Part shown: piece after piece, positions 1-54,742 of the stretch
Position numbering within the stretch: the first letter of the stretch is position 1
Layout: each line of letters opens with the position of its first letter
Assembly (NCBI GenBank): GCA_903835325.1
Contig: CAILMU010000061.1
Coordinates: 1 to 54,742 of the forward strand
Direction of reading: 5' to 3'
DNA: 54,742 bases
Origin: an uncultured Candidatus Micrarchaeota archaeon
Lineage (GTDB): Archaea; Micrarchaeota; Micrarchaeia; Anstonellales; Bilamarchaeaceae
Made by a program: the position numbers and the translations under genes
The notes under the pieces: generated by a model
The model's input: the letters and a program-made list of their open reading frames with translations, nothing else
The model's database searches: none
What the model was told of the DNA's origin: nothing

Positions 1-2
1 AT

Positions 3-881
3 GCCGGCCACGAAGTGAATTACAACGGCAAGAAATATCCCTTACGCTTGGTGCCGTGCGGATTCGTCTATGAGAAAGCGAAACTCATGATAGGCGCCGG
101 AGTCTTCGTGAATCCTGAAATCTTTTTCAAGGAAATCGAATTGATCGGCGGGCAGAATCGGACGTTCATCGATTTCCGCGCCGGGCTCATCACAAAAGAG
201 CATATCGAGCGCGATACTGCGTCCGAGAACTCCAAAAAAATAGGGACAACGAAGACAGGATGCGGTCCGGCGGTATCTGATCGCGTGAATCGCATAGGGA
301 GGATGGTCTCGGAAGTTCCGGAACTCAAGAAATACCTGATTGATGTCCCGAAAGCAGTGAACAGCTCTCAGAACGTCCTCATCGAAGGGACGCAGGCGTT
401 CATGCTCTCGAACCTTTATGGGACATATCCGTTTGTCACATCCAAGGATGTTTCGGCATCGACTATAGCCGCGGATGTCGGTTTGGGCCCGACGAAAATC
501 GATGATGTCATCATGGTCATCAAATCTTACACGACAAGGGTCGGTGCTGGCCCGCTCCAGGGCGAGCTATCTGTCGAGGACGCGAAAGCGAGGAACATGC
601 AGGAGTACGGCACAGTGACAGGACGGCCGAGGAGGACTTCGCCAGACCTGCATTTCGACGACCTGCGGACCGCGGCCATGATAAACGGCGCGGGCCAGAT
701 AGCGATAACGAAGATAGATATCAGGTTCCCGGGGAATATGGGGATCCGCGATTATGCGAAACTCACAAACGAGGCGAAAACATTCATCGCGGATGTCGAG
801 AAGAAGCTTGATGTCCCCGTCACATTGATAGGGACAGGGCCGGATGCGCTCGATGTCATCGATAGGCGCGACAGAAACTGA
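3..881 (+). CDS. purA: adenylosuccinate synthetase (short archaeal type), 5' end cut by window edge
   Basis: Frame is open from nt 3 (AGHEVNYNG...), so the GTG at 15 is not the true start. Motifs IGTTKTGCGPA, VLIEGTQAFMLSNLYGTYPFVTS and YGTVTGRPRR match PurA signatures recalled from memory. TGA stop at 879-881. Confidence 0.9.
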   Translation, partial: AGHEVNYNGKKYPLRLVPCGFVYEKAKLMIGAGVFVNPEIFFKEIELIGGQNRTFIDFRAGLITKEHIERDTASENSKKIGTTKTGCGPAVSDRVNRIGRMVSEVPELKKYLIDVPKAVNSSQNVLIEGTQAFMLSNLYGTYPFVTSKDVSASTIAADVGLGPTKIDDVIMVIKSYTTRVGAGPLQGELSVEDAKARNMQEYGTVTGRPRRTSPDLHFDDLRTAAMINGAGQIAITKIDIRFPGNMGIRDYAKLTNEAKTFIADVEKKLDVPVTLIGTGPDALDVIDRRDRN

Positions 882-894
882 CGGTCGCCCGCCA

Positions 895-916
895 TTCTTT
901 TATTATCTTTTTTTAT
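895..916 (+). terminator. oligo-T tract downstream of purA (archaeal-style terminator)
   Basis: TTCTTTTATTATCTTTTTTTATT lies directly after the purA stop. It sits between convergent genes. Confidence 0.4.
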
Positions 917-1522
917 TCAGGCTGCCTTTCCGCCTTTTTTCTTCGAAGCCTTGTTTTTCTGGAGCTTTTCCGCGACCATCCTGCCAAGCTCCTTCTTGTA
1001 CCGGTCCACCGCGTCGCGGAGGGTGGATTTCCTGAGCTCGCATATCTCGCAGCATGCGAACAGAAGGGCCTCGAAATCAAGATACCTCTCTGCTATTTCC
1101 CTTATCTCCATCCCGTAGAATCCTTCATCGGTGAGCGCGGAAACTGAATCCGACAGCTTCACATAGAGCGATGTGAGGTTCGTGTTGTCCTTTGCGAATG
1201 CCGATGTCCGTATCTGGTTAGTCTTCTCGATGAGATAGATGGCGATGCAGAGGCGTGCGACCTGGACATCGAAATCAGGTGGCGGCGCGTTGAAATCAAT
1301 CAGCGAGAAGGAATCCACCCGCTGCTCGAGCAGGGACCAGCTCCTCTGCAGGGTGATCCCGGGCCTCGCAAGCTGGGTCATGAACCCGATGGGCAGGGGT
1401 TCGGCAGGCTCCCCGGCGACGAATCGTTTATAGTTCTCGATATTCTCCTCCCGTATCTTCTCATAAAGCTGGATGTGGTATTGCCTTTCCTGTTCATCAG
1501 GCGCGATCGCGGGCTGGTCCAT
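917..1522 (-). CDS. hypothetical protein (201 aa) with a basic Lys-rich C-terminal tail
   Basis: Clean ORF with natural composition. ATG at 1522 lies 24-30 nt from a TATA-like box. No recognisable domain. Confidence 0.6.
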   Translation of the reverse strand: MDQPAIAPDEQERQYHIQLYEKIREENIENYKRFVAGEPAEPLPIGFMTQLARPGITLQRSWSLLEQRVDSFSLIDFNAPPPDFDVQVARLCIAIYLIEKTNQIRTSAFAKDNTNLTSLYVKLSDSVSALTDEGFYGMEIREIAERYLDFEALLFACCEICELRKSTLRDAVDRYKKELGRMVAEKLQKNKASKKKGGKAA

Positions 1523-1544
1523 GCGATTGCTTAGGAGTTAAACC

Positions 1545-1552
1545 ATTTTAAA
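1545..1552. promoter_or_regulatory. shared near-palindromic TATA-like box (ATTTTAAA) for divergent genes 917-1522 and 1577-6928
   Basis: It is the only AT-rich element in the 54-nt spacer. It lies about 25-31 nt from the ATG at 1577 and about 24-30 nt from the ATG at 1522, which implies leaderless transcripts. Confidence 0.45.
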
Positions 1553-1576
1553 CGCCAGCACGGAACTAACATATGG

Positions 1577-4500
1577 ATGGCTTACAAGCAAGCGGCGACC
1601 GGGCCGTCAGAGGCAGAGATCCCACAAGCGCCAACCTTGGCACAGACACGCACGGCGCTCACAGCGACAGACCTCGCGTCCGGCATCTCTTCCATGAGAT
1701 ACGCTCTCAGCAATAAAGGCGCCATCGATCCTTCATCCATCCGCGGCTCTACCCTGGAAAGAAATCCCGCAGGCAAAGGTTTCCTGGAAGGCAACGAAGC
1801 GATGATGGAGCTGAAAGGCGAAAACGCCATCGGTTTCGCAGCATGGTTGAAAACACCGGCAAATGCCGATAAGCTGGAGCGGGCAGGAATCCATGCAGAG
1901 CAGTCCGGAAAACCCGGAAGCCCTGAAATCACCCTTGTCAATGACAACTACCTTCCTTCCTCGATACGCACCAATAAGCCGCTGAGGAATGGGATGATCG
2001 AGACCCTTAACGCTGCTGAGACCTGGGAGGCTGCCAAGGCGGAGACCGCTTTTTTCACAGTGGCCAGCTGCATGAAAGCCGAGCGGGCGCTGGAAGATGC
2101 GAAAACCCGCCTGCCTCAGAAGAGCTATGAAGTGCTTGAGAGCGCAGCGCTGATGGGGAGGATGCCTTTCGAGATGATCCGGGAGGGCGGACCGATGCCT
2201 GGCGCTGAGAAATACGCGGATTCGGGGGCCGCCTTCAGGGCGGTGGCCAGATATGTCGAGACCGCGGATGCGCTTAATGCGAGCGCCGTGCCTGAATCCA
2301 CAAAGGCATTTCTCGATGACAAGATGAAGGGCATCAGGGATCATCTGAGGCTCGGACAATGGGACAACGCATCCCTGGAGATGGCCCTTGCCCAGACCCA
2401 TATCGCAATCTATTCCCCTGAAGCTGGCATCGCAGAGGGCAAGAAAGCCGTGCTTGAAGCTGGCATGGCAGCGGCGTGGAACGCAGAGCAGAAAGGCGAT
2501 TTCGCGAAAGCCGCCCGCATCAATGGCATGGCCCAGGAATATTTCTCTGACGCAAAGGGCGCGCAGCTGATTCAGAAGGCGCGGGATGAGGCGGCGAAGA
2601 GGCCGCTCTCAATAGAAGGCTCAGCATACCCGATGTTCATGGAAAACGGAAAGTTCAGCGAGAAGAGATTCGAGGAGCAGACAGGAGTCCCCTATCCAGA
2701 ATTCAAGAAGGGGGGCGTGGGCACCGTGCTAGATCGGCTGCTTGCAGATGCGCTGAAATCCGTCAATGACGCCCAGAAATCCATCGAGGAGGCGATAGCG
2801 CTCGAGGCGAGAAGCGCATCAACAAAGGGCGGACCGATGGCTGAAGTCCAGAACAAACTTGCGCAATCTGCCGAGCACATGAAAAAGGCGGATGAACTGA
2901 CAGGCACTGCGCTCTTAGGCTTGGGATATATCAACCACATGGCAAATCTCCACAAATCCGCGGCCGTGACACGGAACATCAGATTCGACGCAATCTCAGG
3001 AACGGCTGCCAAGTCAGCGCTCAAGGCGAAAGCTGAGGGCGTCGCATCAAGCGAGGATAATGCCGGATTCACGTTCATGCAGGAGTTCTTCGAGCGCACC
3101 GCCGCAGCGAGGGCTGAAGGAAAAGCGGCTCACGATTCCCACCTAAACGCAGCGAAGACGCACCAGAAGAATGGCGCCAGCGCCGAGGCCGGGCTTGGCA
3201 AGAAAACCAAAGAGATGAATGACGCCTACAAGGAATGCCAGACCTTCGAGGCATATACGAATGGGATGAATGCAGGCGTGAAGAAAGATAACGCGTCGCT
3301 GATTTCCGGCATCGATTCGGCCTCGAAAGGGTTGGATGAGGTCATCGCGAAAGCGAACGGCATCATAAAGGATGTCGATGAGCCGGAAAAGCGCAAGAAA
3401 CTCATCGCCGACAAGTATTCGCCGGATGGGATAAAGGCGAGAGCTCTTGCAGTGATCGCCCAGGCGGAATTATCCAAGGATGTCCTCAAACAGTTCAAAA
3501 CCACTCTTGAGGGACAAAATAAACAGTCTGATGCGGCCTTCGGGGCGGTTATCGGCAGCTACACGCCGGATAATGTCGTCAAGGATGCTTCTGCAACCAA
3601 TGACGGTTCGAGACGATACGGATACGGCACGAGTGCGGTTTTCTCCCAGCCAAGGGCGCTTGAAGCCGCCATCACAAATGATATGCATAACGGCAATGAC
3701 GCGTTCAACGGGGCCTTGGGCGGCCTGAACAAGAATTTGAGGGACCTCAATTTTATGGAAAGCCTTCAGGCGACTCCGGTTGACAGGCCGGATATGGTCA
3801 TCCCAAGCATGCTCGCAGGGATCGCGATTGGCAGGGCGGTCATCGCACTGCCCCAGATGCTCTCTGCCAGTTCGGCTCCTGTTACCGCGGCGTCGACAAC
3901 ATCGCAACTGCTATGGACCAGCGCGGGCCAGGCATTCATGGTAGCATCTGTCACGGTGGGAGCTATCGAGACCGTTGGCGGCACGATGAATCTAATAAGC
4001 GCCAGGACTCCGCAGGAAAGGGCGATGGCCGAGACGCAGCTGCGCGAGGGCGCGATGAACCTTGTTATCGGCGGTGCCGGAAAAGCGTTCCAGCTCGGCA
4101 ATTTCGTCCGGGAAGGGTTCGTCCTCTCAGAGGCGGTGGGCTTCAGCACGGGGGTCGCCTTGACAGCGAATGATGTGCGTGGCTGGGTGAGCGGAAGGAA
4201 GCAGTTCTCTGGGATGGATGCTGTGAGCGATGCGTTCCTGATGCTCCCGGGCCTCGGGTTGGCCTCAGAATATTATGCGGCGGCATCACGGGTGCCTAAA
4301 GCGGTTCCCCTTCCGGAAAAAACAGCATTCACAGTAGCAGAAGAGATGGCCCCACGCATAACGACGCCTGGAGCTCCGGCATTCGCGCAAAGGGGCGGCT
4401 TCATAGGCCTGGAGGTTCGAGGGGCGGCGAAGGCTGATGCAGGAACCGCAAGCGCATTGAAAGCAGGGCGGGTAGCCACTGAGGCGCCGGAAGTAGCCGC

Positions 4501-6928
4501 CGCGACAAAGGCCATAGAACTAAGCAGGGCGCAAAATGTCGTAGGCGCTGCCAATGACAACGCGATGGCGGCAAGAGGAGCAGCGGCTGCACAAGAAGGC
4601 GCGGTGGTCAGGAGACTGCCTACTGCTGCGAAACCTGTTGCTGCGCCAGGATTATCATTCGATGCTGACATCGCGTCCGGCGCCGGCCTGAAATCCTTGA
4701 AAGCAGCCGAACTCGATAGTCTCGCCGGAGCGCTCAGGACGGCTGGAGCTAATGATGCTGCAATCGCCCTCAATAATTATAGGCAAACAAAAAGCACAAA
4801 GGATCTTCTGAAAGCGGTCAACGCGATAAACACCGCCAAGAAGGAGAACCGGATAACGATAATAACAAAAGAAATCCAAGACGAAATGAAAGCCGTCGCA
4901 GGCGGAGGGCGGTCGATGGCATCCGCGCAGAGAACGTGGACTGTTTCGGTGCCGGTTGCCGGGGAAGCCACACCGGTTGCAGCGGAGTTTGGAGCCGGGG
5001 CCGCAGCCAGTACCGGAGCCAAAGTCGGAACCGCAGCGCCTGCGATTGTCAGGCCCATCGGCTCGGCGTCTGTTTCTGTCGTTCCCTCGTGGGCGCCGGT
5101 CCAGCCGGCTGAACTCAGGGGATTCCTGAAGATGGCAGTGGCTGACCAGAACGCGCGTATCGCGAAATTTGCCGAAGGCACCCTGGAAAAATCGTTCTTC
5201 ACCCGCATCCAGGGCTTGCAGAGGATGGAAAAAGAGTACGGCTTGGAAGGCAAGCTTGTCAGCTCCTATCTTGGCGCAGATAGCGAGGGGAACGCTGCTA
5301 GGAATGTCATTGAACAGATGTCAAAGAGCACCAGGCCCCTGTTCAACAAAGCAACTACTGAGAGAGCCGAAGCTGAATTCGTCCGCCGCGGAATCACACT
5401 GAAAACCCCGCTCGAAGCGATCAAGCCAGGTGAGACGAAGGTCTTCGAAGCGACCAACGGGAAGTTCTATGAAATCAGGAATGAAGGCGGCATGCTCGGC
5501 GTGCATGAGCAGAGGACGATGATAACTCCGGAACCGTTGCCTACGATGGAGGGGGGCATCCCGTTCGTCAGAAGCGTCCCGGGAGCGGTCAAAGGCGACC
5601 ATGCCCTGGATCTTGTGGACGTCCTTGCGAGCGGCGATATCAACAATTCCATCGATCGGGCTTTGCCAAAAGCGATCGGAGCCCGCAGGACGATAGTGGG
5701 CATCAGTGACAGCAGCGCGAATGCCATGAAGGGCGCGTTCCAAATCACGGTAGAAGAGACAATCGGCGTCGGCGAAAATGCTGTGAAAATCCAGAGGCAC
5801 TTCCTTTTGAAGACACATGACCTTAGCCCCAACAAGTTCGCGGATGCCATCATATCGGATAACGGCATCTGCACAGTGGACACAGCAACAGGATTCGGAA
5901 AAACGCCATTCAGTTACATGCGCTCTGATGGCAAGCCCGGCACCTTCGGGATGATGGAGCATATGGGCGAATCGCAAAGGACTTTCACGGTGGCGGGCCG
6001 TGAGATAAACATAGTAAGGAACCTGGGCGCGAATGATTTCGAAGCATCTAACCTCAGGAGCCTGGTCGAGGGCCCGGAGACACTGCCGTTTTTCGAGAAG
6101 ACCGGCCTCGTGCGTGTCGATCGTACGGGCGCAGCGCCCAAGGTCGTCTACAAAAAGGAGTTCTTTAAGACGATGGGCGGCGAGGCGGGCTTCACGGTTT
6201 TCACAGATATCTCGATCGGTGCCCGCGACGGGAAGGCAGCGAACGCATGGATGAAAGTGATTGAGGTCTCAGCGGATGACGCCAAGCACCTGGCGGACAA
6301 TAATTATCTTGTCACGAATGTCAGTGGCAGATGGCAGGCTCTAGTCCCGGCAAGGATCGACACGGACTGGTCTGTGGATTTCGTCACGGAATTCGTGGCC
6401 AACAAGGCCCCGAGAAGCGCTCTCCACATACAAAGCGGCAACGGATATCATGATTTCACCCCCATAGCGGACCAGTATGGCCAAAAGGATGTGTGGTCTA
6501 TCGCCAGGCAGCTTGAATCCCTCGGAGGCGCTGTCGAAAGCGAGGTCCCGGCGAGCGAGCTCAGGAAACTCGTCCTGGGTTCCATGAAAGAGGGCGGGGA
6601 ACTCTGGTATATCAGGAATGGCAGGCGCCCTGATTTTGCGAAGAATTTCGTCAGCCGCATCGAAAGCGCGCCCGCGAGCCAGCCGTTCGGCGCCGGGTCC
6701 GATAATCTTGTGCAAGGCACTTACGTGCGCACAGGCCCGAGCAATGGGAATGCGATTGGCAGGTATATGGACCTGCCTGGCGGAAGGTCAACGATCGGCA
6801 TGCACCGGGAAGGGATATTAGGCTCGTTCAAGTCATTGAACGATGGCATGCGCAGTAGCGCCTTCAGGGACGAACTTTGGGATCAGATAGCTTTGAGAGC
6901 GAGAAATAGGTTGGGAAGCGGCCGTTAG
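1577..6928 (+). CDS. giant hypothetical protein (1783 aa): Ala/Lys/Glu-rich N-terminal half, central hydrophobic segments, no signal peptide
   Basis: Uninterrupted 5.35-kb ORF. Hydrophobic stretches near aa 745-860 (IPSMLAGIAIGRAVIALPQML, AGQAFMVASVTVGAIETVGG, AMNLVIGGAGKAF, FVLSEAVGFSTGVALTA). No family recognised. Confidence 0.85.
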   Translation: MAYKQAATGPSEAEIPQAPTLAQTRTALTATDLASGISSMRYALSNKGAIDPSSIRGSTLERNPAGKGFLEGNEAMMELKGENAIGFAAWLKTPANADKLERAGIHAEQSGKPGSPEITLVNDNYLPSSIRTNKPLRNGMIETLNAAETWEAAKAETAFFTVASCMKAERALEDAKTRLPQKSYEVLESAALMGRMPFEMIREGGPMPGAEKYADSGAAFRAVARYVETADALNASAVPESTKAFLDDKMKGIRDHLRLGQWDNASLEMALAQTHIAIYSPEAGIAEGKKAVLEAGMAAAWNAEQKGDFAKAARINGMAQEYFSDAKGAQLIQKARDEAAKRPLSIEGSAYPMFMENGKFSEKRFEEQTGVPYPEFKKGGVGTVLDRLLADALKSVNDAQKSIEEAIALEARSASTKGGPMAEVQNKLAQSAEHMKKADELTGTALLGLGYINHMANLHKSAAVTRNIRFDAISGTAAKSALKAKAEGVASSEDNAGFTFMQEFFERTAAARAEGKAAHDSHLNAAKTHQKNGASAEAGLGKKTKEMNDAYKECQTFEAYTNGMNAGVKKDNASLISGIDSASKGLDEVIAKANGIIKDVDEPEKRKKLIADKYSPDGIKARALAVIAQAELSKDVLKQFKTTLEGQNKQSDAAFGAVIGSYTPDNVVKDASATNDGSRRYGYGTSAVFSQPRALEAAITNDMHNGNDAFNGALGGLNKNLRDLNFMESLQATPVDRPDMVIPSMLAGIAIGRAVIALPQMLSASSAPVTAASTTSQLLWTSAGQAFMVASVTVGAIETVGGTMNLISARTPQERAMAETQLREGAMNLVIGGAGKAFQLGNFVREGFVLSEAVGFSTGVALTANDVRGWVSGRKQFSGMDAVSDAFLMLPGLGLASEYYAAASRVPKAVPLPEKTAFTVAEEMAPRITTPGAPAFAQRGGFIGLEVRGAAKADAGTASALKAGRVATEAPEVAAATKAIELSRAQNVVGAANDNAMAARGAAAAQEGAVVRRLPTAAKPVAAPGLSFDADIASGAGLKSLKAAELDSLAGALRTAGANDAAIALNNYRQTKSTKDLLKAVNAINTAKKENRITIITKEIQDEMKAVAGGGRSMASAQRTWTVSVPVAGEATPVAAEFGAGAAASTGAKVGTAAPAIVRPIGSASVSVVPSWAPVQPAELRGFLKMAVADQNARIAKFAEGTLEKSFFTRIQGLQRMEKEYGLEGKLVSSYLGADSEGNAARNVIEQMSKSTRPLFNKATTERAEAEFVRRGITLKTPLEAIKPGETKVFEATNGKFYEIRNEGGMLGVHEQRTMITPEPLPTMEGGIPFVRSVPGAVKGDHALDLVDVLASGDINNSIDRALPKAIGARRTIVGISDSSANAMKGAFQITVEETIGVGENAVKIQRHFLLKTHDLSPNKFADAIISDNGICTVDTATGFGKTPFSYMRSDGKPGTFGMMEHMGESQRTFTVAGREINIVRNLGANDFEASNLRSLVEGPETLPFFEKTGLVRVDRTGAAPKVVYKKEFFKTMGGEAGFTVFTDISIGARDGKAANAWMKVIEVSADDAKHLADNNYLVTNVSGRWQALVPARIDTDWSVDFVTEFVANKAPRSALHIQSGNGYHDFTPIADQYGQKDVWSIARQLESLGGAVESEVPASELRKLVLGSMKEGGELWYIRNGRRPDFAKNFVSRIESAPASQPFGAGSDNLVQGTYVRTGPSNGNAIGRYMDLPGGRSTIGMHREGILGSFKSLNDGMRSSAFRDELWDQIALRARNRLGSGR

Positions 6929-6962
6929 CCTGCAGGCACCTGACGTTTCCTTATTTATCCGG

Positions 6963-7589
6963 CTATACGCTCCTTTTCGGCACGACCGGTATGGCGGCGC
7001 CTTCATCGGCTATCGCGATCGCGCCGTCTGAGCGCGCGCTCGCGCTTTCAGCGACCTTCAATGCGGCATTTATCGATGATACCACATTGGCCCATGGAAG
7101 AGCCGGGTTTTCGAAATGATGGAGGCTTTCTATCGGCTCCCTCACTATGATGCGCCGCTCCATGTCCACGAGAATCAGGTATGTGGTGCTTGTGCGCTGG
7201 AATATCGAGATTGCATAGGCCGGGACATCTTTCAAAGCCTCATCCGCATTCGGGCCGAACAGTTCCTCGGTGATTACCGGGCTGGAATCAGTGCTGTAAA
7301 CGATGCTGAATTCCCCTTTGTATATATAGAGGGGCTTCTCCGGAGCTTGCCCGGCCGCATCCCCAGGTACCCGCAAGGTCTTGCGGACGTCGTCATTCCA
7401 GCCTGTCGCCGAATCCCATATCCTCTCGATGACCTTGTCTGCGGAGATGGCGTTGATCGGTTTCGCCGGTTGGGGGTCTTTCTTCTGGCCGAATTCGGCA
7501 GGCTTCCTGGCCCTGGCTGAGATGTCTATCACTTTCGCATTGTTTTGCGCATTCCCCGCCGGTTTGGAACTGTTGCCCATATTGCCCAT
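6963..7589 (-). CDS. hypothetical protein (208 aa)
   Basis: ORF convergent with the 1783-aa gene, with natural composition. The overlapping plus-strand ORFs are Arg/Pro/Gly-rich and look like junk. Confidence 0.6.
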   Translation of the reverse strand: MGNMGNSSKPAGNAQNNAKVIDISARARKPAEFGQKKDPQPAKPINAISADKVIERIWDSATGWNDDVRKTLRVPGDAAGQAPEKPLYIYKGEFSIVYSTDSSPVITEELFGPNADEALKDVPAYAISIFQRTSTTYLILVDMERRIIVREPIESLHHFENPALPWANVVSSINAALKVAESASARSDGAIAIADEGAAIPVVPKRSV

Positions 7590-7622
7590 CGTACCACGTT
7601 ATATCCTCTATTTCCCAGCCAG

Positions 7623-7630
7623 TATATAAA
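7623..7630 (-). promoter_or_regulatory. TATA-like box (TATATAAA) for the 6963-7589 gene
   Basis: Lies in the AT-rich 91-nt divergent spacer, about 34-41 nt upstream of the minus-strand ATG at 7589. Confidence 0.35.
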
Positions 7631-7649
7631 TATCCATTATATACACAAA

Positions 7650-7656
7650 TTTATAA
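7650..7656 (+). promoter_or_regulatory. TATA-like box (TTTATAA) for the HAD hydrolase gene
   Basis: Lies 25-31 nt upstream of the ATG at 7681. Confidence 0.4.
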
Positions 7657-7680
7657 TTACTCTTACAGATATACAATAAC

Positions 7681-8406
7681 ATGCCTATGCACATAAAGCC
7701 ACGCAGCACAATGCGCAACCTGCCAGCATGCAACATGGCGCTATGGCAAGGCAAGTCGCTCCTTTTCGACATGGACGGCGTCCTGCTGGAGAGCCGCCAT
7801 GACGCCAATGCAGAAGGGAAAAGAAGCGTCCAGCACCTGGGCCAGAATATCTCCGAAGCGCTTGCGCGCCTGAAGGCGTCTGGTGTGAAACTCGCAGTGA
7901 CCAGCTCGGCCCGCAAGGAATATGCCCGCCGCATGCTTGCTGAAGCGAATCTCATACGGCCTTTCAGCTTCATTTTGACGAGGGAGGATATGGCGTATTC
8001 CAAGAACGGCGAGACGAGGGTGGTCCCGAAGGATTACACGCGCGCGCTCAAGATGCTGTGCGAGGCTTCGCCGCTCGACAACTGCGCCATTATCGGAGAC
8101 CGGCCGGCCTATGATGTGCCTCTCAACCCGGAGGGCATGGTGACCGCCATCTACTCCATGGAGATAGATTTCGCGAAGGTGCTCCAGCATCTCGAGATAG
8201 TGCTCGAGGCTGGGAAGGGCAGATTCGCCTCGGGTTTCGATGCGTTGAGTTTGGGAGGCGGGAGCGGCAATGGCGATGTCCATATCGTGCGGGACAAGAA
8301 CTGGCGTCTTGATAAGGATACGCAGGGCCTTGCAAGGATAATCTACTTCGAGGAGCCGTCTGTGCCTTCGCATATGCAGAAGATGTACGTGCCTAGTTCG
8401 CGGTAA
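7681..8406 (+). CDS. HAD-superfamily hydrolase/phosphatase
   Basis: HAD motif I is present (LLFDMDGVLL). Motif II-like segment is LAVTSSA, and a late IGDRPAYD resembles motif IV. The start could also be the Met at 7735, just before motif I. Confidence 0.75.
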   Translation: MPMHIKPRSTMRNLPACNMALWQGKSLLFDMDGVLLESRHDANAEGKRSVQHLGQNISEALARLKASGVKLAVTSSARKEYARRMLAEANLIRPFSFILTREDMAYSKNGETRVVPKDYTRALKMLCEASPLDNCAIIGDRPAYDVPLNPEGMVTAIYSMEIDFAKVLQHLEIVLEAGKGRFASGFDALSLGGGSGNGDVHIVRDKNWRLDKDTQGLARIIYFEEPSVPSHMQKMYVPSSR

Positions 8407-8425
8407 AAGACTTAAAAAAAATTTC

Positions 8426-8462
8426 GCCGTTGCGAGATCTTCGATCTCGGCCGGCATTTTTT
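8426..8462 (+). terminator. hairpin plus T-run downstream of the HAD gene
   Basis: Perfect stem CGAGATC (8433-8439), loop TTC, then GATCTCG (8443-8449), followed by GCCGGCATTTTTTC. Confidence 0.5.
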
Positions 8463-8497
8463 CATTAGGTTTGACAACATACAATCTGACAAAAAGG

Positions 8498-8536
8498 AAA
8501 AAACGCCGACGCAGAGGCTGATGCCTCTTCACGTCG
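8498..8536 (-). terminator. hairpin plus T6 downstream of tRNA-Ser (minus strand)
   Basis: The minus strand reads CGACG-TGA-AGAGGC-ATCA-GCCTCT-G-CGTCG, then GCG TTTTTT. It starts 18 nt after the tRNA 3' end. Confidence 0.45.
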
Positions 8537-8553
8537 ATTTCTTAAGATGAAAT

Positions 8554-8681
8554 CGCCGACGCCAGGATTGACAGCCATGCTGGCAAATCAAAAAAGCACC
8601 AGCTTTTTTGGCTTTTGAACCTGGAATCCACAAGGGACCGGTTTTCAAGACCGGCGCACTACCGGGTTGTGCGACGTCGGC
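8554..8681 (-). tRNA. tRNA-Ser (anticodon UGA) with an insert of about 46 nt (putative non-canonical intron) in the T-loop
   Basis: Folded by hand on the minus strand. Acceptor GCCGACG/CGTCGGC has 7 perfect bp. D-arm is GCAC-AACCCGGTA-GTGC. Anticodon arm is CCGGT-CTTGAAA-ACCGG. The 13-nt variable arm (TCCCTTGTGGATT) is type II. T-stem is CCAGG (8624-8620) and CCTGG (8566-8562). Discriminator is G and no CCA is encoded. The T-stem halves enclose 53 nt rather than 7. Confidence 0.7.
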
Positions 8682-8708
8682 ACTGACTAAATATGCTCTT
8701 CTATCGAT

Positions 8709-9320
8709 TCACTCGCTCACCTTCTCCTCATCGAACGCTTCTTCTGATGACGATTCGGCAACGTCATCGGCAGGCGCTGTCCCGGCTGACTCCGGAACGT
8801 TCGAATCCGACTTAGGCTGCGCAGGCTGCCCCTCTTCCGGGAACGGCGCGGCAAGTCGCTGCTGCATCGGAGACGCCTGCACGAAATATTTCCTGAATTT
8901 CTCTGTCAGCGTGAGTTTGGATGTCCGCCCTGCCTTGTGGCCTTTCACGAAGCCGGCGCCTATCAGTTCATGGACGTCCTGGTAAACGTGCGTGCCGATA
9001 TGCTTGACGAGCTCGGATTTCAGCATGCCGTCGTGCTTGGAAAGGTATGCAAGGGTCCGCAGCGCGCTGTGGCTTATCTCCGAATCCTGGGCGAACTGCT
9101 TCACGCGCTCCAGGTATTCGTTGCGGACCTTCATCTCGTACTTCCCGTCGGCCTCTATTATCTCTATCGCCCTGCCTTCGTAATCGTTCTTCAGTTCGGC
9201 TAGGACGTTCTGCAGGTATCCTATCGCGCCAATCCCGGTCAGCGTCCGGAATTCCTCAAGAGACATGGGCCTGGCGCTTATGAACATGGCTGCCTCGATC
9301 ATTCGTTTCTCGTTGGTCAT
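8709..9320 (-). CDS. scpB: segregation and condensation protein B homologue with an acidic disordered C-terminal tail
   Basis: The N-terminus IEAAMFISARPMSLEEFRTLTG and the tandem winged-helix-like layout resemble ScpB. The ATGA overlap with the upstream kinase gene indicates an operon. Confidence 0.7.
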   Translation of the reverse strand: MTNEKRMIEAAMFISARPMSLEEFRTLTGIGAIGYLQNVLAELKNDYEGRAIEIIEADGKYEMKVRNEYLERVKQFAQDSEISHSALRTLAYLSKHDGMLKSELVKHIGTHVYQDVHELIGAGFVKGHKAGRTSKLTLTEKFRKYFVQASPMQQRLAAPFPEEGQPAQPKSDSNVPESAGTAPADDVAESSSEEAFDEEKVSE

Positions 9321-9886
9321 TGTTTCCTACCTAACCCTAGATACCCTGTCAATGGATAATCCACTATATCGAGCTTTTTCTTTTTTAGCCTTATGGATTC
9401 GGAAATAATGGCGGTTGAATTCCTGACCGATCGTTTCGAGGTGTCCAGCTCGAGTATTTTTGGGGCATTTTTCGTTCGCTTTCGATTTTTCCCATCTCCA
9501 TAAATCGTATCGATGCGTTGCGCGCAGTAATCAAGGAGCTCTGCTTCGATGTTCTCGGATATCTTCTTTTTGCCATAGCCGCGCTTTGCGAATCTTGTTT
9601 GAAGGGCTTTGGGGGAGGAGCGAAGGATAATGATATAGTCGGCGGGGATTTTCATCTCGCACGCGAGATGGCCTTCGATGATAAAACCGGATTGGCCTTT
9701 AGAAAAAAGCGGGGCGAGCGCACGGGACAATTTTTTTATGTCGACTTCGTGATGGGTTTCGAGCAGTTTTTTTTCTTTCACGATTTTTTTTATATCGATG
9801 AGCTCCAGGCCCATGCATCTGGAAAGTTCTCTAGCGATGAGGGATTTGCCTGTTCCAGGGGTTCCGGTGATGACGATGCGCATCAT
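9317..9886 (-). CDS. Fap7/AK6-like nucleoside-monophosphate (adenylate) kinase
   Basis: P-loop at the N-terminus (MRIVITGTPGTGKS). Size is about 190 aa. Overlaps both neighbours by 4 nt. Confidence 0.7.
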   Translation of the reverse strand: MMRIVITGTPGTGKSLIARELSRCMGLELIDIKKIVKEKKLLETHHEVDIKKLSRALAPLFSKGQSGFIIEGHLACEMKIPADYIIILRSSPKALQTRFAKRGYGKKKISENIEAELLDYCAQRIDTIYGDGKNRKRTKNAPKILELDTSKRSVRNSTAIISESIRLKKKKLDIVDYPLTGYLGLGRKQ

Positions 9887-10311
9887 GGCCCCATCCTCTT
9901 TTTTATCAAATCGACGAACGAGCGGGCGTTTGCCAGGGCTTTTTCGGCTTCGTTCTTTCCGACGCTTTCGGATTCCCCGTATATGACATCGTGGCGCCTG
10001 ACGCGATAGCGGTTGAATGTGATAGCCAGGTTGCCGCTTTCAGATGGCAGGATAGCGGCGCAGAATTGCACGACCGCAAGGTGATGCGCATCCGAGACCG
10101 GATAATAGCCTTTCTGCGACATGAGGCTTCGGCCTGCCGAGAGCATCGCGTTGTAAGCGATGGCCAGCGCCCAATCGTTGTTTCCGCCTTTCAGGTTATC
10201 GGACGCCGCTTTGAGATCCCGCTCGGCCATCGCAAGGAGCTCGGTCGCCTTCGCCTTATCAGGGTCAGCCTTTCTTATGAGGCCTTTCTGAAGCAATTCC
10301 GATAAACTCAT
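9883..10311 (-). CDS. HEPN-domain protein, partner of the upstream nucleotidyltransferase
   Basis: All-helical sequence with an R-x(4-6)-H-type motif (NRYRVRRHDVIYG). The Met at 10311 (MSLSELLQKG) is preferred over the track start at 10377. Even so, it overlaps the upstream gene by 47 nt. Confidence 0.7.
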   Translation of the reverse strand: MSLSELLQKGLIRKADPDKAKATELLAMAERDLKAASDNLKGGNNDWALAIAYNAMLSAGRSLMSQKGYYPVSDAHHLAVVQFCAAILPSESGNLAITFNRYRVRRHDVIYGESESVGKNEAEKALANARSFVDLIKKRMGP

Positions 10312-10861
10312 CCCTATCACCGCCAAGCCAGACCATATCTTTCTCCATAATGTTCTTAAGGAACGCGCTGTCAGCACGCGCTTTATCTTTCAAATCAGGA
10401 ATACTCCAGAGGATGAAATTTATCGCCCTACGGCTTCTTTTCTGGATGGGGAATATCCTTGCGGCGAGATCGTCCTCATCGATGTCGCCTATGACCATAA
10501 GGTCGATATCGCTTGCTTGCCGCACAGCGCCGCCGGCCATGCTACCGAAGATAAAGGCATATGCAACACCCGGCGCTGCGATCGCTTTCGCGAGCTCGGA
10601 GAATATGCCTTCGGTCTTCCTGTAGATATTGCGGAGGTCCTCCAAAAATGGGCAGGACGGATTGGAACGGAACAGGAGCTGGTTGCCCTGTTTTTCCTTC
10701 GTGAGGATGCCAAGGGCGATGAGATTATCCAGCTCCTTTTTCGTCTCATAGGGCGATACCGATGCCCGTCGTGCGATCTCGCGGAGATGGAAGCCGTCCT
10801 CGAAAAGGACGGTGCCAAGCACCTTGACCTCGGCTTTGGAGCGGAATAATTTCTCTAACAT
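10265..10861 (-). CDS. winged-helix plus minimal nucleotidyltransferase (MNT) domain protein
   Basis: N-terminal wHTH segment (HLREIARRASVSPYETKKELDNLIALGIL). NTase motif FGSMAGG...ASDIDLMVIG follows. Confidence 0.75.
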   Translation of the reverse strand: MLEKLFRSKAEVKVLGTVLFEDGFHLREIARRASVSPYETKKELDNLIALGILTKEKQGNQLLFRSNPSCPFLEDLRNIYRKTEGIFSELAKAIAAPGVAYAFIFGSMAGGAVRQASDIDLMVIGDIDEDDLAARIFPIQKRSRRAINFILWSIPDLKDKARADSAFLKNIMEKDMVWLGGDRDEFIGIASERPHKKG

Positions 10862-10899
10862 GTTATATATGATAAAACGATTGTTATTTTAAATATAAC
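10862..10899 (-). promoter_or_regulatory. AT-rich promoter region with a 7-nt inverted repeat (GTTATAT ... ATATAAC) bracketing a TATA-like box
   Basis: Inverted-repeat arms at 10862-10868 and 10893-10899. TTTAAAAT on the minus strand lies about 25-30 nt upstream of the ATG at 10861. TGTTAT also occurs as a direct repeat. Confidence 0.4.
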
Positions 10900-10926
10900 A
10901 GATTGAAAATCTTCGGCATTCGTATC

Positions 10927-11340
10927 TCAAAGTTTCCTCGCGAGCATCTTGAAATGGTTCTTGGCAAGGTCAAGCGTCTCGATGCCTTTGCTTGTTATGG
11001 TGTAGTACTTGCGCCTCTCTTCCTGTTCCGCTAGGATGAGGCCTTCGTTCTCGAGCTTATAGAGCACGACGTATATCATTATCTTGTTCGGCTTGAAACT
11101 GAATTCCTTATAGATTCGTTCATCGAGCGCATACGCGTGGATGCGCTTGTCCATCCTGATGAGCGAGAGGATGTAGAGCCAGAGGTTCTCGTTGGTGAGG
11201 AGGTGGCGCAGGCGCTTGATAGGGGCGGTCGGGTTGATATTATTTGATGGGGAGACGGATTCGCCGGATGGGCCTGCGCCGGCCCTTGCGCCCTTGGAAG
11301 CGGCATCACGAGGATCAGTCTTCATCTTGGTCATCCTCAA
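10927..11340 (-). CDS. PadR-family transcriptional regulator
   Basis: The segment LWLYILSLIRMDKRIHAYALDERIYKEFSFKPNKIMIYVVLYKLENEGLI...RKYYTITSKG is a typical PadR winged helix. The track start is TTG at 11340, and an ATG at 11334 is also possible. It abuts or overlaps the stop of the 1256-aa gene. Confidence 0.8.
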   Translation of the reverse strand: MRMTKMKTDPRDAASKGARAGAGPSGESVSPSNNINPTAPIKRLRHLLTNENLWLYILSLIRMDKRIHAYALDERIYKEFSFKPNKIMIYVVLYKLENEGLILAEQEERRKYYTITSKGIETLDLAKNHFKMLARKL

Positions 11341-14300
11341 TCTTTATCTGAGGGTTCCTTTCTCTTTTTTGGCGGGGTGTAACCGATATTTCTCTTCATT
11401 TCATCGAGTTCGGCGTCATCCCGTTCAGCCTGCGTCTGCTGGGGCGATTTCTTTGTGAAAAGGGAAGGCTGCTCCTCGTATCCTTCAGGAGCCCGCTCCA
11501 TCGTCCTATCCAGGCGCGCCAAGCTCTTGAGGTGATCCTCCACATCCCTTGTCGTGGTCGTGTCGGCCTGGTTTGCCGCTGAATTTGCAATGCTCTCGAC
11601 ATCCTTGTTCGACTTGATATCGGCTGAATTGACCATGTTGACCGCGAAATTCTCGGCTGCTCGGCGGTGGTCCTCCAGAGACCGGTCGAGGTCTGCCTGG
11701 CTTGAAGCCTTCAATGCGTCGTTGGCGAATTTCAGCTCGCCGTACGCGCATTGGGCAAGCACATCAGCGTTCGGCAGTTTGGTGTTCGATCCCAATGCGA
11801 CAAGGTCGCCCATGGTGCCATTCACCAGCCTGCTGACATCAAGTTCCGGAGGCGCGTTATGGGTCGTTGGGTCGAGAAGGCTAAGCGCCGCGACCGTATC
11901 GCGCTGCTGGATGTTGAAATATAGGGCCCCGGCTTCGTCTGCAACGCCATAACCCACTCCGACATATCCCCCGTCAGTCGTGCTTGGGAGGAGCAACGCG
12001 CGCATCACGCCTGCCTTCTCCTCGGCATCAGCCGCGAATTGGTGGGCGTTTTTTGTATCGATATTCTCGGGGTAGAGCACATTCGTCATGGCAGAATTGA
12101 AAAGATTTGCCGCTATCAGCTCCTTGTCTTTCGCCCCGGCCTCAGAAGCAGCCTGCTGGACCATCGCTTTCTCCTGTTCTTCGTTGAGCTTGCCTTCGTT
12201 GAACTGCTTGGCGATATCGGAAAGCTTGTCCTGGAATTTTTCAAGTTCAGGGTGCGCCTCCACATATTTATCTGGGAAATGCGCGCCGAAATTATCGTAA
12301 TACTCCTTTGCCGCATGAGCTGCCTCTAATCTCGATTCGGCAAGCTCGTTGCGCACATTGTTGACCTGTTCGATGAACTTGGTCATGCCAGGCTGACCGG
12401 GCATGGAATCCGGGGGCAGGCTCTGCTGGGCCAGGGCAGAAATTTTATTTGCGGTTTCCCCCAGTATTTCCTGACCTGTCCGAGCATCTCTGACGATCAT
12501 GCCCCCAGTTCCGCTCTGTTCCAGAATCACCTTGTCAGTGCCGAAATTCTTGATCATGTCCGGATCATGGAAATTCAGCGTGGTTCCGGTCGAAGCCTGC
12601 TGGGGGTTGGATTGGTAGAACGCTGCCCTTTCCGTTTCGCCAAGTTCCACTCCCTGGCCCCATTTGAGAACAATGGCTGCTTCCTGCGGGCTGAGCGTCC
12701 CCCCTGTCGAAGTGTTTGTCACGGTTTTGCCGTCTGGACCGATACGGAACGTGTTTCCGCTCTCTATCGGAGTTATCGTGATAGTGCCGTCGGGATTGCG
12801 GCGCTTTTCAGCTTCTTCCGGTGGCATCCCTAATTTTGCCAGGGCCGCAGAATCATGGACGATAATCAAATCAGTAGATATTGAACCGTCGGGGTTCACT
12901 TTGAGAGTAACTTTATTCTGGTGCAGTTCCGGAATCACAGCCTGCACCAGGTCCGGATCCGTAACGACGATCTTATCTGACTTTTTTCCTCCTTCGCCGA
13001 CCAGGGCGGTGCCCATTGTGACATCGATCCTCTGGGCATCCAGGCTGTCAGTGTGTATCTGCATCGCACCCCCCGGAAGCAGGATTATATTTGCCCCACC
13101 GGCATTGAACGAGTCGCGGTTGGCTGAATCCATGCGGGTTTTGAAATCCGCTGTGAAGTTTGCGAGTGTCAGTTCCTGCCCCTTAGGCATCTCCAGACCG
13201 AAGGCCTTGGATAATGACACAGGAGCAGAATCCTTGGGCACTTCCACATATTTCCCGTTCTTTTCATAGGCGACGATATTGCCATCGACCACCCTGGCCC
13301 CGTTCCCTGACGGATCGAAAATCAGGCCGGACAATCTTCCGGTCTTGGCATCTATTGACGCGCTCGACTCCACATAAAAGGTATTCGCCCCGACAGACAT
13401 CTGGTTGTAGGTGACAGGATTGCTGTTGGCATCGACCAATACTTTGCCCCCGTCAACCCTCATGACCTGGCCATTGACATAGATGAAACCGGTCTTTTCC
13501 TTCTCATCCCCGCCTTGCAGGAAAAGCCCGTTGGCTTTGTTGCCGCCGACATCGACCTGCATCTGCTTTGCATATCCCAAGTTTGTCTCGAGCTTTGTCG
13601 TATGTGCATTGTATTTCGCCGCATCCTCTGCCGCCCAAGCCTGCTTTATATCAGCCTCCTTTTTCATAGCGCTCTGGTTGGACGCGGTCATGAATTTGAA
13701 GAGGAGGCCGATTACGGGGATCTTGCCCAGGGTTTTGAAAAAGGAGGTCAGCGCATCGCCGTCGCCTCCACCCGTGTATACGACCTTGCCTCCCGCCCCA
13801 GGCGTTGCTGTCGTCTCTGACTTCCCGCCATAGACCGGCATGAGGACCGCGTTCACGTATATCGCCAGGTTCGATGCCATGACCGTCTGGACTACAAGGC
13901 TGCCGAGAAGCTTGCCCCATTGGACAGGCGCCTCGCCTGATGAACCTCTACCCGCGTGCGCAAAGCCTTCCTTGATTTCCTTTTTGAGGCTCTTCTGGCC
14001 TGCCGGTTCGGTCCCCATGGCCTTGCCGACACCTAGTCCAAGGCCCCGGTCCAGGGACTTGCCTATCATATTCATCGAATTGGCGAAAGGAACGAAACCG
14101 ATCGCCACATGTGATACGGCTTTGATGATAGATTTCGGAGTGAACTTGCCTTTTTCAGTCGGATTGAATTGCGAATATGCTCCTCCGCCGCCTCCTTTAT
14201 CATCTCCGCCTTCCTGCGTCGCTGAATAGATTTCTCCGGCTGTCGATGCCATGGACATGGCGAATGCGCCCCAGTTCAGGGCCTTGCCCCTCATCCTCGG

Positions 14301-15107
14301 CTCGTATCGCGGCTTGTAAGATATGCGGGGAGAAGAGAAATCAAAACCTGCAAACGGGTTCTTGCCGGACAGCTGCATCGCCCCGATGAGGAGCCCGAGC
14401 ACGAGGAGGAATGGAAGGCATATATCGCCCGGGATCTTTGAAGCCTCGGGCGGGGGCATCGGGCAGTACGGCACGGCGCTCATAGCCGGGAGGATTGAAT
14501 AGGTCTCAGGAAGAAGGATGGGCGAAGGCACGAAGCTTATACCCGGGGCGCCAGGTACGCCCAGAAGGCCGTTAGAGGGGTATGTGTTGATGGTGTCCCT
14601 GGTTATGCCTGTCATGTTGAAGCACTGCTCCAATCCGCACCCGTTCGAGAACGGGCAGTAGATGAAGACGAAGCTCTGGCATCCTATGGCAGGTTTCATT
14701 TTGTCATAGTAGGAGAGGTTCATGGTGGCTTGTCCGGTCTCGTCGGTGTAAAGGACCCAAAGGTCTTTCTGGCCCGGGACGAACGCGATGATGGTCGTGT
14801 TCTTGACAGGCTGGTCGGATGGGGAGGCGCTCGTGTTCTTGAAAGTGAGGTATAGCTGGATTTCATGGTAAACCGGATCCACGATGGCGATCATGCGCGG
14901 GTTGGTGTAATCCCCTATCCCGATGCAGCTCGGGCACTCCCCGTTATCACCTGAGTATAAACCAAACTGGGCGGCGAACGGGTTTGAGGAATCGAATGCA
15001 TAGGAATATGGAGAGGCGCCTTGCGTGAGCGGGAAAGAGAGATTTGCCAGGATGAGCAATATTACCGCAAGAACTGGAAAGCGCAACCGCTTCATGACCT
15101 TAAACAT
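11337..15107 (-). CDS. module gene 0, copy A: giant membrane-anchored protein (1256 aa)
   Basis: Signal peptide, then an ectodomain of about 200 aa with Cys and sequons (GECPSC, CPFSNGCGLEQC). TM helix is ICLPFLLVLGLLIGAMQL, followed by a basic stretch (PRISYKPRYEPRMRGK). A long, nearly Cys-free hydrophilic region follows. Paralogue of 28231-32568. Confidence 0.9.
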   Translation of the reverse strand: MFKVMKRLRFPVLAVILLILANLSFPLTQGASPYSYAFDSSNPFAAQFGLYSGDNGECPSCIGIGDYTNPRMIAIVDPVYHEIQLYLTFKNTSASPSDQPVKNTTIIAFVPGQKDLWVLYTDETGQATMNLSYYDKMKPAIGCQSFVFIYCPFSNGCGLEQCFNMTGITRDTINTYPSNGLLGVPGAPGISFVPSPILLPETYSILPAMSAVPYCPMPPPEASKIPGDICLPFLLVLGLLIGAMQLSGKNPFAGFDFSSPRISYKPRYEPRMRGKALNWGAFAMSMASTAGEIYSATQEGGDDKGGGGGAYSQFNPTEKGKFTPKSIIKAVSHVAIGFVPFANSMNMIGKSLDRGLGLGVGKAMGTEPAGQKSLKKEIKEGFAHAGRGSSGEAPVQWGKLLGSLVVQTVMASNLAIYVNAVLMPVYGGKSETTATPGAGGKVVYTGGGDGDALTSFFKTLGKIPVIGLLFKFMTASNQSAMKKEADIKQAWAAEDAAKYNAHTTKLETNLGYAKQMQVDVGGNKANGLFLQGGDEKEKTGFIYVNGQVMRVDGGKVLVDANSNPVTYNQMSVGANTFYVESSASIDAKTGRLSGLIFDPSGNGARVVDGNIVAYEKNGKYVEVPKDSAPVSLSKAFGLEMPKGQELTLANFTADFKTRMDSANRDSFNAGGANIILLPGGAMQIHTDSLDAQRIDVTMGTALVGEGGKKSDKIVVTDPDLVQAVIPELHQNKVTLKVNPDGSISTDLIIVHDSAALAKLGMPPEEAEKRRNPDGTITITPIESGNTFRIGPDGKTVTNTSTGGTLSPQEAAIVLKWGQGVELGETERAAFYQSNPQQASTGTTLNFHDPDMIKNFGTDKVILEQSGTGGMIVRDARTGQEILGETANKISALAQQSLPPDSMPGQPGMTKFIEQVNNVRNELAESRLEAAHAAKEYYDNFGAHFPDKYVEAHPELEKFQDKLSDIAKQFNEGKLNEEQEKAMVQQAASEAGAKDKELIAANLFNSAMTNVLYPENIDTKNAHQFAADAEEKAGVMRALLLPSTTDGGYVGVGYGVADEAGALYFNIQQRDTVAALSLLDPTTHNAPPELDVSRLVNGTMGDLVALGSNTKLPNADVLAQCAYGELKFANDALKASSQADLDRSLEDHRRAAENFAVNMVNSADIKSNKDVESIANSAANQADTTTTRDVEDHLKSLARLDRTMERAPEGYEEQPSLFTKKSPQQTQAERDDAELDEMKRNIGYTPPKKRKEPSDKD

Positions 15108-15145
15108 CAGATAAGCCTTAATAACTATTAGGGTTAATTGATTTC
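15108..15145. promoter_or_regulatory. 38-bp divergent control spacer, copy A
   Basis: Sequence CAGATAAGCCTTAATAACTATTAGGGTTAATTGATTTC has two AT-rich boxes, each about 22-30 nt from one of the two ATGs. The 5' part is conserved with copy B. Confidence 0.45.
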
Positions 15146-16432
15146 ATGCGTTGGCAGATGCTGATATTGATCCTTTTTTCACTGTTCGGCCTGTCATTTG
15201 CCGATGGCACAGATGTGTACCTGGCCATCTTCCCGGTTTGCGTCGTCATTGTCGCGATTATCCTAGGGATACTCAACATGGCGGCCGAGACATTCTCGCT
15301 CCCGGGCTTATCCGCGTATGTGAAAACCGAGCTGGGCGAGCTCGTGAGCGGGGTCGTCCTCGCCCTCATCGTCTATGCTTTCGTGCTCGGCACGAGCCAG
15401 GTCCTTCCAACACTTCTGGTCGGACAGAGCGCAACCAACGCCGCCCTTGATTACATCCACAAAGAGGTCTCCCTCTTCCAGACGACATACTGGGGAATCA
15501 TCAGGATAGGGACGCAGCTGAAGGCGATGGTCTCCTTCAGCACGCAGCAGGTCCTTCCTGCAGGGTGGGTAAGCTGGGCGCACAGCATCTCGCCTTACCC
15601 AGGCCTGGCCCCGCTGCTCTCGATACTTTCAATGGCGGTCCAGGGAGTCAGCAATAATATCCTGCTTTATCAGACGCTTTACCTGCTGCTCCAATTCTGC
15701 TCGGCGATAATCCCGACGATAATACTTCCTGTCGCCCTGTCGATGAGGCTGCTCCCCATCACAAGGCAGGCGGGGACGGCCGTCGTTGCGATATGCATTT
15801 CGCTTATCGTGATATTCCCGTGGTCGGTGGTCTTTGTCCAGCAGATACACAGCGTGCTCCCATACCAGGATCCTACCATTGACGCGAACGGGGGGGACGT
15901 GGTGGGAAGGATAATCAACACGCTGGGCGTGCACTTCCCGCTCACATCGTTCCTGAACGAGCTTTGCCAGAACAATGCTATCCGGCTTCTCCTGAGTTTG
16001 AACGAGCAGGGGACGTGGCTGCTATTCTGCACGCCGATATGCGCTATCGTCGCAGCGGTCCAGGCAGCCGCTTGCCTGACAGGATACGCGGGGTGCTTCC
16101 TGAATTTTTTCATGTTCTGCTGGTCTCCGATAGAATATATGGGCACGAAGGGGTATTGCTACAACATCGTAACCGCCATCGCATACCCTATCATGGTGGG
16201 AGTCTCGCAGATCGTTTACAATATCGGCGCCGCGTTCATGAACGTCCCAAGCGAGAAGGCAGGGGAGATATATGATGTCATGTACCCGTTCATGCGGGAC
16301 ATAAACAACATGGTGATGATGGGTTACGTGGATGCGATGATAATCGGGATATTCACGATCGTGGGCTCCAGGTCCATCTCAGCCGCCCTTGGCGGAGAGT
16401 GGTACATGATAAAGTTCCAGAGGCTGGTCTGA
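15146..16432 (+). CDS. module gene 1, copy A: polytopic membrane protein (428 aa), paralogue-family member
   Basis: Signal peptide and multiple TM helices. Family motifs present: FSLPGLSAYVKTELGEL, ILPVALSMRLLPITRQAG and C-terminal ALGGEWYMIKFQRLV. Confidence 0.9.
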   Translation: MRWQMLILILFSLFGLSFADGTDVYLAIFPVCVVIVAIILGILNMAAETFSLPGLSAYVKTELGELVSGVVLALIVYAFVLGTSQVLPTLLVGQSATNAALDYIHKEVSLFQTTYWGIIRIGTQLKAMVSFSTQQVLPAGWVSWAHSISPYPGLAPLLSILSMAVQGVSNNILLYQTLYLLLQFCSAIIPTIILPVALSMRLLPITRQAGTAVVAICISLIVIFPWSVVFVQQIHSVLPYQDPTIDANGGDVVGRIINTLGVHFPLTSFLNELCQNNAIRLLLSLNEQGTWLLFCTPICAIVAAVQAAACLTGYAGCFLNFFMFCWSPIEYMGTKGYCYNIVTAIAYPIMVGVSQIVYNIGAAFMNVPSEKAGEIYDVMYPFMRDINNMVMMGYVDAMIIGIFTIVGSRSISAALGGEWYMIKFQRLV

Positions 16433-17445
16433 TGGATGGAATCAAGAGATGCCAGCCCGGTTTTGGAGCGGATATTCCGGGGTTGATTCTAAGGTCCGCG
16501 TTTTTCTTCCTGCTGATCGCTTACATATCGCACCCAGGGGATTTTGCGTGCGTGCAGAATGCGGGCGATACTGTTATTTCCGGGGCAGGAGCGTATATCG
16601 GCATCGCAACCATGCTGATGGTGCTTGTCATCGCAGCAGCCTACATGCTCGGCATGACGACGAGCAACGCCAATGCCATCGTGTTCGCCAAGGACGAGCT
16701 TTTCCACCTCGGGTTTTCCATCGTGCTGCTCCTTGGGATCGGCGGGATAATGGCATCCGGCTGCCTGATCACGAATTCGATGTTCTCGCTCACGTTCAAG
16801 CAATCATCGGACATCTACCATTATTATTCAGATTGCGGCGGCGAGACAGCGGATCCGACCAACCTCACCGTGTGCGCGATATCCATGCCCCTGAAGGCAT
16901 CCAACAGCCTTATCGGCACCTACACGCAATACAGCATCAATAACATGATGCAATCGAACTGGTTCTACACATATGCGCTCCCGTTCACAGACATCGTGAC
17001 CACAAACGCCGCGGCATACAGGCGCACATGGTCCACCGAGAACGACATGGTCCTCAATACGTTCATCGTGCCTTCGTATGTCAGCCTCAAGATGCAGCAG
17101 ATACTCCTGGGGCTTTTCAGCCAGTACTCCGTGGAGCTGCTCCTTCCTGTCGGGTTCATATTCAGGTTCATCCCGGTTTTCAGGAAATTCGGCAACTTCC
17201 TTCTTGCGATGGCTTTCGGTTTCTATATAGTATTGCCTTTCTTCGCAACATTCAATTTCTTCGTATACGACCATTTCGCAAACTCCCCGATCCCCATCAA
17301 TGGCTTCAAATTCGCAGACAACTCGAATGGATTCTATACCATCTCGCTGCTGGTATCTCAGGCGTTCTTCCTGCCCAACCTGACGATAGTCCTTTTCATC
17401 ACATTCCTTTCAGGGATCAACAAGGCGCTCGGGGCGATCGGATGA
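16432..17445 (+). CDS. module gene 2, copy A: polytopic membrane protein (337 aa), family member lacking the C-terminal tail
   Basis: TGATG overlap with gene 1, the same as in copy B. Motifs YMLGMTTSNANAIVFAKDELFHL and LLPVGFIFRFIPVFRKFG. The protein ends ...INKALGAIG. Confidence 0.85.
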   Translation: MDGIKRCQPGFGADIPGLILRSAFFFLLIAYISHPGDFACVQNAGDTVISGAGAYIGIATMLMVLVIAAAYMLGMTTSNANAIVFAKDELFHLGFSIVLLLGIGGIMASGCLITNSMFSLTFKQSSDIYHYYSDCGGETADPTNLTVCAISMPLKASNSLIGTYTQYSINNMMQSNWFYTYALPFTDIVTTNAAAYRRTWSTENDMVLNTFIVPSYVSLKMQQILLGLFSQYSVELLLPVGFIFRFIPVFRKFGNFLLAMAFGFYIVLPFFATFNFFVYDHFANSPIPINGFKFADNSNGFYTISLLVSQAFFLPNLTIVLFITFLSGINKALGAIG

Positions 17446-19787
17446 GAAAACTTGCGATTTTCCTGGTGCTGGCGTTGCTGATCGGCCAGGTATCGGCGGA
17501 TGAGAGCGGCCCGACATCCACGGCGCTTTCCGCGGTCGGGACAAACCCGGACCTTGTCCACGAGCTTTTCTCGGACTGGCAGGCGATAACGCTCATCGCG
17601 ATAATGCTCTCGGCCATGCTCGTCTCCTTGGCTTACATGCTCGGGATTGGTTTTGAGATCCCCTCCTTGAAAGCATGGGCCGGCACCGAGCTTGGCCAGG
17701 TGATAGCGAGCGCCATCATCGTGCTGACATTATGGGTCCTCATGGGGATAATCGATTTCAATGTCGCGCTTGTGGTCAACAGCTCCGTGGCGAGTGTTTC
17801 CCAAGGGATGCCCTCTTGCATGGCCGTCGGAGAGCCGTGCCTGAAGGATGCGGCGGTGTTCTACCTTGATGGCTACATCGCGTCGGCAAAGAGCGCTGCC
17901 CGCGCCATTTTGGTCAACAATATGGACGCGGCGAACAAGGCGAACAAGAGGGATTTCTTCAGCTGCTCGCTCGCTATCTACCCCCTCCCATGCATGCAGT
18001 ATTCAAGCCAGTCATCAAATGATGCGTACCTTGTCCTGGATGTCGACAAGAACACGCTGTTATTCGAGAATTACGCATCGCTCCTCTCATCGATGGAGGC
18101 GCAGGAATTCTTCGTCAAGAACATCTGCTTCCTGGTCGGGCCGTATATCCTCGCCCTCGGGATCCTGGCAAGGACATTCTTCATGACCAGGAAGCTCGGC
18201 GGGCTTCTTATCGCTGCCGCTGCGGCGCTTCTCTTCGTGCTTCCCCTGATGTATATGTTCAACTGGATGACGCTCAACCTGGACTTCAGCGGCGATAAGG
18301 AATTCGGCAGCCAGGCCAGCATGTGCCCGGAGGAGTGCTCTGCCATGCCGCCATTGGTCTATGATGCCAATGTAGTCGGCGGGAAGAACTTCATTTACAG
18401 CAGCCAAGACTTATATGGCATGTTCTACGATGCGAAGAAAGACCCGCTGATCACAAAGAACCTGACCAACGGGATCATAGGAACGTATGACTGGAAGACC
18501 GAGTTGCCGGGAGTGACACCTAGCAAGGGGCCGCCAGACCCTATGCTCACATCATGCCAATCCCAGGCCACAGTGAAGATATCCGACCTGCCGGCTGATT
18601 CCGCATTCGATTATTCCACGCTCTGCGCGAAATACGTTGACAACAGCCTGATAGTGCAGACATGCGGTTCGCAATACCAGACCCAGGATGCCAGCGGGAA
18701 CACCGTGATGCTAACCATAGACAACGCTTCGATAGAATGCCCGTATTTCTGCAGGGAGCTCCCATACCCTTATGTGAATTCCTTGTGCGCCCCGCCCATC
18801 ATCCAGAAGGCTTGCGCCAAGCTTCCGGAGATCTGCAAGGTGAGCCGGAAGGCCACCCTCAACACATTGAGCAATCATGCCGACGATGATTTGAGCTGCG
18901 TCCAGGAATGCAGGGTCGTGCCTCCCTTGAACAACAGCTGCGATGTCGGCAACTGCCTTGAGTCGAGGGCCGACTGCAGGGTCTCCATGCGAAACGATAC
19001 GAACTATCGGATCACACTGATCGGACAAAATACAGGTTCCAGCGATTCGAACATGGCCAATGAATCGCTGAAGTGCTCATGGGCATCCGAATGCCCGGCG
19101 AGCCTGGTGGCAAACGAGTCATGCACCTGGGTATTGCCCCGCACCCCGCAGGACTGCAAGGAGATATGCCCTTCATGCCCGAGCGAATGCAGGGTGACCG
19201 GCATGGATGGCTCGGAGCAGGAGATGCTGCCTGATAGCTGCTACAGCGATTCGTCGAAAACAACGCTCATCGACTCGTGCAGCAGCGCGAACTGCCCGGA
19301 CTCGTGCAAGATACCTATCCAGAGGATAAAGATGCTGGACCCGACAAACATCGCATGCAAGACAAGCGACGGTTCGAGCCAGTGCAGGTGGGGATGCAGG
19401 GTCGCAGGGACGAGTTCGGTTCCGACCGGATGCGATCAGACCGCTTGCAGCCTCAACGTCTGCGGCGGATCATTCAGGGAGACCGTGCCATCCAGCTCCT
19501 GCCAGAAATGCCTGGATGTGGAGGCTAATTTCCATTATGACCCGGCGGTCCTGCGCAACTGCGCCGATTATTGCGCACCGCAGAAGAACCCGACCGAGAA
19601 CCCGGTCAAACCGCTCACCATGAACGGGTTCGTGGGGGGCGGGGATTACCAGAACATCGCGCAGCTCATGATCCAGGCATACCTGCTTCCGCTGTTCGAT
19701 TTCGCTGTCACGCTCATGTTCGTCCGTTCGTTCTCGGGGATGCTTGGTGGCGACATAGAATTGCCAGGGGTTTCCAAGGTGATATGA
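17442..19787 (+). CDS. module gene 3, copy A: membrane protein (781 aa) with a large Cys-rich ectodomain insertion
   Basis: ATGA overlap with gene 2. Signal peptide is MRKLAIFLVLALLIGQVSA. Motifs YMLGIGFEIPSLKAWAGTELGQ, ILARTFFMTRKLGG and C-terminal MLGGDIELPGVSKVI. The Cys-dense region spans about aa 280-735. Confidence 0.9.
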   Translation: MRKLAIFLVLALLIGQVSADESGPTSTALSAVGTNPDLVHELFSDWQAITLIAIMLSAMLVSLAYMLGIGFEIPSLKAWAGTELGQVIASAIIVLTLWVLMGIIDFNVALVVNSSVASVSQGMPSCMAVGEPCLKDAAVFYLDGYIASAKSAARAILVNNMDAANKANKRDFFSCSLAIYPLPCMQYSSQSSNDAYLVLDVDKNTLLFENYASLLSSMEAQEFFVKNICFLVGPYILALGILARTFFMTRKLGGLLIAAAAALLFVLPLMYMFNWMTLNLDFSGDKEFGSQASMCPEECSAMPPLVYDANVVGGKNFIYSSQDLYGMFYDAKKDPLITKNLTNGIIGTYDWKTELPGVTPSKGPPDPMLTSCQSQATVKISDLPADSAFDYSTLCAKYVDNSLIVQTCGSQYQTQDASGNTVMLTIDNASIECPYFCRELPYPYVNSLCAPPIIQKACAKLPEICKVSRKATLNTLSNHADDDLSCVQECRVVPPLNNSCDVGNCLESRADCRVSMRNDTNYRITLIGQNTGSSDSNMANESLKCSWASECPASLVANESCTWVLPRTPQDCKEICPSCPSECRVTGMDGSEQEMLPDSCYSDSSKTTLIDSCSSANCPDSCKIPIQRIKMLDPTNIACKTSDGSSQCRWGCRVAGTSSVPTGCDQTACSLNVCGGSFRETVPSSSCQKCLDVEANFHYDPAVLRNCADYCAPQKNPTENPVKPLTMNGFVGGGDYQNIAQLMIQAYLLPLFDFAVTLMFVRSFSGMLGGDIELPGVSKVI

Positions 19788-19788
19788 C

Positions 19789-20775
19789 ATGAGGCGGCTA
19801 ACACTGGGTTTTTTCATCCTTCTGCTGTTCAGCCAGTTGGCGTTCGCCCAGTGGGAAAGCGTCGCGGCCATTTCCGTCATAACCTCCGCAGCCATGCTCG
19901 GCCTCCTGTATATGATTGGTTTCGGATTCGGCATCCACGAGCTGATATTGAGCTCGAAAGAGGAGGCGTACCAGCTTGTTGTGGTGATCGCCATGATAGG
20001 CGGTCTCATAATCGTCCAGACAGGCGGGGATGCTATTTTCGGGGCGATGGCCGGGTATTCCACCACCATACAGGATACGGCGAAAAGCGATGCCGACGCC
20101 ATGATCACGAACCTAGCTTCCGAATTCGGGGTGCTTGCAACCCTGGAGAACGATGTCGCATATCAAGGTTCCCGGTCGCTCTCCTGCACGCTTTTCACTG
20201 TGGGCCATACTATCAGCGGGTGCGGAGGGTATTCCATGGTGAGCCCGGCCATATCCGGCGTAGAGGCAACGGTGGGGCTGGGGATAGCAGAGCTCAGCTC
20301 GCTGTCAAGGCTGATGATGATCGGCAAGGAATACTCGTTCCTCCTCCTGCTTCCGGTCGGGATAATCCTGAGGACATTCAAGATAACGCGCGGGGCCGGA
20401 GGCCTCATCATCGCTCTTGCTATCGCGCTCTATTTCGTCCTCCCGCTGATGATAATAACGATGTTCGGGATAGCCGACCAGTTCAAGAACAGCTCGGCAG
20501 GAGCCTCGTATAAGGCCGGACTGCCTTCGATGAATGTGATAGAGTGCGTACCGCAGGACACCGATGACGGGACTGGTGAGGGCACTAACCCTGGCCGGGC
20601 GATGAATATCCTGGACCAGATGATCGCGGCGACCCCGCAATACATTTTCGCACCGTTGATATATGGGATAATCACCCCTGCAATAGCATTGCTCGGGACC
20701 ATCGCCAGCCTAAGGGCATTGGCAAGCATAAGCGGCGCCGACATAGATGTCAGCGCATTGTCCAAGGTGATATGA
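19789..20775 (+). CDS. module gene 4, copy A: polytopic membrane protein (328 aa), family member
   Basis: Signal peptide present. Motifs YMIGFGFGIHELILSSKEEAYQL, LLPVGIILRTFKITRGAGG and C-terminal SGADIDVSALSKVI. Confidence 0.9.
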   Translation: MRRLTLGFFILLLFSQLAFAQWESVAAISVITSAAMLGLLYMIGFGFGIHELILSSKEEAYQLVVVIAMIGGLIIVQTGGDAIFGAMAGYSTTIQDTAKSDADAMITNLASEFGVLATLENDVAYQGSRSLSCTLFTVGHTISGCGGYSMVSPAISGVEATVGLGIAELSSLSRLMMIGKEYSFLLLLPVGIILRTFKITRGAGGLIIALAIALYFVLPLMIITMFGIADQFKNSSAGASYKAGLPSMNVIECVPQDTDDGTGEGTNPGRAMNILDQMIAATPQYIFAPLIYGIITPAIALLGTIASLRALASISGADIDVSALSKVI

Positions 20776-20778
20776 AGG

Positions 20779-21834
20779 ATGGTGGATGTGTGCTCGGCCG
20801 GATTTTCCGACTTCATATATTCAGGCGTGATGCCAGCCGCCGCAGTGTCCGCGATCGCCGCGACCGCCGTGATCGCGGCATCTTACATGTACGGGAAGGC
20901 GACAAGCAATCCGAAACTGAACGACTATTCGAAGACCGAGGCGGTCCAGCTTCCGATAACGATCGCTTCCATCATATTCATCGTGCTGGTCATCAGCTCA
21001 TTCTGCAGCATCGACATGAACAGCGTAAGGGCGGTCTTCAACCTGCCCGTGCTCCCCAACTCGACCGATGTCTTCGGGGCCGCGGAATCGTACCTGGACA
21101 ACAGCGCGATTTTCGCCCAGCAGGCCCTTGTCACGGCCCGCTACCAGCACTCGGCGTATAATATCCTGCTGATGAGGAGCACCTATGCCTGCGAGTGGTG
21201 GTGCATATTCGGGCAGTCAGGTTTCAGCTATCAGGGATTCTCGGGTTACACCGGCAGGATGAACCTGATGGGGATGCTGATGAACACGAGCCTCATCTCC
21301 CTGTTTTCAGCATTGAATGCGCTTTTCATTTTGAATTTCGTGAAAAGCGGGTTCTTCATGATGCTCCTGCCCATCGGCATTTTCACCAGGTCGATGCCGT
21401 ATCTTCGCGCTTTCGGATCGATATTCATAGCGATAGCCATGTCATTTTTCCTGATATACCCGGCGACGCTTGCGGTCTTCTCGATGATGGATAAGCTTTT
21501 CACATCGCCTTTGGACGGGCTGACCTGCCAGTCCGGGGACAACACGATTGTTATCAAGGATTATTTGCAGAACGATGAGAACATAATAAGCAGGGATGAT
21601 TCGGATCCGGGCCTGAATATTGGAGAGAAACTGCATGATGATGAACTTGCCAGGGCTTACCTGCCCTGCGGCCAGGATTACCCTGCCCAGACAGCGCAGC
21701 TGGCCGCCTATGCGTTCATAGCGGCGGCATTCCTGCCGACGGTCGCTCTTCTGGCTGCAGCGGCAAGCGCAAGGTATATCGCCAAGATGTTCGGGGAAGA
21801 GGTAGACCTCAGCAGGGTCGCCCAGATGGTGTAG
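20779..21834 (+). CDS. module gene 5, copy A: polytopic membrane protein (351 aa), family member
   Basis: Motifs YMYGKATSNPKLNDYSKTEAVQL, LLPIGIFTRSMPYLRAFG and C-terminal MFGEEVDLSRVAQMV. In frame with gene 4, separated only by TGA and one codon. Confidence 0.85.
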   Translation: MVDVCSAGFSDFIYSGVMPAAAVSAIAATAVIAASYMYGKATSNPKLNDYSKTEAVQLPITIASIIFIVLVISSFCSIDMNSVRAVFNLPVLPNSTDVFGAAESYLDNSAIFAQQALVTARYQHSAYNILLMRSTYACEWWCIFGQSGFSYQGFSGYTGRMNLMGMLMNTSLISLFSALNALFILNFVKSGFFMMLLPIGIFTRSMPYLRAFGSIFIAIAMSFFLIYPATLAVFSMMDKLFTSPLDGLTCQSGDNTIVIKDYLQNDENIISRDDSDPGLNIGEKLHDDELARAYLPCGQDYPAQTAQLAAYAFIAAAFLPTVALLAAAASARYIAKMFGEEVDLSRVAQMV

Positions 21835-21887
21835 AAGGATGGTGCTTGCGATTAGGATTGGCGGGATAAAGGAACAATACAAGCGGT

Positions 21888-22940
21888 GTGGATATGCCTA
21901 TTGAATTCGTGCATCTGATTCTGGAAGGGGAGCTGGTCCCCAGCTCAACGATCCTGCCTTTGGAGATATGGGTAGGCCTCGCGCTCCTCTCCACGATGAC
22001 GGTCCTCCTTATCCACCTCATAATCCTGATGCTCGCCAGGGCATTCGATATCGCCGATCTCAAAGCGTATGCCGAATCCGAGATGCTCCAGGCGGCCGCG
22101 ACATTCGTGATGGCAGGGTCCATAATAATCCTTCTCGGCGGTGCCTCGAATTTCGCATACACTCAACTCTTGAGCGGAGGCCAGGTACAATGCGGCGGAA
22201 GCATGATGGACCTGGGGCACGGCGAAAATTCGTTCGCCAAAGGGCTGGAGATCGTCCGCTGCAGGCTTCTTGAGAAGGCGACTGCCATGTACGACCTGAA
22301 CAACGAGGTCAACAAGCAGGCCAAGGATTCGGGGATATTCGACAAGCTGAACGACCGGGAGAGCTTGTTCGGGATGGCGGTTTCCCAGGGAGACTGGGAT
22401 CCGACATTATATGAACAGGCCGAGAGCTACAGGTATGCCAACACCGTTTCTGCCAACCTCATGATCGCCTTGAACGCCCAGGCATTCTTCATAACATATG
22501 TGGAGAAGAACATGGTCGTCTTCTTCCTCCCGCTGGGGATAATCCTGCGCGGTTTCAATTTCACAAGAGCGATAGGCGCTTTCCTGATATCCCTCGCTAT
22601 CGGCCTGTATTTCATCCTGCCGGTCATATTCGTCCTGACGGATCCGGGTTTTGTGAGGGTGCCGCCAATCAGCAATGTCGCGACCGTGCCTTCATATTGC
22701 TATAGCACTTTCGCCGGGGTGATCACCCTCGTCAACCTGCCCAAGGTCGAGACGATAGCCGAGACCCAGACGCAGATGACGCTGTCGTCAGCAAGTTCGG
22801 CGCTGGGGAACCTGTACACGAGCCTGATAGTGCAGCCTTTCGTCGTATTGTCAATAACGCTGGTGTTCATAAGGTACGGCATGTCCCTCCTGGGGGGCGA
22901 GACGATGGAGCTTATGAGACTTGCCGGGAGGGTGGTCTGA
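21888..22940 (+). CDS. module gene 6, copy A: polytopic membrane protein (350 aa), family member
   Basis: Motifs LMLARAFDIADLKAYAESEMLQ, FLPLGIILRGFNFTRAIGA and C-terminal LLGGETMELMRLAGRVV. The track start is GTG, and the ATG at 21894 aligns better with copy B. Confidence 0.9.
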   Translation: MDMPIEFVHLILEGELVPSSTILPLEIWVGLALLSTMTVLLIHLIILMLARAFDIADLKAYAESEMLQAAATFVMAGSIIILLGGASNFAYTQLLSGGQVQCGGSMMDLGHGENSFAKGLEIVRCRLLEKATAMYDLNNEVNKQAKDSGIFDKLNDRESLFGMAVSQGDWDPTLYEQAESYRYANTVSANLMIALNAQAFFITYVEKNMVVFFLPLGIILRGFNFTRAIGAFLISLAIGLYFILPVIFVLTDPGFVRVPPISNVATVPSYCYSTFAGVITLVNLPKVETIAETQTQMTLSSASSALGNLYTSLIVQPFVVLSITLVFIRYGMSLLGGETMELMRLAGRVV

Positions 22941-25900
22941 TGAAAATACTGCCGATCGCGATTTCATTGATGGCTTTTCTATTGATTGCCGGCTGCCTCG
23001 AGATGCCGAAGAACTACTCCTGCTGCCTGAAGGTGAATGCGAGCGATCCGCAGGACAAGTGCGTGATGTACAATTCGTCAGACCCTGACCATCCGATAGA
23101 CCTTTCTGCCAACACGACAAGCTGCAATGTCACGGCAGGGACGTGCAACATAACCACCAAAGCAGGAGGCATAAACTTCGTGGGGGCCTTCCCAGTTATT
23201 ATCGCCGTCCCCTACCCCCCGGAGACAACCCTTCTGCAGATATGCACCGAAGCAGCGCCCCAGAAATGCATCGACCCGGAATGCAGCGCCATGGTCTGCG
23301 GGGATTTCGAATACACCCCGAAACTCGGGTCTTCTGCCGAAGAGATGGAGAAGGGCCTGCCGAACCCGCCGGAGACCAGCGCGGCGATCAACCTCTACCA
23401 CGGCCAGTGCAAGATCATGCCGATGGATTACAAGCTGGCCAATGTCTTCGAAAACTCGCCGAGCTACTTGAACCGCTTCAGGCTGGGGATAGGAAGCAGC
23501 TTCGAGGAGTATTCGGCGTATAGCACATTTTTCCCTACATCCGACAAGTTCTGCAATGCAAACCCACTGGGCACCATTGACCGCTATGAGAATTACCTCA
23601 CAGCTGCTGAAACAGTCTACGATCCGGTCAAGGAAATCAACGATTCATGCGTGAGCGACAAGAATCCGTCTGAAACGCCGCTTTCATTCAAGCTCGGCTC
23701 CCTGAATATCGGGGGCGACGGGAATCTGAAGACAGGGTATAAAAACGCGAATTTCATCCGGCAGGTCGTTTTCCCCTGGTACAGCGACCAGGCCGGGGGT
23801 GGAAATCACGCGACCCCATCGTCATCCAACGGCAAACCGCTCTATGCTATCGACACGCATGACTTCACCGGCGAGAAGATAGCGTACATGACCCCATATT
23901 CGAGGCCGGATACGAAATTCTATGGCACCGAGCTCCAAAAAGTCTACATGGACGGGGCGTTCGAGTTCGACTTGTGGGTCATAAGCGTCAACAACAAGCT
24001 GGACCAGCTCAATGTCGGCCCGGAGCCATCCATGCCGGCTGTCTGCAAGAATTGCTTCGATACCTGCAATGAATCGATAACATGCATGAAGTCATCCATA
24101 TACCAGCAGTATTGCCAGGATTATTGGGACAACAGCGATGCCTGGGCAGCCAAAAAGAAAGCGGCCGAGGATGCGGTGACAAAAGCCCTCGGACAGAAGC
24201 CGAAGGAGGCCCCCCGGGGCGCGTACGAGTGCGACCCCCTCAATCCTACAGAATGCATGTCCGCGCGCTGCGATACCCAGGACTACAGCAGGATAAATCT
24301 CTTCACACGCGACCAGGAGGTCGCACTGCCATGCAGCCATTCGAAAGTCAATGAGACCCGTTTCGGCGGAAACGTCACCGAATATGATGTCATCACCTGC
24401 AAGCCGTCGATAATGAATCAGGGGGCGGGGGGGAAGCCGGTTTTCAGCACAGCCAAAGCGGATTACCTGCAGGGCAATGGCGATTACGCCACTTCAGATG
24501 CCGGCGACATCGTGCTGTTCAGTTTCCCATTTTCCAAATACCCGCCCGACCATGTTGTGGCTCATACCGAAACAAACCTGTTCGGCACTTCCAGCGCCTC
24601 AGACGCCGGCTGTGTCGACCCCGCGAGGTGCGTGCAGGGGGCGTATCCGGCCGAGTACAAGACGGATGGGAAACCCGTGGTCGGCTACACCGTAATGAAC
24701 CGCGATGAGTTCCCCAAGACGATGCTTGCGCAGATCTGCAACCTCCAAGAAGGACAGGATTACCAGGTGGTGGAAGTTAATGACGATACCGCATGCGGGA
24801 TATCAGAGTATGCGCCCGAAAATGCCTGCCTCATCGTCAAGGACCCGAACTTGCCGGTTGGGAAGAACACGTGCAATATCATGTACGGCAACTGCGGCAC
24901 GGGCTTCCTTGCGACGGACGTCGGACCTCATGAGATGAATTACTATGGAGGGAATCCTTTGATCGTCTACAACGGGTTGGTGCGCACATTCGGAAAGAGC
25001 AGCATATTCATCCCGATATGGCATGGCGACCCTCATGGGCCCGGGTCGTACATCAATAACTATGGTTATGCGAACACGATTTTCCCCGAGGAGATCAGGC
25101 CCCAGTTCGTCAAAGACCTGGAAATCAAATACAACAATACCGGGTATGATTACGAATGCCTCAAGACCCCGAGTCCGGAGTCAGGACTCCCGCCCATCAC
25201 AGATTGCCTTGCAGGGATTTCGAACGCGCCCAAGGAGATAGTATTGATCAACGGATTCGGGACATGCAACTTCAACTATTCATCCCGGGAGCTGGAAACA
25301 GAATACCCGGTCACAAAAGAGTATGGATGGTGCGACAGCTGTTCGCTTGCGACCCTGGCATACCAGAAGGTCGAAAGGAGAGGCGTCCCATACGTGCCGC
25401 TGAATGAAGTCGGATTCAGCTCCATCAGCGGTTCTGCATCGGTGTACAAGATAGACCGCTCAAGCGGAACCCCGGCAACGCTGATAAGCCCGGAAGTGTT
25501 TGAAGAATCCCAGTTGAATGACCCATACCAAACTACCCCGATATGCTCCTGGAACCCCGGTTATCACATTGGGTCATCCATACCTTCAGGTCAGATGAAT
25601 TGCAGCAGCAACAGGGATTTCGAACCGTACCACAAGAACAACCCATTTTACATACAGGCCCCTAAGGAGGTGCCGGAAGCGACATACCTGAAGAACCAGA
25701 TGGCGCGCCTTCTCCAGTCCGGGGCGATCCCGATACTGGATCTGAGCGACAAATCTAATTGGGAACCTGGCGATGCGGGGATTGACTTGGGGAGTGCGTT
25801 GCAACAAGGGGTCACAGCGGTGCAGATCGCAGCCGGTGGAAAGGATCCGGTGGCGAAACTGGTCTATAATATCGGGGCGGTGATTGTGGTCGTCCAGGAT

Positions 25901-27961
25901 TCGAATTCGGTCCTTGGGCAGCCCAGCCGGGACGAATTGAAGAACAGGAGCGCCCTCGTCCATGCGACATGCCCGAGATGCCTCACAGCCGTCCATATAA
26001 GCAGCCTGAGCGGGACGGATAATGCGACCTTTGTCAACGAGGTGAGCGACATCTTCGGCGGCAAGGACTGTTTCGGGCTCGCAGGGAATCCGGTCGGAGG
26101 GCAATGCGACATGCAGGTCGCTGATGACCCTCTGCTTGGCGTGGACCTGGTGATCTTCGATTACGGGGTGCAGGAAAACCAAAAAGCGTATGCTGATGCG
26201 ACAAACCCGAAAAAGAAGGCGGATGCCGTCCTTCTGGACTTGGAGAACAGGGGATCCTACCTTCTTCAGAACTATAAGAAACCGTCGATAATCTACGATT
26301 TCTGGGTAGGGCAGGATATCCCCGGCAATGATGAATACCATGCCAAACTCGCATGGAATGATACCGAGGTCCGGCAATTGTTCAATGAGATAATCAACAA
26401 GGAGGACGGATTGGTGGCTGCCGGGATCAACGGGATATTCTATTCGCGCATCGCTGAATTCGGGCCGCTGGACTGGTCGAAACTGCAGGCGCAGGATGGA
26501 AGCATCCACGAGGCGATGTGCTCGCTCAGCAACGCATCCACGAGGATGGTGGCGCAGAAGCCGATGTCGTTCTTCAAGCGGGTATATGCCTCCGGCAACG
26601 TGAGCTGCGTGGATTGCACGGCCGACGACCTGTACAGCGGGAAATGCAATATGAACTGTTCGGATGGCACGCAATGCCTGCCTGGAGCGGATGTGAAGCC
26701 GCCTTACCTGGTCAGGTGTCCGGATGACGGCGTCCCTGAGCCATGCACGCCCTGCAACGAGACAGGGAAGACCTACACGTGCAGGGTGGAATACGACAAT
26801 GGCTCGGTGATCGTGCAGGATGTGGATTCGAAGGATATGAACACCGACTCATACGCCGATGTCATCTCAGGCCTCAATCCGCCGGATAAGTGCTGCATCA
26901 GCAAGGGCGGGACGAACTACACATATATGCAGCAGTCTGTGACGCTGAGCGTCGATGCGCCGATCGCATTCTCGAAGACCGGGGACACGAACATAGACTG
27001 CTCTTTCCCCTCGGCCTCATCGCAGAAACCCAGCGACTCGCAGTTCTGCAATGTGAAATCGATGGCTACCAATTACCGGGTCTCCTGCTTTGACAAGACC
27101 ACTTATGCGAACCTTAACAGCAAAGGCGCATTCAAAAACGGATTCGACTTCAATATCAACTACAACCAGCTTGGCGGCACCGGGAAGACCGGCGACTTGC
27201 CGGGGCAGGTCAGCCTCGGCAATATTTTCAAGAGCGGTTCTGGAAACCCCTCGGCCGGCGGCACCCCGAACGGAGTGATCACAAGCCCCGGGGCGGCGTT
27301 AGCGCAGGATCCCTGCCTTAGCAGCATGATATCCTCTTCGGGAGGCCATGTCAGGATAGGTTCAGGAAGCGGATATTCAGCGTCATCGCAACCGGTCGGA
27401 CCAGGAGGAGTGACCCCTGGCGGGACCGGGCAGACCGATTCCGGAACTGGTACGACGGAATGTCCGCCGGAGGTGTTCGCATGCTCAGCCGCGGCATCGT
27501 CTTTCGAGAAGGATGCCGAGATCAAGTGCAAAGCGTATATCGCCGATTGCAAGGTCCACCCGTACAACTACACCGCTACGGGGATATACCAGTATTGCTA
27601 TGGCGAGGACAGCTGCCAGCTGGCATATGACCGCTACTGCGCCAATGTCACGAAGAAATACGGCGCAGACGCATATTGCAACAACAATTGCTGCAAGAAG
27701 AGCTGTGAAACCTTCTGCTCAGGAGCCGGAGGAACGTCTTGCACGACCACCTGCCAGGACGGCCCGTGTCCGCCAGAAATGAAGCTTTGCCAATGCGCAG
27801 TGCAGACCGGGGGTAGTTGCGTCAAGGACTGCAAGGATGCGATCGGTTCGAGCAGTCCGATCGTCAACCCGCCATACCCATGGGCGCCTGGAGGCGCTCT
27901 TGCCGGCAAGAGCAACGATCCCTGCGGAGTCTATCAGAAAACAACGGAGACACCGAAATAG
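22940..27961 (+). CDS. module gene 7, copy A: giant Cys-rich, sequon-rich secreted or lipoprotein-like protein (1673 aa)
   Basis: TGATG overlap with gene 6. Signal peptide with lipobox-like LLIAGC. Five N-x-S/T sequons in the first 75 aa. Cys occurs throughout, with a very dense C-terminal Cys cluster and no C-terminal TM. Confidence 0.9.
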   Translation: MKILPIAISLMAFLLIAGCLEMPKNYSCCLKVNASDPQDKCVMYNSSDPDHPIDLSANTTSCNVTAGTCNITTKAGGINFVGAFPVIIAVPYPPETTLLQICTEAAPQKCIDPECSAMVCGDFEYTPKLGSSAEEMEKGLPNPPETSAAINLYHGQCKIMPMDYKLANVFENSPSYLNRFRLGIGSSFEEYSAYSTFFPTSDKFCNANPLGTIDRYENYLTAAETVYDPVKEINDSCVSDKNPSETPLSFKLGSLNIGGDGNLKTGYKNANFIRQVVFPWYSDQAGGGNHATPSSSNGKPLYAIDTHDFTGEKIAYMTPYSRPDTKFYGTELQKVYMDGAFEFDLWVISVNNKLDQLNVGPEPSMPAVCKNCFDTCNESITCMKSSIYQQYCQDYWDNSDAWAAKKKAAEDAVTKALGQKPKEAPRGAYECDPLNPTECMSARCDTQDYSRINLFTRDQEVALPCSHSKVNETRFGGNVTEYDVITCKPSIMNQGAGGKPVFSTAKADYLQGNGDYATSDAGDIVLFSFPFSKYPPDHVVAHTETNLFGTSSASDAGCVDPARCVQGAYPAEYKTDGKPVVGYTVMNRDEFPKTMLAQICNLQEGQDYQVVEVNDDTACGISEYAPENACLIVKDPNLPVGKNTCNIMYGNCGTGFLATDVGPHEMNYYGGNPLIVYNGLVRTFGKSSIFIPIWHGDPHGPGSYINNYGYANTIFPEEIRPQFVKDLEIKYNNTGYDYECLKTPSPESGLPPITDCLAGISNAPKEIVLINGFGTCNFNYSSRELETEYPVTKEYGWCDSCSLATLAYQKVERRGVPYVPLNEVGFSSISGSASVYKIDRSSGTPATLISPEVFEESQLNDPYQTTPICSWNPGYHIGSSIPSGQMNCSSNRDFEPYHKNNPFYIQAPKEVPEATYLKNQMARLLQSGAIPILDLSDKSNWEPGDAGIDLGSALQQGVTAVQIAAGGKDPVAKLVYNIGAVIVVVQDSNSVLGQPSRDELKNRSALVHATCPRCLTAVHISSLSGTDNATFVNEVSDIFGGKDCFGLAGNPVGGQCDMQVADDPLLGVDLVIFDYGVQENQKAYADATNPKKKADAVLLDLENRGSYLLQNYKKPSIIYDFWVGQDIPGNDEYHAKLAWNDTEVRQLFNEIINKEDGLVAAGINGIFYSRIAEFGPLDWSKLQAQDGSIHEAMCSLSNASTRMVAQKPMSFFKRVYASGNVSCVDCTADDLYSGKCNMNCSDGTQCLPGADVKPPYLVRCPDDGVPEPCTPCNETGKTYTCRVEYDNGSVIVQDVDSKDMNTDSYADVISGLNPPDKCCISKGGTNYTYMQQSVTLSVDAPIAFSKTGDTNIDCSFPSASSQKPSDSQFCNVKSMATNYRVSCFDKTTYANLNSKGAFKNGFDFNINYNQLGGTGKTGDLPGQVSLGNIFKSGSGNPSAGGTPNGVITSPGAALAQDPCLSSMISSSGGHVRIGSGSGYSASSQPVGPGGVTPGGTGQTDSGTGTTECPPEVFACSAAASSFEKDAEIKCKAYIADCKVHPYNYTATGIYQYCYGEDSCQLAYDRYCANVTKKYGADAYCNNNCCKKSCETFCSGAGGTSCTTTCQDGPCPPEMKLCQCAVQTGGSCVKDCKDAIGSSSPIVNPPYPWAPGGALAGKSNDPCGVYQKTTETPK

Positions 27962-27971
27962 CGTAATTGCG

Positions 27972-28150
27972 ATGCGGATCGGAATCCTCCGTCTCTTCCA
28001 CCATCTTCCGCGGGATGAGCGCATCTCCACGCATGCGGCGCTTGTTGCCCGGGCCTTCGGCGCCACGCCTATTGTTTATAGCTTGTTCATAGGCGAGCGC
28101 ATGACGGTGGTCTCGAACCGGGTGTTCCGCGCATCGCCGATTGCTGGACA
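27972..28150 (+). pseudogene. frameshifted 5' remnant of trm56 marking the duplication junction
   Basis: MRIGILRLFHHLPRDERISTHAALVARAFGATPIVYS aligns with the N-terminus of the intact trm56 at 45523. After an 11-nt length difference, homology continues in another frame: GLEPGVPRIADCW against GLELSVSRIAERW. Confidence 0.75.
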
Positions 28151-28230
28151 GGATTGTTGGATTGCTTTGTCGGATAGGATTGCCGAACAGGTAGACCGGC
28201 CTGAAAAGTATTTCGGGAACGCACCTGCCA

Positions 28231-31200
28231 TCATTCCTTCTCGCTCTCAGGCGGGCGTATAGGGGACGGAGGCCTAAGCTCCTGGGAAGGGAGGGAAGGA
28301 GCCTTGTATGTCTCGAATCCAGGCATCTCCAGCCGGAGATTGGTGCCCGGCGCATGCGAAGGCGCATCCGGGGTCCGGATGTATTCCTGCTTCATGCTCT
28401 CGAAACCGGCCATCTCGGCCTCTGGACGCTTCCTCATCTCCATGAAATGCTTCTCCCACTCAGGAGGTTCGCCCGGGGCGCCCCCCGCCGGCGCGCCTGC
28501 CGGGGCATGGATCTCCGGCTCCAGGGGCTTGCCGGTGGTCATGACGAAATTCGTGAATCCTATCGCGAGATCGAATGAATTTATCCTGCGGTACATCCCT
28601 TCCTCCTCGGCCTGGCGCTGGTCGGAGGCTCTCAGCTCTGCGGTCGCGTGGGCGAGCTCTGCGTTCGCTGATTCGTGCATGTCGAGCAGGCCTATATTGG
28701 CCGGTTCATGGTGGTTCACATAACCGAGGACAGCGACCGCGTCGTTGGCCGCTCCGCTCACTATCTTCCCCACATCCAGGTCAGGCGGAGCCGAATAAAG
28801 GGTGGGGGTTTCCAGCGCGCGCTCGGTCGCACCATGGTGGTCCCCTGCGGCAATGAACAGGTCGCCCAGATTGGTCACGAAAGAGCCCCCGGCGACACCC
28901 GGGCCCATCTCGGGTTCTCCCCTGATGAAATGCTCGCCGACCCAGTTCTTTGAATCTGTATCGGTCCGCTGGGCGAGCTCATAGCCCGAGGACATGCCCC
29001 GCGCTGGATCGCCGGGATCGGCCAGCAATCTCCTTGCGCTCTGCTCGAGCACGGCCTGGTTTATCTCCGGATCCTTGGCGCCGGCCTTCTCGACCGCCTC
29101 GTGTATCTTGCGCTCCTCCTCTGCCCTGCCGCTTGTGCCCCTGTCTTCGGCGATCCCCGCCAGATCCTTCTGGAAATTGGCCAGGGCCGGGTGCGCCTTG
29201 TAATAATCGTCCATCACATTCTCCATGAACATGCCCCTGAACTCCGCGTTCGCATAGTTCGCGTTCTGATGCGCCTCGATGACCTGGTCGCGTTGCTTGT
29301 TCGCGCTTTCGAAGAATCCGCCCTGCCCGAGCCAGCAATCCTTGGGCAGGATTTCGCGGGCGAACGCCATCGCCTCGTTCTCCTTGGCTCCTGTGAGCTC
29401 CTTCCCGGTCCTGCCGTCGCGGACTATCGGCCCGCCCTCGGACTGCTCGAACCTCAGCTGATCTGTGCCCAAGCGCTTGATTCTATCCGGGTCCTTCGCG
29501 ATATCGATCCCGATATCATTGACGCCCTGGTTCGGAACGTTCGCCAGAAGTATAGCTGCCTGCGCATCGCTCAACCTCTCGCCGGTGTGCGCATTCGATA
29601 TCGATCCATCCGCCTCGCGCCTGAATGTGTTGGCCAGAATCTTCTCTTCGGCAGTGCCGGGGGTCTCCATCCGTGCGATCAGGCGGTCGTCGCTTATGAC
29701 CAGCAGCCCGGTTTTATCGAATGGATCGGTCCTGCCGAGTGAGACTTCGATGCCCTGCGCGGTCAAGGCATCGCTGCGCACGCCCAGGCGGCCGTCACGC
29801 GTGAATGCGACTCCGAGCCCGAGGTGCTCCTTATCGGCCAAGTCCATCGATATCCCGGTGTGGGCTGCGTATGCGCCGACCAGGTCTCCGACGGTTATCT
29901 CCTTGCGCGCAACCCCCGCCGGGCCTGCGGCCTCGGCATGGAGCGCGGCCGAGAGGGTGAGCGGATTGGATTCTGTGCCGACGATATCGCGCTTCACGTC
30001 TATCTGCAGCGAGTTCAGGGCAGTGACCCTTCCGGCGGAATCCCGCTCGACGCTGTATGACATGCCTCCGCTGGTGGTCACCCGGTTCATATTCGGATCC
30101 GAGACCATGTCCACTTTCTGGTGCGGATCGATCACGCCCATTATCTGCGCGAATTCCTTGCTTCCTACAGCAGACCGCTGCTGCTCGGTCACCAGGACTT
30201 TCGAGATATTGCCGGATTCATCGCGCCCGAGCGTCATGAGCTTTCCGTCCGGCATGCCGACCATCACGGCATTGCCCGATGAATCGCGTATGACGCCGTA
30301 TGTCTTGCCGTCCGATGAGGTATATGTCGATGGGAACGGCCCGCCCTGGGGCGGTTGCGATTCCATGGCTTCGCGGACTCCGGCCGGGAGCCTGCCGTAC
30401 TGCGGGCTGCCGCCTTCGATGAGTTTGGCATTGGTTTCGACATATCCGTGTACCATCATGTTGCCCTTGTCATCGAACTTGACCTTCCCATTTTCTACCA
30501 ATGGGATGGCTTCCACGGTCCTGCCATCCAATGTCGGCATGAGTATCTGCTTCCCTTCTCTCAGCGCCGGCCCCACAGCATCGGCGCTCAGCGCGCTTTC
30601 GGGTATCTGGTTCCCGAGCTTCTTGAACTCGTCCGTCCCGGCCATTATCGGCCTGGGGACGAGACGCTGGTTGCCGAAAGGGTCGGTTATCACGTCCTTC
30701 ATCTGGCCGTTCACTTCCATGGCGACGATTTTGTTGTCCTTAAGTTCGGCCCTGGCACCGCTCGAGCTCATGGCTATCCCGGTGATGGAGATAGGCGCTC
30801 CATCCTTCGGCAGGGAGCGCGAATCAAGGTATACGATCGTCCCGCCGACATTGAGCTGTACATAATTGGGGACATTCCCTTTCGCGCCTGGCGGGCCTGG
30901 TTCGGTCACGATGGCGCCGTTTTTCACCTGCACTATCTGGCCGTTGATGAACGCGAATCCGGTCTTGGCCTTGGCATCGCCGCCTTCGAGGAAAAGGCCC
31001 TGCACCTGCTTGCCCTCCATATTCAGGCTCATCTTCTGCGCATTGGACAGGTCGACATTCGTCTTGGGAGAGAGGGCGCGGACATTGAGCGCCGAATCGA
31101 GCGCCGCAGCTTTCCTCTCCTCGGCTTTGCGCATCTCATTGGCGTTAGCGACCGAGCCCTTGAACATGTTATCGAAAAGGAGGCCCAGGATCGGAACATA

Positions 31201-32568
31201 ATGCAGGAATTTCTTTATCGCTTCGTGGTCAGACCTGTCTCCGGTGGAGACAACACCTCCCTTGGCGTCGCGCGTCTCCTTCCCGCTCCCAGCGCCGAAC
31301 GGAACGAAAGCCGGGAGGAGGAACTGGTAGAGGTTCGATGTCCGAAGCGCCAGGACGAGCATGTTGCCAAGAGCGCTCCATGCATCCGCGCCTGGCTGGG
31401 CTTTCTGGGGCGGCGCGCTCGCAGTAAGGACCATGTTCCTGCCCAAGCCAACGAAAGGCACGACCCCTCCGACGATCCCGCTCACGCTCCATTGGGAAAG
31501 CCCTTTCGGGCCCCCTTCACCCGCGAACGGTTTATCATACCATGCCACTTTCGATTTGGCTGCCGGCGTAACTCCAGTCGTTGACCTCTGGACCTGGCCT
31601 ATCTTGCCTCCTTTGGCGCCGGCTGGGGGCGCTCCGCCTTTGGCAGGACCTGCCGGCGCCCCGCCGCCTTCGGCTTTTGCTTCGCCCTCCTTCGCCTCGC
31701 CTTCGCCTCCGCCCGCGAACTCCAACGAAGTGCGGGCGTATGCCATGATGATAGAGCCCCAGTTGATTGACTTGCCGCGCATGCGCGCCTCATAGCGGAC
31801 GTGCTGGCCAATACGCGGGGTCGAAAGGTCGAAGGCGCCGAACGGGTTCCGCCCGGAGACCTGCAACGCACCGACGAGCAGGGCGAGGATTATCAGGAAC
31901 GGAAGGCAGAATTCCACAGAGCCCTTGTCCTTCGCCTGCGGGGGCTGGGGGCAGTAAGGCACGGTGGCGACTGCCGGCAGGAGCGAATACGTCTCCGGCA
32001 TGAGTATCTGCCCCGGGACGAAATTCCCCGGAGGCTGCGGGGCGGCGCTCAGGCTGGTCGGGATGGCGGCGTTCTTGGATGTGATATTCAGCATGTCAAG
32101 GCACTCCTGGAACCCGCATCCGTTGCTGAAAGGGCAGTAGAAGAAGATGAATCTCTGGCATATGGCGTTCTGGGCGTTGTCATATGGCGAAAGGTTGAAG
32201 GTCGCGATGCCGTTTTCGTCGGTGTAAAGGAGCCAGAGCTCTTTGTTATACGGGACATAAGCCAGTATTGTCGTGTTCTCCACCATCTGCCGGGTTGGAT
32301 TCGCGCTCGAGTTGGTATAATATAGCGCGACCTGCACGACATGATGCTGGCTGTCCACGAAAGCGGTCATGCCCGTATCCTGGTAGCTGGCGATGGAGAG
32401 GCAGCTCGGGCATTCGCCGGAATTGAAAATCTGCGCATAGTTGCCGGCGCCGGATTGGAAGACGAGCCCCTGGGGGACGAGCGGGTATGCGGATGCTGCC
32501 TGGACCATGAGGAGGATGAAAAGAAAGGGCGCTTTCGATGCCGAGCTCAGCTCCATAAGGATAAACAT
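28231..32568 (-). CDS. module gene 0, copy B: giant membrane-anchored protein (1445 aa)
   Basis: Same architecture as 11337-15107: GECPSC, CPFSNGCGFQEC, TM helix FCLPFLIILALLVGALQV, then PRIGQHVRYEARMRGK. It has an extra Gly/Ala/Lys/Glu low-complexity stretch. Confidence 0.9.
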   Translation of the reverse strand: MFILMELSSASKAPFLFILLMVQAASAYPLVPQGLVFQSGAGNYAQIFNSGECPSCLSIASYQDTGMTAFVDSQHHVVQVALYYTNSSANPTRQMVENTTILAYVPYNKELWLLYTDENGIATFNLSPYDNAQNAICQRFIFFYCPFSNGCGFQECLDMLNITSKNAAIPTSLSAAPQPPGNFVPGQILMPETYSLLPAVATVPYCPQPPQAKDKGSVEFCLPFLIILALLVGALQVSGRNPFGAFDLSTPRIGQHVRYEARMRGKSINWGSIIMAYARTSLEFAGGGEGEAKEGEAKAEGGGAPAGPAKGGAPPAGAKGGKIGQVQRSTTGVTPAAKSKVAWYDKPFAGEGGPKGLSQWSVSGIVGGVVPFVGLGRNMVLTASAPPQKAQPGADAWSALGNMLVLALRTSNLYQFLLPAFVPFGAGSGKETRDAKGGVVSTGDRSDHEAIKKFLHYVPILGLLFDNMFKGSVANANEMRKAEERKAAALDSALNVRALSPKTNVDLSNAQKMSLNMEGKQVQGLFLEGGDAKAKTGFAFINGQIVQVKNGAIVTEPGPPGAKGNVPNYVQLNVGGTIVYLDSRSLPKDGAPISITGIAMSSSGARAELKDNKIVAMEVNGQMKDVITDPFGNQRLVPRPIMAGTDEFKKLGNQIPESALSADAVGPALREGKQILMPTLDGRTVEAIPLVENGKVKFDDKGNMMVHGYVETNAKLIEGGSPQYGRLPAGVREAMESQPPQGGPFPSTYTSSDGKTYGVIRDSSGNAVMVGMPDGKLMTLGRDESGNISKVLVTEQQRSAVGSKEFAQIMGVIDPHQKVDMVSDPNMNRVTTSGGMSYSVERDSAGRVTALNSLQIDVKRDIVGTESNPLTLSAALHAEAAGPAGVARKEITVGDLVGAYAAHTGISMDLADKEHLGLGVAFTRDGRLGVRSDALTAQGIEVSLGRTDPFDKTGLLVISDDRLIARMETPGTAEEKILANTFRREADGSISNAHTGERLSDAQAAILLANVPNQGVNDIGIDIAKDPDRIKRLGTDQLRFEQSEGGPIVRDGRTGKELTGAKENEAMAFAREILPKDCWLGQGGFFESANKQRDQVIEAHQNANYANAEFRGMFMENVMDDYYKAHPALANFQKDLAGIAEDRGTSGRAEEERKIHEAVEKAGAKDPEINQAVLEQSARRLLADPGDPARGMSSGYELAQRTDTDSKNWVGEHFIRGEPEMGPGVAGGSFVTNLGDLFIAAGDHHGATERALETPTLYSAPPDLDVGKIVSGAANDAVAVLGYVNHHEPANIGLLDMHESANAELAHATAELRASDQRQAEEEGMYRRINSFDLAIGFTNFVMTTGKPLEPEIHAPAGAPAGGAPGEPPEWEKHFMEMRKRPEAEMAGFESMKQEYIRTPDAPSHAPGTNLRLEMPGFETYKAPSLPSQELRPPSPIRPPESEKE

Positions 32569-32606
32569 CAGTTAAGCCTTTAAAAATGGCAATGATAAAT
32601 ACCAAT
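32569..32606. promoter_or_regulatory. 38-bp divergent control spacer, copy B
   Basis: Sequence CAGTTAAGCCTTTAAAAATGGCAATGATAAATACCAAT. TTTAAAAA lies about 22-30 nt upstream of the ATG at 32607. TATTTATC on the minus strand lies about 25-31 nt upstream of the ATG at 32568. Confidence 0.5.
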
Positions 32607-33854
32607 ATGCGCTGGGCCATCATCCTGCTGCTCTTATTCGGAGCTTCATTCGCAGCCGGCACTGACGTCTTTCTCCTCATCTTCCCTTTTGCTGTCATCA
32701 TAGTCGCGATAATCCTCGCCCTTCTGCGCATGGCGGCGGACACATTCTCCCTGCCAGGGCTATCGGCGTATGTCAAGACAGAGCTGGGCGAGCTTTTCGC
32801 AGGCGTGATACTCGCCCTCATAGTATATGCGTTCATCATCAGCTCGGACCAGCTCTCGACACTGCTAACCGGGCAGAGCGCGACCATGCTCGCCGAGAGC
32901 CATTTCGAGAGCCTCGTCACGCAGTATTATATCCCCACATTCCTGGGGATAATCCGGATAGGCACCCAGCTCAAGGCGATGATATCGTTCAGCACCAACC
33001 AGGCCATCCCGGCGCTATGGATGTCGTGGGGCTGGACGATAAGCAGCTATGGTGGCCTTTCTCCGCTCCTCTCGAGCCTGACCATGGCCGTCCAAGGGCT
33101 CTCTAATAGTATACTATTGTATGAATCGGTGCTTCTTCTCCTGCGGTTCTCCAGCGCGATCATTCCGACGATAGTCCTGCCTTTGGCCCTTTCCCTGAGG
33201 CTGATACCCTTCACGCGCCAGGCAGGAACAGCCCTGACTGCGATCTGCATATCGGTCCTTGTCATCTTCCCATGGTCGGTGGTGTTCGTGGACCAAATCC
33301 ACAGCCAGGACGTGGTCCCATACCCTAACCCGGTGGCGGGTGGCGCGGTCGGGAGGATAATCTCGAATCTCGGGATCAACTTCCCATCATCGGAAGTGCT
33401 CGAGTTCCTCTGCCAGAACCATGCGTTCCGCTTCTTCCTCCAGCTCAACGAGCTCGGGTGGGTGGGGGTCCTCTGCCCGCCGACTTGCCTAGCGATAGCC
33501 GCTAGCGTATGCGCCGGGACAGGCCCGGGTTATGCCGCCTGCTTCGGAGCGGCTTTCTGGGCATGCTTCGAGACCTGCTTCTGGCTGATAGTCCTGGTGG
33601 ACTATCCGGTGACCGTCCTTGGCGCCCAGCTGATTTACAACACGATAGGGACCTCTTTCATCAATGTCAGCTCTTCCCAGGCAGGGTCGATATTCGATGC
33701 CATGTATCCCTTCATGGCGGCGGTAAACAATCTCGTCATGATGGGCTACGTGGATGCGATCATAATAGGCGTGTTCACGATAGTCGGGGCAAGGGCAGTC
33801 TCGGCGGCGCTTGGCGGCGAGTGGTCCATGATACGTTTCCAGAGGCTGGTCTGA
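32607..33854 (+). CDS. module gene 1, copy B: polytopic membrane protein (415 aa; 422 aa if started at 32586)
   Basis: MRWAIILLLLFG aligns with the copy-A start MRWQMLILILFS. This choice gives the same 38-bp spacer as copy A. C-terminal tail is ALGGEWSMIRFQRLV. Confidence 0.88.
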   Translation: MRWAIILLLLFGASFAAGTDVFLLIFPFAVIIVAIILALLRMAADTFSLPGLSAYVKTELGELFAGVILALIVYAFIISSDQLSTLLTGQSATMLAESHFESLVTQYYIPTFLGIIRIGTQLKAMISFSTNQAIPALWMSWGWTISSYGGLSPLLSSLTMAVQGLSNSILLYESVLLLLRFSSAIIPTIVLPLALSLRLIPFTRQAGTALTAICISVLVIFPWSVVFVDQIHSQDVVPYPNPVAGGAVGRIISNLGINFPSSEVLEFLCQNHAFRFFLQLNELGWVGVLCPPTCLAIAASVCAGTGPGYAACFGAAFWACFETCFWLIVLVDYPVTVLGAQLIYNTIGTSFINVSSSQAGSIFDAMYPFMAAVNNLVMMGYVDAIIIGVFTIVGARAVSAALGGEWSMIRFQRLV

Positions 33855-34951
33855 TGGATGGAAAAACACGCGGTGCGCATTACCGGCCCTGGAAAAAAAA
33901 CAGTGAAACCATCGCACCCGAATCCGGAGCGCCGCTCTTTTCATTGAAGATCCTCGCATCGCTCATACTGCTCATCTCATGCTCCTTCGCCGTTTCATGC
34001 GTCCAAAATGCCGGGCAGAAGGTCATGGACGGCGCCGGCCCCATCATCATCGTCGCCGCTTTCCTGAGCGTCGCGGTCATCGCGATCGCCTACATGTACG
34101 GCTCTGCCATGGGGAACGCCCATTCAATCGTCTTCGCCAAAGACGAGCTATATCACCTAGGCTTCTCGCTCGTGCTGGTGCTGTCCATCAGCGGGATAAT
34201 CGCCTCGTCGTGCCTCGTCACCGGATATATATTCGACATCGCTTTCTCTCAGCTCGGGGGCGGGCTTTACAACAGCTGCGGCGGATCCGGCGCTGAGCTC
34301 GGGGACCTCCAGTCCTGCACCATATCCCAGGCGATAAGCGATGCCGAGATGATGACGACGCAGTTCACCGCCATGGACATAAACAGCATGATGAGCGCGA
34401 ACTGGGCCTACACATACGCAGTGCCTTTCAGCGATGTGGTCACCACGGTCGCATCGGGATACAAGAAAACGTACGCCATGCAGTACGAGACGCTGACGAA
34501 CACGTTCGTCCTGCCTGCCCTGGTGAGCCTCAAGATGCAGAAGGTGCTTGTCGGCCTGCTGAGCAGGTACTCCATCGAGATCATCCTTCCCCTCGGATTC
34601 ATATTCAGGATGGTGCCCCCTGTGCGCCGTTTCGGGAATTTCCTGCTCGCCCTATCGCTGGGTCTCTATATCGTGATACCTTTCTTCACGACCTTCAATT
34701 ATCTGATGTACGATGCGGTGAATTGCGCCTGCAACGACTATTCCTCCATCCTCCATGACACCGTGCTCGACAACAACGGCGCGCAGTACGGGTTCGGTAT
34801 TCACGAATGCGGGGTCGCATGCAGCAGCGCCAACGGATTCTGGACCGTTGCCCGGCTGATTCCGCAGGCTTTCTTCCTGCCGAACCTGACGCTCGCCCTT
34901 TTTGTCACCTTCCTTTCAGCTATCAATAAAGCCCTGAGCGTGATCGGATGA
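33854..34951 (+). CDS. module gene 2, copy B (365 aa)
   Basis: TGATG overlap with gene 1. The MDGK... start matches MDGI... in copy A. Motif YMYGSAMGNAHSIVFAKDELYHL. The protein ends ...INKALSVIG. Confidence 0.85.
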   Translation: MDGKTRGAHYRPWKKNSETIAPESGAPLFSLKILASLILLISCSFAVSCVQNAGQKVMDGAGPIIIVAAFLSVAVIAIAYMYGSAMGNAHSIVFAKDELYHLGFSLVLVLSISGIIASSCLVTGYIFDIAFSQLGGGLYNSCGGSGAELGDLQSCTISQAISDAEMMTTQFTAMDINSMMSANWAYTYAVPFSDVVTTVASGYKKTYAMQYETLTNTFVLPALVSLKMQKVLVGLLSRYSIEIILPLGFIFRMVPPVRRFGNFLLALSLGLYIVIPFFTTFNYLMYDAVNCACNDYSSILHDTVLDNNGAQYGFGIHECGVACSSANGFWTVARLIPQAFFLPNLTLALFVTFLSAINKALSVIG

Positions 34952-37272
34952 AGAATACCGCGCTGTTCTGCCTGATAGTCCTCAGCGCCATCTCCAGCGC
35001 CCAGGTCTCGAGCGCGATGCTGAGCGAAGCAGGCCAGAGCAGTAGCGTGGTCCATGAGCTCTTCACGAACTGGCAGGCCCTCTCGGTCATGGCGATAATG
35101 CTCTCGGCCATGCTTGTCGCGATCGCTTATATGCTCGGCATAGGTTTCGAGATCCCGGGCCTAAGGGCATGGGCCGGGACCGAGCTCGGCCAGGTGATAG
35201 CGAGCGTCTTGATACTCGTAACGATGATGGCCGTGCTGGCTATGATAGATGCCGAGGTATCGCTCCTGGTCAACAGCCAGGTGGATGGGATGGTCAGCTG
35301 CAAGATAGCTGGTGAACCTTGCCTCAAGGACGCGGCGACATTCTACCTCAACGGGTATATCGATTCCGCCAAGGCATCCATCCGCAACCTCCTGATAGGC
35401 AACATGGATGTCTCCAACGCCGCCGCGCAGCGGAGTTTCTACAGCTGCTATTCCGCCATCCTGCCTCTCCCATGCCTGCAGTACTCTTCCGGGTGGTCGC
35501 ATGGGACAGTGGCCGTGCTCCAGCTGGACACGAACCAGGTGCTCTACGAATATTACAGCTCGATGCTGTCCTCGATGGAAGCGCAGAAGGCGTTCGTCGA
35601 GGACGTCTGCTTCAAGATCGCGCCTTTCATCCTGGCGACAGGCATCGTGGCAAGGACGTTCTTCGCCACCCGGAAGCTCGGCGGGCTGCTTATCGCCGGG
35701 GCGCTGGCCCTCATGTTCGTCCTTCCGATGATGTACATCTTCGATTGGATGACCCTGAATTCGCAGTTCACGAGCGACAAGACGTACGGGGACCAGGCGA
35801 GCCTCTGCCCCGACGAATGCCAGCTCACACCGCCCCTGGTGTACGATTCGAAACAGCCGGATGTCACTTATAGTCAGAAGGACCTCTACAACATGTTCTA
35901 CTATGCCTACAAGGACCCCCTGATAGCCAAGAACCTGACCACCGGCAAGCTCTTATCATACGACTGGACGACCAAGCCTGTTTCTATCGGACCGGCGCTT
36001 GTCCCGCCGGATCCCATCCTGGTGTCGTGCGAGGCCAGCTCTTATGTCGCCATCGACAGCCTCGGGAGCGATTACAAAGGCAAATGCGCAGCGATGATAA
36101 ACAACTCGCTCGTCGTGGACACATGCGGGAGCGTGAACCTTTATGCGGAAGTCGACAGCGTGAAGGCATCATTAAATCCAGGCCAGCCGGGAACCGTCGA
36201 GAAGACGAATGTATATGTAGGGAACACCTCGATAGCATGCCCGTATGTGTGCAGGGAGCTCCCGTACCCTTACACGAACCCGTTCTGCGAACCGCCGATC
36301 ATCCAGAGGGCGTGCGCGGCGATGCCGCCCGTATGCAAGATCAGCCGCAAGGCGAACGCGAAGACACTCGACCAGTTCATGGAAGAGAACCTCAGCTGCG
36401 TGCAGGAATGCAAGATAGTCCCTCCATTGAAAGACGACTGCAACAACGCCAGCTGCCTCGACTCGAGGTTCGACTGCAGGATATCCAAGAGGGATGACCT
36501 GGGTTTCAGAACGCCGCTGCTCGCCTCGTCAGCTGAAGGCGGGGCGATCGCGGACGAGGTGAAAAGGTGCGACTTGGCCAAGGACTGCCCGGCAGACCTC
36601 AACGCGAGCAAATCCTGCGTCTATGTCCTTCCTGCCGATACCAAGAGCTGCGCGGACTTGTGCCCGAAGTGCCCTGCAGAATGCAGGATAGCAGGGGACG
36701 ATCCGACAGACCCGAAGAAGACGCTGCCGAATGACTGCTACAGCGGAGGCCAGCTGATAACCGAGTGCAGCGAGGCGAACTGCCCTGAATCCTGCAAGAT
36801 CCCCATAGAAAGGATAATACGCCTCGATCCAGGATATAAGGCATGCAACAGCACCGCGGGGAACATCTGCCCCTGGTCATGCAGGGTCGGGGGCGTGGTC
36901 CCGGTCCCCGACGGATGCGACAAGACGGCCTGCGACCTGACGGTCTGCTCAGGGGCCTACAAGGAGACGGTCCCTTCGTCCTCATGCCAGAAATGCCTCG
37001 ATGTCGATGCCAACTTCCAGTTCGACCCGCCTGTGATGACCAACTGCGCTGATTTTTGCGCCGCCCCTAAGAATCCGGCGGAGCCGTCCACAGCTCCGCT
37101 CACCATGGAGGGTTTCGTGGGCGGGCCAGATTACCGCAACATAGCCCAGCTGCTGGTGCAGGCTTATCTGCTGCCATTGTTCAATTTCACGGTCGCGATA
37201 ATGTTCATCCAATCTTTCTCAGGCATGCTCGGAGGGGATATCGAGATCCCGGGGATAACCAAGGTGCTATGA
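34948..37272 (+). CDS. module gene 3, copy B (774 aa) with Cys-rich ectodomain
   Basis: ATGA overlap with gene 2. Motif YMLGIGFEIPGLRAWAGTELGQ. C-terminal tail is MLGGDIEIPGITKVL. Confidence 0.9.
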   Translation: MKNTALFCLIVLSAISSAQVSSAMLSEAGQSSSVVHELFTNWQALSVMAIMLSAMLVAIAYMLGIGFEIPGLRAWAGTELGQVIASVLILVTMMAVLAMIDAEVSLLVNSQVDGMVSCKIAGEPCLKDAATFYLNGYIDSAKASIRNLLIGNMDVSNAAAQRSFYSCYSAILPLPCLQYSSGWSHGTVAVLQLDTNQVLYEYYSSMLSSMEAQKAFVEDVCFKIAPFILATGIVARTFFATRKLGGLLIAGALALMFVLPMMYIFDWMTLNSQFTSDKTYGDQASLCPDECQLTPPLVYDSKQPDVTYSQKDLYNMFYYAYKDPLIAKNLTTGKLLSYDWTTKPVSIGPALVPPDPILVSCEASSYVAIDSLGSDYKGKCAAMINNSLVVDTCGSVNLYAEVDSVKASLNPGQPGTVEKTNVYVGNTSIACPYVCRELPYPYTNPFCEPPIIQRACAAMPPVCKISRKANAKTLDQFMEENLSCVQECKIVPPLKDDCNNASCLDSRFDCRISKRDDLGFRTPLLASSAEGGAIADEVKRCDLAKDCPADLNASKSCVYVLPADTKSCADLCPKCPAECRIAGDDPTDPKKTLPNDCYSGGQLITECSEANCPESCKIPIERIIRLDPGYKACNSTAGNICPWSCRVGGVVPVPDGCDKTACDLTVCSGAYKETVPSSSCQKCLDVDANFQFDPPVMTNCADFCAAPKNPAEPSTAPLTMEGFVGGPDYRNIAQLLVQAYLLPLFNFTVAIMFIQSFSGMLGGDIEIPGITKVL

Positions 37273-37273
37273 C

Positions 37274-38287
37274 ATGAACAGGACACTGATAGGTATTTTG
37301 GCCGTGCTCACCTTGACCACCATGTCGCATGCCGCTGGCTGGCAGGGGCTGGCCGGTATCGCGGTCATCACATCGGCATGCATGCTCGCCCTCATCTACA
37401 TGATAGGCTTCGGGTTCGGCATCAACGAGCTGATGATGACATCGAAGGAGGAGGCGTACCAGCTCGTGGTGGTCATGGCCCTGATCGGCGGATTCGTCCT
37501 GATCGAGACCGGGGGCGACGCGCTCTTCGGCGCGATAATCGGCCAGGGGACCGGCATGCAGATGATGGCGACTTCGATGACGGCCTCGAAGATCGCGGTC
37601 CTTGGCGGGATATTCGGCAATATCGCCGACGCGGAGAGCCGCATAGCCAAACAGGGGACGATGACGCTCAACTGCAACATCCTAGGCGTAGGCCAGGTGG
37701 TTAGCGGATGCGGGGGCTACAGCATGGTGAGCCCGGCCCTCTCAGGTGTCGAGGCCACGGTGGGCCTCGCTATAGCTGAGCTCAGCTCGCTGACACGGCT
37801 GATGGGGATAGGAATGGCGAACTCGTTTTCGCTGCTGCTGCCGATCGGCATAATATTCCGCACATTCAAGCTCACGCGGGGCGCTGGGGGGCTGATAATC
37901 GGGGTGGCGGTCGCGCTCTATTTCGTGCTTCCGCTGTCCATGATATCCATGTGGCAGATAGCGGACCAGTTCAAGGATACCCGTTATGTCGGAACAGCTC
38001 CTTACATAGAGGTGCCCGACTGCGAGCCTGCCCAGACGAGCGACGTCTCATCATCGGAAGAAGGCGGGGTCGCCCAGGGCATGGGCTTCCCATCCAGCAA
38101 CGCAGGCAAGGCAATGGGCATCTTCATGCGTGTCATCGACGCGGTGCCGTTCTATCTTTTCCCGGCGCTGATATATGGCATCATAACGCCTGCGATAGCG
38201 CTCCTGATAACCGTCGCGAGCATCAGGGTGCTGAGCGCCCTCGGAGGCGCAGAGGTGGACGTGAGCGTCCTTTCCAGGGTGATATGA
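37274..38287 (+). CDS. module gene 4, copy B (337 aa)
   Basis: Motifs YMIGFGFGINELMMTSKEEAYQL and LLPIGIIFRTFKLTRGAGG. C-terminal tail is LGGAEVDVSVLSRVI. Confidence 0.9.
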   Translation: MNRTLIGILAVLTLTTMSHAAGWQGLAGIAVITSACMLALIYMIGFGFGINELMMTSKEEAYQLVVVMALIGGFVLIETGGDALFGAIIGQGTGMQMMATSMTASKIAVLGGIFGNIADAESRIAKQGTMTLNCNILGVGQVVSGCGGYSMVSPALSGVEATVGLAIAELSSLTRLMGIGMANSFSLLLPIGIIFRTFKLTRGAGGLIIGVAVALYFVLPLSMISMWQIADQFKDTRYVGTAPYIEVPDCEPAQTSDVSSSEEGGVAQGMGFPSSNAGKAMGIFMRVIDAVPFYLFPALIYGIITPAIALLITVASIRVLSALGGAEVDVSVLSRVI

Positions 38288-38338
38288 ATAATAGACAACA
38301 TATGCACCACCGCTTTCAACGTCTTCGTAGATTCCCAG

Positions 38339-39367
38339 GTGCTGCCAATCGCCGGAATATCGGCGGTTGCGACAGGTGCGATAATCGCCGCAGTGTACAT
38401 GTACGGCCATGCCACCAGCAACCCGAAGCTCAATGAATGGTCCAAGACAGAAGCCGTCCAGCTCCCGGTCTCGATGGCGTCGGTGTTCCTGATAATACTG
38501 GTGATGAATTCGTTCTGCGCTATCGACATCAACAGCGTGAGGGGCATTTTCGGCAAGCCCCCCATCGTCCTCGCCACGCCCGGGGCGACGACGAATATCT
38601 ATTATGCGGCCGAGAGCTACCTTGTCCAGAGCGCGTCTTTTTCCAGGGACGCCATGATAATCGCGAGGTATCACCATTCGGTCTACAATATCCTCCTGAT
38701 GCGGAGCACCTACAGGTGCGACGCATGGTGCTGGTTCGGTAACTCAGGCACGACGTTCCAGGGGTTTGCCGGATATTCAGGCAGGCTCAACCTGATGGGC
38801 CTGCTCTTCAACACCGCGCTGACATCGTATCTGTCCGCGCTCAACAGCCTCCTCATCTTCCTGTTCGTGAAAAGGGGGTTCATCCTTCTCCTGCTTCCCA
38901 TGGGCGTCTTCCTGCGCTCGATGCCTTTCCTCCGGACTTTCGGCTCGGTCCTGATAGCCTTATCAATGTCCTTCTTCCTCATATATCCGGCGACGCTCGC
39001 AGTATTCTCGATGATGGATGGTGTCTTCGACGACCCGTTCCCGAAGGATGTGCAGTCGCCTTTGCCCGGGTCCCCCAGCTACAACGTGAAGGATTATTTC
39101 CTCAACGAAGCGAACATCTATGGCAGGGACAGCGAGACGCCCGACCTGTCTTCGGACGCCGAGCTGGATGACAGCGCCCTGATGGGCACATATTTCCCGT
39201 TGAGCGGGGAGTACCTGTTCGAGACCGTTGAGTTCGTGGCATACGCATTCATCGCCGCGGTGTTCCTGCCCACCGTCGCGCTGCTCGCCACCGTGGCGAG
39301 CGTGAGGTACCTGGCGAGGATGTACGGGGAGGAGATAGACCTCAGCAGGATAGTCCAGATGGTGTAG
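38339..39367 (+). CDS. module gene 5, copy B (342 aa from GTG; the N-terminus may extend upstream)
   Basis: Motif YMYGHATSNPKLNEWSKTEAVQL. C-terminal tail is MYGEEIDLSRIVQMV. The 17 codons between the gene-4 TGA and this GTG are open and align without gaps to the copy-A N-terminus. Confidence 0.8.
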   Translation: MLPIAGISAVATGAIIAAVYMYGHATSNPKLNEWSKTEAVQLPVSMASVFLIILVMNSFCAIDINSVRGIFGKPPIVLATPGATTNIYYAAESYLVQSASFSRDAMIIARYHHSVYNILLMRSTYRCDAWCWFGNSGTTFQGFAGYSGRLNLMGLLFNTALTSYLSALNSLLIFLFVKRGFILLLLPMGVFLRSMPFLRTFGSVLIALSMSFFLIYPATLAVFSMMDGVFDDPFPKDVQSPLPGSPSYNVKDYFLNEANIYGRDSETPDLSSDAELDDSALMGTYFPLSGEYLFETVEFVAYAFIAAVFLPTVALLATVASVRYLARMYGEEIDLSRIVQMV

Positions 39368-39380
39368 GCATGGTGTTGAA

Positions 39381-40424
39381 ATGATAGGCAACTTCGCGAA
39401 TTTGATCCTTGACGAACTGACGCCCGGCTCAGACATCCTGAACGTGCCTGCCTGGATAGCCCTCGTGTTCGCGGCCACCATGGCCGTCTTCCTCATCCAC
39501 CTGATAATATACATGCTGGCCAAAGCGTTCGACATCGCGGACCTGAAAGCCTATTCAGAATCAGAGATGATGCAGGCCCTTGCCACGTTCCTGATGGCCG
39601 GGTTCATCGTGGTCATGCTCTCGAGCGCGGCGGATTTCGCGTACAAGGAATTCCTCAGCGGGGGCCAGATTCCCTGCGGCGATAATATGCTCTACATCAC
39701 AGGCCCCACCAGCTTCGGCGCCGACGGGCTCGATGTCATCCAATGCAGGCTCCTGGAGAAAGCGACCGCGATGAGCGAGCTCAAGACCCAGATATTAAAC
39801 TCTGCCGCGGGCTCGGGGATATTCGACCAGCTCAACGACCGGGTCAGCCTGATGGGCGCATCCGTATCCCAGGGCGACTGGGACTCCAAGACGTATTCGA
39901 CAGCCGAAGGGTACAGGTACGCGAACATCTTCGCGACCACGCTCCTTGCTTCGCTGAATGCCCAGGCGTTCTTCGTCATGTATATCAAGAAGAACATGAT
40001 ATCCTTCTTCCTGCCGATGGGCATCATACTGCGCGGGTTCAATTTCACAAGAGCGATAGGCGCGTTCTTCATAGCCCTCGCCATCGGGCTGTATTTCATC
40101 CTGCCCATCCTCTACCTGATCACGGACCCTGGATTCGTGAGGGTGCCGCCGACCGCATCGGCGATCACGACAGCTACATACTGCTACCAGACATTCAGCG
40201 GCGCCATCAACCTGGTGGGCCTGCCCAAGGTCCAGGCTATCGGCGAGGAGCAGACTGCGATGGATATGACCAGCATCAGCTCCGAGCTGAGCAGCACATA
40301 TATGAGCCTGCTCACCCATGCCTTCGTCGTGCTTTCGATCACGCTTGTGCTCGTCCGATACGGCATGACGCTGCTGGGAGGGGAGACGATGGAGCTCATG
40401 AGACTGGTCGGGAGGGTGGTCTGA
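39381..40424 (+). CDS. module gene 6, copy B (347 aa)
   Basis: Motifs YMLAKAFDIADLKAYSESEMMQ and FLPMGIILRGFNFTRAIGA. C-terminal tail is LLGGETMELMRLVGRVV. Confidence 0.9.
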   Translation: MIGNFANLILDELTPGSDILNVPAWIALVFAATMAVFLIHLIIYMLAKAFDIADLKAYSESEMMQALATFLMAGFIVVMLSSAADFAYKEFLSGGQIPCGDNMLYITGPTSFGADGLDVIQCRLLEKATAMSELKTQILNSAAGSGIFDQLNDRVSLMGASVSQGDWDSKTYSTAEGYRYANIFATTLLASLNAQAFFVMYIKKNMISFFLPMGIILRGFNFTRAIGAFFIALAIGLYFILPILYLITDPGFVRVPPTASAITTATYCYQTFSGAINLVGLPKVQAIGEEQTAMDMTSISSELSSTYMSLLTHAFVVLSITLVLVRYGMTLLGGETMELMRLVGRVV

Positions 40425-43400
40425 TGAGGAGCGCCTATCTGCTTATCGCGGCCGTGCTGGCTCTTTCATCACTCTACGGGTGCCTCGAGACGAACAAGGA
40501 TTTCACGTGCTGCCTGCGCCACTATGCGAACGACACCGGCAAATGCAAGATGTACAATTCGACCGACCCGAACAACCCCCTGGATCTTTCCGCTAAGACC
40601 AATTGGTGCAACATGACAGCGAATGTCTGCAATGTTACTACGAAGGACCAGAAGGTGACGGGCTTCTGGCCGAACATCGTCTTGAGCCCGGCCGAGCATT
40701 CCCTCATACCGATATGCACCGAGCTGGGCCCGCAGCAATGCATCGACCCGAAATGCCGGGTGATGGTATGCGGGGATTTCGAATTCCGCCCAAAGGTGCC
40801 GCCGACCGTGGAGGATTCGCAGAAGGCCGCTTCCAAGCAGTCGGGGAGCTCGGCCATCAACCTCTACCACGGCCAGTGCCAGTTCCTGCCGATGGATTAC
40901 AAGCTCGCGGGCATAATGAAGAACTCCCAGGGCTATCTGAGCAGGTTCAGGATAGGGCTCGGCACCACGTTCGATGAATATGCAAAGTACAGCGCGTTCT
41001 TCCCGATATCCGACAAATTCTGCAACATCAACACGCTCGGCACCATAGACCGCTTCCAGAATTATCTTGTCCCGGCGCAGATGAAGTTCGATCCCCTCAC
41101 AGGCATCAATGACAGCTGCGTCTCGGACCAGGACCCGGCGCAGGCCCCGCCGCCGCTGAAACTGGGGAACCTCAATCTCGGCCCGACCAACCAGCCGGTG
41201 ACAGGATACAAGATGGCCGGCTTCATCAGGGAGGTCTCGTTCCCCGTTTCGGACATCAATACGAATTATTTCATGACACCGTATTCCCGGCCCGACCCGA
41301 AATTCTACGCAACCGAGCTCCAGAAAAGGTATCTGGACGATGCATACAACTACACCATGTGGGTCATCCATGTGAACGACAAGTTGAAGGACGCGAAGAT
41401 CCCGAAAGCCTCGCTAAGCACTGACTGCTCGAAGTGCGCGGGCCTGTGCGACCAGGTCCCGGCATGCATGGACGCGACGATATACGGCGAGCGGTGCAAG
41501 ACGGACTGGGCCAATTATGACAAGTATCTGGAGGAGAAGGCCGCAGCCGAGGCTGAAGTGACCAAGGCGTTGGGCGAGAGGCCGAAGGCGGCCCCGAAGG
41601 CGCTGTATGAATGCGACCCGAACCGGCCCTCCGAATGCCTGTCATCCAGATGCAGCACCGACGATTACAACCGGGTGAACCTGTTCGTGAGCGGGCAGGA
41701 GGTGGCGCTACCTTGCACGCTTTCCACGGTCCAGGCGCCGAATTACGATAAGATGTTCGAACCGAACCTATCGGCCGTGCTACCGCAGGACGGGAAGACG
41801 GTATACGATTCCGATCTCGGGTCTTTGATGGCGCCTTATGACACCTATGATGTCCTGCGGTGCGAACCCACGACAGACATCACATTCGACACCCCCGGGA
41901 GCAGCGTCGCGACGCACCACCTGGCCCAAGCCTCGTACAAGGCGGCCGGGAGCGACCAGTACACGGAGGGGACGGCGGGCGATATCGTATTGTTCAGCTA
42001 TGACAAGGCGAGATATCCGGCGGACCACATCTACCTGAAATACAAAACCGATATCACCAATACACCGCAAGACACGATATGCTCGAGCGGCGAGAGTTGC
42101 GCCGGGAAGTATGAGGCCGATTACTCTAATACAGGCAAGCCGGTGATCGGGTACACTGTCATGAACGGGCAGGACTTCCCCAACACGCTTTTCGCCAGGC
42201 TCTGCCAGCTCAATTCATCAACCGATTATGAGGTCGTGAAGATCAATAACGACACCGTATGCGGCGAGGATACGCATGCCCCGTTGGGCTCCTGCATGGT
42301 GGCCTGGGAGACTCCAGGCGGTTCGGTAGGGAATTCGCAGAAGAATTGCTATCATACGATGGGATGCGTGGCCCAGGGAGGAGGAAGCGACGCAGTCGCA
42401 TTCTTCTTCGCGACCGGATGCGCGATCCAAGGCCAGGGTTCGTGCAACAACCCCGAGATATCCCCTAACCTGGCGGACAGCTATTACGGGCTTTCGCGCA
42501 CATTCGGCAGCGGCGCTCTCTATAACGGCATTTCCACGTCATGGCAGGATTTCCCGGCGGAGATAAGACCGCAATTCCTCAATGACCTGCAGGCCATGCA
42601 TGCGAGGCCGGACGACAAAAATGATTTCCAGTCCAACAGGTACATGTGCCTCTCGCCGGAGTATCCTGGTCAGCAGACGCAGGCAGACTCCTCGCCCGAT
42701 TGCGTCGCTGATATCCCGAACGCCCCCAAGGAGATCGTCCTCATCCACAGCCTCGGCGCATGCGACTATGACCTGAAGCCCGGGACATTCCCGAAACTCA
42801 AGGAATACGGATGGTGCGACAGCTGCACGCTTGCGAGCATGGCCTACCAGAAGGTGGACCGGCTCGATATCCCGTATATCCCCCTGAACGAGGTGGGGTA
42901 TTCCTCGACAACTGGAAATCCCAAGAACTACACCTACCAGTTTCAGAAAGGGCCGGCTGTATTCGACGCATCGCAGCTGGCAGACAGCTTCAATTCCTCG
43001 CCCATCTGCACCTGGCAGCCGGTAGATGACAACAACAAATTAGCGTTCATGAGGTGCAACACCAGCACGGACTTCAAGCCTTACCACAAGCAGGATCCGG
43101 GCAACATACATGCCCCGCAGGAGGAGCCCGAAGCGACATACCTGAAGATGCAGATGGCCAGGTTCCAGCAGTCCGGCGCGATACCCATATTGGATTTGTC
43201 CGACGATGCGGACTGGGCGCCGATAGACGCAACGATATACGTCGATGAATCAGGCTTCTATGATAAATGCAAGAGCGACAATCAAGAGAGCGCCTCATCG
43301 TTCTGCAGTCTTGGTGCGTTGCAGTTGCAATACAAGCCCGCTTGTGAGAATGACTATCCGGGTGATATGGCGAAGGTATTGCAGTGCATGAATGACCGGT

Positions 43401-45526
43401 GCATCGAGGACCAGCTGAAAAACGCCTGCGCCTCTGTCCCGGACACGCAGACAGTGGCGAAACAGGTCCAGGAGTACATGTCCACCCGCCTGATATACAA
43501 CCAGGGCGCGACGATAGTCGTGGTGGAGGGCACCAATGCCAGCGAAGACGCTGCCGTGATGCAGGAAAACATCAAGACCAGGAACCAGATAATCAAGAAG
43601 GACTGCCCCAGATGCCTTACTGCCGTGCGCGTGATGGGCTATGACAATGCGACATTCGCAGCCTCGCTGAGTAGGGTGTTCAACGGCACCAATTGCTTCG
43701 GCATCATCGGGGGTATCGGGGCAGGCACCTGCAATATGCTGCTTGCCGACGACCCGCTCTTCGGAGTGGATGTGGTGATCTTCGACTATGGCGTACAGGA
43801 GAACAAGGAGGCCTATAAGAGTTCAAAGACCCCGGACGAGAAGGCGACTGCCGTCATAGGCGACCTGCAGGACCGCGGGTTCTACATATTGAAGAATTAC
43901 AACAAGCCCTCCATAGTTTTCGATTTCTATGTCTCCCAGCAGGACCTGGCCGGCTCGACATCCAATCCGGATGGCTGGAGCAAGGATGAGGTGGACGCGC
44001 TCTTCAAGAAGATGATAGAGCGGGAGGACGACCTGGTGAAGGCAGGGGTCACCGGATTGTTCTACGCGAGGGTGAAAAGCGTACCGTATCCTGAAGCCGG
44101 CAAAAGCACCGACACGGATTGGACGAAGCTCATCACACCTTCCGATGACTCGGTCCACCGCTCGATGTGCTCGCTGAGCCAGGCGATGCTCCGCATGGTG
44201 GCTGAGAAGCCCCTGACGCTGATAGAACGCAAGAGCGCGACGCCGGTCGTCTATTGCACGGACTGTTCCTATTCGGACCTCTATTCAGGGACATGCTCGA
44301 TGACATGCGGAAACGGCATCAACTGCACAGCCGGACCGGATGCCACAGCCCTGAGCGACCTGAAATGCCCTGATGGCGGGATCCCCGACCCGTGCAGGGA
44401 ATGCAACACGACGGGCAAGACCTTCACCTGCACGATTGAATACGAGAACGGCAGCATCGTGAAGCATGATGTCGACTCGAAGGACATCTCAAACGATGCG
44501 TACGCGGACGTGATATCCGGGATCGCCGCTCCGGACAAGTGCTGCCTCTCGAATGAAGGGGCCAACTATAGTTTCACCCAGAGCTCTGTCACGATCGGCG
44601 TGAATTCTCCCGTGGTCTTCTCGAAAAGCGGGGATACGAACGTGGACTGCGCCTTCCCATCAGCCTCATCATTGCAGAACGCCGGGCAGGGGCAGTTCTG
44701 CAACGTCAAGACGAACACGATGAATTACCGCGTCTCCTGCATTGAGAAGAACGCATATGACAAGCTCTCGGCAATAGGAGCATTCAAAGGAGGCTTCGAT
44801 TTCAGCAAGAACTACCAGGCGATAAACACCGCCCAGGTTCCCGGCACCGGCGGGGCGTTGAAAGCATCTCCCGGGGGCCTGGTGAACGGGGGCAATGCCG
44901 TGATATCTTCCTCGGGGGCAGTGCAGGGCGTAAATGACCCATGCCTCAATGAAAACCCATCCGGGACAGGAGGGGGCCTGGTCCAGGCCCAACCAGGGGT
45001 CATCACCGGCACCGGAGGAGCGGCCCAGACCTGCGAAGGGCCCGCGTACATATGCTCGGAGTTCGCCAAGCAATGGGAGAAGGCGAAGGAGAAGCAATGC
45101 ACTGACTACATCGCGCAATGCAGAGCAGAGCCCTGGACATACAGCAGCTATCCAGACTACGAGTTCTGCCCGGGTCAGGATGATTGCAAGAATAATTTCA
45201 ATACGTACTGCGCCAAGGTCATCCAGAAATACGGGAATGGGCAGCTCGCGTGCGAAGACGCATGCTGCGAGAACATGTGCCAGATAACCATCTGCCCGCC
45301 GGACCCCAACAATCCCAAGCAGAGCGCGCCAGGGTGCACGGAGGTCACCTGCCCGCCAGACCCCTGCCTGCAAAGGAATGACTCCTGCGAGCTGACCTGC
45401 AATAAGGCCGGAGGAGGGTCGGCTATAGTCGATCCGCCATATCCGTGGGCGCCAGGAGGCTCTCTAGCCGGCAAGGGCAACGACCCCTGCAAAGCCTTCC
45501 AGCAGACCGGTCCGACGGTGAAATGA
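40424..45526 (+). CDS. module gene 7, copy B: giant Cys-rich secreted or lipoprotein-like protein (1700 aa)
   Basis: TGATG overlap with gene 6. MRSAYLLIAAVLALSSLYGCLETNKDFTCC parallels the copy-A N-terminus. Both copies share the C-terminal motif PPYPWAPGG(A/S)LAGK.NDPC. The track ORF from 39743 is an artefactual upstream extension. Confidence 0.9.
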   Translation: MRSAYLLIAAVLALSSLYGCLETNKDFTCCLRHYANDTGKCKMYNSTDPNNPLDLSAKTNWCNMTANVCNVTTKDQKVTGFWPNIVLSPAEHSLIPICTELGPQQCIDPKCRVMVCGDFEFRPKVPPTVEDSQKAASKQSGSSAINLYHGQCQFLPMDYKLAGIMKNSQGYLSRFRIGLGTTFDEYAKYSAFFPISDKFCNINTLGTIDRFQNYLVPAQMKFDPLTGINDSCVSDQDPAQAPPPLKLGNLNLGPTNQPVTGYKMAGFIREVSFPVSDINTNYFMTPYSRPDPKFYATELQKRYLDDAYNYTMWVIHVNDKLKDAKIPKASLSTDCSKCAGLCDQVPACMDATIYGERCKTDWANYDKYLEEKAAAEAEVTKALGERPKAAPKALYECDPNRPSECLSSRCSTDDYNRVNLFVSGQEVALPCTLSTVQAPNYDKMFEPNLSAVLPQDGKTVYDSDLGSLMAPYDTYDVLRCEPTTDITFDTPGSSVATHHLAQASYKAAGSDQYTEGTAGDIVLFSYDKARYPADHIYLKYKTDITNTPQDTICSSGESCAGKYEADYSNTGKPVIGYTVMNGQDFPNTLFARLCQLNSSTDYEVVKINNDTVCGEDTHAPLGSCMVAWETPGGSVGNSQKNCYHTMGCVAQGGGSDAVAFFFATGCAIQGQGSCNNPEISPNLADSYYGLSRTFGSGALYNGISTSWQDFPAEIRPQFLNDLQAMHARPDDKNDFQSNRYMCLSPEYPGQQTQADSSPDCVADIPNAPKEIVLIHSLGACDYDLKPGTFPKLKEYGWCDSCTLASMAYQKVDRLDIPYIPLNEVGYSSTTGNPKNYTYQFQKGPAVFDASQLADSFNSSPICTWQPVDDNNKLAFMRCNTSTDFKPYHKQDPGNIHAPQEEPEATYLKMQMARFQQSGAIPILDLSDDADWAPIDATIYVDESGFYDKCKSDNQESASSFCSLGALQLQYKPACENDYPGDMAKVLQCMNDRCIEDQLKNACASVPDTQTVAKQVQEYMSTRLIYNQGATIVVVEGTNASEDAAVMQENIKTRNQIIKKDCPRCLTAVRVMGYDNATFAASLSRVFNGTNCFGIIGGIGAGTCNMLLADDPLFGVDVVIFDYGVQENKEAYKSSKTPDEKATAVIGDLQDRGFYILKNYNKPSIVFDFYVSQQDLAGSTSNPDGWSKDEVDALFKKMIEREDDLVKAGVTGLFYARVKSVPYPEAGKSTDTDWTKLITPSDDSVHRSMCSLSQAMLRMVAEKPLTLIERKSATPVVYCTDCSYSDLYSGTCSMTCGNGINCTAGPDATALSDLKCPDGGIPDPCRECNTTGKTFTCTIEYENGSIVKHDVDSKDISNDAYADVISGIAAPDKCCLSNEGANYSFTQSSVTIGVNSPVVFSKSGDTNVDCAFPSASSLQNAGQGQFCNVKTNTMNYRVSCIEKNAYDKLSAIGAFKGGFDFSKNYQAINTAQVPGTGGALKASPGGLVNGGNAVISSSGAVQGVNDPCLNENPSGTGGGLVQAQPGVITGTGGAAQTCEGPAYICSEFAKQWEKAKEKQCTDYIAQCRAEPWTYSSYPDYEFCPGQDDCKNNFNTYCAKVIQKYGNGQLACEDACCENMCQITICPPDPNNPKQSAPGCTEVTCPPDPCLQRNDSCELTCNKAGGGSAIVDPPYPWAPGGSLAGKGNDPCKAFQQTGPTVK

Positions 45527-46080
45527 GGATGGCCGAGTTTATCGAAGTCCTCCGCCTTTCGCACCGCCTTCCGCGCGATGAACGCATCTCCACCCATGTG
45601 GCGCTCGTCGCCCGCGCGTTCGGAGCTTCTTCTATTATATATAGCGGACAGCATGATGCAGGTCTCGAATTGAGCGTTTCGCGCATCGCAGAAAGATGGG
45701 GCGGAAGACTTGGAGGCGGGGAGTTCGCGATTTCGTACGAGCGCAACCACACCCAATTCATAAAAAAGCGCAAGCGCGAAGGGTTCGTTATCGTCCATCT
45801 GACGATGTACGGGATAAAAATAGGAAAAATGCTCGGCGAGCTCGATAAAATTAAAAATAAAAAAATCCTCATCGTAGTGGGTTCCGAAGCGGTCCCTCCC
45901 GAAGTGTACCAGCTCGCTGATTTCAATGTCTCGGTGACAAGCCAGCCCCACAGCGAAGTCGCGGCCCTCGCGATAACCCTTGACCGGCTGAGGGAAGGAG
46001 CCGAGCTCGAGCGCGATGATTTTTTTGGGGAAATCCATATCGAGCCGAGCGAACGCGGGAAGAGAGTGGTGAAAAGATGA
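45523..46080 (+). CDS. trm56: tRNA (cytidine56-2'-O)-methyltransferase, archaeal SPOUT-class aTrm56
   Basis: Segments LRLSHRLPRDERISTHVALVARAFGA, RWGG, VHLTMYG, IVVGSEAVPPEVYQLADFNVSVTSQPHSEVAALAITLDRL match the aTrm56 pattern as I recall it. ATGA overlap with gene 7. Size is about 185 aa. Confidence 0.85.
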   Translation: MRMAEFIEVLRLSHRLPRDERISTHVALVARAFGASSIIYSGQHDAGLELSVSRIAERWGGRLGGGEFAISYERNHTQFIKKRKREGFVIVHLTMYGIKIGKMLGELDKIKNKKILIVVGSEAVPPEVYQLADFNVSVTSQPHSEVAALAITLDRLREGAELERDDFFGEIHIEPSERGKRVVKR

Positions 46081-46122
46081 CAAATCAAAAGGATTAAAAA
46101 TAGTTCAATCTTATAGTAATGT

Positions 46123-46788
46123 ATGTCGATATTCGATAAATGGGCCTGGATCAGGCGAAATTGCGCGTATGTGCTTGAGGAAGCCACTGCATTGGATCTG
46201 GTCTTCGTCGGAGGCACTGCGCTCAACCTTGTTCTCTTCAAAGAGTATCGCGCATCGGAAGATATCGACCTCTATGACCCCCAGGCGAAAACCGTCGGGG
46301 CTGCGCATGAAAAAGAATGCGTGGAAAAATTGGCGAAGCGCCTCGCTGAAAAGGGTTTTGAAATCAAATCAAGAGATGAAAGAGCCCTTTGGATAGGCCC
46401 GAACATAAAGGTCGAAGTGTTCAATGACGGGACATCTTTCACGAAAATAGAGAAGAGGGACTTTGACCAGGCAACCATCCTCACCTTTGACCTGAAAACA
46501 TATGCGGATATGAAGATGGCCGCCCTTTTATGCAGGACAACCTATGATGCACGCGACCTTGTGGATTTGTTCGTCATGAAAAAACAGGCCGGGGTTGTGC
46601 CGCGGTTCCCTGTACGCGAATGTGACGTGATAGAGAACCGTTTCAATGGAAGATTGATGAGCATCAAGCAGACCAAGAGAGAGGATCTGTCGGTATTCCA
46701 AACGGATGCGCAGATTGAGAATCTTCCCTACGGGGAATTCGAAGAATTCAAGAAGTGGTTGTATGGCTGGCTATCAGGATTTCGTTGA
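46123..46788 (+). CDS. AbiEii/AbiGii-type nucleotidyltransferase (type IV toxin-antitoxin toxin family)
   Basis: Motif VFVGGTALNLVL...RASEDIDLYD is the GGTAL / R-x-S-x-DIDL pattern of this family. A TATA-like TTAAAAATA lies about 20-28 nt upstream. Confidence 0.65.
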   Translation: MSIFDKWAWIRRNCAYVLEEATALDLVFVGGTALNLVLFKEYRASEDIDLYDPQAKTVGAAHEKECVEKLAKRLAEKGFEIKSRDERALWIGPNIKVEVFNDGTSFTKIEKRDFDQATILTFDLKTYADMKMAALLCRTTYDARDLVDLFVMKKQAGVVPRFPVRECDVIENRFNGRLMSIKQTKREDLSVFQTDAQIENLPYGEFEEFKKWLYGWLSGFR

Positions 46789-47479
46789 GGTATTCGGCAG
46801 CGGGGTTTTCATAAAATCGAGCGGCATCGCAAAAAAATATCCGCTACAAAAAGCCCTTGCATCGTTGTACGTCTTGCCGACATTCTTCAGGGGCATATGC
46901 TACATCCCGACGGGTCTGGAAAGGAAAGCCCATATCATCGAAAGAAAGCAGGATTTCTTCACTTCGCTGTTTGATTTCCGTTATGGGAAGAGAAGGTGGT
47001 ATTGGGCTTTGAGCACAGCCGCACGCCACTATGGCATTGAATGGAGCGCCACAAGAATCCTTGAGATCGTTGCCCTGGAACGGCCGAAAACGATCGGCAT
47101 TTCAGGCAAAATCCGATCCCTGCAGAGGAAGAGGTCATACCGTTCACGAACTCTTGCAAGATATCTTGCATCGTTCGAAGTGAATGCGATATACGTCCAT
47201 AAAGGGAATGCGGGGTCTTTGCTATCGATTAAGATAGATGATGCGATAGGGCCTGTCTGTTCAAAAGAGCAGATAAAAAAAGACATCGAAACCTTCATCC
47301 CGAAAGTCAGGGACCCCAGGATAAAAGGCATATACAAGCGGATTGCTGAGGAGATGAAGCCGGAAGGGGAACTGAGCATGCAGACAAAAAAAGATATCGA
47401 GACCGCCCGAAAAGATATCAGAGAAGGGAAAGGAGTGATGTTATCGAAAATCGGCCATAGGAAGAATACCTACAAGTAG
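46763..47479 (+). CDS. possible AbiEi-like antitoxin/regulator (238 aa)
   Basis: Segments LPTFFRGICYIP and WYWALSTAARHYGIEWSATRILEIVALERPKTI resemble AbiEi core motifs (RGxY, SAL..hGl...p..i.v). The start is chosen at MAGYQDF and is uncertain. It overlaps the toxin gene's 3' end. Confidence 0.45.
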   Translation: MAGYQDFVEVFGSGVFIKSSGIAKKYPLQKALASLYVLPTFFRGICYIPTGLERKAHIIERKQDFFTSLFDFRYGKRRWYWALSTAARHYGIEWSATRILEIVALERPKTIGISGKIRSLQRKRSYRSRTLARYLASFEVNAIYVHKGNAGSLLSIKIDDAIGPVCSKEQIKKDIETFIPKVRDPRIKGIYKRIAEEMKPEGELSMQTKKDIETARKDIREGKGVMLSKIGHRKNTYK

Positions 47480-47583
47480 GCACAGAGCCGGGCGCATGGT
47501 TCTGAGCCAACGGCGATGAAATAATCGGGCCGAAAAGGAAGTTTTTTATTACATGCCCGAGTCATAAGGAGCGAGGTATTTCT

Positions 47584-47985
47584 ATGCTTGAGATGAGAGA
47601 GATGTGGCTCAGCGGCGCCGAAGTGAAGAGGATGGAGGGCACAGGCGTCCCGAGCAGCATCCAGATAAATCTGGGGATTGACAAAGTGACCGAGAACGGC
47701 TCTGGTTCGCTGATGCTGGATTTCACGTACATGGTGGACTACAAGCCCGCGTACGCGATGGTGAAAGTGACCGGGCGGGCGAACTGCTACGACAACCCGG
47801 AGAACATCAAGAGGATCCTGGCCGAGTTCAAGAAGAAGAAGGCCTTGCCCCCGGAACTGGCATCTAACGCGATAAACATGATAAACGCGAATGCCGGGAT
47901 AAACATCGTCTTCCTGGTGAGGCCGTTCAATCTGGCGCCGCCGTTCATGCCTCCGCCCATATTCGCCGAAGGCAAGAAACAATAA
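47584..47985 (+). CDS. small hypothetical protein (133 aa) with a Pro-rich C-terminus
   Basis: GAGG-type Shine-Dalgarno-like element (GGAGCGAGGT) about 8 nt upstream of the ATG. Composition is natural, and the opposite-strand ORF is Arg/His-rich junk. A faint SecB-like pattern is present but not claimed. Confidence 0.55.
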   Translation: MLEMREMWLSGAEVKRMEGTGVPSSIQINLGIDKVTENGSGSLMLDFTYMVDYKPAYAMVKVTGRANCYDNPENIKRILAEFKKKKALPPELASNAINMINANAGINIVFLVRPFNLAPPFMPPPIFAEGKKQ

Positions 47986-48060
47986 TGAAAATAGGATGGG
48001 CAAACCAAGGCCCAAGACGCTTCTTTTTAGGTTTTCCGATTCACTCCAGCCGTGCCCAGG

Positions 48061-51000
48061 CTAGAACAGCATGCCCGCATGTATCATGAACCCTGCCTGC
48101 ATAGGCTGGTTCTCCACCATGGTCGCGGTGGACTGCATTGATTCGGGCCGGGCCGTCGACATCGGCATGAACGGCCAATAGCCTTTCCATCCTACAGCCG
48201 TTATCCACCATTTGCTCCCGACTCCGCCCCGCTCTATGGTGGTGTTGGTGTATCCTATCCCGCCGCGCATGATGAATTGCGAGTAGGAATCCGACTGGTC
48301 GAGGGTGGCTCCGGCTGCAGGTATCGAGGTCGCCCCCAGGACCCGCCCCGTCTCCTTCCCGCCTTCGTAGAAGATGTGCAGCGCGTTCGTCGTGCCGGTG
48401 ACCACATTCGTCCTGGACCAGGTGATGCCGAGGCCTGCTGTGGCCCTTTGGAATTCCGAGAGGTTCGCGCATGAGCCTACTCCGAGCTTCGTGCAGATGT
48501 CGGCGAGTTCGTCGGTGTTGTGGAACACGTCCGAGGATGCCGCGACTATCCTCTGCTGGGCCGCGTTGAAGAACACATAGCCGAACCATTGGTTGAGCAC
48601 GGATTCGGTCGCGACGGTCCTGAGCCTGCCTGAGACCATGAACTGCAGGTCCCGGTATTGCTCCACGCTGTATTGCCGGGTTCCCACCTTGAGACCGGCC
48701 AGGATATCGTATTTGTGGTCCTGGAACACGTCTATGATTCCGCCGACGGTCCAGTTGTTAGTTGCAGACCATGATTTGGCAGCCTGCGAAGTGAGCGGGA
48801 CGGTGTATCCGCCGATCACCTTGCCTGCGCTGAACCACCTGGCCCTTTTATCGCCTGAGAACATAAGCTTGTAGTTGCTCCCCTCCTTATCGATGACCAG
48901 CCTGGATATGGCTCCCCCTATCTGGAGGCCTGCTTCCTGCCATTCCTTGAGGTCCTCGTAATTGCCTATCATCAGCGCCCCTATCGAACCGGGCTCCGAG
49001 ACCTTGGTGTTGAGGATATAGTATTTGTTGTTCCTCTGGTCCTTGAACAGCTTGCGGTCGCTCTTGTCCCTCATCGAGCTGTCGGCCGATAGGCGCTGGC
49101 TGAGGATTATGTCGTACCTGTCGGCATTCAGCCCGTATTCGCTTGAGGAATCCATGGCCTGCTGCAGCACGCCCTTGATATCCCTCTCCATGACGGTCTT
49201 GAGCTCGGCTCCGGTCAGTTGCGTCTGGACAGGCGGGGACGGCATCCTCGTCTCCGACAAGCGCGCCTCGATGCTGTTCGCTTTCTGCGTACGGGCGATG
49301 AACGCCTTCTCCATCCTGTCCGGAGATAGGAGTATCCAGTCGTAATCCCGGTTCCCTTTCATGACCATCTCCAGGATATCAATGCCGTAATCTGCCTTCA
49401 GCCTCTCAAGGTCGGGTTTGGTTTTCCTCAGTTCGGTGTAGATGTCGATGAGCGCGTCCGCGCTTTTCCCCAGGTCGTCATGGAAATGCGTGATCAACGG
49501 CATCACGTAGTATTCCTGGTCTTTCTTCTTCGCCTGCAGGTCGCGCACTATCTCCAGCTTCGGCTTCACCATCCACGAGAGGTCGTCCCTCCCCTGGTCC
49601 GCGATATCGATGAACGCTTTGCCGTAGATGCCTTCGAGCCGCCTCCTGTTCGGACCCATCATGTTCCCATATTCGTGGTAGACGTCCATCAGGGCGCGCG
49701 CGGCATTCGGCTCGCTCGGAATGGAAAGCGGGCGCTCGTACTGGTACTCGGGGCCGAGCGGATAGTTCACATAGCCGAAGCCGGCATACATATCGGCATA
49801 GGGCCGCAACGCCGGCCTGCTTATCGAAATAGTAGGCTGGCTCGTGTCTATCACGACGGGCGCATAGCCGTAGCCCCTTAAATCTATCTGGGCATAAGTC
49901 GAGGTCGGTTTCCCGAATATCATCAATCCGGACAGATTCGCGTATGCCTGCTGGTCCTGCGGGGTGAGGCTCGCGGTGGTCGAAGTCATCCATTGCCCGG
50001 ACCCGATCAAATACGCTCTGGTCTTCTCGCCGTCATAACCGTAACCTAGGGTGAATCTCCAGATGTCGCGGTCTACATATGATTGCAGGCTCTTGTTCAG
50101 ATTTCCCAGGATCGTCTCCTGGTTCTGAGGGTTGAGCTGTATGTCCCTCATGGCGGAATCTATCGTATTGTACATATTCGTGAAGCCCGGCACCCTCTGG
50201 CCCCCGACCAGAAAGCTGTGCCTCTGCGCCCAGTACATGAAAAGCAATGAGCCGTAATGCGGGCTCGGCGTGTTTATAGGATTGCCGTTCGCATCCTTGC
50301 GCTGGCCGACGGTGTATGTCCCATCCGCGTTCCTCTGCGTCCAATCCTCGAGCTTGCCGTACATGTAGGTGGCGGAAATCAGCAGGCCGGTGTTCCTCGC
50401 CTCGTCCTCGCTCCAGTGGTAGAAATTCACGAGCGTCGTCTTGATGCGCGAATACATCTGGTCGGCCTGGGCGCTCGCCATCATGTAGTTGTCCATGAGA
50501 TTTATGTCGCTGTAGCTCACGGTCGCTCCGACGGATTTCGTCTGGTATTTGGTCGGCTTCCATTCCCACGCGCCTTTCACGCCCACTACCGGAGACCAGT
50601 TCCCGCCGGATGTGGAGAACACGGGCGTCCTCATCGCGCCTCCAGCTGCCCTGAACTCGAACTGGTCTGCAAGAGGGCCTTCCCTGGTCCTCATCCTCCG
50701 CCATAATACTTCGCCGACGCCCCCTGAGAACGCCGAATCCGAGATGTGGGTATTGTCCGTGGGATCCGTCTTCACCACTTCATTGCCGCGGAAGAAAGCC
50801 GCATACACATCCTTCTGCTTGCGGTCCTGGAGCAGGTGCGTGACTGCGTTGCCGACAGCCTGCTGGGCGGCATAAGGCGTCATGCTCTGGATATCGCGCG
50901 CGAGATTCCCGAAAGCGAGCGCCGAGTAGGTCTCGCCTCCTCCGGTCGGAAGCGTGAACCCGACAGCGGTGCCGCTCAATCCTCCGGCCGCCGAATCCTT

Positions 51001-54000
51001 TGAGAGCATGCTGCTCCCGATTGTTTTTATGGATGAGAGGAACTGCCTGGTGTTCGCGCCGAAATAGAGGAAGTTCATCAGCTCGGCCTGCGTGTCCGAA
51101 CCGTAGTCGAGCTGGTACATGTTGCCTTCCTTGGTGATGAAAACGAGCCTTGAATCCAGCCTTCCCTGGGATGGCTGGTTTGTGAGTTCATCGTAGTGCT
51201 CGCCCGCTACATAGACCAGCATGTCCGTCGCGTTCTCCTTGGCTATCCTCGAATAGGTGTCCAGGAGGCCTTTCGTGTAGCCCCTTGTCTTCTGCTCTGT
51301 GGAGCTCGACGCCCCGCCTGGCGGGGACAATGTCGTTGTCGTGCCGGCGTATTCGCGGTGGATATTCCCTATCCCGCGCGTGATGCCGACATTCTCGTCT
51401 TCTGCAAGGAACGGCAGTATGCCCGAGAAAGGCACCTTCATGGCATTCGCCTGCGCGTCCACTGTGTATTGCCTTGTCGCGGTTGAAGATGTGACCGGGC
51501 CGCCAGCCGGACCAGCGATGGTCGTGGTCGTGGAATCTGTGTAGGTGACCGCTTCCCTGTGGCCTCCGCTGATGCTCCTCTGGCCGAGGAAAGCCGCGAT
51601 GCCCCCGGTGTCTGTCGTCGTGGAACCTGAACTTGTCCGGCCGAAGAATCCGCCTGCCTCGCCGACGGTGTTGAGCCAATACCCGCTGTAATCTGCCGGC
51701 ATAGGCCCGAATGACTCGCCGATACGCCTGAGAAGTGTGGATGCCCCGATAGCGCCTATCCTGAACCTGTTCGAGACCCTCTGCCTGAACATCTTGGGCC
51801 CGGGTTCCCGGACCTGGTCGGACATATATGAGTATGTCGTATCAGCGCCCGGCGTGAATGCTATCCCGGTACCGACAGGCTGCCTGGCCTGCGTCGGCAT
51901 CGTTGCCCTCGGATAGAGATCCAGGGGCTGGGGTATCTGGCCGTAGTTGGTCGGCATGGGCTCGAAACCGGTCGTCTGCCAGAATCCAGGTTTCGGCTGG
52001 TACAGATAGGGAAGCTTGTAGTTCATATCGAGCCTGGGTTCAGGAACCAGCCTGAGCTCGTCCTCGAGCCGGTTGTGGTCGAAGTCGCTCGTCGCTTTCC
52101 TAAGGTTGGCGCCGATGTCCGCGAACACCCCGAGGAAGTACCTGCGGTTTATGACATTCGAGTATGCCCAGCTGCTCTGCCCGTTGTCGTATCTGGCGAC
52201 CACATTAGCCGTGAATGCGCTCATGGCGCTTATCAGGGTCATCTCGTCCTGCGTCACATCAAGGATGGCAGGCATGACATCGAGAAGGAAAGGCCCGAGC
52301 AGGTATGGGTCCCTCTGAGAGATGATTACGATGGTCTGCATCAGGGAATTCGCTGCCGCTTTCGAGAACGAGGAGTCGGTCCCGGAATACCGTTCCAGCG
52401 CCATGCCCAGGTAAAGGGCATCCATGAGGCTCAGCTTGTTCGGGAGGTCCGCGACAGCGGCATCGGTCAGGTCTCCGGTCGATGGATGGAAATTGCCAGT
52501 GCTGCGGGAAAGATTGTACTGGTCCGAGAGCTGGTTGAAGAAGTTCCTTCCCTGCGTGATGAGGTTCTTGCCTGAATCCGTCGCAAGGAATGCAGCGAGC
52601 TGCTCCGGGCTGGAGATGCCCTTGAAATTAGGAGGCAGGTCGACATTGTACCTCTTGGAGAGCGACTCGAGATTCCGGCTGAACAGGTCGAGGTTCACGA
52701 AAAGGTTGAACAGGTAGTCGTTCGTGCCAAGTTCGTCGCGGTAGTATTGTATCGCCTGGGTCAGGTCGGTAGACATGGTCTGCGTCGCGTTCGTGAAGCT
52801 TGTGGCTGTCTTTATCTGCAGGTAGACCTTCGGGATGACATCGGCCAGGTGTATGAAGTTCTTCATGAAGTTCGATTTCGCGACGCCGGGGCCGTGCTCG
52901 AATCCGCTGTTGAGCGTCTCATAGAGCTCGGGGGGCATCTGGGATTCAAGAGTATCAGCGGTGGTCGAAGGGCTCTGGATTATCTTCTCGAGCAGCTCGA
53001 AATTGGCTTCTATGGCCTTCACGAAGGCTTCGCCATGGACATCGTAAAGCTCGGCCAGCGCGCCCTTGTAGAGCTCGATGTTCTCCTTGGTCTGGGGCCT
53101 GCTCTTGTTCTCTTCAATCACCGAGATTATGGAGGTGATGTCCTCGAGCATATGGGTGTCCTGGTCGCGGTAGGAGCGGAGCGTTCCGAGGACTGCTTTC
53201 GAATGCGCCGAAGGGTAGGCCTGCATCAATGCGTTGCGGACAGATTGCGGGAGGTCTTTCACGGTGTCGAGGTTGGCTCCGGCTTCTTTCAATGTGGCAA
53301 GCGAATCCTTCTGCGCTTCCACCGCCTTCACGAACTCCTCGCCGAAAATCTTGACCATCGAGGCGCGGTCCTCTCCGGCACTCGGGTTCGTTATCGCCCG
53401 GTATGTCCTAATCAGGATGGATGAATACAGGTCGTTCTCCACCATCTTCATGTTCCCCATCTTGAGCTTCATCTTCTCCGGGCTGTCCAGGAAAGCGAGG
53501 TTAGGCGCCTGTGCCCGGACAGCAGTGACGAATCTCTGGCCGTACAAGGAGACCCACTGGCGCTCCTGCACGGTGTCGCCTTTCTTTATGGATGCGTAGA
53601 CGCTTCCGAGGGCGTCGAAATACGCCTTCTCGTCCATGCCGATTATGAAACCGAACAGTTCGGGGTTCGCCTTGCGGAGCACGCCGGCGACCACGTCCTC
53701 CATCACGGCGCGCTTCGGAGTCCCGGCTATCGCCGCGAACTTCGCCATCAGGCTCGCCATCCTGCCGGATGCGGTCGAAAGTGTCGGCGTGATGCCCGGG
53801 AGCATCGGCGTGTTCATGAGGTCTCCCCCTGTCTCGGCCACATGGATGAGGGCGAATGCCGTCTCGACGGCCTCATTCAGCTCCTGCGGTGTTATCATGC
53901 TGTCGCGCAAACTTTTCTGCCTGGCGGATATGGCCCTGATGGCATCCGAGCCGAGGTTCGGGCTGTTGGATTCTCCCCTGAGGCGCACATTCTCCTTCTC

Positions 54001-54741
54001 CCACCGTTCTATGTGCTCCCAGAGCCGCGCCCGCACCGGCGCGAGTATCTTGCGCCTGAGATTGTGCTTTATCTCCTCTATGTCGCGCTCGATTATCTGG
54101 TATGTGTCCTCGATCCCGGCCTGCAGGTTGGCTGCCCCGCGCGTGTCGATGGCTTTGGTCGGCGCCACTTTCGATATCATGGGGTTGATGAAGATGCTCC
54201 CCAAAGCGTCGTTCGCGTCCGACTGCGCCAGCTGGCCGCGTATCACCGCCTGCCTCGCGTTCGCGATGGCCGAGATGAATTGCGGGGCGGTGTAGAAATA
54301 GATGTAGTTGGAGACCAGTTCGGAAGTCGTTTTGTCCTTCTTCTCCTGGATGCCTTTCTCTATGCTGTCCAGGTCGCCGGCGAGCCAGCCGAGCGAGGCC
54401 TTGTTCTTCTCGACGAATTTCGTGAGCGGTTCGCCGTAGGTGTCCGCGAGCCTTTTGCGGTCAGGCTTCGCCTTGCTCATCTCCGCATATATGTCCTGCA
54501 TGGCTTTGGCGAGCGTGCCGACAGAGAAGCCTATCAGCGGGACCGGGTTCGCGCCCTTAGTCGCTTGGGAAGCGAGCTGCTTCATGAACGGGTCGTCCAT
54601 CTTGCCCGGCATCTCCTTCTCGAGCTCGCTGACGGATTTCACCACCCAGCCCATGCTGTCGAGGTTCTTCCATACGCTGTCTAGAAATTCCTTGCCGTAG
54701 GTTTTCTCCAGGGCAGCGCGCTGCTCGTGCAATGGCTTCAC
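48061..54741 (-). CDS. giant hypothetical protein (more than 2226 aa), N-terminus beyond the window edge
   Basis: The ORF is open to the window end. The helical N-terminal part carries a repeated ...YG..F... module. The middle and C-terminal parts are beta-rich and aromatic/Gly-rich. The protein ends ...AGFMIHAGMLF. Confidence 0.88.
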   Translation of the reverse strand: MKPLHEQRAALEKTYGKEFLDSVWKNLDSMGWVVKSVSELEKEMPGKMDDPFMKQLASQATKGANPVPLIGFSVGTLAKAMQDIYAEMSKAKPDRKRLADTYGEPLTKFVEKNKASLGWLAGDLDSIEKGIQEKKDKTTSELVSNYIYFYTAPQFISAIANARQAVIRGQLAQSDANDALGSIFINPMISKVAPTKAIDTRGAANLQAGIEDTYQIIERDIEEIKHNLRRKILAPVRARLWEHIERWEKENVRLRGESNSPNLGSDAIRAISARQKSLRDSMITPQELNEAVETAFALIHVAETGGDLMNTPMLPGITPTLSTASGRMASLMAKFAAIAGTPKRAVMEDVVAGVLRKANPELFGFIIGMDEKAYFDALGSVYASIKKGDTVQERQWVSLYGQRFVTAVRAQAPNLAFLDSPEKMKLKMGNMKMVENDLYSSILIRTYRAITNPSAGEDRASMVKIFGEEFVKAVEAQKDSLATLKEAGANLDTVKDLPQSVRNALMQAYPSAHSKAVLGTLRSYRDQDTHMLEDITSIISVIEENKSRPQTKENIELYKGALAELYDVHGEAFVKAIEANFELLEKIIQSPSTTADTLESQMPPELYETLNSGFEHGPGVAKSNFMKNFIHLADVIPKVYLQIKTATSFTNATQTMSTDLTQAIQYYRDELGTNDYLFNLFVNLDLFSRNLESLSKRYNVDLPPNFKGISSPEQLAAFLATDSGKNLITQGRNFFNQLSDQYNLSRSTGNFHPSTGDLTDAAVADLPNKLSLMDALYLGMALERYSGTDSSFSKAAANSLMQTIVIISQRDPYLLGPFLLDVMPAILDVTQDEMTLISAMSAFTANVVARYDNGQSSWAYSNVINRRYFLGVFADIGANLRKATSDFDHNRLEDELRLVPEPRLDMNYKLPYLYQPKPGFWQTTGFEPMPTNYGQIPQPLDLYPRATMPTQARQPVGTGIAFTPGADTTYSYMSDQVREPGPKMFRQRVSNRFRIGAIGASTLLRRIGESFGPMPADYSGYWLNTVGEAGGFFGRTSSGSTTTDTGGIAAFLGQRSISGGHREAVTYTDSTTTTIAGPAGGPVTSSTATRQYTVDAQANAMKVPFSGILPFLAEDENVGITRGIGNIHREYAGTTTTLSPPGGASSSTEQKTRGYTKGLLDTYSRIAKENATDMLVYVAGEHYDELTNQPSQGRLDSRLVFITKEGNMYQLDYGSDTQAELMNFLYFGANTRQFLSSIKTIGSSMLSKDSAAGGLSGTAVGFTLPTGGGETYSALAFGNLARDIQSMTPYAAQQAVGNAVTHLLQDRKQKDVYAAFFRGNEVVKTDPTDNTHISDSAFSGGVGEVLWRRMRTREGPLADQFEFRAAGGAMRTPVFSTSGGNWSPVVGVKGAWEWKPTKYQTKSVGATVSYSDINLMDNYMMASAQADQMYSRIKTTLVNFYHWSEDEARNTGLLISATYMYGKLEDWTQRNADGTYTVGQRKDANGNPINTPSPHYGSLLFMYWAQRHSFLVGGQRVPGFTNMYNTIDSAMRDIQLNPQNQETILGNLNKSLQSYVDRDIWRFTLGYGYDGEKTRAYLIGSGQWMTSTTASLTPQDQQAYANLSGLMIFGKPTSTYAQIDLRGYGYAPVVIDTSQPTISISRPALRPYADMYAGFGYVNYPLGPEYQYERPLSIPSEPNAARALMDVYHEYGNMMGPNRRRLEGIYGKAFIDIADQGRDDLSWMVKPKLEIVRDLQAKKKDQEYYVMPLITHFHDDLGKSADALIDIYTELRKTKPDLERLKADYGIDILEMVMKGNRDYDWILLSPDRMEKAFIARTQKANSIEARLSETRMPSPPVQTQLTGAELKTVMERDIKGVLQQAMDSSSEYGLNADRYDIILSQRLSADSSMRDKSDRKLFKDQRNNKYYILNTKVSEPGSIGALMIGNYEDLKEWQEAGLQIGGAISRLVIDKEGSNYKLMFSGDKRARWFSAGKVIGGYTVPLTSQAAKSWSATNNWTVGGIIDVFQDHKYDILAGLKVGTRQYSVEQYRDLQFMVSGRLRTVATESVLNQWFGYVFFNAAQQRIVAASSDVFHNTDELADICTKLGVGSCANLSEFQRATAGLGITWSRTNVVTGTTNALHIFYEGGKETGRVLGATSIPAAGATLDQSDSYSQFIMRGGIGYTNTTIERGGVGSKWWITAVGWKGYWPFMPMSTARPESMQSTATMVENQPMQAGFMIHAGMLF

Positions 54742-54742
54742 C

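Follow-up and report, generated by a model that had tools for sequence, protein, structure and literature searches.

A 54,742-nt stretch of DNA from an uncultured Candidatus Micrarchaeota archaeon (GCA_903835325.1, CAILMU010000061.1; hereafter the window) carries two collinear units of eight genes, module A (11337-27961) and module B (28231-45526), each approximately 17 kb long (Table 1). We tentatively favor, at slightly less than even confidence, the interpretation that each unit encodes an undescribed multisubunit, hetero-oligomeric, surface-exposed envelope apparatus, and that the two copies in this genome came about through cassette exchange.

All 16 genes of the two modules have intact open reading frames (ORFs). 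An earlier note on this DNA had reported that both units have the same gene order and strands and matching protein sizes, and this description proved accurate. Its list of gene junctions, when numbered from the 428-aa gene, stands for the TGATG overlap, the ATGA overlap, the 1-nt gap, the 3-nt in-frame gap in module A, and the second TGATG overlap, but B5 and B6 are separated by 51 nt. Likewise, the interval it assigned to the pair (11337-45645) contains both modules, but its end overshoots the B8 stop codon by approximately 120 nt into the housekeeping gene trm56. Overlapping stop and start codons link neighboring module genes, and translation of genes 2-7 would often be coupled. The MRW start of B2 agrees with A2 and with the corresponding gene at another locus (L005), and TFSLPGLSAYVKTELGEL is common to A2 and B2. 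The public gene call for A7 is 348 aa, which fits initiation from the ATG at 21894.

Table 1. Genes and other features of the two modules and their borders.
Feature	Coordinates	Strand	Length	Description
PadR-family regulator	10927-11340	-		Directly downstream of A1, same strand; Pfam PadR 4.9e-9
A1	11337-15107	-	1256 aa	Bitopic giant
A1/A2 putative divergent promoter region	15108-15145		38 bp	Two AT-rich (TATA-like) boxes
A2	15146-16432	+	428 aa	Paralog 1 of six; 5-TM core family
A3	16432-17445	+	337 aa	Paralog 2 of six; start overlaps A2 stop (TGATG)
A4	17442-19787	+	781 aa	Paralog 3 of six; ATGA overlap with A3
A5	19789-20775	+	328 aa	Paralog 4 of six; nearest to family consensus
A6	20779-21834	+	351 aa	Paralog 5 of six
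A7	21888-22940	+	350 aa	Paralog 6 of six
A8	22940-27961	+	1673 aa	Giant lipoprotein (predicted)
trm56 5' relic	27972-28165	+		Between A8 and B1; frameshifted by 11-nt indel; aligned to trm56 from 45526 onward
B1	28231-32568	-	1445 aa	A1 counterpart
B1/B2 putative divergent promoter region	32569-32606		38 bp	Boxes TTTAAAAA and TAAATA
B2	32607-33854	+	415 aa	Paralog 1
B3	33854-34951	+	365 aa	Paralog 2
B4	34948-37272	+	774 aa	Paralog 3; outside loop Cys-rich, 36 Cys
B5	37274-38287	+	337 aa	Paralog 4
B6	38339-39367	+	342 aa	Paralog 5
B7	39381-40424	+	347 aa	Paralog 6
B8	40424-45526	+	1700 aa	Giant Cys-rich lipoprotein (predicted)
trm56, intact	45523-46080	+		aTrm56 tRNA 2'-O-methyltransferase; Pfam PF01994 3e-41; ATGA start overlaps B8 stop

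The key to the architecture of the module, missed by the earlier note, is that genes 2 through 7 are mutually paralogous (inter-paralog blastp E values of 1e-5 to 1e-15). Each of the six proteins has a predicted signal peptide and five predicted transmembrane (TM) segments, and the invariant residues E59, P189, R195, R201, G204, and P219 are common to them. Outside loop 2 contains extra hydrophobic segments in A2 and is enlarged to approximately 460 aa with 36 Cys in A4. Throughout the module, Cys residues and N-x-S/T sequons cluster in the predicted outside parts, and nearly none occur in the tail of gene 1. The proposal that the module products are embedded in the membrane and envelope is upheld by the predicted topology, with its Cys-rich and sequon-rich ectodomains.

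An AF2 model of A5 (pLDDT 84, pTM 0.76) has helices of 35-49 residues and a beta hairpin that bears a conserved Cys pair, and Foldseek found no fold match for it in the PDB or BFVD. Membership in the VirB6/TrbL family was considered and is disfavored: the 109-sequence family profile aligned to R388 TrwI with an hhalign probability of 0.2%, and the A5 model is not superimposable on the VirB6 fold (7o3v_J; Foldseek E 0.74, TM 0.24). We propose that the six paralogs would assemble 1:1:1:1:1:1 into a hetero-oligomeric and probably ring-like membrane core. Its conserved face, composed of a K-x-E-x-x-Q turn, an LPxGIxLRxFxxTRGxG loop, and a C-terminal GxExD tail, would be cytoplasmic, and its variable loops and long helices would point outwards.

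The two remaining genes of each module encode giant proteins. The A1 protein comprises, in order, a signal peptide, a Cys-bearing ectodomain of approximately 200 aa, a TM helix, the conserved juxtamembrane motif GKNPFAGF...R...YEPRMRGK, and a variable, Cys-free tail of approximately 1000 aa. Among 24 orthologs, conservation is confined to the N-terminal ~280 aa, and gene 1 has no Pfam or PDB match. On the inside, this bitopic protein would link the core to its tail, which we infer to be cytoplasmic. The gene 8 products are rich in Cys, with 77 in A8 (together with 24 N-glycosylation sequons) and 83 in B8; Cys content is 4.6-5.4% in genes 8 and 4, and many of the Cys residues of gene 8 are invariant. 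The gene 8 signal peptide ends in a lipobox (LIAGC in A8, LYGC in B8) whose G18-C19 is invariant in 25 orthologs, as expected of an archaeal lipoprotein, so that lipidation is predicted. On the outside, the gene 4 loop would provide the core with a disulfide-rich ectodomain, and the giant, Cys-rich gene 8 lipoprotein, which is probably glycosylated, would be carried there as well.

The statement of the earlier note that no protein belongs to a recognizable family held in searches of Pfam, NCBIfam, PHROGs, PADLOC, and PDB sequences, except that gene 8 may contain a TIM-barrel-like domain (A8 aa ~900-1235). This region has an alternating beta/alpha pattern in a model of low confidence, with an overall pLDDT of 47 and ten-residue blocks that score ~52-85 across most of the barrel part. 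The top Foldseek matches are the clan GH-A hydrolases GH53, GH5, and GH79 (E 4e-6 to 1e-3), and these are weak (TM 0.15-0.28 query-normalized, 0.18-0.41 target-normalized). No glycoside-hydrolase Pfam family was found among 25 gene 8 members. Because a 45-sequence alignment contains no invariant Glu in the barrel region, and hence no conserved counterpart of the catalytic Glu pair that clan GH-A enzymes have where strands 4 and 7 end, hydrolase activity is doubtful. The domain might possibly be carbohydrate-directed.

The family formed by genes 2-7 includes 2843 representative proteins at E<=1e-3. We fetched 85 loci, all from Micrarchaeota, and every complete locus holds exactly six paralogs in the same order, which establishes that the module is phylum-wide and not private to this genome. 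For each of genes 2-7, a comparison of six loci recovered 1:1 orthologs, and the paralogs are co-located with gene 8, gene 1, and PadR. A search of archaeal homolog neighborhoods, which the earlier note had recommended, recovered a syntenic cluster conserved across the phylum and usually present in single copy. Its suspicion that the DNA comes from a DPANN archaeon was also correct, as all named homologs and each of the 79 genome loci belong to Micrarchaeota. The module is specific to this group of tiny symbiotic archaea and apparently widespread within it.

The chromosomal surroundings of the module are syntenic and include ScpB, PurA, Trm56, and a small AAA_18 kinase-like gene. The trm56 gene also follows gene 8 at three other loci (L088, L079, and L084) and is the right boundary of what we propose to be a cassette slot. 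At the other end of the window's module pair, there is a 4-nt overlap between the longest PadR ORF and the A1 stop. In 30 of the 85 loci PadR adjoins the module, where it follows gene 1 or is oriented divergently from gene 2, and it is likely a candidate for a dedicated regulator. In many loci, a TTTAAAT-type box precedes the gene-2 ATG by ~25-30 nt. A 38-bp back-to-back promoter would drive both gene 1 and the operon, with leaderless transcripts in each direction.

The two modules are well separated in sequence. A DNA comparison of the two units, of the kind suggested by the earlier note, revealed collinear repeats at a constant offset of 17.42-17.65 kb with 70-79% identity, far beyond chance. 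The protein pairs are 35-62% identical (37-62% by pairwise blastp, with E values of 1e-105 to 0). Differing codons are used at 39-53% of identical residues, in keeping with the third-position differences that the earlier note had remarked on. Estimates of dN/dS are 0.20-0.38 in the ORF pairs, which are intact in both copies. The proportion of synonymous differences (pS) of 0.57-0.69 translates into a dS of 1.1-1.9, which is saturated. Most differences lie outside: outside loop 2 is only 20-38% identical (56% in gene 7), whereas identity reaches 65-75% in the membrane and cytoplasmic segments, with the exception of TM3-TM4 of gene 3 (51%).

Between the modules lies a relic of the 5' part of trm56, a scar left when A and B were joined. 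Over its first 105 nt the relic is 78% identical to the intact gene, and the differences concentrate at third positions, of which 43% differ; identity at codon positions 1, 2, and 3 is 77%, 83%, and 57%. In other respects, too, the arrangement is that of a tandem duplication, with collinear units, an offset of ~17.5 kb, and a junction built of unit ends. However, A and B are not each other's closest relatives. The gene tree is (A,(B,L005)), and B groups with L005, L088, and P0003, leaving A as the outgroup.

Comparison with the L088 locus is informative regarding how such a relationship might arise. In this one relative, the right flank (~5 kb) is 93% identical in DNA to that of the window (dS 0.11-0.29), trm56 is 83.5% identical (dS 0.71), and the module is only 64-68% identical (dS 1.0-2.4). 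In four other pairs of Micrarchaeota, dS is roughly the same in module and flank, indicating that the module is not intrinsically fast-evolving. A near-identical flank beside so divergent a module therefore suggests that whole modules have been swapped or added by recombination. O-antigen and capsule loci and the cell-surface glycoprotein islands of Haloquadratum likewise have conserved flanks around a deeply diverged center, are exchanged through homologous recombination in the flanks, and encode surface-exposed products. Such hypervariable islands are usually explained by selection from viruses or partners. Judged by sequence, the module resembles a recombination-exchanged surface island in having a near-identical flank and a diverged center with products predicted to be surface-exposed, for one relative and on the right side only; the contrast is absent from the four other pairs. 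Moreover, the module encodes what would be a fixed-architecture protein machine rather than a set of glycosyltransferases or single surface proteins.

The earlier note had explained the two units as an old duplication with both copies retained under purifying selection. Intact reading frames and low dN/dS bear out the selection, but a simple duplication is hard to reconcile with the grouping of B with modules of other organisms. The strict form of this explanation, in which a single ancient tandem duplication occurred in situ and all divergence between A and B accumulated within one genome, strikes us as unlikely. It would account for the perfect collinearity and for a junction that resembles a classic tandem-duplication scar, in which the 3' end of gene 1 adjoins the 5' part of trm56, and rapid evolution might give A the mere appearance of an outgroup. 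However, the module is not intrinsically fast-evolving, and B resembles the modules of three or four other organisms more closely than it does A. An A-like second copy is found neither on the 36-kb contig of L005 nor among 5.8e9 proteins. In addition, third positions of the non-functional relic differ less than the synonymous sites of the modules, and L088, despite its near-identical flank, carries a third and equally distant module type. The non-sister relationship and the L088 contrast thus argue against simple old duplication in situ and, together with the lesser divergence of the relic, indicate that much of the A-B divergence probably predates the joining and arose in separate lineages.

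It is far less probable that the second copy is an assembly artefact created by a chimeric join of two populations. The contig is metagenomic, no other long contig crosses 27.9-28.3 kb, other assemblies break at or within the module, and some two-module MAGs could be binning mixtures. However, the copies are 49-67% identical in DNA overall, their longest similar tract is 62 nt at 90%, and no exact stretch exceeds ~30 nt, so an assembler would have had no sequence to collapse or misjoin. The junction is a frameshifted trm56 fragment, a biologically sensible scar rather than a repeat boundary, and both flanks are single-copy, each preserving the synteny of one side of the ancestral locus. Under the cassette-exchange reading that we favor, the interval from PadR to trm56 would act as a slot in which related lineages replace or add whole modules by recombination, and this genome would hold two non-sister variants in tandem, joined at the trm56 scar.

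With regard to function, a VirB6-like conduit built of six subunits serves as our working analogy. VirB6/TrbL (TrwI) of type IV secretion systems and archaeal CedA are also polytopic, extend long helices beyond the membrane, form an oligomeric stalk base, and have lipoprotein and bitopic partners. The Micrarchaeota proteins differ in being six distinct paralogs rather than a homopentamer and in lacking a linked ATPase, pilin, or coupling protein. That the module actually represents a diverged translocon of the type IV secretion or Ced/Ted-like kind, with the paralogs as its VirB6/CedA-like stalk base, seems highly improbable. The resemblance is general, consisting of polytopic long-helix subunits, a lipoprotein, and a bitopic protein, and VirB6 (TrwI, 7o3v_J) appears in the Foldseek list for the A5 model, but at rank 37. 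None of the 109 family members has a TrbL/VirB6 Pfam match. Neither a VirB4-, CedB-, VirD4-, or HerA-type ATPase nor a confident pilin is present in the window or at the six loci for which Pfam annotations were precomputed (L001-L006). Neither within the module nor next to it is there an ATPase or another energy source, a lack that also weighs against our own reading; the sole ATPase-like gene in the window's flanks is the AAA_18 kinase-like gene. Less probable still is a mobile element, provirus, or defense island. The cassette-like exchange would suit such an element, as would the toxin-antitoxin genes on either side of the modules (HEPN/NTase at 9883-10861, AbiEii at 46123-46788), but there is no integrase, capsid, tRNA, att site, or terminal repeat, no match to PHROGs, PADLOC, or BFVD, and the module has a fixed chromosomal position and descends vertically across the phylum.

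A stronger competitor, although one that we consider rather unlikely, is a housekeeping envelope structure. It could, for instance, anchor the S-layer in the membrane or serve as its stalk, or it could form a disulfide-cross-linked shell. Such a shell has a parallel in the chlamydial outer membrane complex, an envelope layer of disulfide-cross-linked, Cys-rich proteins that include lipoproteins. The module products would share these traits, but the sequences are unrelated, and the chlamydial complex belongs to a bacterial outer membrane and has no set of polytopic paralogs. The many invariant Cys would suit a rigid cross-linked structure. In Ca. Micrarchaeum harzensis, the known S-layer protein lacks a clear membrane anchor, and the authors of that work proposed a possible second, membrane-bound stalk protein. 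Furthermore, the module is present in every locus retrieved from sampled Micrarchaeota, at a syntenic site amid housekeeping genes, and shows vertical inheritance in most lineages and most pairs compared. On the other hand, searches of Pfam and NCBIfam (including the SLP_Mh/TIGR01564-type domain) found nothing similar to SlaB-type or other S-layer proteins, and the Cys content of genes 8 and 4 departs from the low Cys content of archaeal S-layer proteins. Whole-module swapping and two co-resident divergent variants would be unusual for a pure scaffold, and the concentration of divergence in exposed loops also speaks against this reading.

Other large structures of DPANN archaea provide further points of comparison. 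The SPEARE proteins of Nanohaloarchaeum antarcticus are reportedly very large, DPANN-specific, and predicted to be extracellular, with a proposed role in host interaction. The Micrarchaeota giants are comparable in these general features, but no common domains were detected, and they are Cys-rich and genetically tied to a six-paralog membrane core. In Microcaldus variisymbioticus ARM-1, an archaeon related to Micrarchaeota, a barrel-shaped complex of unidentified composition beneath the S-layer receives host nanotubes (PMC11329633). This too is a large envelope complex, located at the site of host contact, for which the module, known here from its genes, may be considered a candidate match.

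Vertical inheritance and housekeeping neighbors mean that a structural housekeeping role would fit as well as the role in cell-cell contact that may be envisaged for the apparatus. If the latter applies, the apparatus could be a surface structure for contact or exchange, with which these archaea attach to a host cell or take its material, and it may also be a target for viruses.

An unannotated eight-gene envelope module with a fixed core of six paralogs is present phylum-wide in Micrarchaeota, and the 54.7-kb window (about 55% GC) carries two copies of it. In a full HMMER scan, the paralog profile recovered 2843 representative proteins at E<=1e-3. Every complete locus among the 85 fetched has exactly six tandem paralogs, and two loci that apparently carry seven contain split ORFs. 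Each gene has a one-to-one ortholog, with order kept, in the six loci compared. The gene for a giant Cys-rich lipoprotein (gene 8) comes after the six paralogs, and that for a giant bitopic protein (gene 1) is located either divergently upstream, as in the window, or after gene 8, as in deeper lineages. Deeper-branching loci also carry an extra small gene between genes 7 and 8 that is absent from modules A and B (see the table). A gene for a PadR regulator adjoins the module in 30 of the 85 fetched loci, usually in the context ScpB-AAA_18-PadR. An earlier note had guessed at a DPANN-like archaeon and proposed searching archaeal genomes for a conserved neighbourhood. Indeed, the cluster was recovered across the phylum, and all 79 loci from species-representative genomes and all named homologs come from the DPANN phylum Micrarchaeota. 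The finding holds up, and extends further than that note supposed.

Genes 2-7 are mutually paralogous, with blastp cross-matches down to E 1e-15, a relationship overlooked when the module was described as having no recognisable families. Their alignment reveals a common plan: a signal peptide, TM1, a short turn (K-x-E-x-x-Q), TM2, a loop of ~90 aa, TM3, the loop LPxGIxLRxFxxTRGxG, TM4, a variable loop, TM5, and a C-terminal GxExD tail. In gene 4, loop 2 is expanded to ~460 aa with 36 Cys. Three features, namely the positive charges, a conserved loop 1 Cys pair, and the gene 4 expansion of loop 2, predict that both large loops lie outside and that the best-conserved motifs face the cytoplasm. 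The distribution of Cys and sequons supports this predicted topology, in that the predicted outside parts are enriched in both (1.2-2.2 sequons per 100 aa) and the ~1000-aa tail of gene 1 has 0.08-0.4 sequons per 100 aa and one Cys. A and B differ chiefly in outside loop 2, where four of five pairs are 20-38% identical and the gene 7 pair is 56% identical. The TM3-TM4 and TM5-tail regions are 65-75% identical, except for TM3-TM4 of gene 3 at 51%.

In gene 1, conservation is confined to the first ~280 residues, which comprise a Cys-bearing ectodomain, a proline run, a TM helix, and a basic juxtamembrane motif. Most genes of the module are linked by stop/start overlaps (TGATG, ATGA), and many loci conserve a TATA-like box about 25-30 nt 5' of the gene 2 ATG. 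In the window, the starts of genes 1 and 2 are 38 bp apart with two AT-rich boxes between them, which suggests back-to-back leaderless promoters. Across gene 8 orthologs, the lipobox Gly-Cys is invariant, as are about 35 Cys, and an alternating strand/helix pattern spans about aa 900-1235. A model of gene 8 built from five sequences is poor, with pLDDT 47 for the whole and about 52-85 in ten-residue blocks over most of the barrel part. Foldseek searches with this low-confidence model returned TIM barrels, with clan GH-A on top (GH53, GH5, GH79; E 4e-6 to 1e-3), at low TM-scores of 0.15-0.28 (query-normalised) and 0.18-0.41 (target-normalised). The ortholog alignment contains no invariant Glu pair in the barrel region. 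Gene 8 may possess a carbohydrate-directed TIM-barrel-like domain, which we do not call a hydrolase.

Apart from the overlooked paralogy, the impression that the module lacks familiar relatives withstood systematic searching. Nothing significant was found with Pfam for all 16 module proteins, 25 gene 8 orthologs, and 109 diverse members of the paralog family, with NCBIfam, PHROGs, and PADLOC for the module A proteins, or with PDB searches using sequence profiles of the families of genes 1, 5, and 8. For A5 (gene 5 of unit A), 32 orthologs yielded a confident AlphaFold2 model of 35-49-residue helices and one beta hairpin (pLDDT 84, pTM 0.76), and Foldseek searches with it against PDB and BFVD gave no match at E<0.1. 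Profile and structure searches place the module in none of the known systems considered, including T4SS/Ced, S-layer, and provirus. VirB6 homology was rejected by hhalign against R388 TrwI, a T4SS/Ced-like identity failed sequence-, profile-, and fold-level tests, and an S-layer protein identity was rejected on comparison with the Micrarchaeum S-layer paper. No account of this cluster turned up in full-text literature searches. Its novelty is high in families, fold, and architecture alike.

The two units are collinear, and their gene sizes and strands agree with the earlier description. Matching junction types had also been claimed; these fit when counted from the 428-aa gene, except for B5/B6, which are separated by a 51-nt gap. 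Paired A and B proteins share 35-62% identity (blastp E from 1e-105 to 0). The DNA of the units forms collinear repeats whose offset stays at about 17.5 kb. The best-matching stretches are 70-79% identical, and the lack of long identical tracts gives no sign of recent gene conversion between A and B. As had been noticed by eye, codons often differ at third positions: 39-53% of identical residues use different codons. Synonymous sites are saturated (pS 0.57-0.69) and dN/dS is 0.20-0.38, as expected from the purifying selection that had been proposed. Both copies are therefore intact and constrained, in a pattern far beyond chance.

Features of the window and of related Micrarchaeota loci
Feature	Location	Strand	Length
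Giant ORF, left flank	1577-6928	+	1783 aa
HEPN/nucleotidyltransferase (MNT-type) pair	9883-10861	-	
Unit A, eight genes	11337-27961		
trm56 relic, after A8 and before B1	27972-28165		~190 nt
Unit B, eight genes, collinear with A	28231-45526		
trm56 (aTrm56)	45523-46080	+	
Slot from trm56 to the 133-aa ORF	46123-47479		
133-aa ORF	47584-47985	+	133 aa
Giant ORF, right flank, continuing past the window end	48061-54741	-	>2226 aa
Extra gene between genes 7 and 8	L001 11075-11689		204 aa
Extra gene between genes 7 and 8	L004 11053-12189		378 aa
Same slot in the close relative L088	L088 6930-7424		
MAGs with two module loci	L009/L029, L022/L037, L028/L048, L052/L065, L076/L079, L067/L084		

The junctions of the units hold a clue to their origin. 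B8 is followed by an intact trm56, and A8 by a relic of the 5' end of this gene, put out of frame by an 11-nt indel and 78% identical to the intact copy over the first 105 nt. This arrangement indicates that the relic marks the A/B join and that the units were brought together by a real recombination event with its right breakpoint inside trm56. An assembly artefact is thus an unlikely source of the second copy, even though a search for independent contigs spanning the A8-B1 junction found only short or truncated ones, as did one for contigs with the left flank beside a different type of module. Third codon positions of the relic differ from trm56 at 43%, below the synonymous divergence between the modules (pS 0.57-0.69), a suggestive result from 65 codons that are too few to separate in-situ duplication from acquisition. 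The relic is the outgroup to both trm56 orthologs, as duplication and acquisition each predict.

Trees of genes 5 and 7 place A outside a group of B and the modules of loci L005 and L088 and of contigs P0003 and P0015/P0018, and by these trees A and B are non-sister variants. The L088 locus contains gene 7, gene 8, trm56, a different toxin-antitoxin pair, and orthologs of the 133-aa ORF and the right-hand giant ORF. For this one relative and one flank, the flank is 93% identical to that of the window in DNA (the two ORFs 98.5% and 95% in protein, dS 0.11 and 0.29) and trm56 is 83.5% identical (dS 0.71), whereas the module genes are 64-68% identical in DNA and 50-65% in protein (dS 1.0-2.4). 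In four further pairs of related Micrarchaeota loci, the module and its flank have equal dS, and conservation of the paralogs is roughly that of most flanking genes; judged from these pairs, the module is not intrinsically fast-evolving. Together, the scar, the non-sister trees, the contrast between flank and module, the ordinary module rate, and the divergence of the relic favour the exchange or addition of whole modules between related lineages through recombination in conserved flanks. The simple old in-situ duplication first proposed is less likely, given the outgroup position of A and the L088 contrast. An ancestral multi-copy array with differential loss might still account for A and B. 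GC3 is higher in B than in A in all eight pairs, only marginally for gene 2, and lies within or near the flank range for both, so that it favours neither origin. In six Micrarchaeota MAGs, two module loci occur on different contigs, non-sister in the pairs placeable in the tree, which could be real second copies or binning mixtures. A metagenome scan with the conserved flank pattern found only a second copy of L088.

Contigs of other assemblies with identical flank genes or related modules (ERZ1426813, ERZ1426812; L091; L005) tend to break off at the module or within it, one just before PadR/gene 1 and others inside gene 1 or gene 8, which may reflect population heterogeneity at the locus. The flanks themselves encode ordinary cellular proteins: adenylosuccinate synthetase, a HAD hydrolase, ScpB, an AAA_18 kinase-like protein, a HEPN/nucleotidyltransferase pair, PadR, aTrm56, and AbiEii. 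Insertion of the HEPN/nucleotidyltransferase toxin-antitoxin pair separates the AAA_18 gene and PadR, which are direct neighbours in most Micrarchaeota loci; L024 also has the pair. Beyond trm56, a small variable toxin-antitoxin slot adjoins the module. In the window it holds AbiEii and an uncharacterised ORF, with GC dropping to 0.49, and in L088 it holds DUF7557/ParE instead. The 133-aa ORF that follows is the best-conserved gene in the L088 comparison. The right-hand giant ORF has no Pfam or PDB match and, by eye, a recurring ~35-aa motif (...YG.EF...V...); its identity to the L088 ortholog extends over 1067 aa, a conservation that the neighbouring module lacks. The left-hand giant ORF has a mid-protein hydrophobic stretch and no recognisable family, and is absent beside the module in other loci.

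Alongside the observed anatomy, paralogy, topology signals, conservation, and evolutionary pattern, we infer a function for the module. The six paralogs would form one hetero-oligomeric, probably ring-like, membrane core whose cytoplasmic faces carry conserved contacts, and gene 1 would tie this core to its long, presumably cytoplasmic tail. The gene 4 loop and the gene 8 lipoprotein would build a disulfide-rich, glycosylated outer structure, and PadR would regulate the divergent promoters. Most speculatively, this structure would serve host attachment or exchange, or be a virus target, and so drive cassette exchange. As a long shot, we propose that the six paralogs with genes 1 and 8 make a hetero-hexameric envelope port for host docking and material uptake, whose exposed parts set partner specificity or virus susceptibility. 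Cryo-ET of the related archaeon Microcaldus ARM-1 revealed a barrel-shaped complex, identity not assigned, under the symbiont S-layer at host nanotube contacts (PMC11329633). This barrel is only a candidate structure for the module products, and the port may correspond to it. The main functional rival is a structural role, as an S-layer anchor or cross-linked shell, with which the phylum-wide, housekeeping-like synteny is compatible. A provirus or defence-island origin is unlikely, as there is no PHROGs or PADLOC match for module A and no BFVD match for the A5 model, and the window contains no tRNA, integrase, phage, plasmid, or defence families.

How DPANN archaea attach to hosts and take up lipids, nucleotides, and amino acids is an open question, and cryo-ET has revealed envelope complexes without assigned genes. 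This eight-gene cluster, with its fixed core of six paralogs and its lack of known relatives, provides a concrete phylum-wide candidate. The slot appears to exchange whole cassettes, which would be an unusual archaeal case of a protein machine, not a glycan locus, serving as a swappable surface determinant. If exposed parts do set partner or virus specificity, this would explain both the swapping of modules and the two kept variants. Even if the role is structural, the family, with its 2843 representative proteins, fills a large unannotated part of Micrarchaeota genomes and merits family definition.

Follow-up and report, generated by a model that had tools for sequence, protein, structure and literature searches.

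FliP, FliQ and FliR (SctR/S/T) form the export gate of flagella and injectisomes, in which five FliP and one FliR make up a pseudo-hexameric core and FliQ is placed around it. In Rickettsiales, which are obligate symbionts, tandem and enlarged VirB6 paralogues carry big extensions. The Mce1A-F proteins of mycobacteria are six paralogues encoded in fixed operon order that build one heterohexamer. DPANN archaea are common, and most of them have yet to be cultured; to our knowledge, little has been established about the molecules that underlie their envelope and the contacts between their cells and others.

Here we describe a cluster of six genes from a DPANN archaeon. Its predicted products share with FliP/Q/R that they are small, polytopic, hairpin-built, mutually related and consecutively encoded. 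FliP/Q/R, though, are three proteins assembled in a 5:4:1 ratio, whereas six distinct subunits with five transmembrane (TM) helices each are predicted here, and the hosts differ, the present ones being archaeal DPANN organisms. With VirB6/TrbL/TrwI the likeness consists in polytopic membrane proteins, long helices, large extracytoplasmic parts and tandem paralogues. For six genes in fixed order the Mce transporters may serve as the best analogy; still, Mce proteins cross the membrane once, have an MCE domain plus a helical needle, and work with YrbE permeases and an ATPase; the cluster encodes none of these domains.

Two copies of the six-gene cluster

The window, i.e. the whole stretch of DNA that was analysed, has a length of 54,742 nt and originates from an uncultured Candidatus Micrarchaeota archaeon (GCA_903835325.1 CAILMU010000061.1:1-54742). 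The six-gene cluster occurs in it twice, as copies A and B; re-examination of the window bore out the coordinates and genes that the initial annotation had given for both.

15146-16432, plus strand: paralogue position 1, copy A (A1), 428 aa, with tail GGEWYMIKFQRLV
16432-17445, plus strand: position 2, copy A (A2), 337 aa, the sole subunit without a C-terminal tail
17442-19787, plus strand: position 3, copy A (A3), 781 aa, with a Cys-rich ectodomain of ~450 aa between TM4 and TM5
19789-20775, plus strand: position 4, copy A (A4), 328 aa, the most typical of the six
20779-21834, plus strand: position 5, copy A (A5), 351 aa
21888-22940, plus strand: position 6, copy A (A6), 350 aa, GTG start
32586-40424, plus strand: all six paralogues of copy B, with order and tails as in copy A
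32586-33854, plus strand: position 1, copy B; an internal ATG at 32607 is the alternative start
33854-34951, plus strand: position 2, copy B
34948-37272, plus strand: position 3, copy B
37274-38287, plus strand: position 4, copy B
38339-39367, plus strand: position 5, copy B
39381-40424, plus strand: position 6, copy B

Corresponding genes of the two copies have 47-62% identity (BLASTP), and the duplication in the window took in the whole six-gene set as one unit. Neighbouring paralogue genes either share 1-4 nt or have 1-3 nt between them, except at three wider junctions (53 nt at A5/A6, 51 nt at B4/B5 and 13 nt at B5/B6). Searches for tRNA and Rfam RNA genes across the window found none.

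A single family of membrane proteins

The 12 proteins, six from each copy, had been proposed to form a single paralogous family, and the comparisons agree that all of them belong together. Position alignments built from 31 gene sets were compared by hhalign; in this objective profile-profile comparison the motif-bearing paralogues aligned significantly for 15 of 15 position pairs, with Prob 98.3-99.9%, E from 1.5e-14 to 3.7e-32 and 196-327 aligned columns. In all-versus-all BLASTP searches the paralogues align collinearly over 200-350 aa. Every motif instance quoted in the initial annotation was found in the translations.

Residues M42, E59, L188, P189, R195, R201, G204 and P219 are invariant in a 10-sequence alignment. 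Over 186 sequences conservation amounts to 98% for E59, 100% for R195, 99% for R201, 100% for G204 and 100% for P219 (residue numbers of these five are those of gene 4, A4). The window proteins carry these five residues and fall into position-specific orthogroups; with the family HMM, a model of which these 12 proteins are themselves part, their scores are 222-338 bits. Judged by sequence, the six paralogues diverged from one another long ago, as versions of a single uncharacterised membrane protein. An internal duplication, with the TM1-TM2 hairpin repeated as TM3-TM4, was rejected (hhalign Prob 0.15%).

Conservation of the six-gene set

Complete loci from other genomes contained exactly six paralogues in all 30 cases, in identical order and with similar sizes. 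The six positions correspond to six orthogroups: 97-100% of the top-20 cross-genome matches stay within their own position, with a median identity of 36-40% between orthologues. Even two divergent variant clusters are ordered 1 to 6 and keep position-specific traits such as the lack of a tail on subunit 2 and the presence of an ectodomain in subunit 3; they have, in addition, CARDB-type extensions on subunits 4 and 5. The suggestion that the six proteins would assemble into a hetero-oligomer is much strengthened at the sequence level, because six paralogues in the same order, assigned to six orthogroups, are present in every complete foreign locus.

The size of the family became visible only by exhaustive search, which yielded 3118 representative clusters in metagenomic data at E ≤ 1e-3; a word-indexed homologue search recovered few members. 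The 35 genome matches and all named proteins belong to Micrarchaeota, except for two MAGs titled 'Candidatus ainarchaeum sp.'. The same six-gene clusters are present in Micrarchaeota MAGs, where the proteins are annotated as 'hypothetical proteins' (e.g. VVB58705.1 of Ca. Anstonella stagnisolia). No description of Micrarchaeota family members was found in the searchable literature.

Predicted topology and structure

Five hydrophobic segments are found in the paralogue proteins; A1 has additional ones between TM4 and the last TM helix. Loop 3, the R-rich loop between TM3 and TM4, contains 2.5 K/R and 0.03 D/E per sequence, and the cysteines of the paralogues are confined to two predicted outside regions, ecto1 and ecto2. 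By this distribution of charges and cysteines the earlier placement of the R-rich central loop and the tail on the cytoplasmic side holds. From sequence statistics and two AlphaFold2 models we infer that each subunit has five TM helices with the N-terminus outside and the C-terminus inside, an orientation with which an N-terminal CARDB extension is consistent.

The AlphaFold2 model of A4 (pLDDT 84.2, pTM 0.76) consists of long helices and one beta-hairpin; the model of A3 has a pLDDT of 71.6, and helices of 35-48 residues are predicted in both. The insert at position 3 has a median length of 392 aa with 32 Cys. A domain common to the subunit 3 ectodomain, gene 7 and gene 0 (see below) was looked for and none was found. 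Foldseek searches with the A4 and A3 models against 350,542 PDB chains gave no match at E ≤ 0.001, and the A4 model had no fold match in BFVD (best E 0.21).

Comparison with known families

Searches in Pfam, NCBIfam, PHROGs, PADLOC (defence systems) and PDB sequences were all negative, in agreement with the earlier view that the family maps to no characterised one; in Pfam, neither the 12 window proteins nor the 32 family members scanned had a match at E ≤ 1. Neither characterised proteins nor solved folds include a detectable relative of the family, and a defence-system origin is without support.

The parallel with FliP/Q/R, offered as a conceptual one without sequence similarity, has indeed stayed conceptual: membership in these families (PF00813, PF01313, PF01311) was rejected, with no Pfam match and hhalign Prob ≤ 0.6% against E. 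coli FliP, FliQ and FliR. No export-gate chain appears among the 50 Foldseek PDB matches listed for the A4 and A3 models, and Pfam detected neither FlhA/FlhB-type partners nor an export ATPase among window neighbours or in related loci. Membership in VirB6/TrbL (PF04610) was likewise rejected; there was no Pfam match, and R388 TrwI and six homologues, compared with the whole family and with each position, gave hhalign Prob of 0.2-0.6% for the seven VirB6/TrwI sequences. The TrwI fold of the R388 type IV secretion system (7o3v_J) was dismissed as well, at Foldseek rank 37 with E 0.56, TM 0.25-0.28 and rmsd 11.8 A; VirB4, VirB2 and other T4SS genes were absent near the cluster. GspF/PilC/FlaJ (T2SSF, PF00482) had no Pfam match, and its extensions are cytoplasmic, whereas the helical extensions of the present proteins would lie outside the cell, since they bear cysteines and are opposite to the K/R-rich loop. 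Mce (PF02470) was excluded by the lack of a Pfam match and by the five hydrophobic segments versus the single N-terminal TM helix of Mce proteins. Nor are the proteins holins or other phage membrane proteins: none was found in PHROGs, IMG/VR or the phage collection, and the BFVD result is that given above.

Conserved neighbouring genes

By gene content and synteny, the paralogue cluster belongs to a larger conserved module, whose other members include a PadR-like gene and two genes for giant proteins, gene 0 and gene 7. The neighbours of the paralogues in the window are as follows.

9883-10861: HEPN/NTase, toxin-antitoxin-type genes near the copy A module
10927-11340, minus strand: PadR-like winged-helix protein (Pfam PadR, E 4.9e-9)
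11337-15107, minus strand: gene 0, copy A, 1256 aa
22940-27961, plus strand: gene 7, copy A, 1673 aa with 77 Cys, the seventh cistron
28231-32568, minus strand: gene 0, copy B, 1445 aa
40424-45526, plus strand: gene 7, copy B, 1700 aa with 83 Cys
46123-46788: AbiEii, toxin-antitoxin-type gene near the copy B module

A 4-nt overlap joins the PadR-like gene to the stop of gene 0. Orthologues with 52-64% identity adjoin the cluster in 18 other loci, and the gene stays with the cluster even where gene 0 sits elsewhere (loci L029 and L036). As a conserved neighbour within the module, it is a candidate for a local regulator.

Gene 0 encodes a signal peptide, a Cys-containing ectodomain of ~200 aa, a proline stretch, one TM helix and a basic juxtamembrane motif, followed by ~1000 Cys-poor and weakly conserved residues that would constitute a cytoplasmic C-terminal region. 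Cysteines are located solely within the first 300 aa. Conservation across 24 loci is seen for the N-terminal ~300 aa, with invariant Cys and the motif NPFGGFN..PRIGKHIRYQARGRG; copies A and B have 37% identity over the first ~630 aa. No match was found in Pfam or NCBIfam. In many genomes gene 0 and the PadR-like gene are syntenic and co-directional with genes for ScpB and a P-loop kinase. Copy B of the module has neither ScpB nor the kinase adjoining, and in four loci gene 0 is situated downstream of gene 7, away from ScpB.

Gene 7, whose start in copy A overlaps the stop of position 6, encodes a giant, predicted secreted protein with a lipobox-like N-terminus (LIAGC); copies A and B have 42-45% identity. 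Orthologues are putative lipoproteins of 1300-1900 aa that come after the sixth paralogue in 31 loci; G18-C19 and ~40 Cys are invariant in 25 of them. Gene 7 had no match in Pfam and PDB, and its central region, with alternating beta/alpha-like segments, found no homologue when used as a query. The known S-layer protein of Micrarchaeota is defined by the S_layer_N domain (10.1101/2021.04.28.441871); the giant proteins are without this domain, and their assignment as S-layer protein was rejected.

C-terminal tails

The absence of a tail from gene 2 could be reproduced (copy A ends with ...NKALGAIG and copy B with ...NKALSVIG) and extends to 31 of 31 gene sets. Tails of the other five positions are conserved and position-specific; they are nearly identical between copies A and B and between genomes, and those of the window proteins agree with the position consensus. 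Docking of the tails on the cytoplasmic part of gene 0, an idea of the initial annotation, is weakened: the tails are near-identical, whereas the ~1000 cytoplasmic residues of gene 0 are poorly conserved. Within gene 0, only the basic juxtamembrane motif appears conserved enough to be a common partner of the tails.

A putative membrane complex and alternative explanations

With moderate confidence we propose that the six genes encode six subunits, in the simplest case one of each, of one membrane complex, which would be the core of a Micrarchaeota-specific envelope module. The role of the module is taken from context only, because Pfam scans revealed no ATPase, no known transporter domain and no known surface-filament gene in it. 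In such a complex, the long helices would extend past the membrane and pack as a helical bundle of ~3-5 nm, capped by the Cys-containing beta-hairpin. The cytoplasmic face would bear the residues common to all six subunits, E59 after TM1 and R195, R201 and G204 between TM3 and TM4 (P219 is within TM4), and these shared residues may make equivalent contacts between subunits. The short acidic-hydrophobic tails of five subunits could fasten the cytoplasmic face or attach to a single conserved partner. The complex would anchor and present large extracellular parts, Cys-rich or adhesin-like, namely the Cys-rich insert of subunit 3, the CARDB-type extensions of subunits 4 and 5, and gene 7, while gene 0, by way of its one TM helix and long tail, would connect it to the cytoplasm. 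The complex may enclose a central conduit, but no energising or cargo gene points to one.

If the extracellular helical bundles form a tube, the six subunits might be a translocation conduit, either a dedicated gate for exporting or assembling the giant Cys-rich proteins or a channel for uptake or exchange. The similarity of the six polytopic subunits and the length of their protruding helices would suit this role, as would the translational coupling of the giant secreted gene 7 as seventh cistron; the universally conserved E/R/R on one membrane face could gate or couple, and heterohexameric Mce tunnels as well as the FliPQR gate offer an analogy. We nevertheless regard the conduit as rather unlikely: the window and 38 related loci contain neither an ATPase nor another energising component, ordinary N-terminal signal sequences are found on both gene 7 and gene 0, no conserved polar stripe was noted in the TM helices (the invariant residues are in loops), and Foldseek found no likeness of the two models to known channel folds. 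The synteny of gene 0 with the PadR-like, P-loop kinase and ScpB genes, together with ~1000 Cys-free residues of gene 0 that would be cytoplasmic, could also be read as a cytoplasm-to-envelope tether for cell division or chromosome handling, the gene 0 tail being a scaffold. This synteny may be merely inherited, though, and it is broken in the four loci with gene 0 downstream of gene 7 and in copy B; given also the poor conservation of the cytoplasmic region, a tether seems quite improbable.

Tandem duplication is the simplest origin of the six genes, which are after all paralogues, and it would by itself explain their clustering if the proteins acted separately, e.g. as homo-oligomeric channels or receptors of differing specificity. 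Strict 6/6 co-occurrence, fixed order and overlapping genes at a median orthologue identity of 36-40%, retention of the tail-less subunit 2 and the subunit 3 ectodomain even in variant clusters, and the copying of the entire set in the window make separate action very improbable. The two diverged copies in one window and the nearby toxin-antitoxin-type genes (HEPN/NTase, AbiEii) might hint at a virus, plasmid or other mobile element; the chance of this is close to negligible, as there are no relatives on IMG/VR contigs, in PHROGs, in phage or plasmid collections or in BFVD, and the chromosomal neighbourhood (ScpB, P-loop kinase) is conserved in many genomes.

The proposed six-subunit complex can be extended to a more speculative picture, which we consider unlikely: a pseudo-sixfold alpha-helical membrane tube, with the Cys-rich ectodomains and gene 0, would act as a symbiont-side apparatus for host docking and exchange of lipids, metabolites or macromolecules. 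A closed tube is conceivable, as is an open one of lock-washer type, the latter on the basis of counting only (five tails for six subunits, matching five interfaces). In the related archaeon ARM-1, cryo-ET revealed a barrel-like docking platform in the envelope (PMC11329633), which is a candidate counterpart of the six-paralogue tube. The ARM-1/Metallosphaera nanotube is made by the host and not by the DPANN cell (PMC11329633) and is excluded as a product of the module. Several lineages carrying the module were proposed to be metabolically self-sufficient (PMC8561730); therefore, a host-contact role is not implied.

The module is sharply defined and widespread in metagenomes, with six fixed paralogues, two giant partners and a putative regulator, and for work on cultured Micrarchaeota by cryo-ET, proteomics and multimer modelling it is a definite target. 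The paralogue family may represent a new membrane-protein fold, and the module a new case of an obligate heteromer derived from ancient paralogues; if it proved to be a transport or host-contact machine, a class of envelope systems new to archaea would come into view.

A point against the proposed reading is that gene 7, with a Sec- or lipoprotein-type signal of its own, could act independently. With the conserved residues placed at the cytoplasmic face and not outside, gating or an intracellular partner is no less plausible than a passive anchor.

Two copies of an eight-gene block

The same two giant genes flank each set of six consecutive membrane-protein genes (positions 1 to 6; A1–A6 and B1–B6), so that an eight-gene block occurs twice in the window, in diverged form. 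Gene 0 lies upstream and is divergently transcribed; gene 7 lies downstream, with its start overlapping the stop of position 6.

Features of the two blocks
15146–22940, plus strand: six paralogues of copy A (positions 1–6: 428, 337, 781, 328, 351 and 350 aa)
32586–40424: six paralogues of copy B, second set of the same six positions
11337–15107, minus strand: gene 0 of copy A
28231–32568, minus strand: gene 0 of copy B
22940–27961: gene 7 of copy A
40424–45526: gene 7 of copy B

Within the six-gene sets, start and stop codons overlap by 1–4 nt or are 1–3 nt apart, with three exceptions (A5/A6, 53 nt; B4/B5, 51 nt; B5/B6, 13 nt). Pairwise, the A and B proteins are 37% (gene 0), 47–62% (six paralogues) and 42% (gene 7) identical.

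The blocks (11337–27961 and 28231–45526) form a tandem pair with 37–62% protein identity, surrounded by archaeal housekeeping genes (aTrm56, ScpB, P-loop kinase, adenylosuccinate synthetase). Of the two, only copy A still lies beside the ancestral neighbours (PadR-like gene, kinase and ScpB), so copy B has the look of an inserted duplicate. Gene 0 and position 1, transcribed divergently, start only 38 nt apart in copy A (15108–15145) and 17–38 nt apart in copy B (32569–32585); with such short gaps the promoters must overlap or sit inside coding sequence, or the transcripts are leaderless.

A single paralogous family

Every motif instance quoted in the initial annotation was found in the translations. 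In a 10-sequence alignment M42, E59, L188, P189, R195, R201, G204 and P219 (position-4 numbering) were invariant; over 186 sequences E59 was conserved in 98%, R195 in 100%, R201 in 99%, G204 in 100% and P219 in 100%. The claim that the six genes make up one family was put to the refuting test named in the initial annotation, a profile–profile comparison, and is confirmed: one alignment per position was built from 31 gene sets and the alignments were compared pairwise by hhalign. All 15 position pairs matched significantly (probability 98.3–99.9%, E 1.5e-14 to 3.7e-32, 196–327 columns).

Neither sequence nor fold links the family to any of the characterised families tested. Pfam-A, NCBIfam, PHROGs and PADLOC gave no match for the six paralogues, gene 0 or gene 7; a Pfam scan of 32 family members one by one gave no recurrent weak match, and family profiles matched no PDB sequence. 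The AlphaFold2 model of position 4 (pLDDT 84.2, pTM 0.76) had no PDB match at E ≤ 0.001 (best E 0.12, TM-scores ≤ 0.26) and none in BFVD; that of position 3 (pLDDT 71.6) likewise had no PDB match at E ≤ 0.001 (best E 0.51, query-normalised TM-scores ≤ 0.11). Two candidates named in the initial annotation were rejected by hhalign: VirB6 (probability 0.2–0.6% against an alignment of R388 TrwI and six plasmid homologues) and E. coli FliP, FliQ and FliR (≤ 0.6%). No description of the six-gene cluster was found in the searchable literature. The module architecture matches no described system.

Distribution across genomes

HMMER, run exhaustively against 1.84 billion representative proteins, returned 3118 representatives at E ≤ 1e-3 and, at the stricter E ≤ 1e-30, 745. 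Named homologues are all hypothetical proteins of Micrarchaeota MAGs, e.g. Bilamarchaeum and Anstonella; the placement of two MAGs titled ‘Candidatus ainarchaeum sp.’, a name without a match in the taxonomy, is tentative. Scanning one genome per GTDB species with a position-4 pattern gave 35 loci, all in Micrarchaeota-type MAGs.

Contig ends leave 29 of these loci uncut. In each of the 29, and in the first Anstonella cluster, the family HMM identified exactly six members, with constant order and sizes (about 400, 335, 700, 330, 350 and 345 aa). Same-position proteins made up 97–100% of the top-20 cross-genome BLAST hits, and median orthologue identity per position was 36–40%; by these sequence comparisons the positions represent six orthogroups. 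Order 1 to 6 is also kept in two divergent variant clusters (the second Anstonella cluster and one other contig), where position 3 (1126–1143 aa), position 4 (683–933 aa) and position 5 (876 aa) are enlarged.

In the second cluster of Ca. Anstonella stagnisolia (locus L037, 10001–15432), positions 4 and 5 have N-terminal extensions of 540–630 aa containing CARDB (adhesion-type) domains; position 3 has 84–100 cysteines.

Subunit topology and C-terminal tails

The TM3–TM4 loop carries on average 2.5 K/R and 0.03 D/E per sequence (186 sequences). In the same set cysteines are confined to the TM2–TM3 and TM4–TM5 regions, while loop 1, loop 3 and the tail are essentially Cys-free. Together with signal-peptide-like segments at the start of positions with long N-terminal parts and the N-terminal placement of the CARDB extension, these statistics fix the predicted topology as five TM helices, N-out and C-in. 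The proposal that the arginine-rich central loop and the tail are cytoplasmic thus holds. Every residue invariant across the family maps to the cytoplasmic face or its vicinity; P219 is within TM4.

In the models of positions 3 and 4, helices 26–48 residues long are accompanied by a single beta-hairpin and a short helix at the terminus. The long helices are predicted to extend outside the membrane and, judging by their lengths, may pack into a bundle capped by the Cys-containing hairpin. The outside TM4–TM5 loop of position 3 has a median of 392 residues and 32 cysteines. An internal hairpin duplication was looked for in the subunit and none was found.

The tails are position-specific, strongly conserved and nearly identical between copies A and B of the window.

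C-terminal tails in 31 sets
Position 1: ALGGEWYMAGIQRLI
Position 2: no tail; always stops just past the last TM helix (NKALRVIG), as first noted for gene 2 of the window
Position 3: LGGDIEIPGLSKVF
Position 4: AGAEVDVSAISRFV
Position 5: YGEEIDLSRITQLV
Position 6: LGGDTYELTKMVSKVI

Partner genes

Gene 7 follows position 6 in 31 loci. Its product has an invariant lipobox-like G-C at residues 18–19 and about 40 invariant cysteines spread over the whole length, and has no match in Pfam or PDB. Its best conserved part, residues ∼870–1235 (window 25550–26650), alternates strand-like and helix-like hydrophobic segments (..PILDLSD.., ..AVIVVVQD.., ..VDLVIFDYG.., ..KPSIIYDFWV.., ..GINGIFYS..), which suggests a beta/alpha barrel-like domain; this part, too, matched nothing in Pfam or among PDB sequences.

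Only the first ∼280 residues of gene 0 are conserved; they include a signal peptide, an ectodomain containing cysteines, a proline stretch, a single TM helix and the basic sequence NPFGGFN..PRIGKHIRYQARGRG. Past this point come ∼1000 poorly conserved residues with hardly any cysteine, which are therefore probably cytoplasmic. In four loci gene 0 stands downstream of gene 7 instead of upstream, still with the module. A PadR-like gene also borders the module in 18 other loci, including some where gene 0 has moved.

Further downstream, other genomes encode two proteins that the window lacks, one with a double zinc ribbon and one an extracytoplasmic Lon-type S16 protease; both genes are probably outside the module core. 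At L026 (18850–20505) and L013 (18305–20503), two related loci, the conserved protease combines its S16 domain with a signal peptide and a C-terminal TM anchor, and is preceded by the double zinc ribbon protein.

A putative hetero-oligomeric membrane core

The pattern expected if the six paralogues are obligate subunits of one hetero-oligomer, as initially proposed, is the one observed: all six members always occur together, in one fixed order and in overlapping genes, position-specific features persist at 36–40% identity, and only the set in its entirety has been duplicated. One of each would be the simplest stoichiometry; independent homo-oligomers are quite unlikely. Residues common to all six on one membrane face could make equivalent contacts around a pseudo-symmetric assembly or, alternatively, bind one common partner.

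Variation and expansion are restricted to ectodomains (the Cys-rich insert, CARDB repeats and the giant lipoprotein), which favours, by a modest degree, a core in the membrane that serves to anchor and display large surface structures and is coupled to the cytoplasm via gene 0; confidence in a single complex is higher. The main rival, a translocation conduit formed by the six subunits, has attractive analogues in Mce heterohexamers and the FliPQR gate; however, neither an energising component nor a cargo signal is present, and we consider this reading doubtful. A division or chromosome tether is improbable, and a mobile element is the least credible reading; IMG/VR viral contigs, plasmids and phages yielded no relatives.

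Under the anchoring interpretation, gene 0 would provide the link to the cytoplasm. Docking of the tails on its cytoplasmic part, suggested earlier, fits poorly since that part is variable; the conserved basic juxtamembrane motif of gene 0 or neighbouring subunits would be better candidate partners for the acidic tails. As several carrier lineages have been proposed to be metabolically self-sufficient (PMC8561730), a host-contact role for the module is possible, not implied.

Other genes in the window

Two further giant ORFs, at 1577–6928 (plus strand; 1783 aa, 3 Cys) and 48061–54741 (minus strand; >2226 aa, running off the window end, 2 Cys), have no signal peptide, no Pfam match and no relative in any of the 38 loci retrieved; both giants look cytoplasmic and unrelated to gene 0 or gene 7. 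A HEPN/nucleotidyltransferase (MNT-type) pair (9883–10861, minus strand) is inserted between the P-loop kinase and PadR-like genes, and related locus L014 has such a pair at the same place. An AbiEii-type nucleotidyltransferase toxin gene and an ORF without assignment occupy 46123–47479 (plus strand). G+C at 46–48 kb is 0.49, versus about 0.56 otherwise, and this patch around the AbiEii-type gene may be acquired DNA.

Follow-up and report, generated by a model that had tools for sequence, protein, structure and literature searches.

Closest Described Systems

The retaining mechanism of clan GH-A is defined by Asn-Glu after strand beta4 and Glu at beta7. In the Sus-like systems of Bacteroidota, lipid-anchored surface glycosidases and glycan-binding lipoproteins share an operon with membrane partners of their own. 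The SPEARE proteins of Nanohaloarchaeota, giant DPANN surface proteins with recognisable protease, adhesion, and nuclease domains, have been put forward as mediators of host contact. Lipobox lipoproteins and AliA are predicted to be prevalent in DPANN (PMC12462473). Micrarchaeota express N-glycosylation machinery and their S-layer protein is glycosylated (bioRxiv 10.1101/2021.04.28.441871). This protein, SLP_Mh (Micr_00292), is ~101 kDa in size, contains PF05123 and has hardly any sulfur-containing residues; HHpred reportedly gave a glycoside-hydrolase-like segment in it (bioRxiv 10.1101/2021.04.28.441871). Cryo-ET of the envelope of the micrarchaeon ARM-1 revealed a barrel-shaped docking platform of ~21 nm and unknown composition in the space between membrane and S-layer at the host interface (PMC11329633).

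The DNA analysed here (the window) is a 54,742-nucleotide stretch of contig CAILMU010000061.1 from an uncultured Candidatus Micrarchaeota archaeon. It encodes two copies, A and B, of an eight-gene module which includes a giant Cys-rich protein. Like the Sus lipoproteins, the giant would be lipid-anchored and exposed at the surface with a glycosidase-like domain, and its operon likewise has dedicated membrane partners, but these are six paralogues with 5-6 TM segments instead of a TonB-dependent barrel. The two systems share no homology, the archaeon has a single membrane under an S-layer and the module has no regulator or transporter signature. The giant would be a very large secreted protein of a host-dependent DPANN cell, as SPEARE proteins are, but showed no sequence relationship to them, and its family lacks recognisable protease, adhesion, or nuclease domains. 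It is also predicted to be secreted, is probably N-glycosylated and has homologues across Micrarchaeota, all in common with SLP_Mh, but it lacks PF05123 and contains 4.6-4.9% Cys. By analogy with the ARM-1 platform, the module would put large ectodomains on a multi-subunit membrane ring in the same compartment, but no molecular link connects the two.

The Eight-Gene Module

The module consists of a divergent bitopic giant, six paralogous membrane proteins (M1-M6) and then the Cys-rich giant. This order was found in 20 Micrarchaeota genomes with one-to-one synteny of the eight genes on contigs of up to 400 kb, and a homologue of the bitopic giant adjoined the module in most loci. The membrane genes of module A (15146..22940, plus strand) each encode 5-6 TM-like segments and are located at 15146-16432 (M1), 16432-17445 (M2), 17442-19787 (M3), 19789-20775 (M4), 20779-21834 (M5), and 21888-22940 (M6). 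M3 bears an ectodomain with 41 Cys. Those of module B (32586..40424, plus strand) are located at 32586-33854 (M1), 33854-34951 (M2), 34948-37272 (M3), 37274-38287 (M4), 38339-39367 (M5), and 39381-40424 (M6). The paralogy of M1-M6 in module A was supported by phmmer E values from 1e-6 to 1e-15, and all six have in common a hairpin with the motif F..TR..GG and a tail, GG(D/E).(D/E)L, at the C-terminus. No match to the module A membrane genes was found in any family library searched, and those of module B had no Pfam matches.

The bitopic giant of module A (11337..15107, minus strand; 1256 aa) has a signal peptide, a Cys-containing ectodomain of ~200 aa, one TM segment and a Cys-free cytoplasmic region of ~1000 aa. 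Its counterpart in module B (28231..32568, minus strand; 1445 aa; phmmer E = 4e-141) has the same Cys partition. The module is previously undescribed and specific to Micrarchaeota. Toxin-antitoxin-type genes were present near the modules (HEPN/NTase at 9883-10861 and AbiEii at 46123-46788), and the G+C content was somewhat higher around module B.

The Giant Protein and its Distribution

Copy A (22940..27961, plus strand; 1673 aa) and copy B (40424..45526, plus strand; 1700 aa) are intact ORFs in which all motifs quoted in the earlier note were found. The giant closes each operon, as had been claimed, being the last gene of modules A and B and lying at the module end in the 20 genomes. The copies are 42-45% identical over their whole length and contain 77 (4.6%) and 83 (4.9%) Cys, respectively. 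In both, the ATG and the upstream stop share one base (GTCTGATG), and the giant gene is predicted to be translationally coupled to the preceding M6 gene.

Neither copy had a sequence match in Pfam, NCBIfam, PADLOC, or PDB. The family comprised 252 clusters (representatives) among 1.84 billion, nearly all of 1100-1900 aa. Every named cluster member was from Micrarchaeota, as were all 20 genome loci. Genomes from several orders yielded a single locus each, and the distribution in Micrarchaeota appears to be near-universal and mostly single-copy. At the syntenic locus of a close strain (L003), M6 and the giant had 64-68% nucleotide identity compared to 84-93% in the flanks. This rapid divergence could equally stem from virus pressure.

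Cysteine Conservation

Cys was the best conserved residue type in the family. In 17 distant homologues the Cys of copy A had a mean identity of 0.74, while no other residue type exceeded 0.31, and 38 of the 56 core Cys were retained in at least 90% of them. The 22-sequence alignment had 58 invariant columns, 32 of which were Cys. The conserved core of ~1270 aa has 40 conserved Cys in addition to the junction Cys, and the core Cys count is even. Judged from these alignments, Cys conservation is far above chance. The earlier claim of Cys in conserved positions was therefore upheld, and the loss of conservation which it had named as a refutation was not seen across homologues. The Cys are likely to form disulfides. 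His was nearly without conservation. The Cys content of the bitopic protein was 3.2% in the ectodomain compared to 0.1% in the cytoplasmic part, with 0.12% in nearby non-secreted giants and 0.85% in annotated cytoplasmic proteins. Cys partition thus appears to follow the predicted topology.

Signal Peptide and N-Terminal Stalk

The signal peptide of copy A (22940..22996, plus strand) ends in L-I-A-G-C (Cys19) and is lipobox-like, and the hydrophobic segment of copy B ends in SLYGC. The signal peptide ending in Cys had been described correctly, and Gly preceded the Cys in 111/111 family members with a Cys after the h-region. The strict lipobox pattern ([LVI][ASTVI][GAS]C) was present in copy A, absent from copy B (L-Y-G-C) and found in just 47/111 family members. 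The giant has a predicted Sec-type signal peptide with a conserved G-C junction, the Cys of which may be lipidated. The sole TM-like segment of each copy is N-terminal and there is thus no C-terminal TM segment, as first noted.

The signal peptide of copy A is followed by a Cys/sequon stalk (aa 20-94; 22997..23221, plus strand), marked by sequon and Cys conservation. Its Cys, the vicinal C28-C29 together with C41, C62, and C69, had a conservation of at least 88%. The first ~80 residues after the junction Cys contained six (A) and four (B) sequons, with ~0.7 expected. In shuffles of the whole protein the excess was smaller (A: 24 compared to 14.7 expected, z = 2.7; B: 20 compared to 13.8 expected, z = 1.8) and z ranged from -1.7 to +4.8 among family members. 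The description of the giant as heavily sequon-decorated therefore holds for the N-terminal ~80 aa, to which clear enrichment appears to be confined, and not for the whole protein, where the excess is modest. Sequons A33, A45, A63, and A70 as well as A1028 and A1287 were retained in 11-18 of 22 homologues. The giant may well be glycosylated.

Domain Organization and Predicted Structure

The N-terminal alpha/beta domain of copy A (aa 95-340; 23222..23959, plus strand) had the top conservation in the family and a high pLDDT in the homologue model. It contains the motifs C.AMVCGDF, YHGQC.F.PMD.KL, FR.G.G.SF.EY..Y..FFP.SDKFC, and DRY.NY, and D122, D163, R181, E190, S201-D202-K203, D214-R215, and N218 were invariant. 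This conservation peak is not the region (aa 900-1250) highlighted earlier. The conserved Asp residues could be part of a non-canonical catalytic arrangement. A lineage-specific Cys-rich insert follows (aa 341-425; 23960..24214, plus strand), with an occupancy of ~5-17% in other homologues and five Cys which were not conserved. When projected onto copy A, the homologue model places a beta-rich and probably disulfide-rich middle region at aa 426-905 (24215..25654, plus strand). Its invariant Cys are C431, C439, C444, C465, C487, C600, C776, C798, and C801, and an invariant G-W-C-x-x-C (A796-801) lies within a beta-sandwich. Next, aa ~906-1222 (25655..26605, plus strand) are predicted to form a (beta/alpha)8 barrel of the kind seen in clan GH-A, with the strands IPILD, VIVVV, LTAVHI, LVIFDY, SIIYDF, and GIFYS and two lineage-specific insertions. 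The conserved core ends with a Cys-rich beta domain (aa 1223-1385; 26606..27094, plus strand; pLDDT ~90 in the homologue model) containing 15 Cys conserved at 94-100%, with two CxxC pairs and the vicinal C1318-C1319.

The remainder (aa 1386-1673 and stop; 27095..27961, plus strand) is a lineage-specific G/S/T linker with a dense Cys tail and the PPYPWAPGG motif. These elements, which had been noted in both copies, are indeed present in A and B, but elsewhere only in one close relative (P0002). They are not family features because occupancy was ~5% in other homologues. The pLDDT of this tail was <30 in the model of copy A.

The AlphaFold model of a short-form homologue (P0029; 1200 residues) had a mean pLDDT of 84.0 and a pTM of 0.83. 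This high-confidence model is of P0029, a homologue about 26-34% identical, and not of copy A, whose own model was poor (pLDDT 39.7). For the core, a single compact multidomain body is predicted at high confidence. In the P0029 model, residues 782-1030 form the barrel as a succession of eight beta-alpha units. Foldseek matched it to GH10, GH5, GH2, GH1, GH53, and GH26 (probability 1.0, E 1e-6 to 6e-8; alignment length ~270-330 columns), with the P0029 and copy A models as independent queries and in two libraries (PDB and BFVD). Matches in the viral library BFVD included GH5 proteins. The best 50 listed PDB and BFVD fold matches were nearly all TIM barrels, mostly glycosidases. The alpha/beta-barrel resemblance of the central stretch was thus confirmed in the models.

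The predicted barrel is the eight-fold one of GH5 mannanases, GH10 xylanases, GH53 galactanases, GH26, and GH2, and a beta-sandwich precedes it as in GH2. The match is at the level of fold and clan and not of family, because the TM-score was ~0.3-0.46 and identity ~12%. No Pfam GH profile matched in 22 members even at E = 1. In contrast to clan GH-A enzymes, the barrel is embedded in a Cys-rich protein of 1270-1700 aa with four other domains. Across an alignment of 64 homologues, uncertain in its loops, neither Glu nor Asn-Glu was conserved after beta4, nor was any acidic residue at beta7. The usual GH-A catalytic Glu acid/base and Glu nucleophile therefore appear not to be conserved. In the models, the barrel is the sole recognisable unit in the core of the giant.

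Proposed Role and Alternatives

The ORFs, motifs, and Cys conservation of the earlier note stood, while sequon density and the tail as a family feature were overstated. Its reading of the giant as an extracellular arm of a membrane apparatus is supported because the G-C junction, Cys topology, sequon cluster, 20-genome operon, and barrel agree. The apparent loss of the canonical catalytic residues, the Glu pair among them, casts doubt on its suggestion of an enzyme. The giant probably acts at the cell surface or host interface. It is tentatively proposed, with a likelihood judged somewhat below even, to be the lipid-anchored, glycan-binding extracytoplasmic head subunit of a Micrarchaeota-specific envelope complex for surface or host docking. 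If the junction Cys is lipid-modified, the giant would be suspended beneath the S-layer on the outer side of the membrane. About 20 disulfides would link its conserved Cys, and the N-terminal stalk would bear N-glycans. M1-M6 may build a heteromeric platform or ring in the membrane, and the giant would assemble on it together with the ectodomains of M3 (Cys-rich) and of the bitopic protein. The degenerate barrel and the highly conserved N-terminal domain would bind glycan instead of hydrolysing it. Such a glycan may come from the envelope of the host or from the S-layer of the cell itself, which is glycosylated, and the complex would accordingly serve docking at the surface or to a host.

A rather unlikely alternative is a housekeeping structural component of the envelope, such as a pseudo-periplasmic scaffold or a spacer or anchor between membrane and S-layer, that would take no direct part in host contact. 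The single locus per genome in several orders agrees with this, and the near-universal, mostly single-copy distribution suits it at least as well as a host-specific role. The core is predicted to be a compact rigid body with many disulfides, and a lectin-like barrel could grip the cell's own glycosylated S-layer. The mechanism anchoring the Micrarchaeota S-layer to the membrane is unknown (bioRxiv 10.1101/2021.04.28.441871), and cryo-ET of ARM-1 showed multi-globular densities from S-layer to membrane (PMC11329633). However, the module is duplicated in the CAILMU010000061.1 genome with copies 42-45% identical, and M6 and the giant outpace their flanks in divergence between close strains, which is unusual for a pure scaffold. 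The six-paralogue ring and the ~1000 cytoplasmic residues of the bitopic protein also suggest a trans-envelope machine and not a passive anchor. Unlikely too is an active enzyme of the cell surface, a glycoside hydrolase or another glycan-processing type, tethered to the membrane and with a non-canonical active site. Its substrates would be host glycocalyx, S-layer glycans, or exopolysaccharide, and their cleavage would either open up the host envelope or supply sugars which Micrarchaeota are unable to make. The unconserved beta4 and beta7 residues in 64 homologues, the lack of Pfam GH matches and the essentially unconserved His count against it, and six dedicated paralogous membrane partners are not obviously needed. 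It draws support from the GH-A fold in two models, from the GH2-like order of beta-sandwich and then barrel suggested by alignments of 500-700 columns, and from the conserved Asp/Glu/Arg/Ser/Lys cluster of the N-terminal domain, which is potentially catalytic or metal-binding. Micrarchaeota also lack carbohydrate synthesis, yet have glycosylated proteins (bioRxiv 10.1101/2021.04.28.441871).

An adhesin, S-layer protein, or membrane fusogen (fusexin/HAP2-like) of known family, the outcome named earlier as a refutation, is very improbable. The giant is large, predicted to be secreted, Cys-rich, and sequon-bearing, and cytoplasmic bridges between DPANN cells and hosts have been published, but PF05123 and other Pfam matches were absent, as was a C-terminal TM anchor. 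The identified Micrarchaeota S-layer protein differs, being ~101 kDa and nearly free of sulfur-containing residues (bioRxiv 10.1101/2021.04.28.441871), and none of the best 50 listed PDB and BFVD matches had the fold of a class II fusogen, an adhesin, or an S-layer protein. The least probable reading, with only a slight chance, is that the module is part of a virus or of an integrated mobile element, which would make the giant a surface protein of viral or conjugative type. Duplication within the window, the nearby toxin-antitoxin-type genes, and the somewhat raised G+C around module B would suit such an element. Against this, there were no relatives in 2.9 million viral contigs, the module contains no integrase, ATPase, capsid, or conjugation genes, and chromosomal synteny is kept in 20 genomes.

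The module was found only in tiny symbiotic Micrarchaeota, and this makes the giant a candidate for the means by which they engage hosts. For the proposed docking subunit, the two diverged module copies and the M6/giant hotspot fit a recognition role under diversifying pressure.

Two copies of the giant protein

The window contains two intact ORFs for the giant Cys-rich protein. Copy A (22940-27961) encodes 1,673 amino acids and copy B (40424-45526) encodes 1,700 amino acids, and the two are 42-45% identical across their full length. Copy A has 77 Cys residues (4.6%) and copy B has 83 (4.9%). Every motif quoted in an earlier note on this DNA was found in the two ORFs. As described in that note, the giant is the final gene of a co-directional operon in both cases. 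At its start the ATG shares one base with the stop codon of the upstream gene, and the junction reads GTCTGATG in each copy. The only hydrophobic segment in each copy is N-terminal, ending LIAGC in copy A and SLYGC in copy B, which agrees with the reported absence of a C-terminal transmembrane (TM) segment. A Gly/Ser/Thr-rich linker, a dense terminal Cys cluster and a PPYPWAPGG motif had also been described. These are present in both copies but are not a wider trait, as the region that holds them (copy A residues 1386-1673; A 1386-1673) is confined to the two copies in the window and a single close relative. An insert at A 341-425 is likewise confined to these three. No terminator-like site was found downstream of copy A, and the window gave no match in Rfam or tRNA searches.

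The eight-gene module

The giant closes the same string of genes in essentially every locus. The string is comprised of a large protein of approximately 800-1,400 amino acids, mostly divergently transcribed, six membrane proteins (M1-M6) and the giant. M1-M6 are approximately 400, 335, 700, 325, 355 and 350 amino acids in order, and each matches its own orthologue class. They are encoded at 15146-22940 in module A and 32586-40424 in module B. All six are mutually paralogous (phmmer E 1e-6 to 1e-15), with 5-6 TM-like segments apiece, a common hairpin (F..TR..GG..LIA.A..LYF.LP) and a cytoplasmic C-terminal tail (GG[DE].[DE]L......V). The divergent protein, a bitopic giant, is encoded on the minus strand at 11337-15107 in module A and 28231-32568 in module B. 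It has a signal peptide, a Cys-containing ectodomain of approximately 200 amino acids, one TM segment and approximately 1,000 Cys-free cytoplasmic residues. Consecutive genes of the operon overlap or adjoin at their start and stop codons. The module genes include no ATPase, integrase or other gene that could be recognised. By its flanking genes the window appears archaeal; these encode ScpB, PadR, a HEPN/nucleotidyltransferase pair and adenylosuccinate synthetase.

Gene order differed in the loci of two divergent Micrarchaeota. In these a homologue of the divergent protein, of approximately 2,000-2,100 amino acids, shares the strand of the giant and is located downstream of it (L020:13231-19239 and L023:11106-17465), confirming that the divergent-type giant belongs to the module. 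The gap between the called start codons of the divergent gene and M1 is 38 bp (15107-15146) in module A and 17 bp (32568-32586) in module B. Two ordinary archaeal promoters would not fit into such gaps, which points to mis-called starts or to promoters within coding sequence. In two loci encoding a short form of the giant a small double-zinc-ribbon (DZR) gene follows it directly (L001:13887-14222 and L002:3984-4364), overlapping it in L002. Toxin-antitoxin-type genes recur beside the module in the window (HEPN and nucleotidyltransferase at 9883-10861, AbiEii at 46123-46788) and in unrelated loci (L002:4523-5475 and L003:7173-7424), with ParE among the types.

Family extent and annotation

No credible match to the giant or any other module protein was found in Pfam, NCBIfam or PADLOC. 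The giant matched no Pfam family at E ≤ 0.01. When 22 family members were scanned at E ≤ 1 only singletons were returned and none was a catalytic glycoside hydrolase (GH) family, the lone GH-related match being the non-catalytic Glyco_hydro_42C (E = 0.23). Searches of PDB sequences with single-sequence queries and with 22-sequence and 18-sequence profiles, M4 included, gave nothing meaningful for the giant and no match for the M4 profile. At the CGDF...C.F.PMD motif a MetE-like barrel was matched in the PDB with E = 2, which was taken as noise. The longest family members carried no accessory domains beyond a sub-threshold Dickkopf-like Cys-rich match.

A word-indexed homology search of 5.8 billion proteins gave five proteins only. 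When 1.84 billion representatives were searched exhaustively with HMMER, 252 were recovered (236 at E ≤ 1e-10), nearly all of 1,100-1,900 amino acids, and it was this search that made the family visible. Among species-representative genomes 20 loci were detected, each belonging to Candidatus Micrarchaeota, Micrarchaeia or Bilamarchaeum. The named cluster members were all Micrarchaeota entries annotated as "hypothetical protein", one of them from the order Anstonellales. No account of such a Micrarchaeota or DPANN gene cluster was found in the literature.

Cysteine conservation, signal peptide and sequons

Conservation was assessed in 22 aligned full-length homologues with 22-48% identity to copy A; 17 of these form a distant set. 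In the distant set mean identity was 0.74 at Cys compared to 0.31 or less for any other residue type. The conserved Cys positions described from the two copies extend to these homologues, with 38 of 56 core Cys kept in at least 90% of the 17. There are 58 invariant columns in the 22-sequence alignment and 32 of these are Cys. Conservation reaches 88% or more at 40 core Cys, not counting the junction Cys that follows the signal peptide; the number is even and would allow approximately 20 disulfides. His showed essentially no conservation in the family. Cys content in the module is partitioned by topology. Within the divergent bitopic protein Cys accounts for 3.2% of the ectodomain and 0.1% of the approximately 1,000 cytoplasmic residues, while the M3 ectodomain has 41-42 Cys within approximately 460 amino acids. 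For comparison, Cys makes up 0.85% of eight annotated cytoplasmic proteins and 0.12% of two adjacent non-secreted giant ORFs. These two further giant ORFs, 1577-6928 (+, 1,783 amino acids) and 48061-54741 (-, at least 2,226 amino acids, running past the window end), had no family match.

The hydrophobic core is directly followed by Cys in 111 of 122 full-length family members, and Gly precedes that Cys in all 111. The strict lipobox ([L/V/I] at -3, [A/S/T/V/I] at -2, [G/A/S] at -1, Cys at +1; PMC12462473) was matched by 47 of the 111 only. The junction called lipobox-like in the earlier note ends in Gly-Cys in both copies; copy A (I-A-G-C) fits the strict pattern and copy B (L-Y-G-C, with Tyr at -2) does not. 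Lipobox lipoproteins and AliA have been predicted to be prevalent in DPANN, AliA "with some gaps" (PMC12462473). The junction Cys of the giant may be a site of lipid anchoring.

The description of the protein as heavily decorated with sequons is borne out in part, for the first 80 or so amino acids after the junction Cys. This stretch has six sequons in copy A and four in copy B compared to approximately 0.7 expected, a roughly six- to nine-fold excess, and those at A33, A45, A63 and A70 are each retained in 11-18 of the 22 homologues. The excess over the whole protein is modest (z = 2.7 in copy A and 1.8 in copy B, in a family that spans -1.7 to +4.8).

Predicted structure

The good model is that of a homologue, P0029, and the window protein itself is represented by a weak model of copy A only. 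AlphaFold prediction of A 880-1673 from a five-sequence alignment was poor (pLDDT 39.7), with regular beta-alpha alternation visible. Mature short-form P0029 (residues 26-1225, 64 homologues) was predicted with a mean pLDDT of 84.0 and a pTM of 0.83. The P0029 model spans the whole conserved core and 595 of its residues have a pLDDT of 90 or above, which indicates that the domains pack into a single compact body and are not strung out like beads.

Residues 782-1030 of the P0029 model form eight beta-alpha units. Foldseek gave 216 PDB matches at E ≤ 1e-3, and the best 50 of the 216 were all (beta/alpha)8 enzymes of the glycoside hydrolase clan GH-A (families GH10, GH5, GH1 and GH2) or designs on a GH10 scaffold. 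The PDB matches listed had a probability of 1.0, approximately 270-290 aligned columns, a TM-score of approximately 0.45 and approximately 12% identity. Phage GH5 proteins were among the matches listed from BFVD. The weak copy A model matched GH5, GH53, GH26 and GH10 barrels, also with a probability of 1.0 (best E = 5.6e-8), replicating the P0029 result and placing the barrel centrally. The central stretch suspected of resembling an alpha/beta barrel therefore shares the (beta/alpha)8 TIM-barrel fold of GH-A in both models, at approximately A 906-1222, and its segments IPILDLSD, IVVVQ, VIFDYG, SIIYDF and GIFYSR are strands beta1, beta2, beta4, beta5 and beta6.

The most conserved part of the giant is an N-terminal alpha/beta domain (A 95-340), with D122, D163, R181, E190, S201-D202-K203, D214-R215 and N218 invariant. 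A G-W-C-x-x-C motif at A 796-801 (window 25325-25342) is invariant family-wide. A thioredoxin-like oxidoreductase was considered as the motif resembles the thioredoxin active site. It was rejected because the motif (model 692-697) lies within beta-strands of a beta-sandwich and not at a helix N-terminus; no thioredoxin fold was among the Foldseek PDB matches listed. Its role is probably structural, as a disulfide or possibly a metal site.

Possible function of the giant

Very probably, Micrarchaeota have a new envelope complex with a GH-A-like barrel, to which the giant belongs as an extracytoplasmic subunit. GH-A enzymes use an acid/base Glu and a nucleophile Glu, and the giant barrel differs from them in conserving neither. 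No Glu or Asn-Glu acid/base was conserved after beta4 among 64 homologues, in loops where the alignment is uncertain, and in the approximately 30 positions after beta4 (model 900-906) no residue reaches 50% conservation. At beta7 (model 992-1003) no acidic residue is conserved across the 64. Conserved polar residues in the barrel are limited to Y792, D802, R855, D899, K937 and Y981 (model numbering). A glycosidase-type barrel apparently lacking catalytic residues points to surface glycan recognition, and a non-catalytic role of this kind in surface or host docking is a reading we hold tentatively, at a little short of even. The giant would then assemble with M1-M6 and bind glycan at the cell surface or host interface, with its conserved Cys forming disulfides and the protein glycosylated. 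An active, non-canonical glycosidase would account for the fold but is unlikely given the missing catalytic pair; the giant also differs from GH-A enzymes in having no sequence-profile match to a Pfam GH catalytic family.

A housekeeping S-layer or envelope scaffold is about as unlikely as an active enzyme. Micrarchaeota express N-glycosylation genes and the membrane anchoring of their S-layer is unexplained (10.1101/2021.04.28.441871). Identity with the S-layer protein itself was rejected, as the giant has no Pfam S-layer domain such as PF05123 and is Cys-rich compared to the Cys-poor, PF05123-bearing SLP_Mh of approximately 101 kDa (10.1101/2021.04.28.441871). The earlier note proposed a structure search and named known adhesin, S-layer and fusexin families as rival outcomes. 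No fusogen, adhesin or S-layer fold was among the best 50 PDB/BFVD matches, in whole-model searches dominated by the barrel, and the giant differs from class II fusexin/HAP2 proteins in having no C-terminal TM anchor. Membership of one of these known classes is thus very improbable. A mobile-element protein is, if anything, slightly more improbable still; viral or mobile origin was rejected since none of 2.9 million viral contigs held a relative.

Cryo-ET of the micrarchaeon ARM-1 showed a barrel-shaped complex of approximately 21 nm below the S-layer that docks a host nanotube and whose composition is not known, and multi-globular densities between the S-layer and membrane (PMC11329633). It is conceivable, although a long shot, that the module encodes this complex as a docking port for the host-derived nanotube. 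M1-M6 would assemble in the membrane as a pseudo-six-fold, hetero-oligomeric ring, with the giant lipoprotein and M3 ectodomain making up a disulfide-stapled barrel wall. The degenerate glycosidase barrel would recognise host or tube glycans, and the port would be connected with the cytoplasm through the divergent bitopic protein. If so, the duplicated, fast-diverging modules would set host range.

Host recognition, docking and exchange in DPANN are an open question with almost no molecular players known. The module, with its six paralogous membrane proteins, bitopic giant and giant, putatively disulfide-rich, lipoprotein-like ectodomain, is rare, conserved across Micrarchaeota orders and wholly missed by annotation. 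Proteomes and tomograms exist for the cultivated pairs ARM-1/Metallosphaera and Ca. Micrarchaeum harzensis/Thermoplasmatales host, making the module proteins concrete testable candidates for unnamed densities. With a housekeeping function, such as S-layer anchoring, the module would still represent a novel kind of archaeal envelope machine and, if the predicted disulfides form, a striking archaeal case of their extensive extracellular use.

Divergence between strains

L003, a locus from a close relative, shares synteny with module B at its 3' end. Nucleotide identity was 64-68% over M6 and the giant (L003:190-6302 and window 39414-45526) compared to 84-93% in the flanks (L003:6324-11211 and window 45541-51264). 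The end of M5 was 87% identical. At the protein level M6 and the giant were 66% and 51% identical, respectively, and one flanking protein was 95% identical. M6 and the giant are therefore a local divergence hotspot between close strains. Divergence in the giant was spread over all domains and was lowest in the N-domain. This divergence and the two modules that one genome carries at 42-45% identity suggest that specificity is diversifying. The right-hand giant ORF (48061-54741) is 95% identical to its L003 counterpart, unlike the adjacent fast-diverging giant. The G+C content is 0.61-0.62 at 28001-32000, in the divergent gene of module B, compared to 0.54-0.56 across module A, a possible sign that the history of the second module differs.

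Follow-up and report, generated by a model that had tools for sequence, protein, structure and literature searches.

A giant single-pass membrane protein encoded divergently from a six-paralogue operon in Micrarchaeota, a probable part of an undescribed cell-envelope machine

Two giant genes and their divergent operons

The window, which is the whole 54,742-nucleotide stretch of micrarchaeal DNA that was analysed, contains twice an eight-gene unit consisting of a giant gene and a divergent operon. Giant gene copy B, identified by its ORF, its translation and its homologues, occupies positions 28231-32568 of the minus strand and encodes 1445 aa, exactly where the first-pass annotation had placed it. 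Copy A (11337-15107, minus strand) encodes 1256 aa, with the transmembrane (TM) helix and the juxtamembrane motif at 14283-14432. The giant protein is a real, very large membrane protein, and the two copies are paralogues. BLASTP of B against A gave 36% identity across the first 660 aa (4e-101) and 26% identity over the approximately 650 C-terminal residues (4e-37). The motifs quoted in the annotation were recovered from both copies, namely GECPSC, LW(L/V)LYTDE.G.AT.NLS, F..YCPFSNGCG..(E/Q)C, the Pro-rich PYCP.PP and the basic PRI-x4-RYE.RMRGK, as was the conserved island, which reads FLEGGDAKAKTGFAFINGQI in copy B and FLQGGDEKEKTGFIYVNGQV in copy A. The true start is likely the second Met, at 32556 in copy B (Met5) and at 15095 in copy A, because it lies about 24 nt from a shared AT-rich TATA-like element.

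Operon B (32607-45526, plus strand) encodes six paralogous 5-TM proteins, p1 (32607-33854), p2 (33854-34951), p3 (34948-37272), p4 (37274-38287), p5 (38339-39367) and p6 (39381-40424), followed by a Cys-rich predicted lipoprotein of 1700 aa (40424-45526), all on the plus strand and with stops and starts that overlap or abut. Operon A (15146-27961, plus strand) likewise encodes six paralogues and a Cys-rich predicted lipoprotein of 1673 aa. The divergent promoter region of copy B (32569-32606) contains one AT-rich TTTAAAAA element at 32577-32584. One paralogue carries a Cys-rich ectodomain of about 450 aa, and the AF2 model of p4 reached a pLDDT of 86 and a pTM of 0.78. Conserved C-terminal tails had been claimed for all six paralogues; the GG(D/E)...(K/R)hh tail is present on five, while paralogue 2 ends in a conserved NKALRVIG. 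Across the phylum these tails hardly vary, and the helix order of the AF2 model, the positive-inside pattern of the loops and a Cys-rich insert following TM4 predict a cytoplasmic location for them.

Copy B starts with a signal peptide (residues 1-27, 32488-32568, minus strand, as are all following segments) that ends in AASA, has a hydrophobic peak of 1.79 and corresponds to the aligned N-terminal hydrophobic leaders of 31 homologues. The ectodomain (residues 28-216, 31921-32487), delimited by alignments and by family-wide Cys and sequon counts, contains the conserved cysteines C53, C56, C137, C145, C151, C156 and C206 and the conserved sequon N86. It is followed by the single strong TM helix (residues 217-238, 31855-31920), which starts with the invariant C221-L-P. 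As the annotation had stated, each copy has one such helix, with a Kyte-Doolittle 19-residue mean of 2.4 in B and 2.2 in A. The basic juxtamembrane segment GRNPFGAFDLSTPRIGQHVRYEARMRGK (residues 239-266, 31771-31854) is better conserved than any other part of the family. In the 31-sequence alignment the invariant residues were concentrated in the helix (C221, P223, L231 and G233) and in this segment (G239, N241, P242, F243, F246, Y259 and R264).

A low-complexity linker rich in Gly, Ala, Pro, Glu and Lys (residues 283-345, 31534-31722) was recognized by composition and entropy and had an AF2 pLDDT below 30. Weaker hydrophobic segments were found in both copies, as had been reported (Kyte-Doolittle 1.0-1.6); those at residues 357-422 of copy B (31303-31500) scored 1.3-1.5, which is under the TM threshold, and are absent from most homologues. 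For the central region (residues 510-1060, 29389-31041) AF2 predicts many beta-hairpins, with strands at a pLDDT of 50-81 in parts; this region has a folded-like charge-hydropathy margin and contains a few YD-like x-R-D-x-x-G motifs. The acidic C-terminal region (residues 1061-1340, 28549-29388), conserved with copy A and with protein P0002, appears mainly helical in the low-confidence AF2 secondary structure. The tail (residues 1341-1445, 28234-28548) is Pro-rich, charged and, judged by its composition, probably disordered.

Family distribution and gene neighbourhood

Homologues of the giant protein were confined to MAGs labelled Micrarchaeota, Micrarchaeia or Iainarchaeum, or to unlabelled metagenome contigs, and no match in the genome scans was labelled as a cultivated acidophilic micrarchaeon. 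As the scans used exact peptide patterns, the prevalence in the phylum is a lower bound. Conservation across the phylum is limited to about 270 aa, from the ectodomain through the TM helix to the basic GRNPF...RYxARxRG segment. Among copies A, B and locus L001 the identities were 51-55% for the N-terminal domain, 49-65% for the paralogues and 33-37% for the C-region.

A Pfam domain was found in none of 28 members of the giant family, and the whole cluster had no match in Pfam, NCBIfam, the PDB, PHROGs or PADLOC. An anti-phage defence or phage protein was rejected, as neither PADLOC nor PHROGs gave a match and a scan of viral contigs turned up no relative. A membrane-anchored P-loop NTPase of the FtsK, VirD4 or EccC type was rejected as well, since Walker A was absent from B, A and the L001 protein and Pfam gave no match; the pattern occurred in 2 of 23 family members, each time as a chance-like match. 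An archaeosortase substrate of the PGF-CTERM type was likewise rejected, because the TM helix lies at residues 217-238 of 1445 with about 1200 residues beyond it and NCBIfam gave no match.

The back-to-back arrangement of giant gene and operon that the annotation had described is conserved. Six divergent paralogue genes in fixed order were present in 32 of 35 giant loci with at least 8 kb of upstream sequence, and at least one was present in 14 of 18 loci with shorter flanks. With this degree of conservation the giant gene is not missing from most homologous operons, which the annotation had named as a refutation of its reading. Approached from the paralogue side, all four contexts contained the giant gene. 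Three to seven giant genes were 'orphans' with no operon nearby. The divergent intergenic spacers measure 17-97 bp and contain conserved TATA-like boxes. From this organisation the giant protein probably belongs to an undescribed cell-envelope machine. For a more specific reading, that it is a type-I single-pass component of an undescribed envelope cluster specific to Micrarchaeota and is docked via its conserved core to the paralogues, we see about an even chance.

The giant gene is also linked to the genes behind it. A PadR-family regulator gene (10927-11340, minus strand; Pfam PadR, 4.9e-9) follows copy A, its start overlapping the giant stop by 4 nt, and this gene order is repeated in relatives; at locus L002 the overlap is 1 nt. 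AAA_18 and ScpB genes trail the giant gene within 2.5 kb and on the same strand in 29 of 36 loci, with PadR detected between in 21 of the 36. This downstream linkage, which the first-pass annotation had missed, is about as tight as that to the operon. Linkage alone therefore does not assign the giant gene to a paralogue complex, the more so as locus L030 has kept the AAA_18/ScpB unit and lacks the operon upstream. The giant protein might instead work with this co-directional unit, for example as a membrane-tethered sensor or anchor controlling PadR, or as a tether for ScpB/SMC-related chromosome handling. We consider this unlikely: copy B is accompanied by its operon but by none of PadR, AAA_18 and ScpB, which means that the duplicated unit is the giant gene plus the operon. 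ScpB and AAA_18 have housekeeping functions, and their position beside the giant gene may be a legacy of ancestral gene order. Both explanations could hold at once.

The C-region and the topology of the giant protein

Within the cluster, the approximately 1000-aa part predicted to be cytoplasmic evolves fastest. A search of 1.84 billion representative proteins found no homologue beyond the small clade to which it belongs, and between clades no similarity was detectable even profile against profile (probability 0.2%). Its length varies in the family from about 800 to 1800 aa. These findings, together with the low-complexity linker, the Pro-rich tail and the low pLDDT, would fit a region that is mostly a spacer or bristle, under little constraint, in part disordered and lacking a specific partner; function would then reside in the ectodomain, TM helix and juxtamembrane core. 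Such a spacer seems distinctly improbable, as within a clade the C-region aligns end to end (B and L035 share 44% identity over 1170 aa, and jackhmmer joined 20 main-clade sequences over about 900 positions), while the charge-hydropathy margins of residues 350-1000 resemble those of folded control proteins. The low pLDDT of the C-region model (mean 39.6) is expected from an alignment of only 3 sequences.

The annotation had proposed a bitopic protein with the ectodomain outside and the bulk inside, and contrasts across the TM helix in about 58 homologous loci agree with it. Per 100 aa the ectodomain of the family contains 4.2 Cys and the C-region 0.17. Sequons numbered 79 in the ectodomain where 34 were expected (2.3-fold, P about 4e-11), and 83 in the C-region where 97 were expected (0.85 times). 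The corresponding ratio for the Cys-rich exported proteins encoded in the same clusters was 1.37. Lys and Arg together average 0.22 in the 15 aa preceding the helix and 2.0 in the 15 aa beyond it. A second hydrophobic segment with a Kyte-Doolittle score of at least 1.6 was absent from 17 of 23 tabulated homologues. We infer from these signals that an N-out/C-in single-pass topology is supported across the family. Essentially one Cys had been reported for the long region, and each copy has exactly one there. Taken as a sign of a cytoplasmic location, this Cys-poverty turned out to be weak evidence, since cytoplasmic enzymes encoded in the window contain 0.5-1.8% Cys compared with 0.08-0.1% in the C-region, and since the Micrarchaeota S-layer protein is likewise sulphur-poor (10.1101/2021.04.28.441871).

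A long region placed outside the cell, as a fast-evolving RHS/YD-like surface fibre or adhesin for host contact, would accord with this S-layer-like Cys-poverty, with the few YD-like motifs, with the fast divergence typical of surface proteins and with the top Foldseek matches of the C-region model (Rhs, teneurin and OspA beta-hairpin proteins, E about 1e-3), but it is highly improbable given TM-scores of 0.05-0.08 on a model with a mean pLDDT of 39.6, the sequon deficit compared with the ectodomain and the exported proteins, and a signal peptide plus one TM helix, which with the Lys+Arg asymmetry (0.2 versus 2.0) puts the C-terminus inside. On sequence criteria, membership of the RHS/YD-repeat family was rejected, as Pfam RHS_repeat was unmatched in B, A and P0002 (hmmscan, E <=10) and in 28 family members, and the DPxGL autoproteolysis motif, which in RHS proteins precedes a variable toxin domain, was absent from B, A and the L001 protein (regex DP.G[LWFIV]). 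As to a beta-cocoon shell fold, Rhs cores headed the Foldseek matches (E 1e-3), at a TM-score of about 0.07 on the low-confidence model. The likeness to RHS/YD proteins and teneurins consists of the predicted beta-hairpin-rich centre, a few x-(R/F)-D-x-x-G motifs whose spacing is YD-like, and this first rank of Rhs in Foldseek. The giant protein differs from them in its N-proximal TM anchor and in the predicted cytoplasmic location of its long region.

Proposed role and comparison with known systems

We infer complex formation, a docking site and co-regulation for the preferred reading, in which the giant protein is docked via its core to the paralogues. A cleaved signal peptide would export the ectodomain of about 190 aa, which is probably disulfide-bonded and N-glycosylated. 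The conserved core, that is, the TM helix and the strongly basic juxtamembrane segment of about 30 aa (GRNPF...RYxARxRG), would dock the protein onto a hetero-oligomer of the six divergently encoded 5-TM paralogues, at the cytoplasmic membrane face, where the acidic, near-invariant paralogue tails are predicted to emerge. The flexible Gly/Ala/Pro-rich linker would lead to the cytoplasmic module of about 1000 aa, part beta-hairpin-rich and part helical, which may serve as a lineage-specific platform or adaptor rather than as a conserved tail-binding partner. The annotation had suggested that the protein, whose bulk it placed in the cytoplasm, could be a scaffold or partner for the paralogue tails. 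The bulk is a poor candidate, because the tails are near-invariant across the phylum while the bulk has no detectable similarity between clades; any contact of the giant protein with the tails is more likely to be made by the conserved basic juxtamembrane segment. The two units would probably be co-regulated from the very short divergent promoter region, perhaps via the PadR regulator, whose gene would be transcribed together with that of the giant protein.

The mycobacterial Mce systems consist of six tandem paralogues, MceA-F, which form a heterohexamer, and of accessory membrane proteins. The likeness is one of gene organisation only, with six tandem membrane-anchored paralogues in a fixed, conserved order and large accessory proteins, and this layout suggests a hetero-oligomeric envelope assembly. 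In contrast to Mce, the cluster contains no MCE domain, YrbE-type permease or MkL ATPase (no Pfam or NCBIfam match), and its paralogues are helical 5-TM proteins. An Mce-type transporter was therefore rejected, the six-tandem-paralogue layout alone being shared.

Like VirB6/TrbL, the polytopic subunits of type IV secretion systems, the operon proteins are multi-pass helical inner-membrane proteins with long helices extending past the bilayer and are encoded beside very large envelope proteins, but ATPase or other secretion-system genes are absent from the cluster. The sole TrbL-related match was a TrbL-labelled phage protein in BFVD (E 0.64, TM 0.24). Identity with VirB6/TrbL was rejected, as Pfam gave no match, the PDB profile search was empty and Foldseek of the confident paralogue model against the PDB found no fold match (best E 0.15, TM <0.2).

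The giant protein shares with SLP_Mh, the S-layer protein of Micrarchaeota, a large size, Cys-poverty, a lineage-typical occurrence and an association with the envelope. SLP_Mh matches PF05123 and carries heavy glycosylation from end to end (10.1101/2021.04.28.441871), whereas the giant protein has no S-layer domain and shows no sequon enrichment in its long region. An archaeal S-layer protein (PF05123 and related) was rejected on the missing Pfam match and the C-region sequon ratio.

DPANN archaea such as the Micrarchaeota are tiny, symbiotic and attached to host cells, and to our knowledge the molecules mediating this contact are almost entirely unknown. A more far-reaching reading, which we regard as speculative and rather improbable, is that the eight-gene cluster represents a new type of archaeal envelope-spanning machine, which could be a host-contact or docking apparatus of Micrarchaeota. 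The six 5-TM paralogues would then form a hetero-oligomeric ring, and further components would be the giant Cys-rich lipoprotein and the giant bitopic protein, whose hypervariable cytoplasmic domain would be a lineage-specific platform receiving or processing what crosses the envelope. Such an apparatus could be likened to the 21-nm barrel that cryo-ET has shown under the S-layer of the micrarchaeon ARM-1 (PMC11329633). If the cluster encodes an envelope complex, it provides concrete candidates for unidentified micrarchaeal envelope densities in cryo-ET and proteomics, and narrows multimer modelling to seven or eight defined chains. Should its role be another, it is still a large, conserved and unnamed part of archaeal cell biology. 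Its genes resemble no described family, and the cluster occurs in more than 50 Micrarchaeota loci with a fixed gene order, near-invariant peptide tails and two giant proteins, predicted to lie one on each side of the membrane.

The duplicated eight-gene unit

In the window each giant gene is transcribed divergently from a compact operon whose genes abut or overlap at their stop and start codons. This operon encodes, in order, six membrane proteins that are homologous to one another (p1 to p6), of which p3 contains a Cys-rich insertion of about 450 aa, and a Cys-rich protein. The gene of the latter is the last one and lies on the forward strand at 22940-27961 in operon A (1673 aa) and at 40424-45526 in operon B (1700 aa). 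Both proteins have a lipobox-like leader ending in LIAGC or SLYGC, contain 4.6 to 4.9% Cys and numerous sequons, and are probably giant extracellular lipoproteins. The mechanical ORF list extended three genes too far into the preceding gene (33509-34951, 17028-19787 and 39743-45526); p2 of operon B probably starts at 33854, p3 of operon A at 17442 and the lipoprotein gene of operon B at 40424.

The whole unit of giant, p1 to p6 and Cys-rich lipoprotein is duplicated in tandem (11337-27961 and 28231-45526). For every gene of the unit, copy B resembled the homologous loci L001 and L035 more closely than it resembled copy A, and its GC content was higher (0.584 compared with 0.551 in copy A, and 0.608 in giant B), so that either the duplication is old or copy B was acquired elsewhere. 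Two giant genes also occur in MAG195 and binchicken_co334_56, and a tandem pair is present in locus L028.

Genes flanking the two units encode an adenylosuccinate synthetase fragment, ScpB, an AAA_18 kinase-like protein, a HEPN/nucleotidyltransferase pair and AbiEii. The HEPN/nucleotidyltransferase pair (9883-10861, reverse strand), with a DUF7342 wHTH N-terminus in the nucleotidyltransferase, forms an insertion between AAA_18 and PadR, and the AbiEii toxin-like gene (46123-46788, forward strand) follows cluster B; these neighbours of the clusters are of the toxin-antitoxin or defence type. Two further giant ORFs lack a signal peptide: one at 1577-6928 on the forward strand (1783 aa, 0.17% Cys) and one at 48061-54741 on the reverse strand (at least 2226 aa, 0.09% Cys), which runs past the window end. 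Neither matched Pfam or showed similarity to the focal giant or to the other.

The giant proteins and their predicted topology

The gene of giant B occupies positions 28231-32568 of the reverse strand and encodes 1445 aa; that of giant A (11337-15107, reverse strand) encodes 1256 aa. The ORF of giant B was found exactly where the first-pass annotation had placed it, and all motifs quoted there, including the conserved island FLEGGDAKAKTGFAFINGQI/FLQGGDEKEKTGFIYVNGQV, could be read in the translations of the two copies. BLASTP aligned the giants with 36% identity across the first 660 residues (4e-101) and with 26% identity across about 650 C-terminal residues (4e-37); they are paralogues. The spacing to AT-rich elements suggests that Met5 is the true start of both (32556 and 15095), and spacing likewise points to MRW at 32607 as the start of p1 in operon B.

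Apart from the N-terminal leader, each copy has one strong TM helix (Kyte-Doolittle 19-residue mean of 2.4 in B and 2.2 in A) and a few weaker hydrophobic segments with scores of 1.0 to 1.6. The C-terminal region of either giant contains a single Cys. The first-pass annotation had taken this low Cys content as a sign of a cytoplasmic location. The observation was correct, but the argument is weak by itself, because the cytoplasmic enzymes of the window contain 0.5 to 1.8% Cys, compared with 0.08 to 0.1% in the C-region, and because an exported S-layer protein of Micrarchaeota is likewise sulphur-poor (10.1101/2021.04.28.441871).

Topology was assessed across the giant homologues as a family. 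The ectodomain contained 4.2 Cys per 100 aa and the C-region 0.17. In the ectodomain 79 sequons were observed with 34 expected (2.3-fold, Poisson P about 4e-11); the C-region had 83 with 97 expected (0.85-fold), and the exported, Cys-rich giants encoded in these clusters had 1.37 times the expectation. Sequon N86 is conserved. Lys and Arg together averaged 0.22 within the 15 residues that precede the TM helix, as against 2.0 within the 15 that follow, and 17 of the 23 tabulated homologues had no further segment with a Kyte-Doolittle score of 1.6 or more. Taken together, the Cys, sequon, charge and hydropathy signals support the proposed orientation, in which the N-terminus would be outside and the C-terminus inside the cell.

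Relatives and gene linkage

Among 5.8 billion proteins a word-indexed search found only one homologue of the full-length giant outside the window, P0002 (1464 aa, 37% identity). Its contig has the layout seen in the window, with archaeal housekeeping neighbours (exosome subunits, SBDS, L37ae, Pcc1 and prefoldin). A profile of the membrane paralogues retrieved 50 proteins, and all named ones were labelled Candidatus Micrarchaeota; their contigs carry ScpB, AAA_18, PadR and the giant gene, followed by divergent p1 to p6 and the Cys-rich giant. The giants of these contigs matched the window copies by BLASTP only in the first 270 residues or so (32 to 35% identity). Pattern-based scans with an N-terminal profile yielded 29 loci in GTDB species genomes, mostly labelled Micrarchaeota, Micrarchaeia or Iainarchaeum and otherwise plain "archaeon", 23 more in JGI metagenomes, and no relative on viral contigs. 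A protein search with the 31-sequence N-domain profile returned only two partial proteins. The closer relatives L035 and L036 both have a divergent giant gene, the former encoding a protein with 44% identity to giant B over 1170 aa.

Linkage was determined by our own ORF and HMM analysis of all fetched loci, which comprised 58 giant-gene loci. Where at least 8 kb of upstream sequence was available (35 loci), 32 loci showed the six paralogue genes in divergent orientation and constant order, and the other three had none of them; with shorter flanks, 14 of 18 loci had at least one. The back-to-back arrangement noted in the window is thus conserved, and the condition that the first-pass annotation had named as refuting its idea, a giant gene missing from most homologous operons, does not hold. 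Giants lacking an upstream paralogue operon were those of L030, L040 and L060 (also L015, L029, L031 and L050); in the 31-sequence alignment A4 the motif GRNPF...RY is retained in L015, L029 and L030 and partly degenerate in L031. On the best-supported interpretation, p1 to p6 would build an envelope complex specific to Micrarchaeota, and the giant would be its single-pass subunit or a close partner of it.

The linkage of the giant to AAA_18 and ScpB is about as strong as that to the operon: both genes were found downstream on the same strand in 29 of 36 loci, with an intervening PadR gene detected in 21. In the window PadR (10927-11340, reverse strand) comes directly after giant A and has a 4-nt overlap with its stop; in L001 (14398-14733) and L002 (1583-1888) the PadR gene likewise comes directly after the giant gene and overlaps it. 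The giant might accordingly function with PadR, AAA_18 and ScpB instead of the operon. In L030 these three genes are kept downstream and no operon is present upstream; copy B of the window argues against this, as it has its own operon but lacks PadR, AAA_18 and ScpB.

The spacers between the giant gene and p1 were 17 to 97 bp long. In the main clade, as distinct from the clade of the window, they contain a pair of conserved AT-rich boxes, AAATTTATAAATTT and AAACGTTTAAATGTATAAG, as opposed to a single AT-rich element in each spacer of window copies A and B. In L008, L010, L013, L017, L019, L028 and L033 (about 9860-9960 in locus coordinates), AAACGTTTAAATGTATAAG is strongly conserved some 25 to 30 nt upstream of p1, and the palindrome AAATTTATAAATTT is found close to the giant gene. 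Because they are kept in species whose proteins are only 30 to 60% identical, these boxes may be promoter or regulator (PadR?) sites.

Conserved core, C-region and predicted structure

In the 31-sequence alignment the ectodomain cysteines, the TM helix (C221-L-P...L231, G233) and the segment G239-R-N-P-F-x-x-F...Y259...R264 were invariant. Among A, B and L001, identities were 49 to 65% for p1 to p6, 51 to 55% for the giant N-domain, 47 to 58% for the Cys-rich lipoprotein and only 33 to 37% for the giant C-region. Twenty main-clade C-regions were linked by jackhmmer over about 900 positions, and neither HMMER nor a profile-profile comparison (probability 0.2%) connected them to those of the window clade. 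When 1.84 billion representatives were searched in full by HMMER with a C-region profile, only the three input proteins were recovered. An apparently nearly invariant G401 in a 28-sequence alignment was rejected as an alignment artefact in Gly-rich sequence.

The paralogue tails, in contrast to the giant C-region as the least conserved part of the cluster, are near-invariant and paralogue-specific, with a fixed p1 to p6 order in 23 operon copies from 22 loci. Their signatures are LGGEWYMAGIQRLI (p1), NKALRVIG without a GG(D/E) motif (p2), LGGDIEIPGISKVF (p3), AGAEVDVSAISRFV (p4), YGEEIDLSRITQLV (p5) and LGGDTYELTKMVSKVI (p6). The AF2 model of p4 of operon B (37274-38287, forward strand; 53-sequence alignment) was confident (pLDDT 86, pTM 0.78). 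It shows a hydrophobic leader followed by five helices that are 27 to 48 residues long, two of them reaching 48; its outer tip carries a beta-hairpin, and the C-terminal tail is a short helix. A fold search with this model gave no significant match in PDB (best E 0.15) or BFVD. Helix order, basic loops and the position of the p3 Cys-rich insert would place the tails in the cytoplasm.

The first-pass annotation had suggested that the giant, with its bulk in the cytoplasm, could be a scaffold or partner for these tails. The results support that annotation on topology and on linkage, but the proposed contact would be better placed at the juxtamembrane segment, because the part of the cluster that varies most is an improbable binding site for a near-invariant ligand. 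The giant would then be anchored via its conserved ectodomain, TM helix and basic juxtamembrane core, the core lying at the membrane face shared with the acidic tails, and a fast-diverging cytoplasmic module of about 1000 aa would follow behind a flexible linker. The tails could equally well mediate contacts among the paralogues themselves. A supposed charge-swap co-variation of the giant RY(Q/E) position with the p1 tail was abandoned, since L011 and L023 have E there without a change in the tail.

The bulk of the giant could also be a low-constraint spacer. Its charge-hydropathy margins at residues of about 350 to 1000 were like those of folded control proteins, and linker 283-345 and the last 100 residues or so look disordered. 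The AF2 model of the giant B C-region (3-sequence alignment) had a mean pLDDT of 39.6, with some beta-hairpin stretches at 50 to 81 and a helical end. Foldseek ranked Rhs, teneurin and OspA first (TM-scores of about 0.07), hits that are unreliable because of the low pLDDT of the query model. A few YD-like x-R-D-x-x-G motifs are present; Pfam RHS_repeat did not match the giants even at E ≤10, and neither a DPxGL nor a Walker A motif was found. An extracellular RHS-like fibre is the least likely of the rival readings, in view of the topology signals.

No protein of either eight-gene unit matched Pfam, NCBIfam, PHROGs or PADLOC, 28 giant homologues scanned for known domains gave no match, and PDB sequence and profile searches (queries B, A3, A4 and A7) returned nothing. 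The membership tests against known systems that had a clear outcome were all negative. Mce systems also have six tandem paralogues, and the likeness is one of organisation only; those of the C-region hairpins to Rhs proteins and of the operon-protein helices to VirB6/TrbL are weak and unreliable. Identity with the S-layer protein was rejected from the literature, in which that of Micrarchaeota is a different protein, and no description of this cluster was found in the searchable literature. The function proposed for the cluster is inferred only from anatomy and gene linkage. Cryo-ET of micrarchaeon ARM-1 revealed an unidentified 21-nm barrel-shaped complex in the symbiont envelope that docks host nanotubes (PMC11329633), and it is a matter of speculation that this barrel might be the product of the cluster.

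Follow-up and report, generated by a model that had tools for sequence, protein, structure and literature searches.

The window analysed here, a stretch of 54,742 nucleotides from an uncultured Candidatus Micrarchaeota archaeon, comprises the whole of contig C61. Its last part is occupied by an open frame on the minus strand (48061-54741; 2,226 codons and the stop), which continues without a further stop codon to the contig end; the 5′ part of the gene lies beyond it. The missing part was recovered on contig C33, which in reverse complement overlaps the end of C61 by 197 nt with 99% identity and contributes 646 codons (C33:21500-23633, plus strand). The joined frame of 2,872 codons is intact. 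Translation from the second ATG yields 2,868 aa, in agreement with the 'MAG.RL' starts of the homologues, and the collinear alignment with homologues of 2,529 to 3,080 aa spans the junction of the two contigs. The giant frame of more than 2,226 aa reported in the preliminary description, which had proposed to look for the N-terminus on an adjoining contig, thus makes up most of a real gene that is present in a single copy and has a product of about 2,870 aa.

The giant gene is the last of a conserved cluster, in which it is preceded by genes for a 1,577-aa protein (about 1,500 aa), giant A, and a protein with an SGNH-hydrolase domain. Synteny with giant A and the SGNH-domain gene was found in five loci as well as in the genome under study. 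In the relatives, the SGNH protein and the giant protein are nearly devoid of lysine (0.1% to 0.5%), unlike the products of neighbouring housekeeping genes, and this common extreme avoidance of lysine suggests a shared fate of the two proteins. No obvious signal peptide was detected in giant A and the SGNH protein, which fits less easily with their link to an exported protein. A convergent gene of 133 aa (47584-47985, plus strand) occupies the same position in five homologous loci (48% to 54% identity). A 181-aa ORF on the minus strand (47470-48015) overlaps this conserved gene and was rejected as spurious.

The family of the giant protein is rare. Only 66 matches were obtained among 1.84 billion representatives, all of which could be assigned to the family by their shared architecture, and a metagenome scan for further homologues yielded five loci. 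Every named homologue belongs to the Micrarchaeota, most of them to a single genus, in which the gene was found in 18 out of 27 genomes. The window itself is likewise from an archaeon of this group. The homologues of 2,529 to 3,080 aa align over their full length with 30% to 45% identity. Pfam and NCBIfam returned no match for the giant protein, its relatives or three sub-alignments, and sequence-profile searches of the PDB with the same queries were equally negative. A word-based search with the mixed alignment A3 gave no matches, and no description of the family was found in the literature searches.

In the N-terminal leader, which is kept among the homologues in the alignment, basic residues occur together with a stretch of mild hydrophobicity and the conserved site N-L-N-x-F-G...A-M-A-Q. 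Outside the leader, no hydrophobic transmembrane helix was found in the giant protein. The leader contains an RR pair, but TatC (PF00902) was not found in the genome; the Tat pathway was therefore rejected and export via the Sec pathway appears probable from the sequence features. The N-terminal half, which carries most of the repeated modules described below, is followed by a highly conserved non-repeat hub (52000-52812, minus strand; residues 1290-1560) with the aligned motifs RDPYLxGPFLLxVxPA and NRRYFL, which we read as putatively helical. Alignment and composition delimit a conserved proline-rich linker, LRLVPEPR...YRPGFWQ...LPRPTMPT (51763-51999, minus strand), that leads into a middle beta-rich region of about 700 aa with Thr/Ser/Gly-rich stretches (49705-51762, minus strand; AlphaFold pLDDT <50). 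This region is shared with shorter distant relatives (1,400 to 2,100 aa), and relatives bear large, lineage-specific helical insertions at four sites within it. The composition analysis agrees with the richness in Gly, Ser, Thr and aromatic residues noted before for the middle and C-terminal regions. The two regions are not duplicates of each other, since hhalign gave a probability of 0.7%. A reading as RHS/YD repeats was also rejected: GYGYDGE occurs only once, and Pfam gave no match at E ≤ 1.

A repeated helical YG..F module had been proposed on the basis of seven peptides, which were all found where they had been placed, as were three quoted beta-rich peptides. A profile built exclusively from the orthologous copies of one module detected four other copies with 10 to 37 bits (best score in 200 shuffles, 1.8 bits), and after iteration nine copies of about 52 aa were found in the giant protein with 16 to 52 bits (shuffle maximum, 3.4 bits). 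The internal repeats are therefore significant and the module is real. Seven copies are located in the N-terminal half, and copies 8 and 9 lie ahead of the C-terminal domain. All of the following are encoded on the minus strand: copy 3 (54610-54741; residues 640-690, cut at the contig end; 45.8 bits), copy 4 (54355-54504; residues 726-775; 51.8 bits), copy 5 (53476-53613; residues 1023-1068; 34.0 bits), copy 6 (53281-53415; residues 1089-1133; 35.2 bits), the truncated and weak copy 7 (52963-53058; residues 1208-1239; 15.9 bits), copy 8 (49537-49695; residues 2329-2381) and copy 9 (49306-49455; residues 2409-2458). In the AlphaFold prediction of the last 1,200 aa, copies 8 and 9 came out as helices, copy 8 with four helices at a pLDDT of 72 to 91. 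The full-length homologues contain 6 to 11 copies each according to the iterated profile; five relatives have extra copies inside the beta region, and the relative L011 lacks copies 8 and 9. Within its own genome, the module is confined to the giant gene. This four-helix module of about 52 aa is new and undescribed.

Aromatic-ended transmembrane beta-barrels are regarded as characteristic of the outer membranes of bacteria, mitochondria and plastids, and no characterised example from archaea was found in the literature. The C-terminal domain of the giant protein (48064-49212, minus strand; last 383 aa) displays features of this kind. From about position 48753 downwards (the last 230 aa or so), a run of hairpins with amphipathic strands of 11 to 19 residues is present, in which one face is rich in Gly, Ser, Thr and Gln and the other is aromatic or aliphatic. 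Indel-rich variable loops alternate with short, mostly conserved turns. The last strand, QAGFMIHAGMLF (48064-48099, minus strand), has alternating hydrophobic residues and an aromatic final residue (C-terminus ...GFMIHAGMLF), which corresponds to the beta-signal of bacterial outer-membrane proteins (OMPs), a final amphipathic strand with an aromatic last residue. Of 50 family representatives, 38 have W, F or Y as the final residue, and every second position is hydrophobic; in the initial set of 13 complete homologues, the last residue is aromatic without exception. The background frequency of F, W and Y as last residue is 7% among the ORFs of this genome. The aromatic end is therefore conserved rather than due to chance, and coincidence, one of the explanations previously offered for the OMP-like ending, was set aside. 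Only three cysteines occur in the whole protein; two of them, C2729 and C2737, form a conserved pair in a loop-helix segment of the C-terminal domain (48469-48495, minus strand).

Structure prediction was less decisive. The AlphaFold model of the last 1,200 aa, based on 13 sequences, had a mean pLDDT of 47 and was confident only in modules 8 and 9 and where the C-terminal domain begins. A second model, of the last 383 aa (22 sequences), showed long hairpins at a mean pLDDT of 57. Foldseek searches of the PDB with both models gave no match at E ≤ 0.001; with the C-terminal model, all matches had E-values of at least 0.019 and TM-scores of at most 0.25. Outer-membrane barrels account for 36 of the top 50 matches, all of them non-significant; the top matches are mostly BamA, FhaC, BtuB, EspP and porins, and BamA, LptD and TamA dominate the list. 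ApoB100, MTP, lipovitellin, LmcA and hemolysins were matched at noise level. No sequence link to bacterial OMP families was detected in the 1.84 billion representatives, Pfam, NCBIfam or the PDB. Of the barrel-like C-terminus described earlier, the amphipathic strands and the conserved aromatic end were thus substantiated, but neither a confident barrel model nor a significant structural match nor a relationship to an OMP family was obtained. The pattern of the strands agrees at least as well with a membrane barrel as with a soluble sheet, if not better.

The nature of the Micrarchaeota envelope is disputed, with two membranes on the one hand and one membrane plus S-layer on the other. In a cultivated Micrarchaeon from a different lineage, a single membrane is covered by an S-layer, and earlier cryo-EM papers, as they are cited in the same preprint, postulated two membranes for Micrarchaeota (bioRxiv 10.1101/2021.04.28.441871). 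Omp85/BamA (PF01103) was not found in the genome under study, whereas the control search matched seven diderm genomes. No other ORF with a barrel-like tail was found in it, and fragments of S-layer-type genes (TIGR01564) are present. Together with the S-layer of the cultivated Micrarchaeon, these findings speak against an outer membrane. Since the genome is 90% complete, the absence of Omp85, TatC and further barrel-like tails is not proof.

The giant protein is most likely an exported envelope or host-contact protein. More specifically, it is on balance probable, if narrowly, that it is a Sec-exported giant envelope protein specific to Micrarchaeota, with a beta scaffold and helical decorations, and not an OMP inserted by the BAM machinery. 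The conserved beta-rich C-terminal half would form the structural core and may build up a scaffold, either a large beta-sheet or a barrel-like structure, in or on the envelope (S-layer or membrane surface), in which the last aromatic strand would close the sheet or dock it to a partner. The variable helical modules may be exposed decorations, possibly a stalk or a binding array facing the host cell. The protein might cooperate with the products of the three upstream genes (the protein of about 1,500 aa, giant A and the SGNH/GDSL-hydrolase-domain protein), the last of which could modify esters of the host's envelope or its own. The giant protein would not be inserted by BAM into a classical lipid outer membrane. 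Because the models of the beta regions are of low confidence, the preference for a scaffold over a membrane barrel is a judgement.

The C-terminal domain, with or without the middle beta region, might instead form a closed barrel in a lipid layer of the archaeon itself, with the helical half displayed outside; such an arrangement would recall an autotransporter or SprA/LptD, though in an archaeon. The beta-signal-like terminal strand, the long amphipathic hairpins, the variable loops among conserved turns, the outer-membrane proteins at the top of the Foldseek list, the near absence of cysteine and the postulate of two membranes, as far as it is conveyed by the citing preprint, all favour such a barrel. 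We nevertheless consider it quite unlikely, given the insignificant E-values and low TM-scores, the pLDDT of 57 and 47, and the lack of any sequence link to OMP families; it would also be the sole barrel-tailed protein of a genome in which Omp85 was not found and S-layer-type genes are present, and the cultivated relative has a single membrane. A host-directed device would be released or extend towards a wall-less or S-layered host. Its amphipathic beta region would either penetrate the membrane of the host in the manner of a beta-pore-forming toxin or provide a long hydrophobic, lipid-carrying beta-groove assisted by the SGNH protein, and neither route would require BAM. DPANN archaea depend on hosts, for example for lipids, and the probable export, the clustering with a gene of the SGNH/GDSL lipase family and the weak matches to lipid-binding beta-sheet proteins and hemolysins are consistent with this role. 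These structural matches are at noise level, however, no likeness to a known pore-forming toxin or AsmA/TamB-like family was found in Pfam, NCBIfam or the PDB, and a host target and the cell's own envelope are indistinguishable from these data; the device is therefore regarded as unlikely.

That the gene is in decay, or is carried as cargo by a mobile element or virus instead of serving the cellular envelope, is highly improbable. This possibility is suggested by the toxin-antitoxin-like small genes on the flanks in this genome (AbiEii; HTH plus nucleotidyltransferase), but the relatives retain the same chromosomal setting near Trm56, an ABC transporter and phosphoglucomutase, and this conserved synteny largely refutes it; one relative is located on a 665-kb contig, the frame of 2,872 codons is intact, and two thirds of the genomes of the genus (18/27) carry the gene. 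Broader still is the claim that Micrarchaeota make membrane-embedded beta-barrels with a bacterial-type aromatic strand independently of Omp85, the present gene encoding a barrel-anchored giant in a second lipid layer or a barrel set into the host membrane. We regard it as very unlikely, but if it were true, transmembrane beta-barrels would be a feature of some archaea. The C-terminal domain of about 380 aa, conserved across genera, offers a clonable test object. Should the outcome be the soluble scaffold, the family would still define an undescribed helical module, and the conserved four-gene cluster with its SGNH hydrolase is a strong candidate for a role in building the symbiont surface or in host engagement.

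Several known systems resemble the scaffold protein proposed here in part. In type Va autotransporters of diderm bacteria (EspP, Hbp), the parts follow in the same order, with a signal peptide, an extensive N-terminal region for display and an amphipathic, aromatic-ended beta domain at the C-terminus, and Foldseek weakly matched the EspP beta-domain. The giant protein differs from them in the lack of a sequence or HMM match, including to the PF03797 beta-domain in Pfam, in an N-terminal half apparently dominated by helical modules instead of a beta-helix passenger, in a far larger beta part interrupted by helical inserts, and in its origin from an archaeon in whose genome BamA was not found. 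SprA, the translocon of type 9 secretion, and LptD/BamA seem to share with it, as judged from the models, many long beta-hairpins in a giant chain with loop-inserted domains; this likeness stems from low-confidence models with TM-scores of at most 0.25, the sequences are not similar, and genes for outer-membrane biogenesis were not found in the genome. The SPEARE proteins of Nanohaloarchaeota are giant DPANN surface proteins as well, being very large, exported, lineage-specific and encoded by tiny symbiotic archaea, and are thought to mediate host contact. They are not known to have domains in common with the giant protein, which lacks a recognisable protease, adhesin or nuclease domain and is distinguished by the helical module and the barrel-like tail. 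Archaeal S-layer proteins (TIGR01564/TIGR01567; SLP_Mh of Ca. Micrarchaeum harzensis) are also exported, Cys-poor and Thr/Ser-rich. The giant protein does not match these families, to which separate TIGR01564-like genes of the genome correspond, and its size is three times that of SLP_Mh with its 101 kDa (bioRxiv 10.1101/2021.04.28.441871).

The open reading frame on the minus strand at positions 48061-54741 comprises 2,226 codons and continues past the end of the sequence, and thus represents the 3' portion of the gene for the giant protein. The source genome (G000) comprises 1.59 Mb in 246 contigs and is 90% complete; the window corresponds to its entire contig C61. Another of its contigs, C33, overlaps the end of the window in reverse complement (197 nt, 99% identity). 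When the two were joined, the frame grew to 2,872 codons, immediately preceded by an in-frame stop; a start at the second ATG gives a protein of 2,868 aa, in agreement with the 'MAG.RL..E' start of the homologues. Full-length relatives align collinearly with the joined protein through the junction. All peptides quoted in the preliminary description were found in the giant protein at the places assigned to them, and the observation is confirmed.

The repeated YG..F module noted there was borne out by a non-circular analysis, in which the profile was built from orthologous copies of a single module only (13 proteins). This profile picked up four other copies in the giant protein with 10-37 bits (best of 200 shuffles, 1.8 bits). 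After iteration, nine copies were detected (16-52 bits versus a shuffle maximum of 3.4 bits), which start at residues 489, 565, 640, 726, 1023, 1089, 1208, 2329, and 2409 in the numbering of the joined protein and follow the consensus ALRDIYRELGKARPDRARLERRYGEEFVDLVEANRDSLSWLLRPPAEIEREL; full-length relatives contain 6-11 copies. The AlphaFold model is confident only for copies 8 and 9 (pLDDT 72-91), which fold into four short helices each, with the Y-G where helices 2 and 3 meet. No module was found in the other ORFs of the genome. The module behaves as an accessory unit: one extra copy is present in the middle beta-rich region of five relatives, and copies 8 and 9 are missing in the relative at locus L011.

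At the N-terminus, basic residues accompany a mildly hydrophobic stretch and the motif N-L-N-x-F-G...A-M-A-Q, which is conserved; beyond this region, no hydrophobic transmembrane helix was detected. Because TatC was not found in the genome, the protein is probably exported via Sec. C-terminal to the helical half lies a strongly conserved non-repeat hub (residues 1290-1560), delimited by sequence alignment only, with a Pro-rich linker next to it. A beta-rich region of approximately 700 aa with Thr/Ser/Gly-rich stretches follows the linker, in which relatives carry large insertions at four sites, and then two YG..F modules and a C-terminal domain of 383 aa. Two of the only three cysteines form a conserved pair within this domain.

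In five homologous loci, a giant gene is followed by a gene for a 600-830-aa protein and then by the giant-protein gene. An SGNH/GDSL-hydrolase domain was identified in the middle gene of four of the five; for the L011 copy, no Pfam hit is on record, and it was assigned by BLAST similarity to the SGNH protein of the genome studied here. Downstream of the giant-protein homologues, a convergent small gene (approximately 135-150 aa) is located, followed by Trm56 and an ABC transporter if the contig reaches that far. The gene order on C33 is the same: genes for a 1,577-aa protein (G000:C33:1405-6138), the 3,535-aa giant A (G000:C33:6508-17115), and a 999-aa protein matching Lipase_GDSL_2 (GDSL-like hydrolase; E 5.6e-6, 27.4 bits, below the cut-off of 32.9), with the giant-protein gene as the last of the cluster. 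An HTH-plus-nucleotidyltransferase gene (G000:C33:20306-20980) is inserted between the latter two. The 1,577-aa and 3,535-aa proteins showed neither a Pfam match over the curated cut-off nor an obvious signal peptide; a C-terminal stretch of approximately 90 aa is similar between them. The actual downstream gene in the window is a convergent 133-aa ORF (47584-47985, plus strand; motif INMINANAG...RPFNLxPPFMPP), which is conserved at the same position in five homologous loci and adjoined in two of them by a diverged second paralogue. An AbiEii nucleotidyltransferase toxin gene (46123-46788, plus strand) also flanks the giant gene; this gene and the inserted HTH-plus-nucleotidyltransferase gene are both small and toxin-antitoxin-like, and such genes occur beside the giant gene in this genome only.

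In most relatives (loci L003, L005, L006, L010, L012-L016, and L022), the giant protein and the SGNH protein are both nearly lysine-free (K 0.1-0.5%, R 10-12%), whereas housekeeping neighbours of equal GC content contain 5-8% K. The giant protein (K 5.8%) and SGNH protein of the genome studied here, as well as L011 and L021, are not lysine-poor. Since the low-lysine composition is common to both proteins, it supports a functional link between their genes.

Among 5.8 billion proteins, a word-based search retrieved six relatives of 2,529-3,080 aa. When 1.84 billion cluster representatives were scanned in full with an HMM of the last 1,200 aa, only 66 proteins matched. Neither the giant protein nor its relatives or sub-alignments gave sequence matches in Pfam, NCBIfam, or PDB. 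All named members belong to the Micrarchaeota, 'Ca. Bilamarchaeum' among them, and one member is located on a 665-kb contig. Matches were found in 26 of 401 genomes of the phylum, including 18 of the 27 from the same genus; proteins of other genera are shorter (1,400-2,100 aa) and have only the beta-rich core in common. A different giant protein, P0063 (2,420 aa, on a 27 kb Logan contig), shares the leader motif and YG..F modules; its C-terminal 400 aa or so are unrelated, look strongly outer-membrane-protein-like, and end in ...GNIIFNW. On a hypersaline-sediment contig (L030), a distant family member is followed by a 266-aa ORF and then by a gene for a protein of 464 aa (10086-11480, plus strand) that contains Sigma70 domains of both region 2 and region 4; either a bacterial-type sigma factor resides in a presumed Micrarchaeota setting or the contig of this subfamily is non-archaeal.

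On balance, the giant protein is most likely exported and serves in the envelope or in host contact, together with the products of the upstream cluster; its beta-sheet core would be the conserved part and the helical modules variable decorations. That it serves as a host-membrane or lipid-handling device is unlikely. A true membrane barrel is less probable still, even though hydrophobic residues alternate in the last strand of the family and 38 of 50 representatives have W, F, or Y as their last residue. The background for such a terminal residue in the genome is 7%, and coincidence, raised as an explanation in the preliminary description, is excluded. Distant members end in ...LGLSVGYQW or ...ISGNIIFNW, close in look to porin termini, and hairpins with strands of 11-19 residues are predicted when the last 383 aa are modelled. 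However, the confidence of this model is low (pLDDT 57), as is that of a 1,200-aa model (pLDDT 47), and 12 of the 50 representatives end in a non-aromatic residue.

Outer-membrane barrels (BamA, FhaC, BtuB, EspP, porins, TamA, and LptD) made up 36 of the 50 top Foldseek hits, but all hits had E-values of at least 0.019 and TM-scores of at most 0.25. Against the barrel reading, neither Omp85 nor a second ORF with a barrel-like tail was found in the genome. Fragments matching N- and C-terminal portions of TIGR01564, the S-layer protein family of Methanocaldococcus, are present (G000:C175:1815-2024, C215:885-1100, and C156:1834-2136) and point to an S-layer protein gene in this organism that may be divided between contig ends. 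A cultivated Micrarchaeon was shown to carry an S-layer, in a study arguing against the older two-membrane proposal (bioRxiv 10.1101/2021.04.28.441871).
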